Positions 1-53,519 of a DNA stretch of 53,519 bases are shown piece by piece (position 1 is the first letter of the stretch; each line of letters begins with the position of its first letter). The notes below the pieces were generated by a model. The model saw only the letters and a list, made by a program, of their open reading frames with translations. It ran no database searches and was not told the DNA's origin. This stretch comes from Acidobacteriota bacterium (lineage in GTDB: Bacteria; Acidobacteriota; Vicinamibacteria; Vicinamibacterales; JACQTH01): contig JACOUA010000042.1 in the NCBI GenBank assembly GCA_016178075.1, forward strand, positions 1 through 53,519, written 5' to 3'. The translations under genes and the position numbers were made by a program.

Positions 1-71
1 AACGTGCGCGACACGGTCGCGGTCGAGACCCGAGCGCGCTTGGCGACTTCGTGGATGCTTCGGAACGGCAC
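1..71 (-). CDS. LacI-family transcriptional regulator, N-terminal HTH (runs off window edge)
   Basis: Manual translation from GTG at 71: VPFRSIHEVAKRARVSTATVSRT, a classic LacI HTH; too short for the ORF track. Confidence 0.85.
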   Translation of the reverse strand, partial: MPFRSIHEVAKRARVSTATVSRT

Positions 72-114
72 GAGACAGGGGTGAGTATCGATGATAGGCC
101 GCACGCGGTTTCGA

Positions 115-128
115 TGCAACCGATTACA
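115..128. promoter_or_regulatory. LacI-type operator-like palindrome TGCAACCGATTACA
   Basis: Imperfect 14-bp palindrome with central CG, ~45 bp upstream of the LacI start; 13/14 identical to 2390-2403. Confidence 0.65.
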
Positions 129-159
129 CCGGATTCATCGGTCGAGCGCCGATCGTGCG

Positions 160-1476
160 TTACCGCGGACTTCGGCTGACCGGCGCGGGCGTCACTCCAT
201 CCCAGCGAGCGTCACCCGTTTGTCTGTAGTCGCGCGGCAGCGTGTCCCAGTCCGGCCGCGTCATGCCATTCAGGTCGTAGACCACCTTCCCCGCTCGAAC
301 CGTCAGCTCGCAGCTGAGCTTCTGCGTGCCTCGCAATCGAGCCCCGTACACATCGACGAAGCCGAACTGACCGTGCTCGAGCCGGAACACCGCGATATCA
401 GCAACGGCTCCTGGTGACAGGTGACCCAATTCTTCGCGTCGAATCTCTCGGGCAGGATTCCAGGTGGCGCGAAGCATCACGTCTTCGATCGACAATCCCA
501 TCGCCAGAAACTTGTCCATCACGTTGAGCAGGTCCTTCATCCCGGCGTTCATGCTGCTCGTGTGGAGATCGGTGGAAATGGAATCGGGGAGGAACCCCGC
601 TTTCACCGCCGGGACGGCAATCCGCCACAAGAAGCTGCCGCCTCCGTGCCCGACATCGAACATCACCCCGCGTTTTCGCGCCTCCAAGAGGGCGGGATTC
701 ACACGGCCAGACTCGTCCTGCTCATTCCGAAGCCCGGAATACACGTGGGTGTAGATGTCGCCCGGCCGGAGCTTCCTGGTGACGAGCTCACTCATGGGGC
801 GCTCGGAGCGATTGCTTCCGAAGTCCACCATGACCGGCAGGTTCGCCAGCGTACCGGCTTCGACAGCCCGCTCAACGGGCGTCCACTCCGGGCCGGCATA
901 GTGAGCCGTCTTGATGCCCACAATCACGCTCTTGAAGCGACGCGCCATCTCCGCCGCCGGCCTGGCGTCCATGTCGGCCAGGTCCTGTTCGAATTTCCCG
1001 CCCCGCATGCCATGGCCGACAATATTGAGGAGCGCCAGGACCCGCGTCTTGGATCGATCGATGATGCGCTGCTTGAAGTCCTCGAAGTTCCTCCAGCCCG
1101 CGCATCCAGCATCGATCACGGTGGTCACGCCAGCCCGAAACGTGAAGCCGTCGGGATACACGCTGTTATCGCCGGCATAGGAATCTCGTTCGCCGGTCCC
1201 GGCGTACACATGAACGTGGATGTCGACGAGCCCAGGCGTCACATAATGACCCGACACGTCGACGACTTTGAAGGCCGCGGCAGGATCGATGGCGGCTGCG
1301 ACGAGGGCGACCTTGCCGTCCGCAATGGCGATGTCACGAACCGCGCTGATCTTGTTCCTGGGATCAACGACATGACCGCCCTTCAAGAGAAGATCGTACT
1401 TTTGCTGAGCCGAGACGCCGCTCATCCAGACAAGAACAGGAAGTATCCCGGCAGCGCACCTGGTCCTCAGTCTCAT
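160..1476 (-). CDS. Secreted amidohydrolase/deacetylase (dihydroorotase-like, EF_0837-type)
   Basis: PGLVDIHVH, GVTTVIDAG, GIKT, DVGHGGGSF and ISTDLH motifs; signal peptide ending VSA-QQ; ATG 1476 preceded by GGAGTG. Confidence 0.85.
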   Translation of the reverse strand: MRLRTRCAAGILPVLVWMSGVSAQQKYDLLLKGGHVVDPRNKISAVRDIAIADGKVALVAAAIDPAAAFKVVDVSGHYVTPGLVDIHVHVYAGTGERDSYAGDNSVYPDGFTFRAGVTTVIDAGCAGWRNFEDFKQRIIDRSKTRVLALLNIVGHGMRGGKFEQDLADMDARPAAEMARRFKSVIVGIKTAHYAGPEWTPVERAVEAGTLANLPVMVDFGSNRSERPMSELVTRKLRPGDIYTHVYSGLRNEQDESGRVNPALLEARKRGVMFDVGHGGGSFLWRIAVPAVKAGFLPDSISTDLHTSSMNAGMKDLLNVMDKFLAMGLSIEDVMLRATWNPAREIRREELGHLSPGAVADIAVFRLEHGQFGFVDVYGARLRGTQKLSCELTVRAGKVVYDLNGMTRPDWDTLPRDYRQTGDARWDGVTPAPVSRSPR

Positions 1477-1532
1477 GACATCACTCCGGGCGAGAGTCGC
1501 GTCCGTTGGGAACATCGATCGACGGGCGTGAG

Positions 1533-1649
1533 TCAGATGACTACGATCACGTCGATCTCGACCAGCGAGTTTCCGGGGATGCCGCCCGCCGCCGCAATGG
1601 TGGTTCGGACAGGAGGCCCGGGGCCGAAGCGGCCCTGAAACATCTCGTT
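1533..1649 (-). pseudogene. RidA/YjgF family C-terminal remnant
   Basis: NEMFQGRFGPGPPVRTTIAAAGGIPGNSLVEIDVIV matches the RidA C-terminus; N-terminal two thirds absent. Confidence 0.75.
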
Positions 1650-1659
1650 AGAGGGTCGT

Positions 1660-1682
1660 CGCGGGGCGGTCCCACCCCCGCG
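1660..1682. repeat. Short GC palindrome CGCGGGG-cggtcccac-CCCCGCG; relatives at 20497-20520 and 40230-40256
   Basis: 7-bp inverted repeat containing the CCCACCCCC core shared with the two other sites. Confidence 0.5.
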
Positions 1683-1690
1683 ACCTGCCA

Positions 1691-2296
1691 CTATCCGCGC
1701 GCGTAGCTGTGCCGTCTGGCGCTCCACCGGGCCCTCAAGTACTCACCCATGTCAAGGTCGCCGGACATGCCGTCATCGTCGACCTTGCCCGTGAAGGTGA
1801 ACGACAGCGCGTTGCCGATCGCGTTCTCCGGCAGACTGCTGCGAAACTGAACGGCGCTGCCGTCGATGGTGCCGGTCAGATCACGCGCCACGAACTCGCC
1901 ACGGTGCACCCCCTGTATCAGGCCGCCCTGCTGCTGGAGCGACACCGAGTGCTCACCGGCGCTGGCTCCGAAGTCGATGTGAACATCCCACACGCCCGTC
2001 AGGTCCACGACGGGTGACTTCGGTGACTCCGGCGCGGTCGAGACACGCGCCGCCGACAGCACGGCATGGAGGCGGTCGGCGACCCGGGCCTCGTCTCCGG
2101 GCGCGAGGTTGAACGCCGTGATCGACACGCCGTTTTGCGCACCTCGGGAAGCGCCGACCAGAATTCGCGGCTCGGTCGTATCGAGAATCTGGGAGACCTG
2201 CTGGCCGGTGATCCCCAGCTTCGCAGCGTCCCAGCGGACGTTCAGCCCGGGGCTTCCGCTCCTGAAGAAATCGCGCCGGGTGAGTCTACGAGACAT
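1691..2296 (-). pseudogene. SelA-like/DgaE-like PLP protein with internal in-frame deletion (Tat motif joined directly to C-terminal domains)
   Basis: TRRDFF twin-arginine motif with no hydrophobic region, followed directly by SPGLNVRWD...EPRI...LAPGDEARVADRL; no PLP-binding domain; next to RidA and amidohydrolase. Confidence 0.6.
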
Positions 2297-2389
2297 GCTC
2301 CCTCCCCTTCGTCACTGCGTTGGCGTCTGTGGCACGCGTTATCGGACCTTTCAGGCGCTTGCCCGGCCCGGCCGGTCCTGCTATTCTCC

Positions 2390-2403
2390 TGCAACCGTTT
2401 ACA
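2390..2403. promoter_or_regulatory. LacI-type operator-like palindrome TGCAACCGTTTACA in divergent promoter region
   Basis: Second copy of the 115-128 motif, between divergent starts at 2296 and 2579. Confidence 0.65.
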
Positions 2404-2578
2404 TCCGGTGCAGTGAAATAATTGGGTGTGCCAAAGCCCACGGGTGCGGATGCCGGGAGCGGGCGGGTCACACCGCCCGCTCTTTCGCAGAAAAGTCCGT
2501 GTCGAGGTGCTCAATGGGTGGCGGTCGAAGCTGTTTCCGACATTCCACTGACATGAGCGGAAGAAAGGTTGGCGACCG

Positions 2579-3553
2579 ATGCGTTATTCGAGACGCGAAT
2601 TCGGGAAGCTCGCCCTGGCAGGTCTCCCCGCCTCCTGGGCGATCGCGAACAGCCCGCTGTCGGCGCAAGCGAGCATCGATTCCAAGATCAACGGCGTCCA
2701 GATCGGCGCCATCACCTACAGCTTCCGCACCATGCCGAACGCCGAGGACATCATCAAAGCCTACGTCACGATCGGTCTTGGCGAAATGGAGCTGATGTCC
2801 AACCATGCCGAAGCGCTCGCGGGCGCCCCGAGCAGTGGAGGCGGCGGCCGTGGCCGCGGGACGCTGACCCCGGAACAGGAGGCCGCGCGGGAAGCCGCGG
2901 CGAAGGCCTCTCAGGAGTGGCGCATGTCCGCGACAGAGGCCACCTTCAAGCCGGTCCGGCAGAAGATCGAAGATGCCGGCATCGACCTGCGGCTGCTCTG
3001 CTACAACATGAACGTCCGCAATACCAAGGATGACGAGATCGAGTACGCCTTCATGATGGCGAAAGGGCTCGGCGTCAGCGCCATCTCGACCTCCACGCAG
3101 GTCAGCATGGCGAAACGCCTGGCGCCGTTCGCCGAGAAACACCGGATGCTGGTCGGCTTCCACGGCCACGCGAACGTCACGAATCCCGATGAAGTCGCGA
3201 CGCCCGAAAGCTTCGAGGCGGTCATGGCCGCATCGAAATACCTCGGGGCGAATCTCGACATCGGTCACTACACCGAGGCCGGCTATGACCCCGTCGCGTT
3301 CATCAAGCAGCACCACGCGCGCATCACGAACTTGCACTTGAAAGACAAGAAGAAGGCAACGAACGGCGGCGGCAACACGCCGTGGGGTGCAGGCGACACG
3401 CCGATCAAGGACGTGCTGCAGCTCCTGCGCAAGGAGAAGTGGCCGATCCCGGCGAACATCGAGTTCGAGTACGCAGGCGATCCGCTGGTGGAGATGCCGA
3501 AGTGCTTCCAGTTCTGCAAGGAGGCGCTCACGACCACCCCGCTCCCCTGGTGA
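2579..3553 (+). CDS. Tat-exported sugar phosphate isomerase/epimerase (xylose isomerase-like TIM barrel)
   Basis: SRREFGK Tat motif; ITYSFR, NLDIGH, LHLKD and NIEFEY motifs. Confidence 0.85.
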   Translation: MRYSRREFGKLALAGLPASWAIANSPLSAQASIDSKINGVQIGAITYSFRTMPNAEDIIKAYVTIGLGEMELMSNHAEALAGAPSSGGGGRGRGTLTPEQEAAREAAAKASQEWRMSATEATFKPVRQKIEDAGIDLRLLCYNMNVRNTKDDEIEYAFMMAKGLGVSAISTSTQVSMAKRLAPFAEKHRMLVGFHGHANVTNPDEVATPESFEAVMAASKYLGANLDIGHYTEAGYDPVAFIKQHHARITNLHLKDKKKATNGGGNTPWGAGDTPIKDVLQLLRKEKWPIPANIEFEYAGDPLVEMPKCFQFCKEALTTTPLPW

Positions 3554-3585
3554 AGCGATCGCGGTAGCGCTGGACGACCGCGTCT

Positions 3586-4164
3586 GTGCTAGTATCCGGC
3601 GCATTCAACGAAATCGCGGCTCGAAACGACCAAACGCCACGGTACCAGGGCAGCGTGGAGGGGAGCTACGGCAACATCGCGAAGGCGGTCGTCCGTGACT
3701 GGCAGGTCAACGGCGTGTTCGGTGCCTTCAGCGGTACGCCCTTCACGGTGACGGCGAGTGGCACCGTGTTGAACACGCCCGGCAACACCCAGACGGCGGA
3801 TCTCGTCGGCACGGTGACGACACTTGGCAAGATTGGTTCGAGCGGCACGTACTTCGATCCTGCCGCCTGGGAGCAGCCAACCGGCATCCGCTTCGGGAAC
3901 ACCGGACGGAACCAGTTCCGCGGTCCGGGCGGGTGGAACCTCGACTTCTCGGTGTTCCGCTCGTTCCCGATGCGCGAGACGAGCCGGCTCGAGCTCCGGA
4001 TCGAAGCCGCGAGCGTCCTGAATCACCCGGTGTTCGCGAACCCGAACACCAATAGGAACAGCGGCACGTTCATGGTCATCTCGGGCATTGCGGGCGGCAC
4101 GGGGCTCACCAACGCCGCATACATCGAACGGCAGGTCCGGCTGGGACTGCGGTATAGCTTCTAG
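3586..4164 (+). pseudogene. C-terminal remnant of an Oar-like TonB-dependent receptor
   Basis: WQVNGV...SGTPFTV, FGNTGRNQFRGPG, NLDFSVFRSF, RQVRLGLRYSF with terminal Phe; only ~170 aa of a typically >1000-aa protein; no signal peptide. Confidence 0.8.
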
Positions 4165-4182
4165 CGCGTCAAAGTCACCTCC

Positions 4183-4215
4183 ACGGCCCCGTCGAACCGA
4201 CTTCGGCGGGGCCGT
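4183..4215 (+). terminator. Stem-loop after the TonB-receptor remnant
   Basis: ACGGCCCCGTCGAA / TTCGGCGGGGCCGT 14-bp stem with one GU pair; weak U tract. Confidence 0.5.
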
Positions 4216-4234
4216 TCTGGTCACTGGACAGATC

Positions 4235-5134
4235 ATGACGATCAGTTTCAAACGCGTCACGGTCGTCGTCGCGTGTTTGACCACAGGCGTTGGCATCGCC
4301 GCGCCGTCAGCCACACAATCGTCTCGGGGCGCGGCCCCGCCGGCCTTTGCGGCCATCCAGGGAGGACGCGGGAGCAGCGAACCAGCAGGCGTCGCACGAC
4401 TTCGAGCCTTCGATCAAGCAGCAGTCGTCCGTGGCCGAGCAGTCTTTGGCGGTCGCTGCGCCTCGTGCCACAGCTCCAGCGGGCGGGGTGGGGCGGCCCT
4501 TCCCGGGCCGGACTTGATCCGCTCCGTCCTCGTCTTGCAAGATCTCAACGGGAAACGGATTAGCGAATACCTGAAGGTCGTCGGGCCGACCAAACGCCAT
4601 CCCACCTTCAGCGACCTGACCGACGCGCAAGTCTCCGACCTCGCCACGCTTCTGCACCGCGAGATTACGTATGCGGCGGAGCGATCGAACTACAAGGTGC
4701 TGAACATCCTCACCGGAGATGCCAGGGCCGGCGAGGCGTATTTCCATGGCGCCGGTGGATGCCACACCTGTCATTCGGCGACCGGCGATCTGAGGGGCAT
4801 CGGCGCGAGACTCGATCCTCCGGTCATTCAGGGCCTGATCGTGTCAGGCGGCAGCGGAGGACGAGGGGGCCCCGAGTCCTCGACGCGCGCCGCCACGGCG
4901 ACCATCACGCTGCCTTCAGGTCAGACCGTCACGGGCGTTCTCGTTCGGCTGACCGACTTCGACATCACCATTCGAGATGCGTCGGGCGCGCCGCGTTCCT
5001 GGCTGCGCAACGGCGACAGTCCCAAGATTCACGTGAGCGATCCGCTTCAAGGCCATATCGATCTCCTGCCAAAGTACACGGATACGGACATCCATAACCT
5101 GACGGCCTACCTGGTCAGCCTGAAGGAGTCGTGA
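4235..5134 (+). CDS. Diheme c-type cytochrome (quinoprotein partner, copy 1)
   Basis: Signal peptide; CASCH and CHTCH heme motifs; paralog of 12416-13360. Confidence 0.85.
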   Translation: MTISFKRVTVVVACLTTGVGIAAPSATQSSRGAAPPAFAAIQGGRGSSEPAGVARLRAFDQAAVVRGRAVFGGRCASCHSSSGRGGAALPGPDLIRSVLVLQDLNGKRISEYLKVVGPTKRHPTFSDLTDAQVSDLATLLHREITYAAERSNYKVLNILTGDARAGEAYFHGAGGCHTCHSATGDLRGIGARLDPPVIQGLIVSGGSGGRGGPESSTRAATATITLPSGQTVTGVLVRLTDFDITIRDASGAPRSWLRNGDSPKIHVSDPLQGHIDLLPKYTDTDIHNLTAYLVSLKES

Positions 5135-5141
5135 AACCAAG

Positions 5142-6797
5142 ATGAGCACGCGGCGAACGTTCGGGTCCCTGCTTCTGGCGGCACTGCCGGCGGTGCTTTC
5201 CGGACAGGGTCAAGGTCTCGATCCGTCCGTGCTGGGCAAGCCGCCGGTTGATGCCTGGCCGACGTATCATGGCGATTTCACGGGCCGGCGCTACAGCACG
5301 CTGAACCAGATCAACTCGTCCAACATCAAGACGCTGTCGCTGGCCTGGATCTACCGCGCCGACCCCTCGTTGGACGGTCCGAATTCGGGCGGCGAATACA
5401 AGCCGGGCGATCCTTACTACTGGGGCGGCCCTCCCACTAGCGTGACCATGAAGGCGACACCGTTGATGGTCAACGGCGTTCTCTATGTGTCGGCTCCGGA
5501 CCACGCGTATGCCGTCGATGCGCGCACCGGCAAGGAAACCTGGCACTATGCCTGGCGCACTCGCGGCGGCATCCACATCGGCAATCGCGGCATGGGGATG
5601 CACGGCACCTCCCTATTTTTCGAGACCCCCGACTGCTATCTCGTCTCGCTCGACGCGGCCACGGGCCAGGAACGCTGGCACAAAGAGATTGCCGACGTGA
5701 GGCAGCAATACTTCTGCACGCCGGCACCGATCGTCATCAAGAACCACGTCATCGTGGGCATCGGCGGCGATTCCCTCGACGTGCAGGGTTATCTGGAATC
5801 GCGCGATCCGGAGACAGGCGACCTCGAGTGGCGCTGGTACACGACGCCGCAGAAGATGGACGACGTGGGCTCCGACACGTGGCCGGATGTGTACTCCATG
5901 ACCCACGGCGGGGGTATGACGTGGCAGCCGCCGACCTACGATCCCGAGCTGAACCTCATCTATGTGCCGACCGGCAATCCGAATCCGGTGTTCGCCCCGC
6001 AGAGCCGCAAGGGCGACAATCTCTTTACCTGCTCCATCGTCGCCTTGAACGCCGATACGGGAAGGATGGTGTGGTTCTTCCAAACCTCGCCGCACGACAC
6101 ACACGATTGGGACAGCACGCAGGTTCCTGTGCTGTTCGACGCGACGATCGACGGTCAGCCGCGCAAGCTGCTGGCACAGGCGGCGCGAAACGGATACTTC
6201 TTTCTGCTGGATCGCACCAATGGCAAGAGCCTGCTGACGGTCCCCTACGCAGATTTCATGAATTGGTCGCTGGGCGTGAACGCCAAGGGGCAGCCGATCC
6301 CCGATCCGAAGAAAGACCCGACGGTCGACGGCGTGCTGGTCTCGCCGGGCTCGGCGACCAACTGGCCGCCGCCAAGCTACAGCCCGCAGACCGGGCTCTT
6401 CTATGTTGGCACGTCGCAGGGCTACAGCCTGAACTACCTCACCGACACCGACGAACATCCGCAAGGTTTTGGCGGCGGGAGCGTCGGCGGTGGCGGAAGT
6501 GGCGGCCGGACGAACTCCCTCAAGGCCATCGACCCGAAGAGCGGCAAAATGGTGTGGCGACACCCGCTGTCGCAGGGGGGCGTGATGGGCCTGCTGAGCA
6601 CAGCCGGCGGCCTGCTGTTCGGCAGCGACGGCTCGGGCAATTTCGTCGCCTATGATGCCGCGACCGGTCACCCGCTCTGGCATGCGGGGCTCCTGTCGAA
6701 CCCGAGCAATGGGCCGACGACCTACATGCTCGACGGTCGCCAGTTCGTGGTGATCGGCGCCGGGGATTGCCTCTACGCCTTTACACTGGCTCAGTAG
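5142..6797 (+). CDS. PQQ-type beta-propeller dehydrogenase, acido-empty-quinoprotein group A-like (copy 1)
   Basis: WPTYHGD...RYSTL, GNRG, YDPELNLIY, TGNPNP, GDNLFT, PHDTHDWD, RNG and TNWPP motifs; signal peptide. Confidence 0.85.
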   Translation: MSTRRTFGSLLLAALPAVLSGQGQGLDPSVLGKPPVDAWPTYHGDFTGRRYSTLNQINSSNIKTLSLAWIYRADPSLDGPNSGGEYKPGDPYYWGGPPTSVTMKATPLMVNGVLYVSAPDHAYAVDARTGKETWHYAWRTRGGIHIGNRGMGMHGTSLFFETPDCYLVSLDAATGQERWHKEIADVRQQYFCTPAPIVIKNHVIVGIGGDSLDVQGYLESRDPETGDLEWRWYTTPQKMDDVGSDTWPDVYSMTHGGGMTWQPPTYDPELNLIYVPTGNPNPVFAPQSRKGDNLFTCSIVALNADTGRMVWFFQTSPHDTHDWDSTQVPVLFDATIDGQPRKLLAQAARNGYFFLLDRTNGKSLLTVPYADFMNWSLGVNAKGQPIPDPKKDPTVDGVLVSPGSATNWPPPSYSPQTGLFYVGTSQGYSLNYLTDTDEHPQGFGGGSVGGGGSGGRTNSLKAIDPKSGKMVWRHPLSQGGVMGLLSTAGGLLFGSDGSGNFVAYDAATGHPLWHAGLLSNPSNGPTTYMLDGRQFVVIGAGDCLYAFTLAQ

Positions 6798-6838
6798 CGA
6801 AGCTTCGCTTCGTTACTAGGCGGTTCCCCTTCACGGAC

Positions 6839-8029
6839 ATGTACGGACGGTTCGGCGCCGCGGCGGTGCTGGCGCTTCTCCCGATCGTGTCTCCTGCGGC
6901 CGCGCAGACGACGCTGCCGCCGCTTCCTCGTCTCGCGCTCGACGTCTACCCCGCGTCCGCCCGCGACGCCGTCTCACGCGCACACCGACGCGCGTCCGCA
7001 CGATCCACCGACCCGGACGCCGTGGGCGCGCTCGGCCGGATGCTCCATGCGTGGGAGCGGTGGAGCGCTGCACACGAAGCGTACGCGAGGTCGCAGGTGC
7101 TCGCGCCGCGCGTATTCGAGTGGCACTACCTGGACGCGGTCGTGCTGCAGCGCCTCGCACGACATGACGAAGCCGCTCGGCGGCTGCGGGAAGCGCTGGC
7201 GGTCTCGCCGGGTTACCTGCCGGCACGCCTGAAGCTCGCCGAAGCGCTGCTCGAGACCGGCGAGCTCGAGGAGGCCAGGCCTTTGTTCGAAGTACTGACC
7301 GGCGAGCCGGCGTGCGAGCCCGCGGCCCATCTCGGGCTCGGACGCATCGAGGCCGCTGAGGGCCGCCACGACGCGGCCATCCCTCATTTGCAGCACGCTC
7401 TTGCGCTGGTCCCCGAATTCGGCGCCGCGCACGAAGCGGCGCTCGCTCGCGACCCGTCGTTCGCCCAGGCGCACGCGAACCTGATCACGCTGTATGGCCG
7501 CGCACGCAACTGGATCAAGGCCGAAGAACACTACCGGGCCGTCGTGGCATTGGGGGTCAATCTGGGCGACGCTCACTACGATTACGGCGTGCTGCTTGGC
7601 CTGCAAGAGAAGTGGGACCGCGCGGCGGAGGCCTATCAGCAGGCGCTCGCCGTCAATCCGCAGCACGCCGAGGCCCACAACAATCTTGGCCAGACGCTCG
7701 AGCGCGAGCAAAACTTCGACGCGGCGGCCGCGGCGTACCGACACGCCGTCGACAGTCAACCGGCCTTCCGGCTCGCGCGGTTCAATCTGGGTCGCGTGCT
7801 CCTCGCGCTCGGTCGTGCGCAGGAGGCCATCGTGGAACTCGAGAAGCTGACCCAGCCACGCGACGCCGAGGCGCCGCGCTATCTCTTTGCGCTCGCCAGC
7901 GCGTACGTCAGGTCTGGCGACAAAGACAGAGGGATCACGTGGGCCACGGAAGCCAGGCGACTGGCCCTGGAGCACGGACAGCACGACCTCGCAGCGGCGA
8001 TCGAACGCGACCTCGCGCGGTTGAAATGA
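6839..8029 (+). CDS. Secreted TPR-repeat protein (probable in-frame internal deletion near 7430)
   Basis: Multiple TPR motifs (AHYDYG, AHNNLG, ARFNLG); ATGA overlap with the next gene. Confidence 0.8.
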   Translation: MYGRFGAAAVLALLPIVSPAAAQTTLPPLPRLALDVYPASARDAVSRAHRRASARSTDPDAVGALGRMLHAWERWSAAHEAYARSQVLAPRVFEWHYLDAVVLQRLARHDEAARRLREALAVSPGYLPARLKLAEALLETGELEEARPLFEVLTGEPACEPAAHLGLGRIEAAEGRHDAAIPHLQHALALVPEFGAAHEAALARDPSFAQAHANLITLYGRARNWIKAEEHYRAVVALGVNLGDAHYDYGVLLGLQEKWDRAAEAYQQALAVNPQHAEAHNNLGQTLEREQNFDAAAAAYRHAVDSQPAFRLARFNLGRVLLALGRAQEAIVELEKLTQPRDAEAPRYLFALASAYVRSGDKDRGITWATEARRLALEHGQHDLAAAIERDLARLK

Positions 8030-9804
8030 GCGGACGCGCCGTGACTCCTCCGGTCCTGTGCGTCGCCGCGGCAACGCTCGCCGCGCTGGGCGTGGTGCCC
8101 GTGTGGGGCCAACGAGGATCCAAGAGCCCTACACGGCACTCGCCGGCCGCCGAGTCGATCTTCATCGAGTCGGCCTCCGCCACCGGTCTCGCGTTCACGC
8201 ACGTGAATGGCGCCACCGGACGCTACTACATGGCCGAGCCGATGGGCGCCGGCGTCGCGCTGTTCGACTACGACAACGACGGCGACCTCGACGTCTTTCT
8301 CGTGCAGGGCGGCGCGCTCGGGCCGGGGGCCGCACCCAGAGGCCAGGCGGCCGCCCCCGGACCGCGCGGTCGCGAGCCGGTCGCCAGTCGTCTCTTTCGC
8401 AACGATCTCACGATCGATGCGAACGGCCGCCGCACGCTGCGCTTTACCGATGTGACGGAGCGCGCCGGGGTCGGTCTGCGCGCGTACGGCATGGGCGCGG
8501 CCGTCGCCGATTACGACAACGACGGCGACCTCGACCTGTTCGTCGCCTCATTCGGCCCCGAGACGCTCTATCGCAACAACGGCGACGGGACCTTCGCCGA
8601 CGTGACGACCCCCGCGGGCGTGAGCGACCCGCTCTGGAGCACCAGCGCCGCGTTCCTTGACTACGATCGGGACGGCGACCTCGATCTGTTCGTCGCCAAC
8701 TACCTGGATTTCACGGTGGCGGGCAACAAGCTGTGCCACGATGCCGTGGGGGCACGAGACTACTGCAGTCCACGCGCGTATCGACCCGCTCCCGATCGCT
8801 TGTACCGTAACGAGGGCAACGGTCGGTTCACCAACGTCACCGAGGCCGCGGGGATCAGCAAGGCGGACGGTGCGGGCCTTGGCGTCGCGACCGGCGACTA
8901 CAACGGCGACGGGTGGCTCGACCTCTACGTCGCCAACGACGCGACGCCAAACCAGCTCTGGATCAACCGGCACGATGGGACGTTCGCCGACGAGGGGCTG
9001 CTCTCCGGGTCGGCCCTGAGCGCGATCGGCAATCCCGAGGGCAGCATGGGTATCGCATCCGGCGACTTCGACCTCGATGGCGACGAAGATCTGTTCGTCA
9101 CGAACATCGCCGGTGAGACCTTCGTGCTGTACGTGAACGACGGGCGTGGCAACTTCGAGGACGCGCGGACCAGGACGGGGCTTGCGCTCCCCACCGCGGC
9201 ACTCACCGGCTTCGGCACCGACTGGCTCGACTACGACAACGATGGATGGCTCGATCTCTTCGTCGCCAATGGCGCCGTCAACATCGTCGAGGCGCAACGG
9301 GGGGAACCGTTCCCGTTCCGCATGAAGAATCAGCTGTTCCGCAATACCGGGGCTGGACGGTTCGAGGAGACGAGCGCGCTGGCAGGTCCCGCGTTCGCGC
9401 GCGCCGAGATCGGCCGCGGCGCGAGCTTCGGCGACATCGACAATGACGGGGACGTCGACATCATCGTCACGAACAACAACGGGCCTGTGAGGCTGCTCCT
9501 CAATCAGACCGGCGGGCGGCATCACTGGCTCGACGTCCGGCTCGATCAGGGCCCCGGCAATCGTTTCGCGTTCGGGGCACGGATCGGCGTGGAGCGTACC
9601 GGACGGCCCACGCTATGGCGGCGCGTCAGGACTGACGGCAGCTATCTCTCCGCGAGCGATGTGCGTGTCCACTTCGGCCTCGGTTCGTCATCAGCCGTCT
9701 CGGCGGTCGTCGTCCAGTGGCCAGACGGGGATCGCGAGAGCTGGACCAAGGTCAGCACCGATCGGCTGGTGACGCTCGCTCGCGGCGCCGGCGCGAAGCC
9801 ATGA
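8026..9804 (+). CDS. CRTAC1/ASPIC-UnbV family FG-GAP repeat protein
   Basis: Many DYDNDGDLD repeats; C-terminal SYLS...VHFGLG...VQWPDG ASPIC/UnbV domain. Confidence 0.9.
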   Translation: MSGRAVTPPVLCVAAATLAALGVVPVWGQRGSKSPTRHSPAAESIFIESASATGLAFTHVNGATGRYYMAEPMGAGVALFDYDNDGDLDVFLVQGGALGPGAAPRGQAAAPGPRGREPVASRLFRNDLTIDANGRRTLRFTDVTERAGVGLRAYGMGAAVADYDNDGDLDLFVASFGPETLYRNNGDGTFADVTTPAGVSDPLWSTSAAFLDYDRDGDLDLFVANYLDFTVAGNKLCHDAVGARDYCSPRAYRPAPDRLYRNEGNGRFTNVTEAAGISKADGAGLGVATGDYNGDGWLDLYVANDATPNQLWINRHDGTFADEGLLSGSALSAIGNPEGSMGIASGDFDLDGDEDLFVTNIAGETFVLYVNDGRGNFEDARTRTGLALPTAALTGFGTDWLDYDNDGWLDLFVANGAVNIVEAQRGEPFPFRMKNQLFRNTGAGRFEETSALAGPAFARAEIGRGASFGDIDNDGDVDIIVTNNNGPVRLLLNQTGGRHHWLDVRLDQGPGNRFAFGARIGVERTGRPTLWRRVRTDGSYLSASDVRVHFGLGSSSAVSAVVVQWPDGDRESWTKVSTDRLVTLARGAGAKP

Positions 9805-9957
9805 ATCGGCCGCGAAGCCGCGAAGGGATCTCCTGAACCGGTTCTCATCGTGACGGATTGCCGCCTCGAGCTCAGCACGCGTTCGGGTCAGATTCGGTGG
9901 CGCCCGTCGGAAGACCGTCGGGACGTGCGCTCTTGCGCATGGTGGGTACCGCTGCCG

Positions 9958-10749
9958 CTATCTTGGCGGCATCGCCGCGAATGTGTTCTCGATGTTCTCC
10001 AGCACCGCGAGCGTCGAGCGGACCGCGGCCTGGATGTAGCGCTCGCCCAGCTCCGGCGTGGATGTGCGGGCGTCGCCCCACGTACCTGATTTCGTGGCCC
10101 AGTACACCGACCCGGGCGAGGTGAAGAAGAACGCCGTATGCACCGGGGCGGCGTTCACGGTGAACTCCGGGAACGGCGGAAACTCGGTATTCGCGCGCTC
10201 GAGATCGACGAGCTTGGGGTTGATCGCGAGCACGGCCGATGTTTCCGCCGCGTTCGCGTGCAGCCCGGTCTGCAGGCTGAAGAACTCCGCGGCTTCCTCC
10301 CCGGTGAGCCCGTCCCAGTGGTTGATCGGAAACGCCTTGACGCCCTGCGGCATTCTGTCCGCGGCCTCGGCGCACCCATATGCGATCGCGTAGGTATTGT
10401 CGTAGTGCCCGTTCAAAAAAATGATGCGCTTGAACCCAGACGCCGCGAACGACGCACAGAGATCCGCGATGAGGGCCATGAAGGTTGGAATCCGAATGTG
10501 CACGAGCCCGGTGAAGCCGACGTGCGGATATGACAAGGCGTAGTTGATCGGCGGTGCGACCAGCGCGCCGATCTGCGGCGCCACGCGCCGCCCCACTTCC
10601 TGCGGGATCAGCACGTCGGTCAGGAGCGGTCCGTGCGGGCCGTGTTGCTCGGTGGCCCCGGTAGGAATGATGACCGTGTGATGCGTCTTGAGAAACGCTT
10701 CGACTTCGGGATTCGTCATCTCCCCAAGGAATACCGTGGATGGCTTCAT
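9958..10749 (-). CDS. Creatininase/creatinine amidohydrolase family protein
   Basis: GATEQHGPH...TD, NGHxxN, HANAAETS and GTWGD motifs; starts 8 bp after the quinoprotein stop. Confidence 0.9.
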   Translation of the reverse strand: MKPSTVFLGEMTNPEVEAFLKTHHTVIIPTGATEQHGPHGPLLTDVLIPQEVGRRVAPQIGALVAPPINYALSYPHVGFTGLVHIRIPTFMALIADLCASFAASGFKRIIFLNGHYDNTYAIAYGCAEAADRMPQGVKAFPINHWDGLTGEEAAEFFSLQTGLHANAAETSAVLAINPKLVDLERANTEFPPFPEFTVNAAPVHTAFFFTSPGSVYWATKSGTWGDARTSTPELGERYIQAAVRSTLAVLENIENTFAAMPPR

Positions 10750-10757
10750 CGGGCCAC

Positions 10758-12419
10758 TTACTCAGCCAATGTAAACGAGAACAATGTGTCGCCGGCGGCC
10801 ACGAGCAGATACTGGTGGCCGTCGAGCAGGTAGGTCTGCGGCGCGTTCGACACCGAGCCGATTCGGGAGTGCCACAGGATCTTGCCGTTCGCAGAGTTGT
10901 ACGCCACCAGGTTCCCGCTGATGTCGCCGCCAAACAACAGCCCGCCGGCCGTCGTGAGCAGACCGCTGGCACCCCCGCCGCCCGTGCCCGGATAGCGGTG
11001 TTTCCAGACCGTCTTTCCCGTCTTGTAGTCGATCGCCGCCAGATAGCTGCCCATGGACCCGACGCCCGCCTCTTCCTTGCCGCCGAGCCCCATCGCCCCG
11101 CGGGGATCGGTTTCGGTCAGGTAGTACATGGCGTAGGTCTCGCTGAGGGGGACGTAGAACAGGCCCGTCTGGGGGCTGAAGCTCGGGGGCGGCCAGTTGG
11201 TCGCGCCGCCGTTGTTGCCCGACACGAGCGCGCCGCCGATGTGGAAATCTTTCGCGGGATTGCGGATCGGCTGGCCCTTCTCGTTAAGACCTCTCGCCCA
11301 GTTCACCGTGTCGGAGAATTGACTGGTCACCAAGTGCTCGCCGGTGACCCGATCGAGCACGAAGAAATAGCCGTTGCGCCCGGCAGTCATGACGAGCTTG
11401 CGCGGCCGCCCGTTGAATCCCGCATCCACGAGCACCGGCGTTTGCGCCGAGTCCCAGTCATGGGTGTCATGCGGCGATGTCTGGTAGTACCAGGCCATCT
11501 TCCCGGTGTTGACGTTGACCGCGACGATGGAACACGTATAAAGATTGTCGCCCTCGCCGCGGCTCTGCGAGGTGTAGGCCGGCGTCGGGTTTCCGGTCCC
11601 GAAAATGTAAAGGTTCGTCTCGGGATCGTACGAACCCGGGTTCCACGCATGCCCGCCGCCGTGGCTCGCCGCATCGAGATCCTTCCAGGTCTCGAGTCCC
11701 GGATCGCCCTCCTTCATCGGCACGGTGTAGAACTTCCACTGAACCGACCCGTCCTCGGGATCGAATGACTGGAGGAAGCCGGGCGCGTCGAGATCGTTGC
11801 TGGTTCCGACCAGGACATGATTCCCCACGACAATCGGCGCCATCGTCGAGAAGTACTGCTGATCGAAGTCGGAGATCTCCTTGTGCCAGCGCTCCTTGCC
11901 CGTCTTCGCGTCGAGACTGACCAGATAGTTGTCGGGTGTTTCCAGGTACAGCCAGTCGCGGTACATCCCGAGACCGCGATTGCCGATATGGGTGCCGCCT
12001 CTGGTCGTCCAGAAGTAATGCCAGATCTCGCGTCCGTCGCGCGCGTCGATGGCCCACACATTGTCGGGCGCCGACACGTACAGGACCCCGTTGACCTGCA
12101 GGATCGAGCCCCTGATCGTGGAGCCGGCGTATTCGGTGGTGCCGACGCCGCCCACGATGGAGGGACCTCCACCCCGGCCGCCGCGGCCGCCGGTCAGCCG
12201 AGCGAACCACGCCAGCGTCAGATGCTTCACGGTGGACTGGTTGATCTCGGTCAACGCGCTGAACCGCTTGCCGGAATAGTCACCCGAGTAGACGGGCCAC
12301 GACTCGGAAAGCGGCTTGAGCAGTTCCCTGGGGTCCAACGCGAGGCTGTTCTGGCCCGCGAGGACAGCGGGGATCGCGCACATCGACAGGACGAACAGGA
12401 GTTTGGTGTGGCCTGTCAT
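10758..12419 (-). CDS. PQQ-type beta-propeller dehydrogenase, acido-empty-quinoprotein group A-like (copy 2)
   Basis: Same motif set as copy 1; ATG 12419 overlaps the cytochrome stop (ATGA). Confidence 0.85.
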   Translation of the reverse strand: MTGHTKLLFVLSMCAIPAVLAGQNSLALDPRELLKPLSESWPVYSGDYSGKRFSALTEINQSTVKHLTLAWFARLTGGRGGRGGGPSIVGGVGTTEYAGSTIRGSILQVNGVLYVSAPDNVWAIDARDGREIWHYFWTTRGGTHIGNRGLGMYRDWLYLETPDNYLVSLDAKTGKERWHKEISDFDQQYFSTMAPIVVGNHVLVGTSNDLDAPGFLQSFDPEDGSVQWKFYTVPMKEGDPGLETWKDLDAASHGGGHAWNPGSYDPETNLYIFGTGNPTPAYTSQSRGEGDNLYTCSIVAVNVNTGKMAWYYQTSPHDTHDWDSAQTPVLVDAGFNGRPRKLVMTAGRNGYFFVLDRVTGEHLVTSQFSDTVNWARGLNEKGQPIRNPAKDFHIGGALVSGNNGGATNWPPPSFSPQTGLFYVPLSETYAMYYLTETDPRGAMGLGGKEEAGVGSMGSYLAAIDYKTGKTVWKHRYPGTGGGGASGLLTTAGGLLFGGDISGNLVAYNSANGKILWHSRIGSVSNAPQTYLLDGHQYLLVAAGDTLFSFTLAE

Positions 12420-13360
12420 TTCACGGTCACCAGGAAGGCCGTCAGGTTGTGAATCTCTTCGTCGGTGTAGGTGCTCAGCAGGTTTCGATGCGGCGTCAGA
12501 GGGTCGTGGATCTCCACCGCCGGCGTGTCGCCGTCCCGGCGAAACGTGCGATCGGTGCCGTCCGCCAGCGTGAGGGTCACGTTGAAGTCGTCGATGCGAC
12601 GCAGCCGGCCTTCGACCTTTGGTCCCGTAGGCAGCGTGACCGTGACCGTCGTCGGAGACACGTTCGTCACGTTCTCGCCGCCTCCGCGTCCCCCCGCCTG
12701 CCCTGAGCCTGTCGAAGGGCGGCCACCGGGCATGAGCCATGTTTGTTGGAGCTGCCGCGGATCGGTGACCCTCGCGCCGAAGCCCTTGAGATCGCTTGTG
12801 AGTGAATGACACGCGCCGCACTTCGCCTTGAAGACCGCTTCCCCGGCCCGCGCGTCGCCGACGACGATGCTCGGAGGCCGCTCGCGGGAGATGTCGTAGC
12901 CACCGACCCGGAAGCTGTGAATGAAGGTGGCAATCTCGGCAATCTGTGCCGTGGTGAGATCGCCCTGCTTCGGCATGCCGCGGTCCGGCCGGCCGTTCTG
13001 CACGACGGGCGCGATCAATTCACCATTCTGATCGTTCAAGACGAGCGCGGAACGAAGCAGGCTCGGCGCCGTGGCACCCCGGGCGTCTGCGCCGTGGCAA
13101 AACGCGCAGTTCACGCTGTAGAGTGCCTTGCCGCGCTCCAGGATGACAGGATCCGCCGGTGGACGTACAGGGTAGGCGCCGCCACCACCACCACCGCCGC
13201 CGGTCCCTCGCCCACCGCGGCCGCCCGGACCCGCAGGCGTCGGTGTGGGTGGAGTTTGCGGCGGGGGCTGGGGAGGAGTCTGTGCCATCAGTCCGATGGC
13301 GGCAACCATCGTGATGGCCAGCAGGATCTCGGCGGCAGCGATCTTCTCGTTGATGGGCAA
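12416..13360 (-). CDS. Diheme c-type cytochrome (quinoprotein partner, copy 2); start uncertain
   Basis: CAFCH and CGACH motifs, GMP distal Met, Pro/Gly-rich linker. Confidence 0.85.
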   Translation of the reverse strand: MPINEKIAAAEILLAITMVAAIGLMAQTPPQPPPQTPPTPTPAGPGGRGGRGTGGGGGGGGAYPVRPPADPVILERGKALYSVNCAFCHGADARGATAPSLLRSALVLNDQNGELIAPVVQNGRPDRGMPKQGDLTTAQIAEIATFIHSFRVGGYDISRERPPSIVVGDARAGEAVFKAKCGACHSLTSDLKGFGARVTDPRQLQQTWLMPGGRPSTGSGQAGGRGGGENVTNVSPTTVTVTLPTGPKVEGRLRRIDDFNVTLTLADGTDRTFRRDGDTPAVEIHDPLTPHRNLLSTYTDEEIHNLTAFLVTVK

Positions 13361-13381
13361 GGAGGCAGCATAATACCAAGA

Positions 13382-14470
13382 ATGCGATTCGATTTTGAGA
13401 GGCCGACCCGGAATCTGGCGAGACGCGGCCGGCGGGTCGCGGTCGTTCTGACGCTCGCCGCCCTAGCCTGCGGGCGATCCTCTCCCGAGCGAGCTGCCGA
13501 GACCCGCCTGTACGTCTCGGACGAAACCGGCGGCAACGTGGTCGTCATCGATCCGGTCGCCGCACGGGTCGTGACACGCATCGCCGTCGGCAAGCGGCCG
13601 CGCGGCATCCGCGCGTCCCGCGACGGCGCGCGACTTTTCGTGGCGCTCTCGGGATCACCCATCGCCGGGCCCGGCGTCGATGAGTCCTCTCTTCCACCGG
13701 CCGACCGTTCCGCGGACGGCATCGGCGTGGTGGATCTTGCGACGCTCACGCTGGTTCGGACGTTCACGAGCGGTCCGGATCCGGAGTCCTTCGATCTCTC
13801 GCCCGACGGGAAGACGCTCTACGTGTCGAACGAGGACACGGCGGAAGTGTCCGCGGTCGACGTGGCCACCGGGACGATTCGAGGCCGCGTCAGCGTCGGT
13901 GAGGAGCCGGAAGGCGTCACGGTCAGGCCCGGCGGGCGCGAGGTCTACGTCACGTCTGAAGGAACCAACGAGGTCACGGCCATCGACACCACGACCTTGC
14001 AGGTGGTGGCCCGCATTCCCACGGCAGCGAGGCCGCGCGCGGTTGTGTTCACGACGGATGGCGCGACGGCCTTCGTGACGAACGAGAACGCGGGCGTCCT
14101 GACGGTCGTCGACGCCGCCGCGCACAAGGCGTCCGGCACCGTTCAGATTCCCCGCACCGAGGGGACGCCGACGCCCCCGCGGCCGATGGGAATGGTGCTG
14201 TCTGCGGATGGACGAGAGGTCTTCACCTCGCTCGGGCGTGCGGGCTCGGTGGCCGTGATCGACGTGGCGGGTCGCCGAGTGGCGCGCTCCATCGAACGTG
14301 TCGGCGCGCGACCGTGGGGGATCGGGGTCAGTGGCGACGGTCGCAAGCTTTATACAGCGAACGGTCCGTCCGGCGACGTCTCGATCATCGACGTCGCCAC
14401 GGGAACCGTGGAGGCGCGTGTCACCACCGGCGGAAGTCCCTGGGGACTCATCGTCGTGGATGCTCGCTGA
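13382..14470 (+). CDS. YVTN-type beta-propeller lipoprotein (resembles PQQ-catabolism-associated propellers)
   Basis: LAC lipobox; repeated LYVSNE/VYVTSE/FVTNE blades, VGKRPRG, VGEEPEG. Confidence 0.8.
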   Translation: MRFDFERPTRNLARRGRRVAVVLTLAALACGRSSPERAAETRLYVSDETGGNVVVIDPVAARVVTRIAVGKRPRGIRASRDGARLFVALSGSPIAGPGVDESSLPPADRSADGIGVVDLATLTLVRTFTSGPDPESFDLSPDGKTLYVSNEDTAEVSAVDVATGTIRGRVSVGEEPEGVTVRPGGREVYVTSEGTNEVTAIDTTTLQVVARIPTAARPRAVVFTTDGATAFVTNENAGVLTVVDAAAHKASGTVQIPRTEGTPTPPRPMGMVLSADGREVFTSLGRAGSVAVIDVAGRRVARSIERVGARPWGIGVSGDGRKLYTANGPSGDVSIIDVATGTVEARVTTGGSPWGLIVVDAR

Positions 14471-14504
14471 CGCGACGAGCTGCAAAAGAAATAGGGCTCA
14501 AGGC

Positions 14505-16535
14505 TCACAAGCCGAAAACCTCGGGCTGCCAGCGCAGCCCGAGCTCGCTCGGCGGCCCCATGAACCCCAGAAGCGCGGACGAGGCCACGACCGCCGGGTT
14601 CGCGAGATACCCCTCTCCGCCGACCCCCATCCGATTCTGCCAGTTCCGGTTGAACGAGGTGATCGCGCGCTGCCCCTTGTACAGCGCGTCGGGCCCCTGC
14701 CCAAAGCACGGGCCGCACCAGGACTGCCGAATCGCGCCGCCGACCGACCGAAACACGTTCGCGATCGACTCCCCGCCGAGGCGCGGATCGGGGTGCTCGA
14801 TTTGCTGACGAACGCCGCCCGATCCGGGAAAAATCACGAAATCTTTGGCCGCTTTCCTGACGCCCTGCTCGCGCGCCGCGCGCACGACCAGCGCGGCGCT
14901 CAGCAGATCGTCATAGCTGCCGTTCGTGCAGGAGCCGATGAGCGCCTTGTCGAACGTGATCCGCTCGCGGGCGACTTCATCCGCCGGGAACGCGTTGCCG
15001 GGGCTGAACGGCTTCGCGATCATCGGCACCACCGCGTCCAGCCGCAGCTCTTCGTCCAGCTCGTAGCGGCTATCGTCACCCGGGCGCACGACCGGATATG
15101 GCAGATCGGTCATGCCCTTTGCCCGGTACCAGCCGAGCGTGATCTCGTCTGGGCCGAACACCCCGTTCTGGGCCTCGGCCTCGGCCATCATGTTCGCGAT
15201 CGTGTTGCGATAGGCGATGGGCAACTGTCGATCACGATCGACGAGCTCGACCGACATCCCCTGCGCCTGGCGCGCACCCCAGCGCCGCAGCAGCTCGAGC
15301 ACGATGTCTTTCCCGCTGACCCACGGCTGGAGCCTTCCGGCGAACACGACGCGGCGCTGCTTCGCGAGCGTGAAGTAAATGTGCCCCGTGGCCCATCCGA
15401 ACCCGAGCGTCGTCGAGCCGACGCCGATCCCGACCGCGCCGTACGCGCCATAGGCGCGGCTGTGCGAGTCCGCGCCCGGGATGAACTGGGCTGGCAGGAC
15501 CAGTCCCTGTTCGGGAAAGTAGAAGTGAAAGATGCCGTCGCCCGGGGTCGCATAGTACGGCTTCTCGATGCCGTGCGTGCGGGCGAACTCGTAACCGATT
15601 CGCGTCTGCCGGTCATCGTCTTCGCGGCCGGTGAAGACGAAGTGGTCGTTCGCGACAGCCGCCTGCCGTGGGTCGATCGTCTGACCGCCGGTGATCTGAT
15701 TGAACGTGTGGATCGCGAACGGCGCCGTGCCGTCCGAGGCGGGAAGCAGGTCGGCGTAGACCCTGAGCGTCGCGCCCGGCGTCACCTCCGCGTCCTTGTC
15801 CACCCGATGCGCCCACACGATCTGCTCGGTCGTGGTCATCCGGCGCGCGCGGTCCGGATCCGCCCAGTCGATCGACGGAATCCGCTCAACCGCCAACGGG
15901 AACTCGCGGCGCCCGACGGCGAAGATCCCGCCACTCTCGCGGATTTCTTCCTCCTTCGACGTTAGCGGGATCGGCGTGTAAGTCTTCTTCCGCGTCTCGT
16001 TCCGCAGCGTCCGCGTGGCGACGTCGAAGCTGAACGCGTCTCCGTCTTGCGCGTCGGTCACCGCTTCCGGACTCTGGACGACGTGCAGGCCAAGATTGAG
16101 CGCGTTGCGGCGGAAGATGTCGCCCATGTTCTGGCCGCAGACGACCACCAGCTCGAGGCCGACTTCCTCGGCCACGCCCTTCAGTCCGGCGGGGCTCATT
16201 TCGCGCGAGGATCCGATGGCAAACCGGTCCCCCGCGATGAGGAATGTCTCGCCGCGATGGACGCGCGCGCGAAAGCCCGGCATCAGATGGCGGAACGCGC
16301 CGGCCTTCCAGCGTTCATCGAGCGTGTCCAGACTTTCGGAGACGCAGTCGGAAGCGGGGGTGATCTGATCGGTATCGATCGCATCGAGCTTTCGCCCTGG
16401 GTTGCGCGGGTCCCAGAAGAGGAGGGCGCGACCTCGAACCATGCGGCTGGTCGCGGCCTGTGGTCCGATGGACGGCCGCGGAAGTGACTCGAGCGTGACG
16501 CCCGGTTTCAGTTGTACGGGCTTGATGCGGTGCAT
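14505..16535 (-). CDS. Aconitase-family [4Fe-4S] hydro-lyase, swivel (LeuD-like) domain fused N-terminal to a LeuC-like domain
   Basis: N-terminal IDTDQITP, FAIGSSRE, IFRRNALNLGL; then DH, GADSH, IGSCTNG, CGPCFG, NRNWQNRMG. Confidence 0.85.
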   Translation of the reverse strand: MHRIKPVQLKPGVTLESLPRPSIGPQAATSRMVRGRALLFWDPRNPGRKLDAIDTDQITPASDCVSESLDTLDERWKAGAFRHLMPGFRARVHRGETFLIAGDRFAIGSSREMSPAGLKGVAEEVGLELVVVCGQNMGDIFRRNALNLGLHVVQSPEAVTDAQDGDAFSFDVATRTLRNETRKKTYTPIPLTSKEEEIRESGGIFAVGRREFPLAVERIPSIDWADPDRARRMTTTEQIVWAHRVDKDAEVTPGATLRVYADLLPASDGTAPFAIHTFNQITGGQTIDPRQAAVANDHFVFTGREDDDRQTRIGYEFARTHGIEKPYYATPGDGIFHFYFPEQGLVLPAQFIPGADSHSRAYGAYGAVGIGVGSTTLGFGWATGHIYFTLAKQRRVVFAGRLQPWVSGKDIVLELLRRWGARQAQGMSVELVDRDRQLPIAYRNTIANMMAEAEAQNGVFGPDEITLGWYRAKGMTDLPYPVVRPGDDSRYELDEELRLDAVVPMIAKPFSPGNAFPADEVARERITFDKALIGSCTNGSYDDLLSAALVVRAAREQGVRKAAKDFVIFPGSGGVRQQIEHPDPRLGGESIANVFRSVGGAIRQSWCGPCFGQGPDALYKGQRAITSFNRNWQNRMGVGGEGYLANPAVVASSALLGFMGPPSELGLRWQPEVFGL

Positions 16536-16581
16536 GAACGGATGAGACAGGGATTGGACCTGCTCTATCGTACACCCCGCG

Positions 16582-16604
16582 AGTCAGAAGTCAGACTTCT
16601 GACT
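16582..16604. repeat. Short heptamer hairpin AGTCAGAAGT-cag-ACTTCTGACT
   Basis: Perfect 10-bp stem; same AGTCAGA unit as 24009-24099. Confidence 0.7.
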
Positions 16605-16608
16605 GAAC

Positions 16609-17049
16609 CTATTGCTCGAGAACTTCGCGGACCTTCTTGGCGAGCGCATCCGGGGAGAACGGCTTCCGAAGGAACGGCGTGTGCGGATCGAGCCCGCGCG
16701 CTTTGAGCGTCGATTGATCCCTGTAGCCTGACATCAGAATCACCCGGACATTCGGCCGGACCGCGAGGACGGCGTCCATGAGCGCTGGACCGCTCATCCC
16801 AGGCATGACCACGTCGCTCAGGAGGACGTCGAAGCGCTCGGTTGAATCGCTCACGACCGCCAGCGCCTGCCCGGGGTTGTCGGCTTCGATGATGTCGTAG
16901 CCGAACTGTTTGAGGAAGTTCGCGACCACGGCGCGGACGGCGCGCTCGTCCTCGACGACGAGGATCCGCGCGGGCACCGCGGGCGTCGACGGCCTGGGCG
17001 AAGGCCACGCGCGGTGAGCCGGCGGCCGCGCCGCTTCGTAGCCGTCCAT
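16609..17049 (-). CDS. Single-domain response regulator receiver (start uncertain)
   Basis: ILVVEDE, LLSDVVMPGMSG, MSGY and LRKPF motifs. Confidence 0.8.
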   Translation of the reverse strand: MDGYEAARPPAHRAWPSPRPSTPAVPARILVVEDERAVRAVVANFLKQFGYDIIEADNPGQALAVVSDSTERFDVLLSDVVMPGMSGPALMDAVLAVRPNVRVILMSGYRDQSTLKARGLDPHTPFLRKPFSPDALAKKVREVLEQ

Positions 17050-17313
17050 CGGAATCAGCCACGGTTGGGGGGACTCGATTCTTCCCTGACCTGCACTCAG
17101 CATGTGATCTCCAGATGGCATAGCTCGACCGTTGCCCGACGTATCGGGTCACCTCGGACGTGACTTTACGCGCCGCCCCGTCACAGGATGTGTGCTCGCG
17201 ACGCGACGGCAGCGCCGCTGGGAAACCCTGTGCAGCTCCTGGATCTTCCGCCGTCTGTCGGGCGTCTTACTAGGCCGGGGCTCTGCCCCGGGCCCCGGCT
17301 CGCGGGGTTCACT

Positions 17314-18327
17314 ATGCCGGTCGTGCCGATCGCGTCGCCTTCGTCCGTTCCCCCTCATCCCTCTGATTCCAGCACGCGAGGCGATGACCGCAGTCTGCTG
17401 GATGCGTACTCGCGCGCGGTCATCGGGGCCGTCGAGCGCGTCAGCCCGGCGGTGGTCAGGGTCAACGTCGTGCGTCAGCGGCGCGGCGGGCGCGCGACGG
17501 CCGGCGGCAGCGGCTCGGGCGTCGTCTTCACGCCGGACGGCTTCATCCTGACCAACAGCCATGTGGTCTCGGGAGCCTCGTCGCTCAACGTCCTGCTCAC
17601 CGACGGACATGAGCTGGCGGCGCGGCTGATCGGGGACGATCCGGACACCGACCTGGCGGTGCTGCGCGCTGAAGCGTCCGGATTGTCGGCAGCCGCGCTC
17701 GGCGATTCGGAGGCTCTTCGACCCGGACAGGTCGTGATCGCCATCGGGTGCCCGTTCGGCTTCGAGTGCACGGTGACCTCCGGTATCGTGAGCGCGCTCG
17801 GGCGCTCGCTGCGATCCAAATCCGGGCGGTTGATGGACGGGATTATCCAGACGGATGCGGCGCTCAATCCCGGCAACTCGGGCGGACCGCTGGTCGACTC
17901 GGCCGGTGCGGTCGTCGGCATCAACACCGCGATCATCCAACCCGCGCAGGGCCTTTGCTTCGCGATCCCGATCAACACCGCGAAGTTCGTCGCGTCGGGG
18001 CTCATCAAGGACGGCCGCATCCGGCGGGGCTTCCTCGGAATCGGCGGCCAGGGCGTCCCACTCCCCCGCGCGGTGGTCCGGTTTCATCGTCTGGCGAGCG
18101 AGCGCGGCATCCTGGTTATCGCGGTAGAATCTGGCAGCCCGGCGGCGCGGGCCGGCCTCCGGGAGGGCGATGTGATCGTGCGATTCGGCGAGCAGCCGGT
18201 TCCAACCGTCGACGCGTTGCAGCGCCAGCTGGCGGAAGGGGTGATCGGCTCCTCGACACGGGTGCTCGTCGTCCGCGCCACGCAGCTCCACACGCTCACG
18301 GTGATCCCGGTCCAATCGAAGAGTTGA
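17314..18327 (+). CDS. HtrA/DegS-like trypsin serine protease with PDZ domain
   Basis: LTNSHV, DLAVL, IQTDAALNPGNSGGPL; GSPAARAGL PDZ. Confidence 0.9.
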   Translation: MPVVPIASPSSVPPHPSDSSTRGDDRSLLDAYSRAVIGAVERVSPAVVRVNVVRQRRGGRATAGGSGSGVVFTPDGFILTNSHVVSGASSLNVLLTDGHELAARLIGDDPDTDLAVLRAEASGLSAAALGDSEALRPGQVVIAIGCPFGFECTVTSGIVSALGRSLRSKSGRLMDGIIQTDAALNPGNSGGPLVDSAGAVVGINTAIIQPAQGLCFAIPINTAKFVASGLIKDGRIRRGFLGIGGQGVPLPRAVVRFHRLASERGILVIAVESGSPAARAGLREGDVIVRFGEQPVPTVDALQRQLAEGVIGSSTRVLVVRATQLHTLTVIPVQSKS

Positions 18328-18394
18328 ACAGGTCCTCAGTCATGATGTCCGGCATCGTGCAGCACTTGTTCCGGACCACGCGCGGACGTAACAC

Positions 18395-19363
18395 ATGAAG
18401 GCGATTCGTGCTCATCAGTTCGGAGACCCGGGCGTTCTGAGCATCGAAGACGTCCCGGATCCGCAGCCGGGTCCCGAGCAAGTCCTGGTGCGGGTGCACG
18501 CGGCCGGCGTGAACCCGGTCGACACCTACATTCGAGCCGGGACGTATGCGAGGAAGCCGCAGCTCCCCTACACGCCCGGGTCTGATGGCGCCGGGGTTGT
18601 CAGCGCTGTCGGGGCCGCGGCGACGAGCGTCAGGCGCGGCGATCGTGTGTACCTGACGGGAACGAGCGGGGGCACCGGTACCTACGCGGAGCTCGCGATC
18701 GCCGACGCGCGACAGGTGCACCTGCTGCCCGATCATCTCTCGTTCGGGCAAGGCGCCGCCGTCGGCGTGCCGTACGGGACCGCCTATCGCGCGCTCTTCC
18801 AGCGCGCCCACGCCGTCCCCGGCGAGACCGTGCTGGTGCACGGCGCGAGCGGCGGGGTCGGTACGGCCGCGATCCAGATCGGACGAGCGTGCGGTCTCCG
18901 GATGATTGGGACGGCGGGCACGGATCGCGGGCTTGCGCTGGTACGCGAGCAGGGCGCCGACCACGTCCTGAACCATCGGGCACCGGATTACCTCGAAGAG
19001 CTCAGGCAGGTGACGGGCGGCCGCGGCGTCGACGTCATCGTCGAGATGCTCGCGAACGTGAACCTGGCGAAGGACCTGACCGTCCTGGCCTTCAACGGCC
19101 GCGTCATTGTCGTCGGCAATCGCGGCACAATCGAGATCAACCCGCGTGACGCGATGTCCCGCGACGCCGCGATTCTGGGGATGACCCTGTTCAACGTGCG
19201 CGACCCCGACCGCGCCAGCATCGATGCGGCCCTGAATGCCGGGTTCCGCGCCGGCACGCTGAAGCCGGTCGTGGGCCGCGAGTTTCCCCTCGCGGACGCG
19301 CCGCGCGCGCACGAAGCCGTCCTCGAGCCCGGAGCCTACGGCAAGATCGTGTTGCTTCCTTAG
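18395..19363 (+). CDS. qor: NADPH:quinone reductase (zeta-crystallin-like MDR)
   Basis: AAGVNPVD, PYTPGSDGAG, VLVHGASGGVG, GKIVL. Confidence 0.88.
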   Translation: MKAIRAHQFGDPGVLSIEDVPDPQPGPEQVLVRVHAAGVNPVDTYIRAGTYARKPQLPYTPGSDGAGVVSAVGAAATSVRRGDRVYLTGTSGGTGTYAELAIADARQVHLLPDHLSFGQGAAVGVPYGTAYRALFQRAHAVPGETVLVHGASGGVGTAAIQIGRACGLRMIGTAGTDRGLALVREQGADHVLNHRAPDYLEELRQVTGGRGVDVIVEMLANVNLAKDLTVLAFNGRVIVVGNRGTIEINPRDAMSRDAAILGMTLFNVRDPDRASIDAALNAGFRAGTLKPVVGREFPLADAPRAHEAVLEPGAYGKIVLLP

Positions 19364-19424
19364 TAGTCCACTTAGGACCCGATCGAGGTCATGGTCGTCG
19401 AGATGAAGCCGAAATCCGCAATTC

Positions 19425-20474
19425 TCAGCGATGCGGCGATGTCTTGTAGTGCTCGGCGAGGAGGTCTCGCCCGAAGTCGCCCTTGAAGTCCCGCCACACC
19501 GCATGGATGTGGTTGGCGTCGTTCTGCGTGTTGTCGTACTCGATGAGGAAGCTCGGCCCCTGGATGCGGTAGTAGTGGCCTTGTCCTTTCTGGACCGGGC
19601 CCATCCACGCGAACTTCACGCGATCGATCCCGGCGCGTCTGATCCGCTGGATGCGATCGAGCGCCAGCTCGCGCGGCTGGGCGTTCGCGTAGGCTTCGAT
19701 CAGGGCAAGGAGCATCGCCTGCTGATCCTTGCCGAGCGAGCCGTACGCGACGCCGGTGTCCGCCTGAATCGCCGCCTGACGTTCGGCCATCGTCGCGATG
19801 TCGTTGGGCGCCTTCTCGGCCACGACGCCCCCGGTCAGCTGCTCGGCTTTGAGCGATTCCACGAGCTTGCGCGCAAGATCTTCTTCCGCCGCCAGCGCGC
19901 GTGTGCCCTTCATCGGTCCAGCCCGGACCTCTGCTGGATTCGCGCCGAAGAACTGCGGGGATGTCGCGATCCCCAGGCCGTCCACGATCGTCCAGTTCTG
20001 GGCAATGTGGTGTCCTTCGTAGCGCCAGCCCCAGACGCCGCTCGGCGACGGCTCGCCGAAGATGGTGACGAAGTACATCTCCGGATCCCGGACGAGGCGT
20101 CCGCCTTTTTCGAGCTCGCGGAGCACGTTCTCGAGCGACCGGATGGTCTCCGTCTTGTTGAAGGCCGGCTCGCTCAAACCCGTCTTCACCAGCTCGAGCG
20201 CCGCCTGACGTTGCGGCGGCGTCATGGCCTTGAGGGAGAGGCCCTTTCGTTCTCTGGGGATGAAGTGCCAGTTGAATCGCTCGTCCGCGTCGAAGGAGAA
20301 CCTCGCCGTCGCGACCTGAGCGGCGTCGAGCGTGGCCAGAAACGCGCGCGCCGCCGACACCATCTTGTCCGCCGGCGTAATGCCACGGGCCTGTTCGGCG
20401 TTGGGCCGAGGCCCAGCGAGGGCCACGAGCCCGAGAAGGGTGACCGCCACCGCGACGTTCAGGACCAGCCGCAC
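19425..20474 (-). CDS. DUF3500 family secreted protein
   Basis: WGWRYEGHH, PQFFGANP, HYYRIQGPSFLIEYDN...NHIHAVWRD...DFG; GGAGG RBS before GTG. Confidence 0.8.
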   Translation of the reverse strand: MRLVLNVAVAVTLLGLVALAGPRPNAEQARGITPADKMVSAARAFLATLDAAQVATARFSFDADERFNWHFIPRERKGLSLKAMTPPQRQAALELVKTGLSEPAFNKTETIRSLENVLRELEKGGRLVRDPEMYFVTIFGEPSPSGVWGWRYEGHHIAQNWTIVDGLGIATSPQFFGANPAEVRAGPMKGTRALAAEEDLARKLVESLKAEQLTGGVVAEKAPNDIATMAERQAAIQADTGVAYGSLGKDQQAMLLALIEAYANAQPRELALDRIQRIRRAGIDRVKFAWMGPVQKGQGHYYRIQGPSFLIEYDNTQNDANHIHAVWRDFKGDFGRDLLAEHYKTSPHR

Positions 20475-20496
20475 CGCGCACCTCCATCATTTGATC

Positions 20497-20626
20497 CGCG
20501 TGGGGCCCCACCCCCACGCGCCGCCGTCGCTGACGCTCCGGATCTTGGTTGCTGCATTCTTCCGCTTCGTACGACGTCAGCGGGCGCCACGCCGCCCGCC
20601 AGCCGTCGCTTCCGCTCCGGATCTTG
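20497..20626. repeat. Intergenic palindrome plus 25-bp direct repeat
   Basis: CGCGTGGGG/CCCCACGCG hairpin; GCCGTCGCTnnCGCTCCGGATCTTG at 20523 and 20602. Confidence 0.6.
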
Positions 20627-20677
20627 CTGGCATCGCCGTTGCCGCCCGCGGAGCGAGAAGTCGGAACAATTCTACCC

Positions 20678-21247
20678 TTAGGTGAACCGGCAATCGAGCG
20701 CCAGGCTCTCGGCGAGCAGGCCGAGATACTGGCGCCTCGGGATCTCAATCGCACCGAATTGCGCCAGGTGGGGCGTCAGCCACTGCGTGTCGAGCAGACG
20801 ATAGCCGCGCGTCCTGAGGCGCTCGACGAGCGCCACGAGGGCCACTTTCGACGCATCGGTCACGCGGTGGAACATCGATTCCCCGAAGAACGCCCCACCA
20901 AGCGAGACCCCGTAGAGTCCGCCGCCGAGCCGATCGCCCTGCCAGGCTTCCATCGAATGCGCGAAGCCGAGCCGGTGGAGCTCGACGTACACCTCCAGGA
21001 TATCCCCGCTGATCCAGGTGTCCGGATGCTTGGCGCACGCTCGAATCACGGCGTCGAACGACGAATTGATTCGCACCTCGAACGTGCCGCCCCGAATCAC
21101 GCGGCCGAGCCGCCGCGGCAGATGGAAGCGCTCGAGGGGAATGACCCCACGGGGATCGGGCGAGAACCAGCCGATGCGGCCCTCCTCCACGGCCATGGGA
21201 AACAAGCCGCTTCGGTACGCGTAGAGAACCTGGGTGGCTGAGAGCAT
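20678..21247 (-). CDS. aat: Leucyl/phenylalanyl-tRNA--protein transferase
   Basis: AYRSGLFPM, WFSPDPRG, GGLYGV..GGAFFGESMF, ASKVAL, LLDTQ..TPHL. Confidence 0.93.
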   Translation of the reverse strand: MLSATQVLYAYRSGLFPMAVEEGRIGWFSPDPRGVIPLERFHLPRRLGRVIRGGTFEVRINSSFDAVIRACAKHPDTWISGDILEVYVELHRLGFAHSMEAWQGDRLGGGLYGVSLGGAFFGESMFHRVTDASKVALVALVERLRTRGYRLLDTQWLTPHLAQFGAIEIPRRQYLGLLAESLALDCRFT

Positions 21248-21590
21248 GAGGAATCGGGAAGCCGTGACCCCTCCGTGCATGATTCTGCACGAAGAATTCC
21301 GCTCGCGTGTGTCCGATCATGAGGTCGGGCGATCCAATCAAAGGTGGGCGGCGTGGCACCCCGGTGGCGCCCATCGCGAGCAGAAGCCGTCCGCGCGGGT
21401 CTATCACGTTGCCCGCCGAATTCGCGCCGATCTAGTAACGCATCGCTGCCACGAGGTCAAGTAACCCGTAGGAGCACAGCAAGTCCCTGGGATACGCTGG
21501 CAAGTTTGGTGAGAACCGAGAGCTAAGAGCTGATAGCCTCCCACCGAAGGCCAGACGCGTCGTCGATCTGAGGAACTGAGACATGCCAAG

Positions 21591-21674
21591 GAGCTCGGGG
21601 TTTTGGGCACGAGCAGAAACTGGTCGACGGTGACCAAGATCGTGGAGTTCGCACGCGCAAAGCCCGCTGGGTAG
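21591..21674 (+). pseudogene. C-terminal remnant resembling DUF1697
   Basis: Manual translation ELGVLGTSRNWSTVTKIVEF...stop; in-frame upstream stop at 21534 and no start codon. Confidence 0.55.
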
Positions 21675-21692
21675 CGGTGTGCTGGAGGTTGG

Positions 21693-22688
21693 ATGAACAT
21701 GCCGGACTTTTCCCGCAGCATCGGACGGGTCGTCATCGCGCTCTCGCTGGTCGGAGCCATCTCACGAGGCGCGGCTGGACGTGAGCAGCCCGCGTCCATG
21801 ACACGTGATCAGGTGACGCGCTGGATGAAGGAGCTGTCGAACTGGGGACGCTGGGGCAAGGACGACCAGCTCGGCACGCTCAATCTGGTGACACCCGAGA
21901 AGCGGCGCCAGGCGCTGCGGCTGGTGCGCGACGGCGTGTCGGTCTCGCTCGCGCATACGCTCGAGAAAGAAAAGCTTCCCGACAACCCTCGCCCGCTCGA
22001 ACAGCAGATGACGCTGGACGCCGGCGGACACGCGCTGGACCTGCTGACGATCTGGTATCACGGCTCGACCATCACTCATCTGGACGCGCTGTGCCACTAC
22101 TCGTTCGAAGGCGTGCTGTACAACGGTCTCTCGAAGCAGCGGATCACTGAATCGGGCTGCGGTGTGCTCGGCATCGAGCGCATGAAGAACGGATGGATCA
22201 TGCGCGGCGTGCTCGTGGACATCCCGCGTCTGAAAGGCCTCCCGTTTCTCGAACCCGGCACGCCTGTGTATCCGTCGGACCTCGAAGCGTGGGAGAAATA
22301 CGCCGGGATCAAGATCGGCAGTGGCGACGCGGTCTTCCTTCGCACCGGCCGCTGGGCGCGGCGCGCGGCCCAGGGTCCGTGGAACATCGGCGCGAATGCC
22401 GCCGGCTATCACGCATCCGTGATGCCGTGGTTGAGACAGCGTGACGTCGCGCTGTTGGGCAACGACGGCGTCCAGGACGTCCAGCCGTCCGGGGTCGAGG
22501 GGGTGACGAGACCGGTCCATCAACTTGCCATCGTCGCGCTCGGGCTCCCGCTCATCGACGTGATGGCCCTCGAAGCCGCGGCCGACGAGGCCGCCCGTCG
22601 TCACCGGTGGGAGTTCCTCGTGACGATGGCCCCGGTGCCAGTCCCGGGGGGCACCGGTTTCCCGATCAATCCTGTGGCGACGTTTTGA
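21693..22688 (+). CDS. Cyclase (kynurenine formamidase-like) family metallohydrolase, secreted
   Basis: NWGRWGxDDQLGTLN, THLDALCH, RGVLVD, GDAVFLRTG, PINP. Confidence 0.88.
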   Translation: MNMPDFSRSIGRVVIALSLVGAISRGAAGREQPASMTRDQVTRWMKELSNWGRWGKDDQLGTLNLVTPEKRRQALRLVRDGVSVSLAHTLEKEKLPDNPRPLEQQMTLDAGGHALDLLTIWYHGSTITHLDALCHYSFEGVLYNGLSKQRITESGCGVLGIERMKNGWIMRGVLVDIPRLKGLPFLEPGTPVYPSDLEAWEKYAGIKIGSGDAVFLRTGRWARRAAQGPWNIGANAAGYHASVMPWLRQRDVALLGNDGVQDVQPSGVEGVTRPVHQLAIVALGLPLIDVMALEAAADEAARRHRWEFLVTMAPVPVPGGTGFPINPVATF

Positions 22689-22716
22689 GCTGAAGCGGTG
22701 TCCTTAGGACCCGTCC

Positions 22717-23946
22717 TTAGGTCTTCCTCGGGTACCGTGTCTCGACGTAGTCGTCGATCAGTTTCTGGAATGCGGCGGCCAGCTCGTCGTACGTGCCGCG
22801 AAGGGTCGTGACGTGCTGGCCGTCGATGTAGATGGGACAGTTGGGCGCCTCTCCCGTGCCGGGGAGGCTGATGCCGATATTCGCCGCCTTTGATTCCCCC
22901 GGGCCGTTCACGACGCAGCCCATGACCGCGAGCGTCATCTCTTCGACGCCGGCATAAGCGGCCTTCCACCCCGGCATCCGATCCCGGATGTACTCCTGGA
23001 TGCGTTCGGCGAGCTCCTGAAACGTCGTGCTGGTCGTGCGCCCGCAGCCGGGGCAGGCCGTCACGCTCGGAGAAAACGATCGCAGCCCAAGCGCCTGCAG
23101 CAGCTCGCACGCCGCGTAGACTTCCTCGCGGCGATCTCCGCCGGGACGAGGCGTGAGCGACACCCGGATCGTGTCGCCGATCCCCTCCTGGAGCAGCACG
23201 CCCATCGCAGCGGCCGACCACACCAGGCCCTTCGTCCCCATCCCGGCCTCGGTCAGCCCGAGATGCAGCGGCTGGTCGGTCTTCGCCGCGAGATCGCGGT
23301 AGATGGCCATGAGATCGCGCGGCTTCGAGACCTTGCAGGAGATGATGATCTGATCGCGCCCGAGGCCCGACTCCAGCGCGAGGTCGGTCGACTGCAGGCC
23401 CGACAGCACCATGCACTCGTTGATGATCTCGGACGAGCTCCGGCCCAGATGGCGATCGGTGTTCTCCTGCATCTTGGCCGTGACGAGCTCCTGATTGAGC
23501 GAGCCGCCGTTGACGCCGATCCGAACCGGCTTGCCGCGATCGCGCGCGACCTTGCAGATCGTCGCGAACTGCTCGTCGCGCCGGCGGCCGGTGCCGACGT
23601 TGCCGGGGTTGATCCGGTACTTGTCGAGCGCCTCGGCACAAGCCGGGTACTTCGTGAGGAGCAGGTGTCCGTTGTAGTGGAAATCTCCGATGAGCGGGGC
23701 GTCGCAGCCGGCGTCGACGAGCCTGCGCTTGATGTCGGGCACCGCCGCGGCCGCTTCGGGGACGTTCACCGTCACTCGCACCATCTCGGAGCCTGCCTCG
23801 GCGAGCTCGAGGCACTGCGTCACCGTCGCCTGGACGTCAGCCGTATCGGTGTTCGCCATCGACTGGACGACGATCGGCGCGCCGGCGCCGACCTGCAGGC
23901 GCCCGACCTTGACGGCGATCGTCTTGCGAAGCTTGACCGTCAGCAT
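22717..23946 (-). CDS. ispG: (E)-4-hydroxy-3-methylbut-2-enyl-diphosphate synthase
   Basis: [43 protein letters not shown]. Confidence 0.97.
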
Positions 23947-24008
23947 TCGTTGCGGAAGACCTTCTGATCATATCATTACGAGAAGTGATGACCGACGACA
24001 CCGACAGC

Positions 24009-24099
24009 AGTCAGAAGTCGGAAGTCTGAAGTCAGAAGTCAAGAGTCAAAAGCCTAAAGTCTCGATTTCTGACTTCTCACTTCTGACTTCCAACTTCTG
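24009..24099. repeat. Heptamer tandem inverted-repeat element (8 AGTCnnn-type units / 5 ACTTCnn-type units)
   Basis: Units read directly: agtcaga agtcgga agtctga agtcaga agtcaag agtcaaa ... acttctc acttctg acttcca acttctg. Confidence 0.85.
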
Positions 24100-24110
24100 C
24101 CTGATCACCA

Positions 24111-25205
24111 ATGTCCGAATCCTGGGACCACCACTATCGCGACGAGCAGGACGCCGCGTACCTGTACGACGCGCTCGCTGCGATCGAGCCGGACGCGGAT
24201 CGCCGACAACTGTTCTCCAAGCTCGCGACGGTCGAGCGCAAGCACGTCGACCGCTGGGTCGAGCTGTACGAGGAACACAGTCGTCCGCTTCCGACGCACT
24301 CGCCGTCGCTCAGGACCCGTGGCCTCGTCTGGATTGCGCGCCGTTTTGGCGCCAACGCCATCCTGCCGCTCATCGTCGCGGAAGAAGGACGCGAGGTCGA
24401 GAGCTACCTGCGGATCGCGCGGCGGGCCGATCAGAAGCGCACGCAGGAAACCGCCATGGGCATCGCGGCCGACTCGGCCGTGCACGCCCAGGAGCTCTCG
24501 GCCCTGCTGGGCCGTGAGGGCGAGCCATGGCATACGCCGGGCGCCGGCGGCTATCTGCGCAGCGTCGTGTACGGGTTCAATGACGGATTGACCGCCAACT
24601 TCGGCCTCGTGGCCGGCGTCATCGGCGCGAACGTGCCGCCGCACATCGTGATCATCACCGGCATCGCCGGCGCCATTGCCGACGCGCTGTCCATGGGCTC
24701 GAGCGGGTATCTCGCGGCCAAGAGCCAGTCCGAAGTGCAGGCCCACCAGATCGACATGGAGAGGCACGAGATCAGGATGATGCCGGAGATCGAGGAGGAG
24801 GAACTGGCGCTGATCTATGAGGCCCGGGGCATGCCGGCGGATCGGGCCCGGGAGCTTGCCGGGCAGGTGATGAAGGACCCGTCGCAGGCGCTCGCAGCGA
24901 AGGTGCGCGAGGAGCTCAACATCACGGCCGCCGATATCTCGCCGCTGGCGGACGGTCTGGTCACCGGGATCGCCACCGCCGTCGGCGCCTTCATTCCGAT
25001 CCTCCCATTCGTGCTCCTCGCTCGAGGTTCCGCGTCCTGGACGTCGCTCACGATCAGCATGCTCGCGCACTTCGCGATCGGCGCCGCCCGCAGCCTCTTC
25101 ACCGGCCGCAGCGTCTGGGCCAGCGGCCGCGACATGTTTGTCGTCGGGTTCGGCGTCGCCGCGGTGGGGTACGCGATCGGCGAGCTGATTGTGCGATTTT
25201 TCTAA
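24111..25205 (+). CDS. VIT1/CCC1 iron/manganese transporter with N-terminal rubrerythrin-like domain
   Basis: E..AA.LY...E..H ferritin-like N-terminus; VYGFNDGL, ALSMG..GYL, EELALIY. Confidence 0.9.
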   Translation: MSESWDHHYRDEQDAAYLYDALAAIEPDADRRQLFSKLATVERKHVDRWVELYEEHSRPLPTHSPSLRTRGLVWIARRFGANAILPLIVAEEGREVESYLRIARRADQKRTQETAMGIAADSAVHAQELSALLGREGEPWHTPGAGGYLRSVVYGFNDGLTANFGLVAGVIGANVPPHIVIITGIAGAIADALSMGSSGYLAAKSQSEVQAHQIDMERHEIRMMPEIEEEELALIYEARGMPADRARELAGQVMKDPSQALAAKVREELNITAADISPLADGLVTGIATAVGAFIPILPFVLLARGSASWTSLTISMLAHFAIGAARSLFTGRSVWASGRDMFVVGFGVAAVGYAIGELIVRFF

Positions 25206-25242
25206 GCTCCTTCCCCAGGATTCGTGTCTTCGTGGGTCCCTG

Positions 25243-26767
25243 TCACCTTCGTGTCATCGTGATCCCGACCGCCGCGCCGTCGGCCGATCGCCGGTCACAG
25301 CCCCCCTCCAGCATGTCGTTCTGTTTGTTGTAGACGATGACCTCGGCGGTGCCCTGGCTGCCTCCCGCTTGCAGCGTGTGCCCTTTGGCGGTCAGGAGTG
25401 CGACCGTGTCGGGCGAGAACCCGTTGCGCTCGTGCTGGATGCGATCCGGGAGCCACTGGTGATGGAACCGCGGTGCGTCGACGGCTTCCTGCGCGTTCAT
25501 GCCGAAATCGATCACGTTGACGATCGTTTCGAGCACGGTGTTGATGATCGTGCGGCCGCCGGGGCTCCCCGTCACCATGAAAAGCTCGCCATCCTTGGCG
25601 ATGATGGTCGGCGTCATGCTGGACAGCATGCGTTTGTGCGGCGCCGCCAGATTCGGCTCGGTGCCGATGAGCCCCTCGGCGGTCGTCAGGCCCGGACCGG
25701 CGTTGAAATCCCCCATCTCGTTGTTCAGCAGGAACCCGCCGCCGGCGACCCAGCCGACCGATCGGCATGTTGGCATTGAAATCCGGATCGCCGAGATATT
25801 GGGCGCGATCGGCATAGGCGCGCCGCATCGCTTCGGTCATCAGGTGGATGTTCGCCGCCGATCCGGCTCCGTTCGCCGCGAGGTCGTAGCCTTCCAGAAT
25901 GTTCAGCATCTCGATCAGCCCGACGCCGCCGGAGCTGATCGGCGGCATCGAGATGATGTCGTAGCCGCGATAGGTTCCACGGACGGGCGTCCGGATCTTC
26001 GCTTTGTACGCTTTCAGGTCCTCGCGCGTGATCAATCCACCGTTGGCCGCCATGTCTTTCTCGATGAGCAGGGCGGTCTCGCCTTCGTAGAAGCCCGCCG
26101 GCCCGAGCTCCGAGATTCGCTGGAGCGTGCGCCCCAGATCCGGCTGCTTGAGCATCTCGCCCGCCTCGTACGGCACGCCGGCCTTCGAGAACTGCGCGAC
26201 GGCCGCTGGCGATTTCCTCATCTGCGGCAGGATCCCCCTCAGTGAGCCGGCCAGCCCTTCGGTCACCTCGAATCCATCTCGCGCGAGCGCGATCGCGGGA
26301 TCGACCAGCCGTTTCCACGGCAGCTTGCCGTGCTCCTTCCATGCGAGGTGCAGGCCCGCCACGGTGCCGGGCACGCCAACCGACAGGTAGCTGTTGTGGT
26401 GCACGTTGGAATCGTACTTCCCGTCCTTGAGGAACATGGTCGGGGTCGACGTCGCCGGGGCGATCTCCCGGAAATCAATGGCGACCGGGTCGCCGGTGCG
26501 AGGACGGTAGACCATGAAGCCGCCGCCGCCGATATTGCCGGCGGTCGGATGCGTGACGGCCAGCGCGAACGCGGTCGCCACCGCCGCGTCGACGGCGTTC
26601 CCGCCGTCGCGGAGCACCGCCGCTCCCACGCGCGAAGCCACTTCGTTGACCGAGACGACCATGCCGCCCCGCGCGCGAACAGGGGTCGATGCCGCCTGGA
26701 GGATGGTGAGCGAGAAGACGGCGACGACAAACAGCGCGCCAGCAGCCCTGCTCGATCGGAGCGTCAT
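25243..26767 (-). pseudogene. ggt: Gamma-glutamyltransferase with internal deletion and frameshift at ~25751
   Basis: Large subunit (GGNAVDAAVA, GNIGGGGF, DFRE, PPISSGG, AYADR) ends at MPIGRL; small subunit resumes in another frame at VAGGGFLLNNEM...LSSMTP; TTH nucleophile segment absent. Confidence 0.85.
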
Positions 26768-26863
26768 GAGGAGTCTCCCTTCACTGAGGTCGCGCTGATT
26801 GTAGAGGTCATGCCGGGTCCCCGCCAATACCTGCCCGGTGCCGGCCCGCTGATATGATTGCCC

Positions 26864-27226
26864 ATGCCGATCATCACCGTCGAAGGCTTCAGCCCTGCAG
26901 AGGTGCCCGCCGACAGGCGCCTGGTCCTGGCGATTGAAGAGGATGTCGTAGTGGACATCCTGCACGCCTGCGGCGGCAACGCGCGGTGCACGACCTGCCG
27001 GGTGGAGTTCCTCGCCGGCGAGCCCGAGACGATGACCGTGGCGGAGAAGGAGCGGCTGGCGCAGCGCGGTCTCTCGGGTGTTCGACTCTCGTGCCAGATC
27101 CTCTGCGACCACGACATGACGGTCAGGGCGATCAGCCGGTTGGGCGGCAGCGGACGACCCGATTCTGGCCCGAAGCCGGCGACGACCATCACGCCGCCGG
27201 CGGTGTGGACGAGGAAGGACGCTTGA
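26864..27226 (+). CDS. 2Fe-2S ferredoxin
   Basis: HACGGNARCTTC...RLSCQ. Confidence 0.92.
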   Translation: MPIITVEGFSPAEVPADRRLVLAIEEDVVVDILHACGGNARCTTCRVEFLAGEPETMTVAEKERLAQRGLSGVRLSCQILCDHDMTVRAISRLGGSGRPDSGPKPATTITPPAVWTRKDA

Positions 27227-27337
27227 TAGTGGCCAGTGATCAGTGCCCGGTGGCCAGTGTGCATCGGCTGCGCGTGGCACTTCTTTTTCTTGCGTCGCTC
27301 CTGGCCACTGACCACTGGCCACTGGCCACTAGCCACT
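27227..27337. repeat. Heptamer inverted-repeat element (CAGTGGC / GGCCACT); right arm lies inside the next CDS
   Basis: tagtggc cagtgat cagtgcc cggtggc ... ggccact gaccact ggccact ggccact agccact. Confidence 0.85.
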
Positions 27338-28398
27338 CGCATGCTCAACCAACAGCCACTTACTCCGAGAAGGACTTTCTTTCACAAACCCGTCGTCTCA
27401 CATTCGAAGGCCGGCGCGCGGGAGAGGGATATTTTTCGCCCGACGGGACGAAGATCGCCTTTCAAAGCGAGCGCGAGCCCGGAAATCCCTTCTATCAGAT
27501 CTACGTGCTCGATCTGAGGTCCGGCGACACTCGCCGCATCTCGCCCGGAATCGGAAAGACCACGTGTGCGTTCTTTCACCCGAAAACCGGCGATATCCTG
27601 TTCGCTTCCACCCATCACGATCCCCGCTCGCTCGAGTTGCAGAAAGCGGAACTGGAAGCGCGGAAGTCCGGGAAAGAACGCCGCTACGGGTGGGATTACG
27701 ATCCGGAGATGGATCTGTACGTCGCCAACCAGACCACGAGCGCCCTGAAGCGTCTCACGAACGTGCGCGGCTACGACGCAGAGGGCAGCTACTCCCCCGA
27801 CGGTCAGTGGATCGTCTTCACCTCGACGCGCGACGCTTACAATCGCACCCTCACAGCCTCGGAACAGAAGCAGTTGGAGGTCGATCCGTCGTTCTTCGCC
27901 GAGATTTACATCATGCGCGCCGACGGCAGCGGCGCGCGGCGTCTGACGAACGTCAACGGCTACGACGGCGGGCCGTTCTTCTTTCCCGACGGCTCGCGCA
28001 TCGTCTGGCGTCGCTTCGACGAGGCGGGCCTCATCGCCGACGTCTGGACGATGAAGCCAGACGGCAGCGACCAGCGTCAGGTGACCGACTTCAAGTCGAT
28101 GAGCTGGGCGCCGTACCTTCATCCATCGGGCGAGTACTTGTTCTTTGCTTCCAACAAGTACGGCTTCGAGAACTTCGAGGTTTTCATCGTCGACACGAAG
28201 GGCACGAAGGAGCCGGTACGCGTCACCTTCACACTCGGGTTCGATGGCCTGCCGGTGCCGTCGCCCGACGGTAAGCAGCTCGCATGGACGTCGACACGCG
28301 ACGGCGGCCTGGGTCAGATGTACATCGGCCGCTGGAATCACGAGAAGGCGCTCGAAGCGGTGAAGGCAGCGCCGGTGCGGGCGCACGGCCAGAAATAG
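27259..28398 (+). CDS. TolB-like PD40-repeat beta-propeller protein
   Basis: RAGEGYFSPDG, GYDAEGSYSPDG, YDGGPFF, FDGLPVPSPDG; GTG start inferred. Confidence 0.85.
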   Translation: MHRLRVALLFLASLLATDHWPLATSHSHAQPTATYSEKDFLSQTRRLTFEGRRAGEGYFSPDGTKIAFQSEREPGNPFYQIYVLDLRSGDTRRISPGIGKTTCAFFHPKTGDILFASTHHDPRSLELQKAELEARKSGKERRYGWDYDPEMDLYVANQTTSALKRLTNVRGYDAEGSYSPDGQWIVFTSTRDAYNRTLTASEQKQLEVDPSFFAEIYIMRADGSGARRLTNVNGYDGGPFFFPDGSRIVWRRFDEAGLIADVWTMKPDGSDQRQVTDFKSMSWAPYLHPSGEYLFFASNKYGFENFEVFIVDTKGTKEPVRVTFTLGFDGLPVPSPDGKQLAWTSTRDGGLGQMYIGRWNHEKALEAVKAAPVRAHGQK

Positions 28399-28488
28399 TC
28401 GATAGTCTTTAGTCGATAGTCTTTAGTCGTTCGTCGTTCGTCGACTGATGACTTTCGACTAGAGACTATCGACTACCGACTATCGACT
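28396..28488. repeat. Heptamer inverted-repeat element (TAGTCGA / GACTAnn)
   Basis: tagtcga tagtctt tagtcga tagtctt tagtcgt ... gactaga gactatc gactacc gactatc; first unit supplies the TAG stop. Confidence 0.88.
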
Positions 28489-28504
28489 GGCACTGAGAAA
28501 CAAC

Positions 28505-30388
28505 ATGACGACCCACGGCATACGCCGTCCGCTCCTGACAGTCTCGGCCTTGTTGATCGCGGCTCTCACCCATGGCCCGCTGGTGCGGGTCTCGGCGCAA
28601 GCGCGCTCGCAGGGAGCCGCGCCCGACCTGGCGACCGTCTCGGCAACCCGCGCGCATGTCGAAGCGCTGGCGTCGGATCGATTCGACGGACGCGCGGCCG
28701 GGTCGGAGGGTGCGAAGCTGGCCGCGGACTATCTGGTCGATCAACTGCAGCGTCTCGGCGCCCGACCCTTGCCGGGACAACAGGACCTCCGCTTTGCGTT
28801 CCAGTTTACGGGCGGCGTCAAGGACGGCGGGTCGTCGGTGGCGCTCAAGGCCGCGGGCGGCGACGCCGAGCGCTGGACCGCCGCCGACACGGTTCAGGGA
28901 CTTTCCTTCTCCGATTCCGGCCAGGTGTCCGGTCAGGTGGTGTTTGCCGGGTATGGATTGGTCGTCCCGGAGAGCGGCTCCTTTTCGTACGACAGCTACG
29001 GCGCGATGAACGTCAAGGACAAGATCGTTGTCGTTCTCCGCTATTACCCCGAGGATGCCGACGAGCAGATCAAGACGGTGCTGGCACGCTACTCGGGCCT
29101 TCGGTACAAGGCGCTCGCGGCCCGCGAGCGCGGCGCCAGAGCTCTTGTCGTCATCACCGGTCCGCGCTCGCCGAACGCCGGGACAGTCGCGCCGATGACG
29201 TTCGACGCCGCGGTGGCCGGATCGGGAATCGTGGCGGCGAGCGTCGGAGGCGTCGTCGCCGACGCGCTCTTCAAGCAGGTGTCCGGCAAGTCACTCGACG
29301 CCGCGCAGCAAGCGCTGGATACGGGCAATCCGCACGTCGCGGGCTTTGAGATCCCCGGCGTCGAGCTGACGCTCGACGTCAAGGTGACCCGGGAGCGCCA
29401 GACCGACCACAACGTCGTCGCCTACCTTCCACCGCAGCAGGCGGGCAGCCCGTCGGTCGACAAGCCGTACGTCATGCTCGGCGCGCATTACGATCACCTC
29501 GGACACGGTGGACACGGCAGCTCGCTGGCTCGACGTGAGGAGATGGGATCGATCCATCACGGTGCCGACGACAACGCCTCGGGTGTCGCGGCAGTCCTGG
29601 CCGCTGGCGCCCAGCTCGCCGGCATGAAGCGCGATCGCGGGATCGTGCTGGCGTTCTGGTCGGGTGAGGAGCTCGGACTCCTGGGCTCCGCGGAGTTCAC
29701 CCGCGGGCCGCCGGTGCCGATCGATCAGATTGCCGCGTACGTCAACCTCGACATGGTCGGCCGGATGCGCGACAACAAGCTTGCGGTTCAGGCCGCCGGC
29801 ACCAGCTCGGCGTGGCCGCGCGTGATCGAGCAGACGAACGTGCCCATCGGCTTCGACATCCAGCTTCAGAACGATCCGAACCTGCCGACCGACACGTCGA
29901 GCTTCAACGCCGCGAGCATCCCGTGCCTGAGCTTGTTCACCGGCAGCCATCCCGACTATCACCGCCCCACTGATGTGGCGTCGGCGATCAACGTCGCCGA
30001 CCTCGATCGCGTCGCCAGGTTCACGGCGCTGCTGGCGCAGAAGGTCGCGAATCTCCCGCAGCCGCCCGACTTCATCAAGGTGCGGCGGACCACGGACGAA
30101 GGCGGCGGCGATCGGGCGGCGCTTCGCGTCTTCACCGGCACTATTCCCGACTACACCAGCGAGGTCCAGGGCCTGAAGCTCGGCGGGGTGATCGACGGCG
30201 GACCCGCGGCGAAGGCGGGCCTCAAGGAGGGCGACGTGATCGTCGAGTTCGCGGGCCGAAAGGTCGCGAACATCTATGACTACATGTACGCGCTCGAGGG
30301 CGTGAAGATCGGCGTCCCCGTCAAGGTCGTCTATCTGCGCGGCGGGAACCCTGCCGAGGTCACCCTCACGCCAGAGGCGCGGAAGTAG
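28505..30388 (+). CDS. M28 aminopeptidase with PA and PDZ domains
   Basis: GAHYDHLG, GADDNASG, GEELGL, NLDMVG, DYHRP; C-terminal PDZ. Confidence 0.9.
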   Translation: MTTHGIRRPLLTVSALLIAALTHGPLVRVSAQARSQGAAPDLATVSATRAHVEALASDRFDGRAAGSEGAKLAADYLVDQLQRLGARPLPGQQDLRFAFQFTGGVKDGGSSVALKAAGGDAERWTAADTVQGLSFSDSGQVSGQVVFAGYGLVVPESGSFSYDSYGAMNVKDKIVVVLRYYPEDADEQIKTVLARYSGLRYKALAARERGARALVVITGPRSPNAGTVAPMTFDAAVAGSGIVAASVGGVVADALFKQVSGKSLDAAQQALDTGNPHVAGFEIPGVELTLDVKVTRERQTDHNVVAYLPPQQAGSPSVDKPYVMLGAHYDHLGHGGHGSSLARREEMGSIHHGADDNASGVAAVLAAGAQLAGMKRDRGIVLAFWSGEELGLLGSAEFTRGPPVPIDQIAAYVNLDMVGRMRDNKLAVQAAGTSSAWPRVIEQTNVPIGFDIQLQNDPNLPTDTSSFNAASIPCLSLFTGSHPDYHRPTDVASAINVADLDRVARFTALLAQKVANLPQPPDFIKVRRTTDEGGGDRAALRVFTGTIPDYTSEVQGLKLGGVIDGGPAAKAGLKEGDVIVEFAGRKVANIYDYMYALEGVKIGVPVKVVYLRGGNPAEVTLTPEARK

Positions 30389-30411
30389 GCCGCCCCTTAT
30401 GGAGGACAGAC

Positions 30412-30843
30412 ATGAACGCTCGAGCGGCGCTGCAGTTTGTCCGGCGCCATGGAATCGTGCTCGAATCGGCACGCGGGCCGGCGCCGAGCTTTGCGGAGGC
30501 GGTCGCGGGGGAACGCATCCGTGGCAGTTGGTGGGGTCACCCGAAGAGCCACGAGATCTTCTGGCTGACGCGCGCGGTGCGCGACTCGCCCGACGTGCTC
30601 GTCTGCCGGGTCCTCGACGGCAAGGTCACCTACGTGCACCGGCGGTTGTGGCCCGCGCTCGTTCGGCTGGCGTCGGAGCTCGGACGAGATCGACTGGCGG
30701 CGATCCGGGAGATTCACACCGCGTCGGGCAAACACATCGTGAAGGTCAGCAAGTTTCCCGCCTGGGTGCCGCCCGAGGTGACTCGCGCCGCGAAAGGTCT
30801 GAGTGCGGCGGCCGCGCGCTCATCGCTTGGAGTCGATCATTAG
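30412..30843 (+). CDS. Conserved hypothetical protein (possibly winged-helix/AlkZ-related)
   Basis: GGAGG RBS; SWWGHP and GKVTYVHRRLWPAL motif-like segments. Confidence 0.6.
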   Translation: MNARAALQFVRRHGIVLESARGPAPSFAEAVAGERIRGSWWGHPKSHEIFWLTRAVRDSPDVLVCRVLDGKVTYVHRRLWPALVRLASELGRDRLAAIREIHTASGKHIVKVSKFPAWVPPEVTRAAKGLSAAAARSSLGVDH

Positions 30844-30872
30844 CGTCAGCCATGTGCCCGCATGGCGCCTAC

Positions 30873-30910
30873 CTGATAGCTGGGAGCTGAAAGCTGGTAG
30901 CGTAATAGCT
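30873..30910. repeat. One-armed heptamer array (CTGnnAG x4)
   Basis: ctgatag ctgggag ctgaaag ctggtag between convergent genes. Confidence 0.6.
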
Positions 30911-31769
30911 ACAGAAAGAGCCGCAGGCCTTGCACGAGCGAGACGATGATCGAGAGCAGCGTGAGGACGAGGCACGCGAGGCCGCCGATCAAGTGTTCGA
31001 GGCGCTCGGCTCGGAGCGGATCGAGGAATCGTGAGACGACGTAGCCGCCGAGAAACCCGCCCGCGTGGGCGTAGTTGTCGACCCCCTGCATGATGAGCCC
31101 GAAGAAGAAGAGCGTGACCGCATAGCCCATCGCCTCGGTGCGGATGGCGGAGCTGCCGCTGCGATGGCCGTAATAGACGAGCGCGCCCAGCAGACCGAAG
31201 ATCGGGGCTGAGGCGCCGATTGTGAACTGCGCGCCGCGTAAGAACGGGATCGGCAGCCCGCCGAACGCCATCCCCGCCACCGAGCTCATGGAAAACCCGA
31301 CGATGCTCGCGACCGTGTAGATGATGACCATCCGGCCCGGCCCGTAGATGTCGGCCGTGGCCGGCGCGAGCTGCCGCACCCAGAGCATATTGAAGAGGAT
31401 GTGCAGCAGTCCTCCATGGAGCCACCCGGCGCTCAGAACCGTCCACCAGCGACCGTACCCGAAGATCGGAATCGCGCCGCTGGCGCCGAACAGGAACAGG
31501 CTCTCGACGCTCGGCGAGAGAAACGAGAACAGCCCCTGCATGCGGATCCGTCCGCCCGAGGCCAGCAGCGTCAGCGCGTAGAGCGCCGAGCACGACCAGA
31601 TCACGATCGGGACGAACCCGAGATCCTGGCCGAGCCGGCGGAGCGCGGGCGCATAGCCCCACAGACCCGGGTTCAGGCGACCGCAGTTGAAGCAGCGATC
31701 GTCCCGCACGCCCACGAGCGATCCGCAGGATGAGCAGACGACCGATCCTGACGTCTGACGCTTGAACAT
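30909..31769 (-). CDS. Rhomboid intramembrane protease with N-terminal Zn ribbon
   Basis: CSSC..CFNC; HGGLLHILFN, GASA catalytic Ser, AHAGG. Confidence 0.9.
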   Translation of the reverse strand: MFKRQTSGSVVCSSCGSLVGVRDDRCFNCGRLNPGLWGYAPALRRLGQDLGFVPIVIWSCSALYALTLLASGGRIRMQGLFSFLSPSVESLFLFGASGAIPIFGYGRWWTVLSAGWLHGGLLHILFNMLWVRQLAPATADIYGPGRMVIIYTVASIVGFSMSSVAGMAFGGLPIPFLRGAQFTIGASAPIFGLLGALVYYGHRSGSSAIRTEAMGYAVTLFFFGLIMQGVDNYAHAGGFLGGYVVSRFLDPLRAERLEHLIGGLACLVLTLLSIIVSLVQGLRLFL

Positions 31770-31866
31770 GAGCTTTGAACTCGAGGAACTGTCAGCGTAC
31801 TCCGAGGGTTTCCAGCTGGAAAGCCGAAACGCATCGATGACGTACAATAGGAGCCAGGAGGGCTGA

Positions 31867-32088
31867 ATGCCGGTGTTCGAGTACGTGTGCAAGTCCTGCT
31901 CGCGGCAGTTCGAGCAGCTCGTTCGACATGGGGATCACCCCGCCTGCCCGGACTGCGGCGGCGAGGAATTGGAAAAGCTGTTTTCCGTCTTTGCGGCTGC
32001 CGTGGGGGGATCCCGATCCGGACCGGCGCCCGGCCCGTGCGGAACGTGCGGCGACCCCCGCGGTCCGGGCGCCTGCTCGATGAATTAG
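31867..32088 (+). CDS. FmdB-family zinc-ribbon protein
   Basis: MPVFEYVCKSC...FE...CPDCG. Confidence 0.88.
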   Translation: MPVFEYVCKSCSRQFEQLVRHGDHPACPDCGGEELEKLFSVFAAAVGGSRSGPAPGPCGTCGDPRGPGACSMN

Positions 32089-32090
32089 CG

Positions 32091-32173
32091 CAGTTTTCAG
32101 TTCTCAGTAGTCAGTTTTCAGTTCGGATCTCGCCCGCAAATAACTGAAAACTGATGACTGACAACTGAGAACT
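32091..32173. repeat. Heptamer inverted-repeat element (CAGTTYT / AACTGAn)
   Basis: cagtttt cagttct cagtagt cagtttt ... aactgaa aactgat gactgac aactgag. Confidence 0.88.
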
Positions 32174-32175
32174 AC

Positions 32176-32203
32176 GCTACAGCGAAGTGAAAAACGCTGT
32201 AGC
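32176..32203. terminator. Hairpin between convergent FmdB-family gene and queG
   Basis: GCTACAGCG / CGCTGTAGC perfect 9-bp stem. Confidence 0.45.
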
Positions 32204-32210
32204 CTGACGC

Positions 32211-33263
32211 TTAGGTTTTAGAAAGCTTGCTCCGCGCCCACTCGACATGCTCGGCGACGAGGGGGGCGCGCGCCGAGGGCCGCTCGGAATCGGATTCGTC
32301 AAGCGCACCCCTCGCGCCAGTCTCGCGCGAGTTCCCTAGCGCGACCGCCACGTTCCTGCGAAGCCCCTCGAGCCCCGCCCGTGACATCGCGCTCTTCTGC
32401 AGCAGGCCACCGAGCTCCGCATCGGATCGGCGCCACAACGCGATCAGGCGCGGACGATCGAACGCTGGCCGAGGCAGCCACGCCGGATCCAGGCTCAGTG
32501 GCGCGTGGTGGTTCCACGGACACACATCCTGGCAAATATCGCACCCATACACGTGCGCACCTACTGCATCCCGCCACGGTTCAGGAATCGAGCCCCTCAG
32601 CTCGATGGTCAGATATGACAGGCACCGGGTCGCGTCGAGCTTCCACGGCTCCACGATCGCGTGTGTCGGACACGCCTCGAGGCAGAGCGTGCAGGATCCA
32701 CACTGATCCAACGCTGCCTGGTCAGGCTCGAGGTCGAGACTGCAGATAATCTCGGACAGGAAGATCCACGACCCGAGGCCGGGGTTGATGACACACGTGT
32801 TCTTGCCGATCCAGCCGACGCCCGCATGCTGCGCGTACACGCGCTCTTGAACGGGGCCGGTGTCGACATACGCGCGCGCGTCGAACGGCCCGTCATGTTC
32901 CGCGCGCATCCAATCGAGAAGCGCATCGAGCCGCGCGCGCATCACCTCGTGATAGTCCTCGCCCCAGGCGTAGCGGGAGACGATCGCTTCACCAGGATCG
33001 GCGATCTCCGTCGAGTACGGCCGGTCGACGTTGTAGAGAGACGCGGCGACAATGACAGAACGGGCGGAAGGAAGAAGCCGGCGAACGTCCGCCCGACGCT
33101 CGGCCGTGCGGTGCATGTACTGCATCTCGCCCGCGTATCCAGCCCGGAGCCACTCGCGGAGATAGGTAAGCTCGGGGTAGGTTTCGGCGCGAGCAATTCC
33201 ACAGACGTCGAACCCGGTCTCGAGCGCCTTTTGCCTAATCACTGCTGAGGTCAGGCGAGACAT
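32211..33263 (-). CDS. queG: tRNA epoxyqueuosine(34) reductase
   Basis: SRYAWGEDYH, VDTGPVQER, GWIGKN, CGSCTLCLEACPT, CLSYLTIE, YGCDICQDVCPWN. Confidence 0.96.
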   Translation of the reverse strand: MSRLTSAVIRQKALETGFDVCGIARAETYPELTYLREWLRAGYAGEMQYMHRTAERRADVRRLLPSARSVIVAASLYNVDRPYSTEIADPGEAIVSRYAWGEDYHEVMRARLDALLDWMRAEHDGPFDARAYVDTGPVQERVYAQHAGVGWIGKNTCVINPGLGSWIFLSEIICSLDLEPDQAALDQCGSCTLCLEACPTHAIVEPWKLDATRCLSYLTIELRGSIPEPWRDAVGAHVYGCDICQDVCPWNHHAPLSLDPAWLPRPAFDRPRLIALWRRSDAELGGLLQKSAMSRAGLEGLRRNVAVALGNSRETGARGALDESDSERPSARAPLVAEHVEWARSKLSKT

Positions 33264-33313
33264 CGCTCACCATTGAGTATGGCCTGTGGAGGTGCGCGTC
33301 AGCCGGCCAGCCC

Positions 33314-34693
33314 TCACAGCAGTCGATTCAAGAGCTGCCTCAAATACCGGAGCCGGTAGTCGCCATACTCCACGTTGTGGTACGCGAGGTCGAGTTCCTC
33401 GGGCGTGAGATCGGGACGGCTCTTCATCGGTTCGAACTGGCCGCCCTCGTGCCACTCGTTGAACGAGTTCACGTAGACGAGGAAGAACTCCCGGTGGAAG
33501 TTCGCCGCGTCAGTATCGAGCTGCAACTGCACGGTCCTGGTCAGCGACTCGAGCATCCGCTGCTCGCCGGCCATGCGCGCGCGCGCGCGTTCTTCGGAGG
33601 TGCCCCACGTGATCGGTCCGACGTCCGGTTCGAATCGAGCCGGGCTGTAGCACGGGTCGTCCACGAGTTCTCGCGGCAATACCGGATCGGCGCCGGCATT
33701 GAGATTGAACGAGAACAGCAGGTTCGCGGGCGCGCACCAACGCGCGATGGTCGGCCACATGGCCGGCGCCACGTAGTTGTCGTAGACGGCGACACCATCG
33801 AAGCCGGCTGACACCGTGCGCGCGACGTCGAGCGAGTCCGCGAGCAGGACGATGCGGTCGAACGCCCCTCTCAGCTCACCGCGCAGCCGGTCGGTCTGCC
33901 ATCTCCAGAAGTCGTCGGGCGTGTAGTCGGGGACGGGGTGGGTCACGCCAAGACAGTCGGTGACGGTGCTGGGCACAATCGTCCGGAACGATTTGAACAC
34001 GGGCCCGACGGCGCCGCTCGCATCCGGCAGGAGGAGGAACGCGTCCCATCCGCGACGGTCGCCGTACTCGCGCAGGAGATACAGGACGTCATCTACGAAA
34101 TTGAGCGCGCGGTCGTCGCGATACGGTTCCAGATGGAACGTCACACGAATGTCGTGCGCACGCATGACGTCCATGAGGAGTGGCACCGCGCGGTCGCAGA
34201 AGCTGTCGCGGCCCCACCAACTGACATTGATGGCGCCGACGCCGGAGTCCGCAATCCACCGCGCATGCTGTTCGACCACGCGGCGCGATCGAGAGTCATA
34301 CGCGCCCAAGAGCGGCATCGATGGAGCGGCCAGATCCGTCGGCGGCCGCCGGCCCATCTCATCCCAGTGGCGATAGGGATCCGTCGCGTACCAGGGGTAG
34401 TACTCGAAGACGAACCGACGCCGGAGGTCGGGATATCGCGCTTGCAGGATCTCCCGCGCGAGTTCCCAGTCGATGCTCGGTGTCGGCTCCAGCGCGAGAT
34501 CGGGCCGAACGCCGCGCAGCCACATGGACGCGGCCGACTCGCCGCGGCGTTCCAGAGGGGAATCGCGCCACGCGAGCGACGGACCACGTTGGCCCTTCGC
34601 GTCGATTCGCATGCGGCCGCCCGCCAGCGCGCCGGCGCAGCCCATGAGAAAGCCCCGACGAGTGAGGCCCGCCGAAGTGAGATGCACGTTCAT
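33314..34693 (-). CDS. Tat-exported glycoside hydrolase family 99-like protein
   Basis: TRRGFL Tat motif; YYPWY, LGAYDS, SWWG, FHLEPY, SFNEWHEG. Confidence 0.75.
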   Translation of the reverse strand: MNVHLTSAGLTRRGFLMGCAGALAGGRMRIDAKGQRGPSLAWRDSPLERRGESAASMWLRGVRPDLALEPTPSIDWELAREILQARYPDLRRRFVFEYYPWYATDPYRHWDEMGRRPPTDLAAPSMPLLGAYDSRSRRVVEQHARWIADSGVGAINVSWWGRDSFCDRAVPLLMDVMRAHDIRVTFHLEPYRDDRALNFVDDVLYLLREYGDRRGWDAFLLLPDASGAVGPVFKSFRTIVPSTVTDCLGVTHPVPDYTPDDFWRWQTDRLRGELRGAFDRIVLLADSLDVARTVSAGFDGVAVYDNYVAPAMWPTIARWCAPANLLFSFNLNAGADPVLPRELVDDPCYSPARFEPDVGPITWGTSEERARARMAGEQRMLESLTRTVQLQLDTDAANFHREFFLVYVNSFNEWHEGGQFEPMKSRPDLTPEELDLAYHNVEYGDYRLRYLRQLLNRLL

Positions 34694-34747
34694 TGAGAGG
34701 CCCGCAGATAATAGCCGGCCCGAAGTGACGAGGGCCGCGGAACGGGA

Positions 34748-37507
34748 TCAGCTCGACGTCGTGAGCTGGCGCAGCACGTACGGCAGGATACCGCCATGAC
34801 GATACGCCGCAAGTTCTTCCGGCGTGTCGATGCGCGCGACCGTCGTGATCTCGCGGGTGCTGCCATCGTCGCTCGTCACCCGCACGACAACGCGGGCACC
34901 AGGCGCCAGGGCGGCGGCAAGTCCCGGAAGATCGTAGCGCTCGCGGCCTGTCAGCTTGAGGCCCTCGGCGCCCTCGCCGTCGCGGAACTGCAGTGGCAGG
35001 ACCCCCATGTTCACGAGGTTGCTGCGATGGATCCGCTCGAAGCCCTCGGCAATCACCGCGCGGACGCCGAGGAGCCGCGTCCCCTTCGCCGCCCAGTCGC
35101 GTGACGATCCAGACCCATACTCCTTTCCGGCGATCACGAGAAGCGGGACGCCCTCGGCCTGATACTTGATCGCGGCGTCGTAGATCGTCGTCTGCTCGCC
35201 CTGCGGCAGGTGCACGGTCCACCCGCCTTCGACGCCCGGCACCATCTTGTTCTTCAACCGGATGCTGGCGAACGTCCCGCGCATCATCACTTCATGATTG
35301 CCACGGCGCGCCCCATACGAGTTGAACTCGCTCGGCGGAACGCCGTGCGCGACCAGATAACGGCCCGCGGGAGTATCCGCGGGAATCGATCCAGCCGGCG
35401 AGAGGTGGTCGGTCGTGACGCTGTCGCCGAGCAGACACAGCGCCCGCGCTCCGACGATGTCGGCAATCGCCGCCGGCTCGCGCGTGAGATCCTCGAAGAA
35501 TGGCGGCTTGCGGATGTACGTCGAATCGCGATCCCATTCGTACAGGTGCCCCTTCGGGACCGACAGCGACTTCCACCGCTCGTCACCCTCGAACACCTCG
35601 CCGTACACCTTGGCAAACATCTCCGGTCGGACGGCCTTCAGCATCGTCTCTTGGATCTCGCGCTCGGATGGCCACAGATCGCGAAGATAGATGTCCTTTC
35701 CGCCCGTGCCCTGTCCCAGCGGCTCGGACGTCAGATCGATCGTCATGCGTCCGGCCAGCGCATACGCGACGACGAGCGGCGGCGACGTGAGATAGTTCGC
35801 GCGCACCTGCGACTGGATGCGCCCCTCGAAGTTGCGATTCCCGCTCAGCACCGAAGCGACGACGAGGTTGCGATCCTTGACGGCTCGCGAGACGTCATCC
35901 GGAAGCGGTCCGCTGTTGCCGATGCAGGTCGTACAGCCGTAGCCGACGAGACTGAACCCGAGTTGATTCAGGTATTCCTGAAGACCCGACTTTTCCAGAT
36001 ACTCGGTGACGACTTTCGAGCCGGGCGCGAGGCTGGTCTTGACCCATGGCCGGCTGCGCAGGCCGGCATCCACGGCCTTTTTTGCCAACACTCCCGCGCC
36101 GATCATCACGCTCGGATTCGAGGTGTTCGTGCAGCTCGTAATCGCGGCGACGACGACGAAGCCATGATCGATCTCGGCAGCCGCGGGAGGCGGTGATTCC
36201 AACACCGCGACGCCGCCGCGCGCGCCCGCAGGCTGAGTCTGACCTCCTTCACTTTCCAGCCGCTGAACGCCGCTCGTTGGAGCCGCCTTTTTCGATTCGG
36301 CAATCATCGCGGGCAGCGCCTGCTGAAAACGCGCCTTCGCCTGCTTCAGCGACACACGATCCTGCGGCCGTTTCGGCCCCGCCAGGCTCGGCTCAACCGT
36401 GGTCAGATCCAGCTCGATCGTCTGCGTGTACACCGCCTCAGGCGCGCCGCTGACCCTGAACAACCCTTGCGCGCGGGCGTACGTCTCGACGAGCTGGATC
36501 CGGCCTTTCTCGCGTCCCGTCAGTCGAAGGTAGTCGAGCGTCATCTCGTCAATCGGGAAGATCGCCACGGTCGCGCCGTACTCGGGACACATGTTGCCGA
36601 GCGTCGCACGGTCCGCGATCGTGAGCGAAGCCAACCCCTCGCCGAAGAACTCGACGAACTTGCCCACGACCCCGTGCTTCCGCAGGCGCTCCGTAATGGT
36701 GAGGACGAGGTCCGTCGCCGTGGCGCCTTCCGGCAGGTCGCCCGTCAGGCGGAAGCCGATCACATCGGGAATCAGCATCGAGATCGGCTGGCCCAGCATC
36801 GCGGCTTCCGCCTCGATGCCGCCGACGCCCCAGCCGACGACGCCCAGGCCATTGATCATCGTCGTATGCGAATCGGTCCCGACGAGCGTGTCGGGATAGG
36901 CGATCGCCACACCATCAACGACCTCGCGGAAGACGACGCGCGCGAGATACTCCAGATTCACCTGATGGACGATGCCCGTGTCGGGTGGCACGACCTTGAA
37001 GTTGTCGAAGGCGTCCTGCCCCCAGCGGAGAAACGTGTAGCGCTCCCGGTTGCGGCGGAACTCCAGCTCCGCGTTCAACTGGAACGCGTCGGGCCGCGCG
37101 AAGTAGTCGACCTGGACCGAGTGATCGATGACGAGCTCGACCGGCTGGAGCGGGTTCACGCGCGCCGGGTCGCCGCCGAGCCGCACCATGCCGTCGCGCA
37201 TCGCCGCGAGATCGACGACCGCCGGCACCCCGGTGAAATCCTGCAGGAGCACGCGCGCCGGCATGAAGGCGATTTCCTTCTGCGTCGGTGCCGCCGCGTT
37301 CCAGCCCGCGAGCGCCCGGAGGTCGTCGGCCGTGACGTGTCGGCCGTCTTCGCGCCGCAGCAGGTTCTCGAGCAGGATCTTGAGCGAATACGGCAGTCGC
37401 GCAGCGGTCGGGAATTCCGCCTCGAGGGCTTTCAGACTGAAGATGTCGACCGACTCGGTTCCAACCTTGATCGAAGTCTTCGTGTGGAGCGAATCGAGCG
37501 GTGGCAT
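34748..37507 (-). CDS. acnA: Aconitate hydratase AcnA
   Basis: [58 protein letters not shown]. Confidence 0.97.
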
Positions 37508-37522
37508 ATAAGCCCTTGACAG

Positions 37523-37596
37523 CAGTTCTCAGTTTTCAGCGGTCAGCTTTCAGTAAGAGCTTTTATTGAGAACTGATGACTGATAACTGAAAACTG
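37523..37596. repeat. Heptamer inverted-repeat element (CAGTTYT / AACTGAn), same subtype as 32091
   Basis: cagttct cagtttt cagcggt cagcttt ... aactgat gactgat aactgaa. Confidence 0.85.
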
Positions 37597-37606
37597 GCTC
37601 TACACA

Positions 37607-37869
37607 TTATTTACCAGGTTCGAGCCGACTCAGGAACTCAGCCGCCACCGCCTGCACCGGCCGGTGGCGGCCGTCGACCACATGGCGAGCGCCTGACAGA
37701 TGAGCGCGATATCCTGGACCCGCGACCGCTGGCCGCCGGACAGCTCGTGCGGGCGCCCCGATCCGAACACCGCCGGCGCCAGGCCGACGAGATCCAGCAA
37801 CTCGTCGATGCGCTGCCGCACGCGCGCCTCGCCCCATGGCTCGAGGCGCGGGACGACCGCGACGTCCGT
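37607..37869 (-). pseudogene. Collapsed remnant of an osmoprotectant ABC transporter (ATPase middle + binding-protein tail)
   Basis: DVAVVPRLEPW..ARVRQRIDELLDLVGL...PHELSGGQRSRV (no start, no Walker A/B), then in another frame VDGRHRPVQAVAAEFL. Confidence 0.7.
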
Positions 37870-37879
37870 TCATGCAACA

Positions 37880-38587
37880 CTAGAAGCCGAAGAACACGCC
37901 AGCCGCCCCACCACCGCGGCGCCGCGCCTTGCCGGCAGGATTGAACCCGCGGCTGATCATCTCCATCCGTCCCTGGACACGGAGCCCTGCCGCTTTCAGG
38001 AACCGATCGCGCCGCGCGAGGAAATAGTACTTGACGCCGGCGCCCGCATGGAACGATCGGCCGCTCTCGATGAGCGCGTGGCCATCGTCCACGTCGCGCA
38101 GATAGGCCCCGCCCGCGTCGACGAAGGGCAGCCCTCGACCGCCAGCAAAACGCAGAGCCCGCAGATGGAGGAGCACGCTGCCCTCGAACGAGTATCGAGA
38201 GAGGCGCTGGTCGAGCATGAACGTCGTGCCGGATCTCTCGACGTCGGATTGTACCGTCGTCACAACCGACGGCCGGTTGAGGGACATCGCGCCCTCGACC
38301 GCAAGGCCACGGCCGAGCGCGATGGCCAGTCGGCCGCTCACCACGCCGGCCCGCCGCATCTGGGTGCTCGTGTGAAACAGCACGAACGAGTCGGCTGTGC
38401 GGCCGGCGCCGTTCGCGGTCAGCGTGGCGTCCCGATCACCGAACTTCGTTCCGCCGTCTACTCCGAAAGACGCGCTGACCTCGACTCTCGCCGGTGCCGG
38501 GGCTCCCGCGCCCTGCGCTTGAGCTGAGCGGCCGGCGGCCAGGCACACGATCAACCACGACGCGACGAGAGCCAGCCGTCCGTTCAT
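37880..38587 (-). CDS. Putative outer-membrane beta-barrel protein
   Basis: Signal peptide, amphipathic strands, C-terminal Phe (VFFGF). Confidence 0.65.
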   Translation of the reverse strand: MNGRLALVASWLIVCLAAGRSAQAQGAGAPAPARVEVSASFGVDGGTKFGDRDATLTANGAGRTADSFVLFHTSTQMRRAGVVSGRLAIALGRGLAVEGAMSLNRPSVVTTVQSDVERSGTTFMLDQRLSRYSFEGSVLLHLRALRFAGGRGLPFVDAGGAYLRDVDDGHALIESGRSFHAGAGVKYYFLARRDRFLKAAGLRVQGRMEMISRGFNPAGKARRRGGGAAGVFFGF

Positions 38588-39600
38588 TTCCCCGTCACCT
38601 TGACTTCCAGGCGATCGGTGCCGCCACCGCCCGGCACGATGACGAGACGTTCGTAGTACGAAACGAGGAAATCCACGTCGACACGCGCGGCGTCGCTGAA
38701 AAAGCTCTCCACGCTCGCGTCATCGATCGGTTCGACCCGGACGATGTAGACCCCCGGATCGAGCGAGCCGACCGTGAAACCGCCGTCGGACTCGACCGAG
38801 AAGCCGGCCACCAGCGCCGCCGTCTGAAGATTGAACGCGATGACGTGCGCGCCGAAGACGGCACCCCCGTTCTTCGTCACTCGTCCGCTCATCGAGCCGG
38901 TGCGCCCGCGAAGCGCACCGTTGGGATACAGGTCCGACGCGCCCGCCATGTCGTCGGGCTTGAGCTCGCGAGCTGAGATGTTTCCGGCCGTGAAGGCAAT
39001 CGGAAACATGACCGCGCCGGCCGCGAGCACGCGGCGTCCGCCTTCGGGACGGAGCTCAGTCTCGCCGATGGCGGAGTGGCCGAGACCGAGCAGGTGTCCA
39101 ATCTCGTGTAGCGCCACCGATTCGAGATCGAAGCGATCCGGCTCCCCGCCCGGCGCGACCGACCACTGAAACGCAGAGTTGAAGAAGATGTCCGCCTCGA
39201 GGATCTCGCCAGATCGGGTGTCGATGAAAAAACTCGTCTGGCCGAGCACGCGATCGAGATCGGGGCGATTCGTGAACCCCAGCGTCGACACGCCGTCCCC
39301 CTGAACCGCCGCGGCGCTCGTAACACCGGCGAACTCGAAGCGGATGTCGGAGGTCTCGAGGGCCTCCCACGTTCGGAACGCACGATCGACCGCGCCCTGG
39401 AGCTGGTCGGCCGAGACTCCCACCACGCCTAGATCGCCGACGACATACCGGACTGGGATGCGATTCCATCTGAGCGAGACGATACGGTCGCCAATCCGCG
39501 TTCCGAACTTCAAGTACCCCTCGACCGGCGACACAACGCCGACCGTATAGGCAAGCGCCAGCCACGCAGCCAATCCGCGGAGCGTTTTCCGGGCGATCAC
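38584..39600 (-). CDS. Matrixin-like (metzincin) metalloprotease with C-terminal carboxypeptidase-regulatory-like domain
   Basis: HEIGHLLGLGH, Met-turn AVMFP; GTG overlaps the upstream TGA. Confidence 0.88.
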   Translation of the reverse strand: MIARKTLRGLAAWLALAYTVGVVSPVEGYLKFGTRIGDRIVSLRWNRIPVRYVVGDLGVVGVSADQLQGAVDRAFRTWEALETSDIRFEFAGVTSAAAVQGDGVSTLGFTNRPDLDRVLGQTSFFIDTRSGEILEADIFFNSAFQWSVAPGGEPDRFDLESVALHEIGHLLGLGHSAIGETELRPEGGRRVLAAGAVMFPIAFTAGNISARELKPDDMAGASDLYPNGALRGRTGSMSGRVTKNGGAVFGAHVIAFNLQTAALVAGFSVESDGGFTVGSLDPGVYIVRVEPIDDASVESFFSDAARVDVDFLVSYYERLVIVPGGGGTDRLEVKVTGK

Positions 39601-40190
39601 CGGGACGCTCCAACGGCTCGAGCGCCCCCTGCGACCTGCTCGACCAACGCCCGAACCTGCGAGACGAACGCTTCCAAGGTCGGCGGCCGGCGTTGCGGAT
39701 CCCCGCGAACCACCCGCCCGGGCGCGTTGGTCCGGCTGGCGACCGGCGGCGGCAGGACCATCGACGGCTGCCGCGCGTTCGTTCTCACCACTCTGAAGAC
39801 GCCCTGATCGAGTCCGAGCACGTATGGATAGGAAGGCCCGTTGGCGCCAACGAAGAGAATGACCTCGTCGCCTGGCGTCAAGGTTGGGGCGCCCACGACG
39901 ATGCTCCGATACGGGCCGAGCTCGCCGCCCGGCACCCGAATGACGACGAGCGGTCCGAGGTTGCCTTTGAGGTAGTCCACCACTTCGATCGCGACGAAGC
40001 TCTCGATCCGCCGACGCCCCGGCTCCCAGCGTGGCTGCACGTCGGCGACGCGTCCGTGAAAGATAGCGACCGCTCCCGCCGCCAGCTCGTCGAGCGAGGC
40101 GGGAACCACCATCGTGGCGCCCGCGCGGCGCACGCCGGCGCCGATCACGACGAAGAGGGCAACAGCAACAAGCCAGACACACCGTCGCAT
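39597..40190 (-). CDS. Secreted hypothetical protein, first gene of the matrixin operon
   Basis: GGAGG RBS, signal peptide, VPGGELG...GAP..PGDEVILF. Confidence 0.75.
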   Translation of the reverse strand: MRRCVWLVAVALFVVIGAGVRRAGATMVVPASLDELAAGAVAIFHGRVADVQPRWEPGRRRIESFVAIEVVDYLKGNLGPLVVIRVPGGELGPYRSIVVGAPTLTPGDEVILFVGANGPSYPYVLGLDQGVFRVVRTNARQPSMVLPPPVASRTNAPGRVVRGDPQRRPPTLEAFVSQVRALVEQVAGGARAVGASR

Positions 40191-40206
40191 GCGATTCCTC
40201 CGAGCA

Positions 40207-40350
40207 GCTGTAGGGGCCGGCCTTCTTTAGTGTGCGCCCCACCCCCTCGCGCACACGCGCTTCGCGCGACGCCGTTGCCACCCCAACGCGGGTGCCGCGT
40301 TGGGGACCCCGGTTTCGGGCTTGCCGCGCCGCTTCGCGGCGCAGCCCGAC
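40207..40350. repeat. Cluster of consecutive REP-like palindromes
   Basis: GTAGGGGCCGGCC; GTGTGCG..CGCACAC; CCCCAACGCGG/CCGCGTTGGGG; TCGGGCT..AGCCCGA. Confidence 0.6.
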
Positions 40351-40351
40351 A

Positions 40352-41485
40352 CTACGAGCGCCGAATCACCCTCAGCACGGCTTCGGCCGCGCGGGCGCTC
40401 GCGCCAGCTGTTCCGAGCTTCTCTCGAACGGCGTGAAGCTCCGCGCGCATTCGATCCGCACGGCCTCGATCCGTCAGAAGACCCACCGCCTCGGCGGCGA
40501 CCGCTTCAGGCGTGAAGTCACGCTGAATGAGCTCCGCCACGACGCGCCGCCCCGCCACGAGATTGACCATCGCATAGGTCGTGACGTGCACGAACGGCTT
40601 GCCGATTCGAAAGGTCAGCGAGGACAGCCGGTACACCACGACCATCGGCACACCGTGAATCGCCGACTGGACGGTCGCGGTTCCCGACGCCGTCAGTACC
40701 AGGTCCGAGGCGGCCAGCACGTCATCGGTGCGCCCCTCGACGACCGCGAGCCCCGAAACACCGCTCGCCGCGCCCTCGAACAGCTCCCCGGCCAGACTGG
40801 GCGCTCGCGCGATGACAACCTGCGCCGACGGCACGTGACAACGAATCAGCGGGACCGCGCGGATGAGGTCCGGCAGGATCCGCCGCACTTCGTTGGGACG
40901 GCTCCCGGGCAGCAGCGCGATGGTCGGGGCACTGGCGGCGAGCCCGAGCGAGGCGAGAAACCGGTCGCGCGGCTCGGCCGCGCGCGCGAGATCCAGCAGC
41001 GGATGCCCGACGAACTCCACCGGGATGCCGGCTTCTCGATAGAGCGTCTCCTCGAACGGGAAGATCACCAGAACCCGATCGGCGACCGCCTTCATCGTCT
41101 TCAGGCGGCCGCGCCGCCAGGCCCACACCTGCGGACTCACGTAGTACACGACGGGCACGCCGCGCCGTTTCATCGCGCGCGCCAGTCTGAAATTGAAATC
41201 GGGAAAATCAATCGCCACGAGGAGGTCGGGCCGCGCGCGATCCGCGCGCGCGACGAGCGTCCGATACACCTCGAGCGATCGCGGAAGGACCCGCAGAGCT
41301 TCGCTCAGCCCCGTGACCGTCAGCCCCTCGTAATGCCCGGCGAGCTCGCAGCCGGCCCGTTCGAGACGCTCTCCGCCAAAGCCCCAGGCGCGTGTTGTCG
41401 GGTCGAGGCGGCCGAGCTCGTCGAGGAGCGCCGCCGCGTACAGGTCTCCTGACGGCTCACCGCAGGAAAGAAGGATCGACGCCAT
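40352..41485 (-). CDS. lpxB: Lipid-A-disaccharide synthase
   Basis: GEPSGD, IDFPDFN, YYVSPQVWAWR, FVGHPL, LLPGSR, ASGTA. Confidence 0.96.
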   Translation of the reverse strand: MASILLSCGEPSGDLYAAALLDELGRLDPTTRAWGFGGERLERAGCELAGHYEGLTVTGLSEALRVLPRSLEVYRTLVARADRARPDLLVAIDFPDFNFRLARAMKRRGVPVVYYVSPQVWAWRRGRLKTMKAVADRVLVIFPFEETLYREAGIPVEFVGHPLLDLARAAEPRDRFLASLGLAASAPTIALLPGSRPNEVRRILPDLIRAVPLIRCHVPSAQVVIARAPSLAGELFEGAASGVSGLAVVEGRTDDVLAASDLVLTASGTATVQSAIHGVPMVVVYRLSSLTFRIGKPFVHVTTYAMVNLVAGRRVVAELIQRDFTPEAVAAEAVGLLTDRGRADRMRAELHAVREKLGTAGASARAAEAVLRVIRRS

Positions 41486-41490
41486 GAAGA

Positions 41491-41555
41491 ATTGCCGATT
41501 GGGGATTGCGGAGTGCTGAATTGATTGGCGATTCCTGATCGAGGATTGGTGGATT
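41491..41555. repeat. One-armed degenerate heptamer array (ATTGnnG)
   Basis: attgccg attgggg attgcgg ... attggcg attcctg atcgagg attggtg. Confidence 0.6.
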
Positions 41556-43810
41556 CAGGGTTTTTTGAACAAGGTGTCGTCGAGCGCCACATTGAGCTTG
41601 AGCTCGCTCACCGCTCGCTCGAGGATGGTCTGATCGCCGCGGCGCATGATCGCCTTGTAGGCGACCTGCACGCCGTCGACCATGCGGTAATCCGACAACA
41701 GCTCCTCGGTGCGCTGCGGGCCGACGGGTGTGTCGGCCACATACGTCACCTTGACGATCAGGCCGGTGGCCTTGTCCAGAAACAGCGTGACCGGGCCGCG
41801 GTCGCTTTCACCCCTCGAGAGCTCGAGCGCCTCGAGATCCCGCTCGTCCGCTCCGGTCGCCGGCCTGGCGCGCGCCTGCAGCTTGCCGGCCGCCGCTTCG
41901 ATGAGCAGCAGAATCAGGTCCCGCTGCGCGCTCGCGTGAAACTCGTCCCGCATCGGCGGCGGCGCATCGTGCACGCCCGTCGGATCCTTGATCCAGGCCT
42001 CGCCCCCGGCGAACGTCTCCACGATTTCCCCCTGCGGCAGCTTGGCCTCGATGCGAAAACGATCAGGGTAGGCAATCAGCGTTCGGGTCTCGGCCTCGAC
42101 AGGGCCCTGCGGCGTCATCAGCCTGGTGGTGGCCGTGGCGGTCAGCGTGCGGACGCCCTTGAGCTTCTCGAGACCGCCCTTGGCTTTGGCGGCCCGCTCG
42201 ACGAGGGCTTTGCCTCGAGACAGGTCCTCAGCGGTCGGCGGCGCCGCCGACGGACGCTTCTGGGCTCGCGACCGCGCCTGCGCAGCCCACGTCAGCTCGT
42301 AGCGGACGTCGGAATCCGTCCCACCCCCGTTGGCTTTGCCCCGCTTGAAATCCGTCGTGGTCAGGTCGAGATCCCGGAGCGACACGGTTTCGAACTTCCC
42401 GAATCCGACGCCTGCCAGCTTGGACGCGAACGCAGAAGCGTTTCCGACGAGAACGACCGAGAGCCGGTCCGGCTTCAGGAACGCCCTCGCGACCCGTGAG
42501 ATGTCGTCCACCCTCACGGCGTTCACCCGATCGCGGAACGTCTCGAGGTCTTTGAGCGGCAGCTCGTAGAAGATCGCGTTCAGGACCTGCGTGGCGATGG
42601 CATCGGGCGTTTCGATCGTGAGGGGGAAGCTGCCGCTGAGATACGCCTTGGCATCGGCCAGCTCGCTTTCGAATGCCGGCTCACGCTGCATCTTGCCGAA
42701 CTCCTCCACCATCAGGCGGAGGACTTCGGGCGTCGCCTCGGATCGCGTATCGGTCTCGGCCTTGAAGTTCCCGCTCAGCTTGAATGTTTCGAAGTCGGCC
42801 GACGCCCCATAGGTCAGGCCCCGCTCGGACCGCAACACGCGATGCAGCCGGTTGGCGCCCTCACCGCCCAGGATCTTCATCGTGAGATTGAGCGCCATGT
42901 AGTCGGGATGCTTGCGCGGCAGCCCGAGGTGACCGATCCGCACTTCCGTCTGCACCGCGTCCGGCTTGTCGACGATCACGACGCGGCGCGTCGGAGGAGG
43001 AGGTTCGCTGATCGAGACGGGTGTGATCTCCTTCCGCGGCCAGTCACCGAAGATCTTCTCCGCCGCCGTAAAGGCGTCCTTCGGAGCGATATCGCCGACG
43101 ATGGCGAGAATCGCGTTGTTCGGCGCGAAATACGCGCGATGGAAGCCCGCCAGATCGTCGCGGGTGATCTTCTCCACGGACTCCGGCGTGCCGCTGTTCG
43201 GTAACCCGTACGGATGGAAACCGTAGACGAGACGATCAAAGACCACATTGGCGACGTAGTCGGGATCCTCGTAGCTGACCTTCAGGGCCGATCGGACCTG
43301 CTGGCGCTGGCGTTCGAGCTCCTCCTGCGCGAAGGCCGGCGCGCGCGCGATCTCGGACAGCAGGCCCAGCCCCAGGTCGAAGCTGTCCTTCATCACGAGG
43401 ACATGGACAAAGGTCAGGTCGCTGCCGGCACCCGTGCTGAGCTCGCCGCCGATGAAATCGATGGTGTCGGCGATCTGCTGGGCGCTGCGCTTGACCGTGC
43501 CCTGATCCAACAACGAGGCGAGCATGCTCGCGAGGCCGCTTCGGCCTGGCGGCTCCTGCGCGGACCCGACCCGCACGAGCATCCGCATGCTGACCGCCGG
43601 CTGCTCGTGATGCTCGACCGCGATCACCTGCAGCCCGTTGGCCAGCGTCCGAATCTCGTAGGGCGGAAACTTCACGTCACGCGCCGCGAGGGGACGCGGC
43701 GGTGATTCGGACGGCCAGTTGCGCGTTTGCGCAAACGCCGGCGAACCCCAAACCGCCAGCGCGATGGGGAGCACGCCGCGCATCACACAAGCCCGCGCGA
43801 TTCGGCTCAT
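41555..43810 (-). CDS. M16B peptidase non-catalytic subunit with extra C-terminal ~230-aa domain
   Basis: LANGL, no HxxEH, RLHRVLRSERGLTYG; C-terminal AKGGLEKL... LolA-like region. Confidence 0.85.
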   Translation of the reverse strand: MSRIARACVMRGVLPIALAVWGSPAFAQTRNWPSESPPRPLAARDVKFPPYEIRTLANGLQVIAVEHHEQPAVSMRMLVRVGSAQEPPGRSGLASMLASLLDQGTVKRSAQQIADTIDFIGGELSTGAGSDLTFVHVLVMKDSFDLGLGLLSEIARAPAFAQEELERQRQQVRSALKVSYEDPDYVANVVFDRLVYGFHPYGLPNSGTPESVEKITRDDLAGFHRAYFAPNNAILAIVGDIAPKDAFTAAEKIFGDWPRKEITPVSISEPPPPTRRVVIVDKPDAVQTEVRIGHLGLPRKHPDYMALNLTMKILGGEGANRLHRVLRSERGLTYGASADFETFKLSGNFKAETDTRSEATPEVLRLMVEEFGKMQREPAFESELADAKAYLSGSFPLTIETPDAIATQVLNAIFYELPLKDLETFRDRVNAVRVDDISRVARAFLKPDRLSVVLVGNASAFASKLAGVGFGKFETVSLRDLDLTTTDFKRGKANGGGTDSDVRYELTWAAQARSRAQKRPSAAPPTAEDLSRGKALVERAAKAKGGLEKLKGVRTLTATATTRLMTPQGPVEAETRTLIAYPDRFRIEAKLPQGEIVETFAGGEAWIKDPTGVHDAPPPMRDEFHASAQRDLILLLIEAAAGKLQARARPATGADERDLEALELSRGESDRGPVTLFLDKATGLIVKVTYVADTPVGPQRTEELLSDYRMVDGVQVAYKAIMRRGDQTILERAVSELKLNVALDDTLFKKP

Positions 43811-45168
43811 TGGACGTTGCCCCTCTTGTACCCCCGGGGCAGCACCGTCAGGACGAGCCGGTTCTGCTCGGTGAAATAGGTCTTGGCGACGCGCTGGACG
43901 TCGGCCCGCGTGATGCCCATGAAGATGTCGAACTCGCCGTCGGCCGTCTTGATGTCGTTGTGAATCACGACCGCGTGGGCGAGGTGCTGGCTCTTCTGCC
44001 GGTTGCTCTCGCGGGAGGTGATGTAGTCGCGCGCGAACTGGTTCTTGGCGCGCTCGAGCTCGTGCTCGGTCACCGGCTCGGCCTTGAAACGCTCGAGCTC
44101 GGCGATGAGGGCATTCGCCGCTTCCTCGGGCGTGTGGCCCGGCTGCACGATCGCGACGGCGAAGAACAGGTTCGGGTGCTCGACGATGTTGCCGCCGCCA
44201 AACGCCGCGAGCGCAATCTGCTTGTCGTAGACCAGCGACTTGTAGATGCGGGAGCTCTGGCCGTCGGAGAGGATTTTGGACGCGATGTGCAGCGGATACG
44301 AATCCGGATGGCCGTCAAACGTGATGTGGTGCGCCACGATGACCGCCGGGAGCGGCCAGTTCTCCTCGAGTGTGACCCGGCGCTCTTTCGTCTGGGACGG
44401 CTCTTTCGGAATGTCCCGCGGCACCGGGCGCTCGGCCTTCGGCACGCGACCCAGATACCGATCGACGAGCTGCAGCGCCTGCGTCGAGTCGAAGTCGCCC
44501 ACGAGCGCCAGCGTCGCGTTCTCGGGCACGTAGTACGCGCCGTAGAACGCGCGCACGTCCTCGATCGAGGCGGCCTCGAGATCGGCCATGCTGCCGATCG
44601 TCGGGTGCTTGTACGGATGCACCGTGAAGGCCTGGTCGTAGATGATCTCCTGCAGGCGCCCGAAGGGCTGATTCTCGACGCGCATCCGCCGCTCTTCCTT
44701 GACGACCTCCCGCTCCCGCTCGAACGTCTCCTTGTTGATCTTGAGCGAGGCCATCCGATCGGCCTCCAGCCAGAGCATGAGCGGCAGATACTGCGCCGGC
44801 GCCGTCTCCCAGAACACGGTCATATCGTCGGTCGTGTAGGCGTTGCTCTGGCCGCCGACGCTCGAGATATACGACGTGTGGGCCTCCGAGTCGACGTTCT
44901 TCGAGCCCTTGAACATCATGTGCTCGAAGAGGTGCGCGAACCCGGTACGTCCCGGACGCTCGTCCTTCGAGCCGACGTGGTACCACAGCTCGAGGTGCAC
45001 GATGGGCGTCGAATGATCCTCGGACAGGACGACCGTGAGCCCATTCGGCAACTTCGTGATCTGATAGTCGAGCCGCGGCGGCCGAACCGCGGCCGAGAGG
45101 TTCGTCAACGTCAGCACCACCGTGAAGGCAAGCGCCAGCGGGAGGCACGATCCGCGCGGATGGCCCAT
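43807..45168 (-). CDS. M16B zinc peptidase catalytic subunit
   Basis: GFAHLFEHMMFKGS, NAYT, EREVVKEERR, HPY. Confidence 0.92.
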   Translation of the reverse strand: MGHPRGSCLPLALAFTVVLTLTNLSAAVRPPRLDYQITKLPNGLTVVLSEDHSTPIVHLELWYHVGSKDERPGRTGFAHLFEHMMFKGSKNVDSEAHTSYISSVGGQSNAYTTDDMTVFWETAPAQYLPLMLWLEADRMASLKINKETFEREREVVKEERRMRVENQPFGRLQEIIYDQAFTVHPYKHPTIGSMADLEAASIEDVRAFYGAYYVPENATLALVGDFDSTQALQLVDRYLGRVPKAERPVPRDIPKEPSQTKERRVTLEENWPLPAVIVAHHITFDGHPDSYPLHIASKILSDGQSSRIYKSLVYDKQIALAAFGGGNIVEHPNLFFAVAIVQPGHTPEEAANALIAELERFKAEPVTEHELERAKNQFARDYITSRESNRQKSQHLAHAVVIHNDIKTADGEFDIFMGITRADVQRVAKTYFTEQNRLVLTVLPRGYKRGNVQ

Positions 45169-45188
45169 AGTGCGACGATTATCCCACG

Positions 45189-46019
45189 TTACGGACTGAG
45201 GAAGCGAAACCCGAGCAGGAGCCAGCTTCGCGAGACGCGTTCGAGCATCTCCGCGTCGATGCGATGCTCGAGTCGGGCGAAGATCTCGACCGAGGCGGCG
45301 CGGCCGCGGAGGCGGACGCCCCCTTCGAGGCTCGATCCCTTCAGCACCCCGCGATTGGGATTGGGATCGGCGGTGCCGACCAACGTCAGATCCAGGGATC
45401 CGAAGCTGCCGACCCGATCGGTGATCGGCCGCCTGAGCGTGCCGCCGGCCGCCAGCATCCAGGTGTAGTCGACGTAGCTGCGGGTCACGGTGCGCCCGAG
45501 CATCGCGTGGCTCTCGAGATGCAGCCGCCGATCCGGCCCGAGATCCGTCACATCGATCCACCGCGCTCCAAGCAGGTTCCAGTCAACGCCGAACAGCTTC
45601 GGCCGATCGCTGAGATGGCGCGACACGTGTTGCAGGAAGCCGGCCAACTCGCCATACCGCGTCTGCCGGGACAGCGAACCGGCCAGCACGTAGTTGCCCT
45701 GCTCGGCATCGAAGCGACGCAGCTCCTTGCCCAGGATGACCTCGTAGTTGCCGACGAAGGTGAGGCGACCGTTCTCGTACTGCAGCAGGTCGATCTCTCC
45801 GCCAAAGTCCGCGTCCCAGCTGAACCGGTGATCGTGGACGAGGATGCTTTCCGCGTTCAGGTGGAACTGATAGCGCGTGAGGAAATCGAGGGTGGCCGTC
45901 GTGGGAGGCGGCACAGGCGCGGGCGGCGCATCGCCCACGATCTGCGCGGCGCAAGGAACCGCCAGACACCAGAGCGCCGCCGCCGCGGCCCAGCCGAGCG
46001 TGCGCCTAGCAGCCGTCAC
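45189..46019 (-). CDS. Hypothetical secreted/outer-membrane protein
   Basis: Signal peptide, beta-rich sequence, HVSRHLSD motif; coupled to lpxD by ATGA overlap. Confidence 0.65.
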
Positions 46020-47080
46020 TCGCGCGATCCACGCCTCTCATCGGGTGAAGCGACAGATGCCAAGTGCGCTTCGAGGCTCGCGACTCGCTCCTCGAGCTCC
46101 GCGATCCGCTTCTTGAGTTCGGGAAGCTTCCGAACGACCGCCGACGACTTGAGCCACTCGCGGTTGTCGACGGCGGGATAGCCTGACACGAACGATCCGG
46201 GATCGAGGGAATTCGGGATGCCGGTCTGCGCCGTGGCCCGCGTGCCCTGACCGATCGTCAAATGTCCCGCGACGCCCACCTGCCCCGCCAGGATCACGCG
46301 GTCCTCGACGGTGCTGCTGCCGGCGATTCCGACCTGGGCCGCCAGCATCACGTTGCGACCGACGCTCACGCCGTGCGCGATCTGGACGAGGTTGTCGATC
46401 TTCGTGCCGGCGCCGATCCGGGTCTCGCCCACCGCGGGTCGATCGATCGTCGTGTTGGCCCCGATCTCCACATCGTCTTCGATTACGACGATCGCCGGCT
46501 GCGGAATCTTCTCATAGGTTCCGTCCGTGAGCGGCACGAAGCCGAACCCGTCGCTGCCGACGACGGCGCCGTTCTGGACGATGACGCGGCGGCCGAGCAC
46601 GCACCGCTCGCGGATGGACGCGTGCGCATGCAACACGCAGTCCTCGCCGATGGACGCGCCGGGACCGATCGAGACGTGCGAGGCGAGAATCGTGCGCGCG
46701 CCGATGCGCGCGCCGGCGCCGATCGACACGAACGGCGCAATCGACACCGCGTCGCCCAGGACCACATCGGCCGCGATCGACGCGTGCGGGTCGACGCCGG
46801 GCGATGGACGGCTGCTGTCGGCGAAGAGCGCCACCGCCCTGGCAAACGCGAGATAGGGCTGATCGGTTCGAAGCGCGGCGCACGGCGGGGCGGGCGCGTC
46901 GTGACCGAGGATGACGGCCGTCGCCTTCGTCGTCCGCAGGACGCCGAGATACCGGGTGTTGGCGACGAACGTGAGGTCACCGGCGCCGGCCTGTTCGATG
47001 CCCGACACGCGAGAGATGTCCAGATCGCCGTCCCCGTCGAGCCGGCAGTCCAGACGTGCGGCGAGGTCTTTGAGTTTCAT
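46016..47080 (-). CDS. lpxD: UDP-3-O-(3-hydroxyacyl)glucosamine N-acyltransferase
   Basis: Hexapeptide repeats, [27 protein letters not shown]. Confidence 0.96.
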
Positions 47081-47757
47081 GTCACCGCCGTGCGCTCGAA
47101 GAACCGCACGAGGTGTTGCAGCTGAAGCTGGGACGCCACGTGCTGCACCTGCTCGTCGCGGGCCGGCGGATCCAGCGTCGCGGCGCGGCGGAGCTCCTTC
47201 AACGCCGAGCTCGGGCGCGCCTCCCAGCTCACCTGCTGCAGGCCCTGCCGGGCGCCGCGCATCGACAGGTAATGGCCCACGACTCGAAACAAGAAGTAGT
47301 ACGCCAGGACGTTCGGACCGGGCAGCAGCACCAGCAGCAGCGAGACGATCAGGACCAGCGAGTCGAACACCAGCCACCGGCGGTGGCTCGCGAGATCGCG
47401 CTCGAGGCCCCGGCGAAGCATCCGCAGGGCATCCGCGTCCTTCATGTCCTCCGGATACACGAGCGTCGCGGTACGCTGACGCCGCAGGTGCCAGAGCAGC
47501 CGCTGCTCGGCGATGCGCTCGGCCACCCAGCGCAACACACGTTCGCGACCGCGCTGCAGCCACCCACGATCGGCGCGATCTACGTCCGCGACGTTCTCGC
47601 CCGGCGATCGAGCTTCGGCGTCTGCAATCATCTCGCGCAGCCGGACGCGCAGCCGCTCGAGCCGGCTCACGGGTGCACGATCGCCTTCACCCTCGTCCCT
47701 CTCTTCACAGTAGAGCTCGTGCCGGCCATGCCCCACGGGAATGAGAAACACCTCCAT
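47077..47757 (-). CDS. Membrane protein resembling the mitochondrial K+/H+ exchange-related (Mit_KHE1) family
   Basis: VFLIPV...LYC N-terminus; HRRWL...[25 protein letters not shown]; family recognised from memory. Confidence 0.55.
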
Positions 47758-47884
47758 CAACTGAACGATAGCACAGCCGCTCCGACCCATCTCTCGCCGG
47801 TCTGACGCTTGCATCACCGACGCCAGCGCCGGTCGAATGCTCCAGTCGGACGTTCATGACGGACTGCTATAATCCGAGGCCTCC

Positions 47885-48511
47885 ATGCCATTCGCGCTTG
47901 CCGCGCTCGCTTTCATCGCCACGCTCGCGGGACAGACCTTGGCCGTCCAGACGGCCGATTCTCCGATTCAGTGCGAGTTCCGGGTGTTCGACGGGGACCA
48001 GGAAGTCAGCGCCGAGACGACGCTGAGAATCTTTCCCAGTGGCAGGAGGGAAGGCGGCTTGACGGCGGGACCGGCTGACCGGCTGCTGGCCGGCCTTGTC
48101 GCCGGCCTGTACGACGTGCAAGCGGTCCGCGAGCGTCAGGGAAAGGTCGTCAGCATCAAATGGGCGGAGCGGCTCGTGGTCATGCACTATCCGGATGAAG
48201 CGGGCTTTCACCTCGAGGTGATCAACTTCAAGCCCGGATACGGCGCGCTGCAGCTCCGTCCCGCGATCGGCACCCTTCTGGATCTCGACGGGTTCGAGGC
48301 GCGCGCCGCGAGGCCGGGCGCTCGTACCGAGGAAGTCGGCCGCGCCGTCCGAGGCGAGAAGTACCTGTTGCTCGTGATACCGTCCGGAAGCTACGACGTC
48401 CAGCTCCGCGCGCGCGACGCCGCTCAGGGCGAGGGTCAGTGGCTGGCGGCGATCGAGGTGCCGGTCGATCGCACGCGGCTCAAGTCGGTCACGTTGCCCG
48501 TCAAACGCTGA
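47885..48511 (+). CDS. Secreted hypothetical protein
   Basis: Signal peptide; TGCTATAAT extended -10 at 47865-47873. Confidence 0.7.
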   Translation: MPFALAALAFIATLAGQTLAVQTADSPIQCEFRVFDGDQEVSAETTLRIFPSGRREGGLTAGPADRLLAGLVAGLYDVQAVRERQGKVVSIKWAERLVVMHYPDEAGFHLEVINFKPGYGALQLRPAIGTLLDLDGFEARAARPGARTEEVGRAVRGEKYLLLVIPSGSYDVQLRARDAAQGEGQWLAAIEVPVDRTRLKSVTLPVKR

Positions 48512-48537
48512 ACGCGCAGAGCTGCAAGCACCCGTTT

Positions 48538-48598
48538 AACCACGGAGCCCACAGAGACCACGGAGAGAACCTAATGTTCTCTGTGTGCTCTGTGAGCT
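48538..48598. repeat. Nonamer-period inverted-repeat element (CCACRGAGn / TCTGTGnGC)
   Basis: ccacggagc ccacagaga ccacggaga gaac-ctaat-gttc tctgtgtgc tctgtgagc. Confidence 0.75.
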
Positions 48599-48741
48599 GC
48601 TCAGAAAATCCCCGCCAAGAAGTTGACACGATCCGGCGGGATGGATTTTCATGCTACGGGGTGAGCCCCGCTCGTGACGACTCCGTGGTGATCGTGGGCA
48701 GTTTCTGAGGCTCCCGAGCTCAGGCTGAGCCGCCCTACTTC

Positions 48742-49638
48742 TCATCGCGGTATCTTGCTCGGCACGCGCTTCAGCTCCAGCGGCAAGGGCGGTCGTCCCG
48801 CCGCCTCCCAAGCGCCGGCCACGAACGAGGCGATGTCGCCAATCGACTCCGACAGGCGTCGCTCGAGCATCGGCTTCACCGCCGAGAACAGCGCCTCGTA
48901 GTAGCCGTCGTCATAGATCTCGCGGCCGGCGGCCGCTTGCTTGTCCGCGTCGAGCAGCGGCGCCACGAGCTTGTAGCTCTCGAGGATGATCGCGAACATC
49001 GCGTCGCGCGGCGCCTTCACGGGGGTGAGCGACGGCGGCGCGATCTTCAGCTTGTCGCGGTACCGCAGGAAGAGATCCGTTTCCCACCGCGCGTGGATGC
49101 CGTTCTGGTTCGTGAGCTGACCGTCGTGATTGCTCGCCGCGTGGAGCGGCACATGGCTATCCGCCACATAGTGCGCCAGCACCGCGGTGAAGAGCTTGAC
49201 GCTATCCAAGGCCATAGGCCGGTCGCGCGGCACATCCTGGAACGCTCGGACCAGGCGGCCGTACATTTCCGCCGCGCGCCAGGGCAGCACGCCGGTCCGC
49301 TCGACGACATCCGGCCCGTACTTCTGAATCGCCGCGCCGTACTCCCGCGGCAGCTCCTCGAACGGAAACGTGCCGTAGGCGTCGATGTTGATGAAGTGGC
49401 GCGGGGGCTCTTCCTCCCATCCCACGCTGCGCCACAGGTCAGGATCGATCGCATGATTCACGATGTAGGCGCGGTGCTTCTGGAAAAACGGCTGGATCGC
49501 CCCCGGCAGCACGTCGATGGCGCGATCGACGATGAAGTAGTGCGCCTCGAATCCCCAGCCGTGGAGGGGCCGACCCCCAGACAGCCAGAGCGTGGTGAGC
49601 GCGAGGGCCGGGATTGCGCGACGATGGATGGGGAGCAT
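48742..49638 (-). CDS. Zinc-dependent phospholipase C / S1-P1 nuclease family protein
   Basis: Mature N-terminus WGFEAH, PD, HFINID, HYVADSHVPLH, IHARWE. Confidence 0.85.
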   Translation of the reverse strand: MLPIHRRAIPALALTTLWLSGGRPLHGWGFEAHYFIVDRAIDVLPGAIQPFFQKHRAYIVNHAIDPDLWRSVGWEEEPPRHFINIDAYGTFPFEELPREYGAAIQKYGPDVVERTGVLPWRAAEMYGRLVRAFQDVPRDRPMALDSVKLFTAVLAHYVADSHVPLHAASNHDGQLTNQNGIHARWETDLFLRYRDKLKIAPPSLTPVKAPRDAMFAIILESYKLVAPLLDADKQAAAGREIYDDGYYEALFSAVKPMLERRLSESIGDIASFVAGAWEAAGRPPLPLELKRVPSKIPR

Positions 49639-49654
49639 GGTCCGTATACTAGTT

Positions 49655-49740
49655 GGGATTCGGGCTTCGGGATTCGGGAATCGGGATTCGTCAGACATCC
49701 AACAGCACAGGCGAAACCCGAACCCCGAGTCCCGAATCCC
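49655..49740. repeat. Heptamer inverted-repeat element (GGGATTC / CGAATCC)
   Basis: gggattc gggcttc gggattc gggaatc gggattc ... cgaaacc cgaaccc cgagtcc cgaatcc. Confidence 0.88.
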
Positions 49741-49746
49741 CAGCCG

Positions 49747-50712
49747 ATGGACAACCTCACGCACACCCTCTTCGCCCTGACGCTGGCCAACGCCGGCGTC
49801 GGCCGGCGGGATCCCGGCGTCACGGCGACGCTCCTCCTGTCGTCGAACGCGCCCGACATCGACATCGTCACGGCGTTCACGAGCGGCGCGGTGCAGTACC
49901 TCGCGGAGCACCGCGGACCCTCGCACGGGCCGATAGGCGTGCTGGCGCTCGCGACGCTGACGGCCGCGTTCGTCAGAATCTGCCAGGGCCGGGAGCGAGC
50001 GGCGCACACCTCGCTGACTCGTCTGGTCGCCGTCGCGCTCGTCGGCACACTCTGTCACGTCCTGATGGACTTACCGACGGCCTATCGCACGCGACTGCTG
50101 GATCCGTTCAACAAGGCCTGGTACGGCTTCGATTGGCTGCCGATCATCGATGTGTACCTGCTCGTCGTGCTTGGCGCCGGATTGCTGGCCGCGCAGGTCC
50201 GGCCGCGACGCCGGGCGCCGGTGGCGGCGGTCGTCCTTGTTCTCACGATCGCCAACTACGGACTGCGCGCGACGCTCAACGCCGCGGCGCTGCGAGAAGA
50301 ACGCGCGGCGTCGCCCCGCGCCGCCAAACTCGTCGACGCCGCCGCGATCCCGACATTCTTCTCGCCGTTTAGATGGCGGATCGTCCGGCGATACCCCACC
50401 GGCTACGAGCTGAGCGAGGTCGATCTGCTGAAACGCGCGGCTGGTTTGCGAGAGACGCAGGCAGATGGTCCCGTCTGGGTACCTGCCGAGGAGAGCCATT
50501 GGACCGTCCGTGCCAGCCAGAGCGCCACCGCGCGCGTGTTTCTCGACTTTTCCCGGTTCCCCGCCGCGCGGACGCTCTCTCACCCGGACGGCAGCGTGAC
50601 GGTTCGGTGGTCCGACCTCCGCTTCTTCGGCAACAATTTCTTCGTCGCGACGGTCCGCCTCAGTCCCGACGGCCTCATCCTGTCGGAGGCTTTGGGGGCC
50701 ATGGAGAATTGA
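49747..50712 (+). CDS. Membrane-bound metal-dependent hydrolase (YdjM-like)
   Basis: MDNLTH, NAPDID, HRGPSH, HVLMD, IID motifs. Confidence 0.85.
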   Translation: MDNLTHTLFALTLANAGVGRRDPGVTATLLLSSNAPDIDIVTAFTSGAVQYLAEHRGPSHGPIGVLALATLTAAFVRICQGRERAAHTSLTRLVAVALVGTLCHVLMDLPTAYRTRLLDPFNKAWYGFDWLPIIDVYLLVVLGAGLLAAQVRPRRRAPVAAVVLVLTIANYGLRATLNAAALREERAASPRAAKLVDAAAIPTFFSPFRWRIVRRYPTGYELSEVDLLKRAAGLRETQADGPVWVPAEESHWTVRASQSATARVFLDFSRFPAARTLSHPDGSVTVRWSDLRFFGNNFFVATVRLSPDGLILSEALGAMEN

Positions 50713-50843
50713 GAATTTGGTGATTGAGAATCTGGTAATTGATTGTTCAATCGGTCGATTGCTTAATTGACAATCTATTGCCCCTTACCCGATTCGACAA
50801 CCGAACGATCAATTGCCAGATTGCCAATCACCAGATTCTCAAT
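50704..50843. repeat. AT-rich 7/8-nt-period inverted-repeat element (GAGAATT/GGTRATT)
   Basis: ~35-bp arms (50709-50743 and 50808-50842) complementary with ~4 mismatches; supplies the TGA stop of the upstream gene. Confidence 0.8.
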
Positions 50844-50857
50844 GCAAGGAGCGGGTA

Positions 50858-51730
50858 TTGCCTCGCCTGGGCGCGCACGTGTCGATTGCTGGTGGCCTGC
50901 CATTGGCCGTCGAGCGCGCAGCCCTGCACCGGTGTGAGGCGTTCCAGATCTTTTCCAAGTCAGCGAATCAGTGGCGGGCGCGGCCCCTCCCGGCCGACGA
51001 GATCGTCGCCTTCCGGCGGCGAGTCGACGAAACTGGGATTCAGCCAGTCGTCGCCCACGCCAGCTATCTGATCAATCTCGCCGCCGGCGCCTCACCGCTG
51101 CGCGATCGGTCGATCGCATCGTTCGGCGAGGAGCTCGATCGCGCGGAAGCCCTGGGCCTGATGGGGGTCGTCATCCACCCGGGCGCATTTGTCACCGGCT
51201 CGGAAGACGATGGCCTGCGCCTCATCGCCAGCGCGATTGCAGCCACGTTGAAGACGCGCCGGCGCGGCCGCACGCTCGTCCTGCTCGAGGGCACCGCGGG
51301 TCAGGGTACGTCGCTCGGGTACCGATTCGAACATCTCGCCGACATCCTCACCAGAGTCGACGGCTCCCCACGCGTCGGCGTCTGTCTCGACACCTGCCAC
51401 CTGCTGGCTGCCGGTTTTGACATCTGCTCCGAGGGGGGATACCGCCGCACCTTCCGGGCCTTTGATCGCATCGTCGGCATCGATCGCCTGAAGGTGTTTC
51501 ACCTGAACGACTCGAAGCGCCCGTGTCAGAGCCGCATCGATCGGCACGAGCACATCGGCAAGGGCTGCATCGGACTGGAGCCGTTCAGCCGCCTGTTGAA
51601 CGATCGCCGGTTCAAGTCGCTGCCGATGCTGATCGAAACGCCGAAGACCGAAGGGCGCTGGGGCTCACGCGTGCAGGCCGATCCGCTCGACGAGATGAAC
51701 CTGGGCATTCTGAGGAGCCTCATGGGGTGA
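50858..51730 (+). CDS. nfo: Endonuclease IV (AP endonuclease 2)
   Basis: LGAHVS, HASYLINL, HPG, LEGTAGQG, CLDTCH, HLNDSK, DRHEHIG, IETP; AAGGAG RBS before TTG. Confidence 0.96.
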   Translation: MPRLGAHVSIAGGLPLAVERAALHRCEAFQIFSKSANQWRARPLPADEIVAFRRRVDETGIQPVVAHASYLINLAAGASPLRDRSIASFGEELDRAEALGLMGVVIHPGAFVTGSEDDGLRLIASAIAATLKTRRRGRTLVLLEGTAGQGTSLGYRFEHLADILTRVDGSPRVGVCLDTCHLLAAGFDICSEGGYRRTFRAFDRIVGIDRLKVFHLNDSKRPCQSRIDRHEHIGKGCIGLEPFSRLLNDRRFKSLPMLIETPKTEGRWGSRVQADPLDEMNLGILRSLMG

Positions 51731-51737
51731 TCATCGT

Positions 51738-51812
51738 CGGGATCGGGGGATCGGGGGTCGGGGATCGGTGAAACGTGTCTTTTCCGACCCCCGGCCCCCG
51801 ATCCCTGATCCC
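51738..51812. repeat. Heptamer inverted-repeat element (GGGATCG / CCGATCC)
   Basis: gggatcgg gggatcgg gggtcgg ggatcgg ... ccgaccc ccggccc ccgatcc ctgatcc. Confidence 0.85.
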
Positions 51813-52357
51813 TACGTGGGTTCCTCCTCCCCAAACACCTCCGCCTCGAACTTGTAGATCGTCGCGCCTTTTCTCCAGGCTTCCGGGTGAAGCGCGGCTT
51901 TCAGGCAGGCATGTCTGAGGAACGTTTCGCGATCCCAGGCCTGCTCGGTGGCGACCTGCGGCAGGAGCAGACCCCGCCGGAGGCCCTGCTCGACGATGAG
52001 GCCATGGCGCCCGATTTCGATCTCGGCGACGTCCCCGACGGGCTCGAACGGTCCCAGCACGGAGATCTCGATTCGAAGAAGGGAGAGCTCCTCGGCTGTG
52101 AGCGGGGGGAACCGCGGATCCTCCGCCGACGCCAGTACCGCGCACCTGCTCACGACCGAGACCAGCAGCTCGCCGCTGTCGACCGACCCGATGCATCCCC
52201 GGAGCTCGCCGGCCGTCCTGATGGTGACGAACGCCCTACCGAGGCGCGGCATCCGGGATGCGGCTGGGGGTGTTCGATCGGAGGCGACGAGATGCCGCTC
52301 GATCGCATCCCGAGCAATTCGCAGGAGCTCGAGGCGCTCGGGGGGACTCAGTTTCAT
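51812..52357 (-). CDS. amrA: AmmeMemoRadiSam system protein A (AMMECR1-like)
   Basis: AFVT...LRGCIG, DPRFPPL, IEISVL, GRHGL, GLLLPQVA. Confidence 0.93.
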   Translation of the reverse strand: MKLSPPERLELLRIARDAIERHLVASDRTPPAASRMPRLGRAFVTIRTAGELRGCIGSVDSGELLVSVVSRCAVLASAEDPRFPPLTAEELSLLRIEISVLGPFEPVGDVAEIEIGRHGLIVEQGLRRGLLLPQVATEQAWDRETFLRHACLKAALHPEAWRKGATIYKFEAEVFGEEEPT

Positions 52358-52370
52358 CTTTCTTTGGTTT

Positions 52371-52471
52371 GCGCTGGGGCGGCCGCTCCGCCCTTCCGAG
52401 AACAACGACCGGGCTCCGCGGCGGCTCATTACTTGATCCGGGGACCCCTGGATCCCCGTTGGCCCCAGCGC
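52371..52471. ncRNA. Candidate structured RNA (unassigned), 101 nt
   Basis: Perfect 10-bp closing stem GCGCTGGGGC/GCCCCAGCGC; internal GATCCGGGGACCCCTGGATC palindrome; no family motif recognised. Confidence 0.4.
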
Positions 52472-52477
52472 CTGCCA

Positions 52478-52595
52478 TCCGCCTTCGCCAAGGCTATGGC
52501 GGACAAGCGGCCTTGCCCGCCGACCAGCCTCCGCCAAGGCTTCGGTGGTCCGCCGTCGCTTCAGCGAAGGCGGAAGCTCGAAGAGCGGAGGCGGG
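52478..52595. repeat. Nested TCCGCCnTCGCnnnGCnnnGGCGGA-type palindromic repeats
   Basis: Related units at 52478-52503, 52528-52548 and 52549-52574. Confidence 0.7.
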
Positions 52596-52621
52596 TCGCT
52601 CGCGCTCGCCGCGCTGACTCG

Positions 52622-53500
52622 TCACAACGATCCGCTTGAGTGCGGCGCCCTCGTCGAGAAGGTCCCGAACGCGGCGGCCAGATATCCCACGACCGCCGAC
52701 TTGTCCCCGGACACGTCGCCGGAGTCCGCGTAGCGCAGCACGGCGGCCTCGCGGGCCCCGAGCGCCCGCGCCGCCAGCATCACCGACACGGTGGGCCCGC
52801 CGCCACAGGCGTGCTGCGGGTTGTCCTCGAGCGCCGCGAGCAGCCCCTCAGGGTCGAAGCGCTCGATGAGCTCGATGACCTCGCGGTCGAGCGACGCGGC
52901 GGTGCGGGCGTCGAAGTAATGCGACAGATCCGTGCTCGCCACCAGAAGGACGCGCCGGCCGGCCAGCGATTGGGCCAGCGCGCGGCCGAGCTCTTCCACC
53001 GTCTCGCGGGTCTGATATCCCATGAGGAGCGGGACAATCGGCACGTCGGGCAGCACGCGTGTCACAAACGGCAATTGCATCTCGAGCGAGTGCTCGCGCG
53101 CATGAGCGGCCGCATGTCGGCGAACAAGCGGCGACGCCGCGATCATCGCCTCGGCGTCCGGTTCAGAGACGGCCACCGGTCCGAGCGGGAAGTCGAAACG
53201 CACCGCCTCCGGCAAGGCGACGCCGTCGAACCCCACGAAATGCGACGGCCCGACCAGGATGACGAGGTCGAAGCGCCGCCCGCTGACCAGTCGATAACTG
53301 AATGCCGCGACGGGACCTGAGTACATGAGGCCCGCGTGGGGGGCGATCACGGCCACCACCTCCCCGCCGGGATCCCGTTCCGTGCGCGCCAGGTAGTCAT
53401 CGACCTCGCGCTCGAGGCGCGCGGGGCTCGCCGGATACCACGAACCGGCCACGGCCGCGGGTCGCGTCGATTGTGGTCGCATCTGGCTGGATGTTAGCAT
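52622..53500 (-). CDS. amrB: AmmeMemoRadiSam system protein B (MEMO1-like)
   Basis: RPAAVAGSWYP, APHAGLMYSG, GPSH, EHSLEMQLPF, STDLSHY, ACG, SGD, VVGY. Confidence 0.95.
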   Translation of the reverse strand: MLTSSQMRPQSTRPAAVAGSWYPASPARLEREVDDYLARTERDPGGEVVAVIAPHAGLMYSGPVAAFSYRLVSGRRFDLVILVGPSHFVGFDGVALPEAVRFDFPLGPVAVSEPDAEAMIAASPLVRRHAAAHAREHSLEMQLPFVTRVLPDVPIVPLLMGYQTRETVEELGRALAQSLAGRRVLLVASTDLSHYFDARTAASLDREVIELIERFDPEGLLAALEDNPQHACGGGPTVSVMLAARALGAREAAVLRYADSGDVSGDKSAVVGYLAAAFGTFSTRAPHSSGSL

Positions 53501-53519
53501 CTACCCTCCATGGCCGATC

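Follow-up and report, generated by a model that had tools for sequence, protein, structure and literature searches.

What do PQQ-type dehydrogenases do in a bacterium that seems to make no PQQ? The question is raised by a 53,519-nucleotide stretch of DNA (the window) from a groundwater Acidobacteriota bacterium (GCA_016178075.1, JACOUA010000042.1:1-53519). In it, a first-pass annotation saw a periplasmic redox island at positions 4235 to 14470, with two paralogous cytochrome c and quinoprotein pairs around several other genes, using either scavenged PQQ or a different cofactor. Both cytochrome c and quinoprotein operons are present, and each of the genes it named is found in its place or close to it; together with a TIM-barrel gene that precedes them, they are:

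2579-3553, + strand: Tat-exported xylose-isomerase-like TIM-barrel enzyme (AP_endonuc_2; PF01261, 40.9 bits)
3586-4164, + strand: 3' remnant of a TonB-receptor-like outer-membrane barrel gene (partial match to PF25183, OMP_b-brl_4)
4235-5134, + strand: dihaem cytochrome c of module 1, partner of quinoprotein 1 (two CxxCH motifs; Pfam Cytochrom_C)
5142-6797, + strand: eight-bladed PQQ-type dehydrogenase, copy 1, module 1 (TIGR04528, 758.9 bits)
6767-8029, + strand: TPR-repeat protein gene (TPR families)
8026-9804, + strand: secreted FG-GAP/ASPIC-UnbV (CRTAC1-like) protein (PF13517, 177 bits; PF07593, 59 bits; signal peptide)
9958-10749, - strand: creatininase-family hydrolase, cytoplasmic, third gene of operon 2 (PF02633, 205 bits)
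10758-12419, - strand: eight-bladed PQQ-type dehydrogenase, copy 2, module 2 (TIGR04528, 769.8 bits)
12416-13360, - strand: dihaem cytochrome c of module 2, partner of quinoprotein 2 (two CxxCH motifs; PF13442, 65 bits)
~13382-14470, + strand: YVTN/YncE-like seven-bladed propeller lipoprotein (TIGR03866, 243.5 bits; TIGR02276 repeats)

No pqq gene lies within the window, as had been noted. Both quinoproteins score above the curated cut-off (650 bits) of TIGR04528, the "acido-empty-quinoprotein group A" model to which they had been provisionally assigned, copy 1 over model positions 1-493 and copy 2 over positions 2-493. Three more copies above the cut-off are found in the same genome, for a total of five. 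The family name, given because PQQ synthesis was absent from early host genomes, implies hosts without this pathway. The two modules are indeed paralogous, the quinoproteins being 54% identical and the cytochromes 38-39% identical over about 250 amino acids. Quinoprotein 2 begins MTGHTK..., its start overlapping the stop of its cytochrome gene by 4 bases. Both proteins fall below the 480.05-bit cut-off of TIGR03075, the PQQ methanol/ethanol dehydrogenase family (409.1 and 388.1 bits), which counts against the explanation proposed below. The TIGR04528 pair belongs to a known kind of enzyme, as a variant that is uncharacterised; a Keltjens "PQQ-ADH type" scheme is cited in an extract of a preprint (10.64898/2026.07.10.737718). 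The family occurs commonly in Acidobacteriota of soil and groundwater, with at least 594 related loci. Cultured carriers include, for example, those in records titled Terriglobus albidus DSM 26559 and Acidobacteria bacterium AB60. A full-text literature search for the family name gave no match. Eight sequencing runs match positions 4235-6797, all of them groundwater DNA from two studies and none RNA; one of these runs may be the source. Tat export of the quinoproteins, to which an RRTF in the leader of copy 1 might point, is rejected: RRx[FLIV] occurs in only 5 of 82 family members, and Sec export is the rule.

The idea of a ten-gene island acting as one functional unit does not survive comparison with 80 related loci. 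ASPIC and creatininase genes are found in none of these, TPR in one (weakly), and YVTN in one. Only the cytochrome-quinoprotein pair is kept, the cytochrome gene lying upstream on the same strand in all five copies of the host genome and in 79 of the 80 related loci; the single exception is cut by a contig end. We think it fairly probable that each module is a two-subunit periplasmic quinohaemoprotein dehydrogenase that works with PQQ and a lanthanide, oxidises an alcohol-type substrate, passes electrons to its cytochrome and depends on scavenged PQQ.

The closest solved structures are the type II quinohaemoprotein alcohol dehydrogenases of Comamonas testosteroni (1kb0) and Pseudomonas putida (1kv9, 1yiq), the best PDB matches over about 500 residues (E from 9e-79 for 1kb0 to 4e-72), which have the eight-bladed PQQ propeller in common with the window proteins. 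In copy 1 numbering, and counted over 86 family members, W261, N279, H318, D319, H321, D322, W323, D324 and R349 are invariant, while R149 (85), N407 (84) and W408 (85) nearly are. The catalytic Asp (D322), the Asn ligand (N279), the stacking Trp (W261) and the Arg by the quinone (R349) align with their counterparts in 1kb0 and PedH; their roles in catalysis and in metal or PQQ contact are presumably those of the structurally known methanol and alcohol dehydrogenases. Copy 1 carries an HDWD motif, and copy 2 shows the same active-site pattern. What the type II enzymes have and the window quinoproteins lack is the vicinal Cys-Cys ring, the Glu ligand and the calcium-type D-Y-T. The Cys-Cys ring is absent from all 86 members, the corresponding loop being shorter. 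The canonical metal-binding Glu (Glu185 of 1kb0) is missing as well. S211 aligns there, flanked by D210 (86/86) and D213 (85/86), so that a conserved D-x-L-D replaces the Glu ligand, and GGDSLD stands in copy 1 where GAEYG would be. Both losses are counted against the explanation that we favour. In ExaA, the ring is reported to be required if electrons are to reach cytochrome c550 (extract of PMC8546591, citing Mennenga 2009).

With the lanthanide enzymes PedH/ExaF and XoxF (6zcw, 6zcv, 6dam, 4mae), the window proteins have in common a D-x-D pair at the catalytic Asp and the Arg of the RNG motif. In the alignment with PedH, D322 and D324 fall on its D-F-D, and a second Asp two residues past the catalytic one is described as the lanthanide-type motif (extracts of PMC8546591 and of the preprint 10.64898/2026.07.10.737718). 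Overall, copy 1 resembles PedH (6zcw, E 2e-70) less closely than it does the type II enzymes. The Cys-Cys ring of PedH lies in a "pccd" insert that the window protein lacks, and PedH has a Glu at the position of S211. Judged by its residues, the family is not degenerate, and its lanthanide-type active site is intact; the DxD motif predicts lanthanide use without proving it. The propeller would bind PQQ and a trivalent lanthanide, with D210, D213, N279, D322 and D324 as predicted metal ligands and D322 as the putative catalytic base. The alternative of a Ca2+-dependent enzyme, in which the second Asp and the D-x-L-D loop would bind Ca2+ as in classical alcohol and methanol dehydrogenases and lanthanides would have no role, draws on a metal loop unlike that of any characterised lanthanide enzyme, with S211 in the place of the Glu. 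We consider it unlikely, since D324 is present in 86 of 86 members and aligned with the lanthanide-specific Asp of PedH, where the calcium-type enzymes 1kb0, 1kv9 and 1yiq have Thr (D-Y-T or D-F-T), and since the extra carboxylates D210, D213, D322 and D324 would suit a trivalent ion.

The absence of pqq genes extends from the window to the assembled genome (4.96 Mb in 457 contigs, 87.28% complete). In this assembly there is no match to PqqC, and the best matches to PqqE and PqqB are weak (64.6 bits against a cut-off of 381, and 80.2 against 245); the PqqC search finds 3 of 41 relatives above its cut-off. Elsewhere in the genome are classical paralogues having Cys-Cys, Glu and DxD (C124 and C344a); the cell needs PQQ in any case. 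Use of scavenged PQQ by an apo-quinoprotein is known from the glucose dehydrogenase of Escherichia coli with its importer PqqU (extract of PMC12124388). The host resembles E. coli in having PQQ-type enzymes and no pqq genes found. It differs in that no PqqU orthologue was found in the 87% complete genome, the best match to E. coli PqqU reaching 35.2 bits (E 3e-9) over residues 14-184, the plug region only. Among Acidobacteria, PqqU is placed only in Vicinamibacteria in the same extract (PMC12124388). This absence is also counted against the favoured explanation.

In a phylum sample of 301 genomes (19 family carriers and 282 non-carriers), 7 of the 19 carriers have PqqC, as do 7 of the 282 non-carriers, one of the latter being an unpublished genome (G085). 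PqqC is thus about 15 times commoner in carriers, with the counts confirmed for 13 carriers and taken over genomes that include related ones and are hence not independent; by genus, PqqC is found in 6 of 13 carrier and 3 of 179 non-carrier genera. In one carrier (G011), pqqB-C-(D)-E form an operon and score above the cut-offs. In the other 12 carriers, 98-100% complete and including the single-contig G265 and G284, PqqC was not found. The assumption that membership is a marker of PQQ-less Acidobacteria is thus only partly true: it holds for these 12, and the seven with PqqC mean that a PQQ-less host is no rule for the family. Since PqqC is commoner in carriers than in non-carriers, "empty" would be a misnomer for TIGR04528. 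Of the two cofactor sources first suggested, scavenged PQQ best accounts for this host, given the enrichment of PqqC in carriers. Its enzymes most likely run on PQQ taken up from outside, and uptake would follow a route other than PqqU.

The different cofactor is disfavoured. Propellers without PQQ, whether holding another redox cofactor or serving as non-catalytic partners of the cytochrome, would agree with the 12 carriers without PqqC, with the missing PqqU, with the loss of Cys-Cys ring and Glu ligand in every member, and with the low TIGR03075 scores. They are nonetheless very unlikely: the residues that would stack on or bond to PQQ (W261, R149, N279, R349, N407/W408) and the catalytic Asp are invariant or nearly so, PqqC is enriched in carriers as described, and the classical enzymes of the same genome require PQQ anyway. 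Very unlikely, too, is an ordinary PQQ producer whose pqq operon lies in the unassembled 13%, an idea encouraged by the fragmented, 87.28% complete assembly and by the seven carriers with PqqC, and opposed by the empty PqqC search with only weak generic PqqB and PqqE matches, by a genome of the same genus (G001, 74% complete) also without a PqqC match, by PqqC in just 1 of 10 same-order relatives that carry the family, and by the need for one operon to sit entirely within the missing part.

If the propeller works with PQQ, where would the electrons go? In both the type II enzymes and the window pairs a c-type cytochrome unit is the acceptor, by structure in the former and by proposal in the latter. 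The type II cytochrome is a single-haem C-terminal fusion, whereas that of the window is a separate dihaem protein encoded upstream, with N-terminal fusions in relatives: a homologous dihaem cytochrome is fused to the N-terminus of the propeller in 9 of 45 representatives of at least 620 amino acids, among the best 150 hits. Enzymes of the XoxF/PedH type have small single-haem cytochromes as partners (XoxG, c550). These enzymes, too, pair a PQQ propeller with a periplasmic cytochrome c dedicated to it (extract of PMC8546591). In cytochrome 1, a class I domain at the N-terminus is followed by a second haem domain that carries an Hfq-like beta insert. C75/C78/H79 and C176/C179/H180 are invariant among 38 cytochrome sequences. 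Its AF2 model (mean pLDDT 79.8) has five strands at 221-268, between helices, and this beta part is matched by Hfq/Sm proteins. The top Foldseek match of the model (E ~1e-5) is Kustd1711 of Kuenenia stuttgartiensis (7zs0/7zs1; also 7zs2), which likewise has two cytochrome c domains and a five-stranded Hfq-like "nose" in the second; the sequences are 17-20% identical, with a low overall TM-score (0.27-0.30). The partner is a dihaem cytochrome of the Kustd1711 kind that carries an Hfq-like insert. The Kustd1711 gene belongs to the anammox nitrite oxidoreductase cluster, and the two haems of its product are both His/Met (extract of PMC11791136). In cytochrome 1, by contrast, His replaces the Met of "GMP" after haem 1, a Met missing in one subgroup; in the second haem domain H274 is invariant and Met not conserved among the 38 sequences, which by themselves leave the ligation unreadable.

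The best of three controls scored 0.00, and co-folding of cytochrome and propeller gave ipSAE values of 0.90, 0.91 and 0.90, a mark that 58 of 80 solved complexes and 2 of 110 mismatched pairs attain, in a calibration that differed from these runs, which had custom alignments and haems riding along. The runs have at least 91% of contacts in common and a partner pLDDT of at least 87. Likeness to solved quinohaemoproteins in which a cytochrome sits on the propeller (1kb0, 8gy2) could have helped the model. The modelled interface takes in the active-site loop 210-213. Conservation at the interface does not exceed that elsewhere (quinoprotein 0.64 versus 0.73, cytochrome 0.60 versus 0.62) and lends it no extra support. 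The proposal that each quinoprotein has its own electron acceptor is borne out by synteny (5/5 and 79/80), natural fusions and the complex model. Electrons would pass directly from PQQ to the dihaem cytochrome, which as a stable partner would sit over the active-site funnel and stand in for the absent Cys-Cys ring route, and from there to the respiratory chain.

Should this be correct, members of the "empty" family would be working lanthanide/PQQ enzymes and would extend lanthanide biology by a large clade. They would also provide a PQQ-to-cytochrome electron route independent of the Cys-Cys ring and a defined enzyme partner for the Kustd1711-type "nose" cytochrome. The question of where abundant soil bacteria without pqq genes and PqqU find their PQQ would be sharpened. 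A further version, in which the modules are obligate heterodimeric lanthanide quinohaemoproteins for periplasmic sugar or glycoside oxidation, supplied with PQQ by an unknown importer, is possible and to be held tentatively. We rank it as likelier and less radical than one in which propellers without Cys-Cys, in the many hosts lacking pqq genes and PqqU, carry another redox cofactor, scavenged or protein-derived, held with a lanthanide and wired to the docked cytochrome. This last would mean new cofactor chemistry in the quinoprotein fold, and we give it little credence.

As for the substrate, an alcohol-type compound would be oxidised, and the neighbouring genes suggest a sugar, glycoside or polyol. 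Numerous glycoside hydrolases and sugar enzymes lie near related loci, and the nearest ORFs include a member of the Pfam family AP_endonuc_2 at 21 of 80 and ThuA at 4 of 80; these loose neighbourhoods, in about a quarter of the loci, are hints. Close orthologues of the TIM-barrel enzyme (41-47% identity), whose leader has the twin-arginine motif SRREFGK, adjoin the pair in 8 of the 80 loci, or 9 with a weaker 29% match in L070.

The creatininase-family gene, the YVTN propeller and the TonB-receptor remnant were each recognised correctly in the first-pass annotation. The creatininase-family product is under the cut-offs of the creatininase, MftE and IolN models, and no signal peptide was found in it. 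The YVTN propeller scores below the TIGR03866 cut-off (287.3 bits) and has a lipoprotein-like leader ending in ...LAALACG. An orthologue, 52% identical, comes after the cytochrome, quinoprotein and TIM-barrel genes in L031, and the lipoprotein is a possible accessory of the system. The TonB-like ORF (192 amino acids) covers only positions 680-833 of the 838-position PF25183 profile, and there is no space for the remainder of the gene because the TIM-barrel gene stops at 3553. Full-length relatives of this remnant, about 1100 amino acids long, lie near the pair in two related loci (L082 and L091).

The two cytochrome and quinoprotein pairs lie where three minus-strand genes (cytochrome 2, quinoprotein 2 and a creatininase-family gene) converge on a plus-strand set at 2579-9804. 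The features are as follows.

2579-3553, plus strand: xylose-isomerase-like TIM barrel, predicted to be Tat-exported
3586-4164, plus strand: TonB-receptor-like barrel remnant of 192 aa, covering profile positions 680-833 of 838
4235-5134, plus strand: dihaem cytochrome c 1
5142-6797, plus strand: PQQ-fold propeller, quinoprotein 1
6767-8029, plus strand: TPR protein
8026-9804, plus strand: secreted FG-GAP/ASPIC protein
9958-10749, minus strand: cytoplasmic creatininase-family gene
10758-12419, minus strand: second propeller, quinoprotein 2, its start overlapping the cytochrome 2 stop
12416-13360, minus strand: dihaem cytochrome c 2
about 13382-14470, plus strand: YVTN/YncE-like lipoprotein, divergent from cytochrome 2

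The start codons of cytochrome 2 (TTG, 13360, minus strand) and the YVTN gene (ATG, 13382, plus strand) are 21 bases apart, so that either each promoter lies within the other gene or one start is mis-set. The remaining window holds housekeeping genes, and its GC content is about 0.63-0.68. The host MAG (4.96 Mb, 457 contigs, the window being contig C51) is 87.28% complete. The stretch occurs in groundwater metagenomes only among sequencing runs, and the nearest public relatives of the quinoproteins are Acidobacteriota, chiefly Bryobacterales and Terriglobia.

By profile search both propellers are members of TIGR04528 (quinoproteins 1 and 2 score 758.9 and 769.8 bits, curated cut-off 650), which bears out the first-pass annotation's two cytochrome-quinoprotein pairs of the acido-empty type. 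With the methanol/ethanol model TIGR03075 they reach 409 and 388 bits, under its cut-off of 480. Their predicted function is most like that of a quinohaemoprotein dehydrogenase. Five copies in the host genome exceed the TIGR04528 cut-off (group A); besides these there are about seven more full-length paralogues of the alcohol-dehydrogenase type, and further matches that are partial or resemble glucose dehydrogenase. The D-x-D motif is present in nearly all PQQ-type paralogues of this genome. Distant paralogues on contigs C124, C344, C236 and C293 also have a cytochrome c gene directly upstream, though in these cytochromes a single haem domain matches. The family name TIGR04528 "acido-empty-quinoprotein" was not found in any paper. 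Recent studies describe, in soil bacteria, numerous clades of eight-bladed PQQ enzymes that bear the lanthanide motif and are still uncharacterised (preprint 10.64898/2026.07.10.737718; PMC10875860), and the group A clade may already have been placed in the trees or supplements of these two sources.

The cytochrome is the constant neighbour. Each of the five group A copies of the host genome is immediately preceded by a dihaem cytochrome gene on its own strand. Among the best 80 of more than 594 related stretches in a collection of species-representative genomes, a homologue sits just upstream and co-oriented in 79, the sole exception (L059) being a locus that starts at a contig end. The wider gene group at 4235-14470, seen at first as one redox island, dissolves as a conserved set: ASPIC and creatininase genes accompany the pair in 0/80 loci each, TPR in 1/80 (weakly) and YVTN in 1/80. 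The commonest other neighbour is an AP_endonuc_2 TIM barrel, among the nearest ORFs in 21/80 loci (11 downstream by Pfam, one more by tblastn in L040, and nine upstream). The window's TIM barrel matches nine such loci by tblastn, eight at 41-47% identity and L070 at 29%, and in L031 cytochrome, quinoprotein, TIM barrel and YVTN follow in order on one strand. ThuA is near the pair in 4/80 loci. Other neighbours are glycoside hydrolases (GH9, GH10, GH43 twice, GH106), an apiosidase-like protein, an arabinofuranosidase, galactarate/altronate dehydratase (twice), gluconate 2-dehydrogenase subunit 3, GMC and GFO/IDH/MocA oxidoreductases, PfkB and rhamnose mutarotase, which give the surroundings a carbohydrate flavour. 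Arrangements also vary: in L052 and L078 a second group A propeller lies right behind the first without its own cytochrome, L100 has two complete pairs, and in L079 the pair is followed by a more distantly related propeller that has a single-haem cytochrome fused at its N-terminus.

The active site was read by aligning the quinoprotein with two enzymes of known structure, 1kb0 and PedH (6zcw), with a tally over 86 group A members (five from the host genome and 81 from related loci; quinoprotein 1 numbering). W261, N279, D322 and R349 are each present in 86/86, R149 and W408 in 85/86 and N407 in 84/86. Every position counted in the motif PHDTHDWD (H318, D319, H321, D322, W323, D324) is likewise found in all 86, as is D210, while D213 is found in 85. 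We take the functional roles of these positions to be those of the structural literature. The D-F-D of PedH, a lanthanide enzyme, aligns with D322 and D324. In 1kb0, 1kv9 and 1yiq, which use calcium, the second of these positions is Thr. The extra Asp coordinates the lanthanide (PMC8546591), and its presence in all 86 members predicts lanthanide use; use of calcium instead is improbable though still worth weighing. Where 1kb0 has the metal ligand Glu185, the quinoprotein has S211, with D210 and D213 on either side. Another position, Glu in 1kb0 but Gln in PedH, is occupied by Lys in 77 of the 86 and by Arg in four. None of the 86 has a vicinal Cys-Cys, and the Cys-Cys-bearing "pccd" segment of PedH is an insertion relative to group A; this disulphide ring is implicated in passing electrons to the cytochrome (PMC8546591). 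Both quinoproteins depart from the classical methanol/ethanol family (TIGR03075) in three respects: they score below its cut-off, have no Cys-Cys ring and lack the Glu ligand. Two classical paralogues of the host genome, C124 and C344a, keep Cys-Cys, Glu and DxD. Among representatives of 50%-identity clusters DxD is found in nearly all relatives, and several further clades lack Cys-Cys or have Asp replacing Glu, so group A is one of several such clades.

The proposed absence of pqq genes holds for the window, which has none, and for the host genome as far as assembled: at 87.28% completeness PqqC has no match, and PqqE and PqqB give weak generic matches only (best 64.6 bits against a cut-off of 381, and 80.2 against 245). 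The PqqC search is effective, since 3/41 relatives exceed its cut-off. In a phylum sample of 301 genomes, all at least 90% complete except the window's own, 19 carry a protein above the TIGR04528 cut-off, 14 have PqqC above its own and seven have both. PqqC is therefore found in 7/19 carriers versus 7/282 non-carriers (one of the latter seven, G085, is unpublished), or 6/13 versus 3/179 by genus; because the sampled genomes are related to one another, this association is a tendency rather than a test. In the carrier G011, pqqB, pqqC, a small ORF and pqqE are consecutive, all above their cut-offs. Group A thus goes with PQQ synthesis far above background, though most carriers cannot make PQQ. 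These counts fit a PQQ enzyme whose cofactor is scavenged in many hosts, a documented Gram-negative strategy (PMC12124388). Of the two possibilities first suggested for the cofactor, scavenged PQQ is the better reading for this host; a cofactor other than PQQ, to which the many carriers without PqqC might point, is very unlikely given the association. An operon hidden in the missing 13% of the host genome is likewise very unlikely. Twelve carriers that are 98-100% complete, two of them single contigs, lack PqqC. The definition of the family as Acidobacteria without PQQ synthesis accordingly stands for these 12 of 19 and fails for the other seven. For uptake, an E. coli PqqU query finds no more than a 35-bit plug-domain match in the host genome; among Acidobacteria, PqqU is reported in Vicinamibacteria only (PMC12124388). 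In E. coli K-12 (NC_000913.3; L106:2964-6369) the PQQ importer gene pqqU adjoins yncE divergently, and YncE is a seven-bladed YVTN-type propeller like the lipoprotein beside module 2, the cytochrome 2 and quinoprotein 2 pair. NCBIfam TIGR03866 calls such propellers "PQQ-dependent catabolism-associated", and by analogy one might entertain the idea that YVTN/YncE-type propellers handle PQQ.

Across 38 aligned cytochromes both CxxCH motifs, D241, F242 and H274 (cytochrome 1 numbering) are invariant, and a subgroup lacks the Met that would be expected to follow haem 1. At residues about 118-123 of cytochrome 1 the conserved "GMP" reads "RHP", and haem 1 may therefore have two His ligands and a lowered potential; cytochrome 2 retains Met. 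The AlphaFold2 model of cytochrome 1 (mean pLDDT 79.8) shows cytochrome domains built of helices, and a beta unit of five strands at 221-268. Its top Foldseek match is the dihaem cytochrome Kustd1711 (E about 1e-5), followed by cytochrome cL and other small cytochromes, and the beta unit matches Hfq/Sm proteins. This resembles Kustd1711, in which an Hfq-like "nose" is inserted in the second of two cytochrome domains (PMC11791136).

Synteny, fusions and a complex model agree that cytochrome and quinoprotein work jointly. Among the best 150 cluster representatives 45 have at least 620 aa, and in nine of these the propeller is fused to an N-terminal dihaem cytochrome, whose homology with the two cytochromes of the window extends over 195-256 residues. 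In P0009 (839 aa), one of the nine, identity with cytochrome 2 is 44.5% and identity with quinoprotein 1 is 47%. Single cases could be gene-calling errors, which nine separate clusters make unlikely. The complex model gives ipSAE values of 0.90, 0.91 and 0.90, with the highest-scoring of three controls at 0.00; the ipSAE mark, reached by 58/80 solved complexes and 2/110 mismatched pairs, was calibrated without the custom alignments and two riding haems used here, and resemblance to quinohaemoproteins of known structure that carry a cytochrome on their propeller may have helped the score. The runs have at least 91% of contacts in common, with partner pLDDT at least 87. The interface has about 140 contacts, among them those of loop 210-213 in the propeller's active site and, on the cytochrome, of D241, F242, H274, D283 and H287; interface residues show no extra conservation over the remaining ones. 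The earlier proposal that each enzyme has its own electron acceptor is thus upheld.

From these data we infer the following course. The propeller would be Sec-exported, bind PQQ and a lanthanide, as its sequence predicts, and oxidise a substrate by its hydroxyl group, with sugars, glycosides and polyols as the probable candidates. Electrons would then pass to the cytochrome, which is docked over the funnel in the model, and tight docking may stand in for the Cys-Cys ring route. In some loci a periplasmic TIM-barrel enzyme may process the product.

Two ORFs elsewhere in the window deserve mention. The 190-aa ORF at 25243-25815 (minus strand) matches the gamma-glutamyltranspeptidase profile at positions 358-511 of 512 only, its last third, and may be a fragment or too short an ORF call. 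In the aconitase-family ORF at 14505-16535 (minus strand) the two subunits are fused, and a LeuD-like small-subunit part (residues 51-207) precedes the LeuC-like large-subunit part (233-660).

Follow-up and report, generated by a model that had tools for sequence, protein, structure and literature searches.

What are the hairpins of tandem 7-nt units that recur between positions 16582 and 51812 of a 53,519-nt stretch of DNA (the window) from a soil or groundwater acidobacterium, and what reads them? The initial annotation attributed these elements to a dedicated process that generates or reads hairpins with a 7-nt period, and noted that similar arrays flank four-helix-bundle genes.

Results

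Heptamer elements in the window

All eleven listed elements are present at the positions given, and each was folded and compared with 200 dinucleotide shuffles. Eight of them beat all 200 shuffles, with z scores from −5.0 to −10.5 (folded stretches starting at 24003, 27224, 28393, 32086, 37520, 49650, 50703 and 51736). Nine of the eleven elements are significant hairpins of convergent heptamer arrays, and those at 30873 and 41491 are direct arrays only.

The first element (16582..16606) is a small hairpin of two AGTCAGA units with a 10-bp stem and a 3-nt loop, located 2 nt from the stop of a minus-strand response-regulator gene (z −2.9; 3 of 200 shuffles fold equally well). The hairpin at 24005..24099 separates gcpE from a divergently transcribed VIT-family gene (z −7.2, 0/200 shuffles), and has a 5′ arm of 6.9 AGTCAGA-type units (24005-24052) and a 3′ arm of 4.7 units (24067-24099); among the 50 relatives' loci listed, L033 is the only one in which period-7 arrays precede gcpE. 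The CAGTGGC/CCACTGG hairpin at 27227..27337 (41-nt loop, z −5.4) begins immediately 3′ of the TGA that ends a 2Fe-2S ferredoxin gene, and the first TAG (28396) of the hairpin at 28393..28489 (unit TAGTCGN, z −10.5) is the stop codon of a PD40-repeat gene. The latter hairpin has 18 BLAST matches, which are merely 77–82% identical and have differing loops.

The two direct arrays are AGCTGNN at 30873..30901, located in a convergent gap and forming no hairpin (z −1.05; 31 of 200 shuffles equal), and GATTGNN at 41491..41560, located between lpxB and a co-oriented gene for an M16 peptidase (z −2.5; 6 of 200 shuffles fold equally), for which no convincing inverted arm was found. A mixed CAGTTNT/CAGCNNT hairpin at 37520..37600 (z −5.0, 0/200 shuffles) starts ∼5–15 nt upstream of the start codon of a minus-strand aconitase gene. 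The GGGATTC/GAATCCC hairpin at 49655..49740 (z −5.9) takes up a 109-nt gap between two divergent genes, ydjM, which starts 8 nt away, and a phospholipase-C-like gene, which starts ∼17 nt away. The TGA of ydjM (50710) is supplied by a 144-nt palindromic element (50703..50846, z −10.0), whose outer arms have a period of ∼15 nt and whose inner heptamers are of the GATTG type; it belongs to a diverged dispersed family of ∼18 copies with 75–83% identity. Finally, a GGGATCG/CGATCCC hairpin in a convergent gap (51738..51811, z −6.1) lies 8 nt past one stop codon and touches the other.

Orthologous gaps in the congener G001 show that the heptamer elements turn over fast between relatives. The gap corresponding to 28393..28489 is empty, with ∼5 nt from stop to ATG; that corresponding to 27227..27337 contains the right-hand array alone, with CTGGCCC replacing CTGGCCA; and that corresponding to 41491..41560 contains a nested hairpin of other units. 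Thus, both empty and different-unit alleles, as sought by the initial annotation, exist in a relative.

Period-7 arrays in the genome

The predicted genome-wide enrichment of period 7 was borne out. TRF returned 19, 242, 1409, 388, 912 and 283 rows for periods 5 to 10, respectively, and our own tandem detector (at least 4 copies, at most 2 mismatches) found 217 arrays of period 7 versus 15 of period 5, 15 of period 6 and 8 of period 8. With the same detector, a third-order Markov version of the genome gave no arrays. From the 1185 merged arrays, 661 formed 340 inverted pairs, and direct neighbours sharing a unit numbered 13. The 87%-complete assembly contains 322 paired heptamer hairpins, ∼90% of them between genes. 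These results support the view that the hairpins form a single architectural class occurring far above chance frequency.

According to a rough home-made gene caller, called coding sequence makes up 82.7% of the genome and holds 9.9% of array bases; the median distance is 5 nt from a called stop to an array and 17 nt from an array to a start codon. The gaps with arrays (++ 79, −− 91, +− 54, −+ 49) match the proportions of all gaps (63/19/18%), and the hairpins favour neither a particular type of gap nor a direction of transcription. Intergenic gaps of every type are therefore filled in proportion to their availability, up to the stop and start codons. None of the 22 terminator-like sites overlaps an element and none of the 322 paired hairpins looks like an intrinsic terminator, in line with the reported scarcity of U-tails.

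Structure of the arms

The heptamer unit consists of a fixed core of 4–5 bases and 2–3 free bases. The core phases of opposing arms pair at 6535 of 6798 positions (96%). Pairing of the variable tails hardly exceeds chance: 1485 of 2703 positions (55%), versus 3713 of 8258 (45%) after shifting the register by one or more complete units. A signal of RNA wobble was absent from the sense-strand mismatches (163 G-T, 148 A-C). Arm length peaks at four to five units (240 arms of four, 183 of five and 42 of six).

Polarity is uniform within unit families: CAGTT 156/156, GGGAT 42/42, CAGCT 33/33, GATTG 26/26, TAGTC 18/18 and CAGTG 12/12. It is also shared between them, since the G+T-rich arm is on the 5′ side in 287 hairpins versus 30 or, counted by distinct unit, in 35 of the 41 units with unequal G+T content (42 units in total). 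The commonest unit in the genome is NAACTGA. The combination of a fixed core, free tails, strict polarity and a mode of four to five units suggests that what is kept in the arms is an ordered array of a short recognition word, and not a base-paired stem or a terminator.

Four-helix-bundle genes between heptamer arms

The genome contains eight matches to PF05635, all on contigs other than that of the window, as the annotation had stated for the window itself. Three of these genes lie between inverted heptamer arrays, another three are bordered by an array at one end and two by no array; one of the eight, on contig C307, is flanked by TAGTCGN, the unit of hairpin 28393..28489. Among the 40 best PF05635 hits in relatives belonging to the same order, 24 lie between inverted heptamer arrays, and 21 of these 24 cassettes have the G+T-rich arm at the 5′ side. 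The enclosed gene encodes a four-helix bundle of ∼120 aa. The association with four-helix-bundle genes suggested by the annotation is thus real.

An arm unit is shared with some PF05635 gene of this genome by 187 of the 322 hairpins. The other 135 lack a matching gene in the 87%-complete assembly, and include all GGGAT, GATTG and CAGTG hairpins; hence the window elements at 27227, 49655 and 51738 are without a matching gene. For three motifs, the array-richest genome carries a four-helix-bundle gene with matching arms; motif-matched genomes are G000, G007, G038 and G026 for AACTG, G020, G027 and G025 for GTAG, and G023 for GGGAT. No PF05635 hit was found in G021 or G036, yet these genomes have 40 and 6 GGGAT-type and 10 and 9 GTAG-type matches, respectively. 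In a generic sample of at most 40 kb per relative the genome-level association with PF05635 is weak (Spearman 0.27, p 0.10), with any array being present in 17 of the 26 genomes that gave a PF05635 hit and in 3 of the 14 that did not.

Protein identity and arm-unit distance are correlated (r = −0.19, 820 pairs; none of 5000 permutations reached this value), also between taxonomic families (r = −0.17), suggesting that related PF05635 proteins tend toward related arm units. Counterexamples are L153/L156 and L176/L181, which are 67% and 70% identical, respectively, with a unit distance of 3 in both cases. Simple co-inheritance of gene and arms would also explain the link between protein and unit.

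Family A, a mobile heptamer hairpin

The element at 32086..32203 (plus strand) is one of the 51 copies of a family, named A, with a median identity of 97.5%. It consists of a heptamer hairpin (32091-32173; five CAGTTNT units, a 17-nt loop and five NAACTGA units), followed at its 3′ side by a second hairpin of 9 bp (32176-32203). The TA at 32086-32087 is part of the TAG stop codon of a zinc-ribbon gene and is present again at 32200-32201. In the flanks of family A, Y|TA was observed in 44 of 44 copies and TA|R in 43 of 44, the left TAR serving as stop codon for a called gene in 11 of 44. The insertions duplicate the TA of YTAR targets, which are often stop codons, and this explains how elements "supply" stops; the claim that they abut or supply them agrees with the median distance given above and with the codons at 28396, 50710 and 32086.

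An empty allele is present on a 3498-nt contig of run X2, which omits exactly 32086-32199, with TAGC fitting both sides, and which differs from the window in 5 of its 3498 letters, i.e. it derives from a near-identical co-occurring strain. These data show that family A is a MITE that is active or was so very recently. Another array is present within 45 nt of 13 of 44 copies, versus 279 of 5000 random intergenic points, and the loops of other hairpins also receive family A insertions. Indels of 7 nt among the copies show that arrays change length in 7-nt steps; higher-order periods of 14 and 21 nt are present in arrays as well. Among 41 genomes, near-identical copies were found in G000 only.

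The view that the window elements are not copies of one REP or MITE must accordingly be qualified: they do differ from one another and, genome-wide, the loop is unique in 194 of the 224 hairpins outside family A, but 32086..32203 and 50703..50846 belong to the copy families described above. Since most loops are unique, copy-and-paste is demonstrated for a minority of the hairpins only, and the proposal of non-autonomous mobile sites holds for one family.

Discussion

The 7-base repeat type itself has already been published for Xanthomonas, Geobacter, Beggiatoa and cyanobacteria. The present elements are of one kind with the heptamer pairs of Xanthomonas and Geobacter, and have a relationship to STRR and TAACTGA repeats. 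STRR heptamers of cyanobacteria were reportedly described by Mazel et al. in 1990. Xanthomonas genomes have 70–75 convergent pairs of plus- and minus-strand GGGAATC heptamers, possibly forming stem-loops, and Nostoc has GGGGA(C/T)T (Rehm et al. 2015, PMC4692102). The Xanthomonas repeats resemble ours in period, intergenic location near gene ends and preference for about four units, and a GGGAT family is present here too; however, they have one unit instead of the at least 42 present here, most of which are unable to form quadruplexes, and they are 83% positionally conserved with no link to mobile elements seen, whereas one family here is mobile. Passages of that paper retrieved with other search words mention no PF05635 link. 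TAACTGA direct repeats, described for Beggiatoaceae, cyanobacteria and Bacteroidetes (MacGregor 2015, PMC4679880), share their word with NAACTGA and, like STRRs, are intergenic, often located just before start codons, strain-specific and subject to 7-nt-step indels. Mobility was not demonstrated for them, and most form single direct arrays (169 direct sets versus one inverted set in the Beggiatoa genome), whereas inverted pairs prevail here. Geobacter metallireducens has tens of copies of intergenic elements with four or five tandem heptanucleotides, GGACCGG or MTYCTGA (Aklujkar et al. 2009, PMC2700814), the latter class being drawn as a strand-switching pair, i.e. a hairpin as here; that study interprets them as binding sites of a global regulator, which differs from our reading.

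A first alternative, which we regard as unlikely, is that the elements are ordinary TA-duplicating MITEs of the IS630/Tc1-mariner type and their decayed remains, that the heptamers are subterminal transposase-binding repeats, and that the four-helix-bundle genes are passengers or captures in the loops. Family A fits this description. Bacterial TA-duplicating MITEs of this type include Correia/NEMIS, RUP and Nezha, with which family A shares a size of ∼114 nt, many near-identical copies, the YTAR target with TA duplication, the exact empty site and a location between genes, near their ends. Its target signature is that of ordinary IS630-type MITEs and not of a novel machine, contrary to the uncharacterised mobile system that had been envisaged. 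IS630 prefers CTAG as target, and one IS630-like gene of this genome is flanked by TA within CTAG. Insertions of family A into other loops, and the 50703 family as an intermediate stage of decay, would also fit. Against it, the inverted ends of both IS630-like copies in the genome are unrelated to family A, and a transposase gene or parent IS with family-A-like ends was not found in this genome. Unlike these MITEs, family A has short imperfect inverted ends and a body in which a heptamer-array hairpin is followed by another hairpin, and most hairpins of the class lack a copy family. Plain decay does not predict unique loops together with highly conserved cores, nor does random landing in loops predict that related four-helix-bundle proteins have related units across taxonomic families.

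The second alternative, to which we likewise assign a low probability, is that the arrays are simple-sequence repeats made locally, by replication slippage from a seed word and template switching for the inverted copy, and are then kept by selection for a role at the RNA level, whether as a site for RNase III, a protector of mRNA ends or a site of translational control close to start codons, in line with MacGregor's proposal for TAACTGA (PMC4679880). The mostly unique loops, the 7-nt indels and higher-order periods, the concerted change of unit at one orthologous site and the proximity of start codons are in line with this, as is the finding that Xanthomonas repeats of this type are mostly transcribed (PMC4692102). 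However, tails that are barely complementary, the lack of a G-U excess over A-C in the sense strand, the indifference to gap type and direction and the absence of terminator tails argue against this alternative, and slippage alone does not explain the preference for period 7, the strict polarity or identical copies at 51 loci. No evidence was obtained here for a dedicated process making 7-nt periods.

G-quadruplex formation, as proposed for the GGGNATC repeats of Xanthomonas and Nostoc (PMC4692102), would suit the GGGAT-type units (elements 49655 and 51738; 42 of 322 hairpins) and a mode of about four units, four being the number of G-tracts required, and could still add a property to that subset, but CAGTTNT, TAGTCGN and GATTGNN, which have no G-tract and make up most hairpins, share the architecture, polarity and size mode, so that it is very improbable and effectively excluded as a general explanation.

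We favor, at about even odds, a reading in which the gene-less hairpins are non-autonomous elements, the four-helix-bundle cassettes are the gene-bearing members, and the cognate protein reads the word. PF05635 genes are enclosed by arms of the same architecture, the same polarity and partly the same units, and the gene-less hairpins are on that basis read as the non-autonomous majority. Family A and the four-helix-bundle cassette C87 have the unit type in common, and differ in loop and second hairpin; family A is most likely moved in trans by an IS630/Tc1-mariner-type transposase. In REPIN/RAYT systems a single-copy gene is bracketed by inverted palindromic repeats that are also scattered without the gene. 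By analogy, hairpins and cassettes may have a REPIN/RAYT-like relation, the PF05635 gene lying between inverted copies of a repeat also dispersed gene-less. In place of the Y1 transposase of RAYT systems, the enclosed gene encodes a four-helix bundle with no known catalytic activity, and arrays are absent from the surroundings of the only Y1 transposase gene in this genome. In intervening sequences a PF05635 ORF is located inside the loop of a long stem, a layout that the cassettes share. Such ORF-bearing 23S rRNA intervening sequences include the Coxiella IVS (PMC4990558), from which our elements differ in that none is in rRNA. As putative reader of the core word, the cognate four-helix-bundle protein is the strongest candidate, and rRNA intervening sequences with a PF05635 ORF may represent a special case of this element class.

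Heptamer hairpins are abundant and form inverted pairs

The assembly that contains the window (as its contig C51) comprises 4.96 Mb in 457 contigs, is 87% complete and has a G+C content of 65.5%. The nearest public relatives of its GcpE protein are encoded by Acidobacteriota MAGs (Vicinamibacterales, Thermoanaerobaculia and others) and share about 80% protein identity with it. The sequences of the eleven heptamer elements in the window read as the initial annotation had described them. When each element was compared with 200 dinucleotide shuffles, eight of the 11 folded better than all of the shuffles (z from -5.0 to -10.5), and the element at 16578 formed a small stem of 10 bp (z -2.9). The proposal that these elements are hairpins therefore stands for these but not for the elements at 41488 (z -2.5) and 30868 (z -1.05), which are direct arrays with no convincing second arm.

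Throughout the genome, TRF returned 19, 242, 1409, 388, 912 and 283 rows for periods 5, 6, 7, 8, 9 and 10, respectively. Our own detector, which requires four copies with at most two mismatches, found 217 arrays with period 7 and 15, 15 and 8 with periods 5, 6 and 8, whereas a copy of the genome simulated with a third-order Markov model yielded none. After merging, 1185 arrays of at least 2.8 copies were obtained genome-wide, 661 of which make up 340 inverted pairs with a median loop of 25.5 nt, versus 13 direct neighbours with the same unit. The excess of period 7 over the other periods between 5 and 10, the folding relative to shuffles and the prevalence of inverted over direct pairs thus uphold the view that hairpins with a 7-nt period are a genuine feature of this genome.

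Hairpins occupy all types of intergenic regions

Every element in the window sits between protein genes and none is located in a 23S rRNA helix, the position that defines an intervening sequence; Rfam gave no match across the window at gathering thresholds, rRNA families included. The adjoining genes are ordinary housekeeping genes, among them two aconitase-family genes, gcpE, and genes for a VIT-family protein, a ferredoxin, a PD40-repeat protein, M28 and M16 peptidases and a rhomboid protein, as well as queG, lpxB, ydjM and others. Genes were called with a rough caller of our own, based on GC3, with starts trimmed past arrays. By these rough calls, coding sequence holds 9.9% of the array bases versus 82.7% of the genome. 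The set of 322 hairpins with loops of up to 150 nt is distributed over tandem (170), convergent (54) and divergent (49) gaps, contig edges (37) and called coding sequence (12), and for the 273 hairpins in gaps the three shares match those of all gaps (63, 19 and 18%). With the same rough caller, the median distance is 5 nt past a stop and 17 nt ahead of a start codon. The region 16000-53519 contains 22 terminator-like sites, none of which overlaps the 11 elements, and the totals do not exceed those of shuffles. The absence of U-tails, and the use of divergent gaps as often as their availability predicts, argue against these elements being intrinsic (Rho-independent) terminators. In their period of 7, intergenic position, convergent arrangement and about four units per arm, they conform to the bacterial heptamer repeats and convergent pairs of the STRR, TAACTGA and GGGNATC type.

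Arms share a word and a polarity

The two arms of each hairpin were aligned without gaps, and the seven phases of the unit were split into conserved and variable ones. Conserved phases were complementary at 6535 of 6798 positions (96.1%) and variable phases at only 1485 of 2703 (54.9%), the latter in the register that had been picked to maximise matches; whole-unit register slides gave 3713 of 8258 (45.0%). Thus, the match between the arms stems mainly from a shared word in inverted orientation rather than from preservation of individual base pairs. Of the sense-strand mismatches in tandem gaps, 163 were G-T and 148 A-C, so that there is no sign of the wobble bias expected from selection on an RNA stem. 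That the hairpins are locally grown repeats kept for a role in RNA, despite this lack of a wobble signature, we consider improbable.

Within each unit family the orientation of the two arms is invariant: CAGTT 156/156, GGGAT 42/42, CAGCT 33/33, GATTG 26/26, TAGTC 18/18 and CAGTG 12/12, and all 290 hairpins assigned to a named unit family have one polarity. Taking both strands of the whole genome, the 5' arm is the G+T-rich one in 287 hairpins versus 30. The same holds for 35 of the 41 distinct units with unequal G+T (42 units in all), and for 21 of 24 cassettes of relatives in which a gene of the four-helix-bundle family PF05635 lies between heptamer arms (21 versus 3). A single polarity rule, a G+T-rich 5' arm, spans the unit families. 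Family A (see below) excluded, 240 arms contain four units, 183 five, 42 six and 20 seven, giving a mode of 4-5 units. Runs of at least three G are present only in GGGAT-type units (2 of the 11 window elements and 42 of the 322 hairpins), and since the other units lack G-runs, the four or more required for G-quadruplex repeats are not found outside this type, so that the class as a whole does not consist of such repeats.

Family A is a mobile element that duplicates TA

The window element at 32086-32203 belongs to a family, named A, with 51 near-full-length copies in the assembly (median identity 97.5%). Each consists of a CAGTTNT hairpin with a 17-nt loop, followed by a second hairpin of 9 bp. 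In element orientation, a pyrimidine precedes the left TA in 44 of 44 copies and a purine follows the right TA in 43 of 44, which indicates that the target is YTAR and that TA is duplicated. We rejected a target duplication of 4 nt: counted by eye, the third base agrees at both ends in about 27 of 45 copies versus about 48% expected, and the duplication is therefore read as TA only. A called gene that reads into the element has the left TAR as its stop codon in 11 of 44 copies, and the window copy provides the TAG stop of a zinc-ribbon gene (PF09723, E 2e-13). Insertion at YTAR sites that include stop codons offers a simple explanation for elements that adjoin stop codons or provide them, in agreement with what had been noticed in the window at the outset.

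Family A copies are often found near other arrays: for 13 of 44, another heptamer array is no more than 45 nt away (279 of 5000 random intergenic points), and five of 44 have arrays on both sides, i.e. are located in the loop of another hairpin (48 of 5000 random points). One copy, on contig C311, lies inside the loop of an element with period-9 arms resembling the one at 48518-48689 of the window.

The sequencing runs listed for this DNA are four DNA runs from one study and include no RNA run; contigs of these four were aligned to the window. A 3498-nt contig of run X2, which differs at 5 letters, joins position 32085 straight to 32200, and the sequence TAGC fits both sides. This contig is the exact empty site of the window copy. 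The elements at 24005, 28393, 37523 and 41491 are spanned without gaps by contigs of the same runs. Family A thus has the near-identical copies with defined ends, the TA duplication and the empty site that characterize a MITE. Near-identical copies were found only for the window element 32086-32203, and most other hairpins do not have them. For the collection as a whole, an explanation as plain IS630-type MITEs and relics would account for family A but not for this majority, and we regard it as unlikely.

Among 41 genomes of the order, near-identical family A copies were found in this genome alone; none was found in the 74%-complete congener G001. Genome G025, which is from another taxonomic family, contains a 79%-identical relative (C6:708655-708765) that includes the second hairpin, indicating that the composite element is older or more widespread than the burst described here.

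A YTAR target with TA duplication is the signature of IS630/Tc1-mariner elements. The genome contains three matches to DDE_3/IS630-like genes, and one IS630-like copy is flanked by TA in CTAG. These three genes have no flanking heptamer arrays, and two IS630-like copies have inverted ends that are unrelated to those of family A, in an assembly whose 87% completeness means that a matching IS may be missing. No transposase gene with matching ends was found in the assembly, and we infer an IS630-type mobiliser from the target signature. Classification as REP/REPIN elements with a RAYT transposase was dismissed because the single Y1 transposase gene (PF01797, contig C222) has no period-7 array nearby.

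Turnover and loop diversity of the other hairpins

Three orthologous gaps were compared with congener G001, the genes of which show 76-80% DNA identity. The gap corresponding to 28393 is empty in G001, with about 5 nt from stop to ATG. That of 27227 contains the right-hand array only, with all units CTGGCCC instead of CTGGCCA, and that of 41491 contains a different, nested hairpin with other units. Such a comparison had been proposed in the initial annotation, and both empty and different-unit sites were indeed found. Among 50 gcpE loci listed for relatives, only one (L033) has upstream period-7 arrays, and these are of other units.

Outside family A, loops were compared for the 224 hairpins in which they measure 14 nt or more, and 194 of these loops resembled no other. 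The majority thus fit the description "same architecture, different sequence". Small loop families have 13, 8 and 2 members, and the element at 50703 has about 18 relatives with 75-83% identity; relatives of the TAGTCGN hairpin at 28393 share the unit only and differ in their loops.

Eighteen pairs have loops longer than 150 nt. Three of these are known PF05635 cassettes, but as a source of further cargo the set was rejected, because most of the others are ordinary genes (def, an HU/IHF-like gene, an Rrf2-type regulator, ribosomal protein S14 and others) between two separate hairpins. At C63:5631-5828 and on contigs C319 and C361, the short essential genes for ribosomal protein S14, peptide deformylase and an HU/IHF-like protein are each flanked on both sides by separate complete hairpins. 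At C290:17585-18040, GGGATCA arrays and their complement surround a 406-nt loop with an ORF of 129-145 aa, whose product is alanine-rich and probably helical. Its only Pfam match with an E-value of 0.1 or lower (0.087) is at chance level, and the ORF may be non-PF05635 cargo.

PF05635 genes are flanked by inverted heptamer arrays

The genome has eight matches to PF05635, and none lies in the window, as the initial annotation had stated. Inverted heptamer arrays are present on both sides of three of the eight genes, on one side of three and on neither side of two. The three cassettes have arm units CAGTTNT (contig C87), TAGTCGT (C307; 12.9 and 3.6 units) and TGAGAAG (C416; 5.1 and 13.9 units). 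Family A was also considered as a deletion derivative of the C87 cassette and this was rejected, since only the type of arm unit is common to both.

For the relatives, the best 40 PF05635 matches in 40 genomes of the same order were taken, ranked by E-value without knowledge of their flanks. Inverted period-7 arrays were present on both sides of 24 of these genes, against a background of about 0.4 arrays per 10 kb in these genomes; five others had two-sided arrays that are unrelated by a one-mismatch rule, six had an array on one side and five had none. The suggested association of heptamers with four-helix-bundle genes is thus confirmed at the level of the locus, in this genome as well as in its relatives.

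Arm-unit distance tends to fall as protein identity rises in a set of 41 cassettes (r -0.19, 820 pairs; 0 of 5000 permutations as low), and the correlation is also seen between taxonomic families (r -0.17, 730 pairs), albeit with clear counterexamples. Units are at most two bases apart in 45% of the pairs with 50-70% protein identity versus 13-15% of those below 40%. Co-inheritance of gene and arms would yield this correlation without any recognition. For three words, the genomes richest in arrays hold a PF05635 gene with matching arms: AACTG (266 matches in this genome, and 42, 40 and 14 in relatives G007, G038 and G026), GTAG (218 in G020, 106 in G027 and 53 in G025) and GGGAT (110 in G023). 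In this genome, 187 of the 322 hairpins correspond in unit to the arms of a resident PF05635 gene, and 154 of these 187 are CAGTT-type.

Several results argue against a strict tie. The other 135 hairpins, including all those of GGGAT, GATTG and CAGTG type, have no matching PF05635 gene in this genome. Relatives G021 and G036 (98-100% complete) have no PF05635 match and yet carry arrays (40 GGGAT and 10 GTAG pattern matches in G021; 6 and 9 in G036). Array density and PF05635 are only weakly correlated (Spearman 0.27, p 0.10) in an unbiased sample of at most 40 kb per relative, which is too small to settle an association at genome level. Arrays of any kind were found in 17 of 26 genomes with a PF05635 match versus 3 of the 14 that have no match (one-sided Mann-Whitney p 0.017, with related genomes not being independent).

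Other features of the window

The gamma-glutamyltranspeptidase gene on the minus strand (25243-27322) is split, with the break near 25749-25815: profile positions 2-285 and 358-511 lie in different frames, and about 72 positions are absent. In run X2 and X3 contigs, 188 extra letters are present at 25749/25750, so that the absent piece appears to be retained in other strains. Four dispersed repeats are not heptameric: 17261-17302, 20481-20643, 40237-40346 and 52355-52647, with up to 32, 51, 14 and 50 BLAST matches in the assembly, respectively; several of these families match many G001 contigs at about 90% identity. The hairpin at 48518-48689, whose arms have period 9 (ACCACGGAG / CTCTGTG...), has as many as 48 matches within the assembly.

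Discussion

Heptamer repeats have been noted since 1990 in cyanobacteria, Xanthomonas, Geobacter and Beggiatoa, and the repeat class itself is already known; we know of no accepted origin or function. PF05635, the family of 23S rRNA intervening-sequence and Avd-like proteins, is very large, and for it, to our knowledge, no role has been described outside diversity-generating retroelements. The protein bAvd, a relative of PF05635 proteins, is a pentamer.

Xanthomonas genomes have 70-75 convergent pairs of GGGAATC heptamers, in which arrays of four units are preferred; positions are 83% conserved between two species, and no link to mobile elements was reported (Rehm et al. 2015, PMC4692102). TAACTGA repeats are the subject of MacGregor (2015, PMC4679880), and tandem arrays of four or five heptanucleotides are described for Geobacter (Aklujkar et al. 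2009, PMC2700814). Our literature search listed no publication in which heptamer repeats are connected with PF05635 or with intervening-sequence proteins; the repeat alignments and tables in the supplements of PMC2700814 and PMC4679880 may give further detail on hairpin pairs. New here are an active or recently active family together with its empty site, the targeting of YTAR and stop codons, the core-versus-tail and polarity rules, and a tested link with PF05635 at the level of the locus within one bacterial order.

The reading that we prefer, with a confidence that is evenly balanced, is that the word arrays are kept as recognition sites, that the hairpins are gene-less members of a class that also includes the four-helix-bundle cassettes, and that some families have moved as TA-MITEs. 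More tentatively, and with doubt prevailing, PF05635 proteins might be sequence-specific readers of a word of 4-5 bases every 7 bases. Gene and arms would then constitute a widespread class of hairpin elements, of which STRR, TAACTGA and GGGNATC repeats would be gene-less derivatives and rRNA intervening sequences the case that landed in rRNA. For such a reader, an arm of 4-5 units would match the oligomer of the protein.

In practical terms, heptamer elements break short-read assemblies. ORFs run through them, which misleads ORF callers, and predicted gene ends are displaced since the stop codon is part of several of these elements. This genome is an unusually rich case, with 322 hairpins, at least 42 arm units and one family that is polymorphic for presence or absence, and several of its PF05635 genes have arm units that match abundant gene-less hairpins. 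Two old questions, one on the reader of the 7-base word and one on the agent that moves or makes the arrays, can therefore be tested together.
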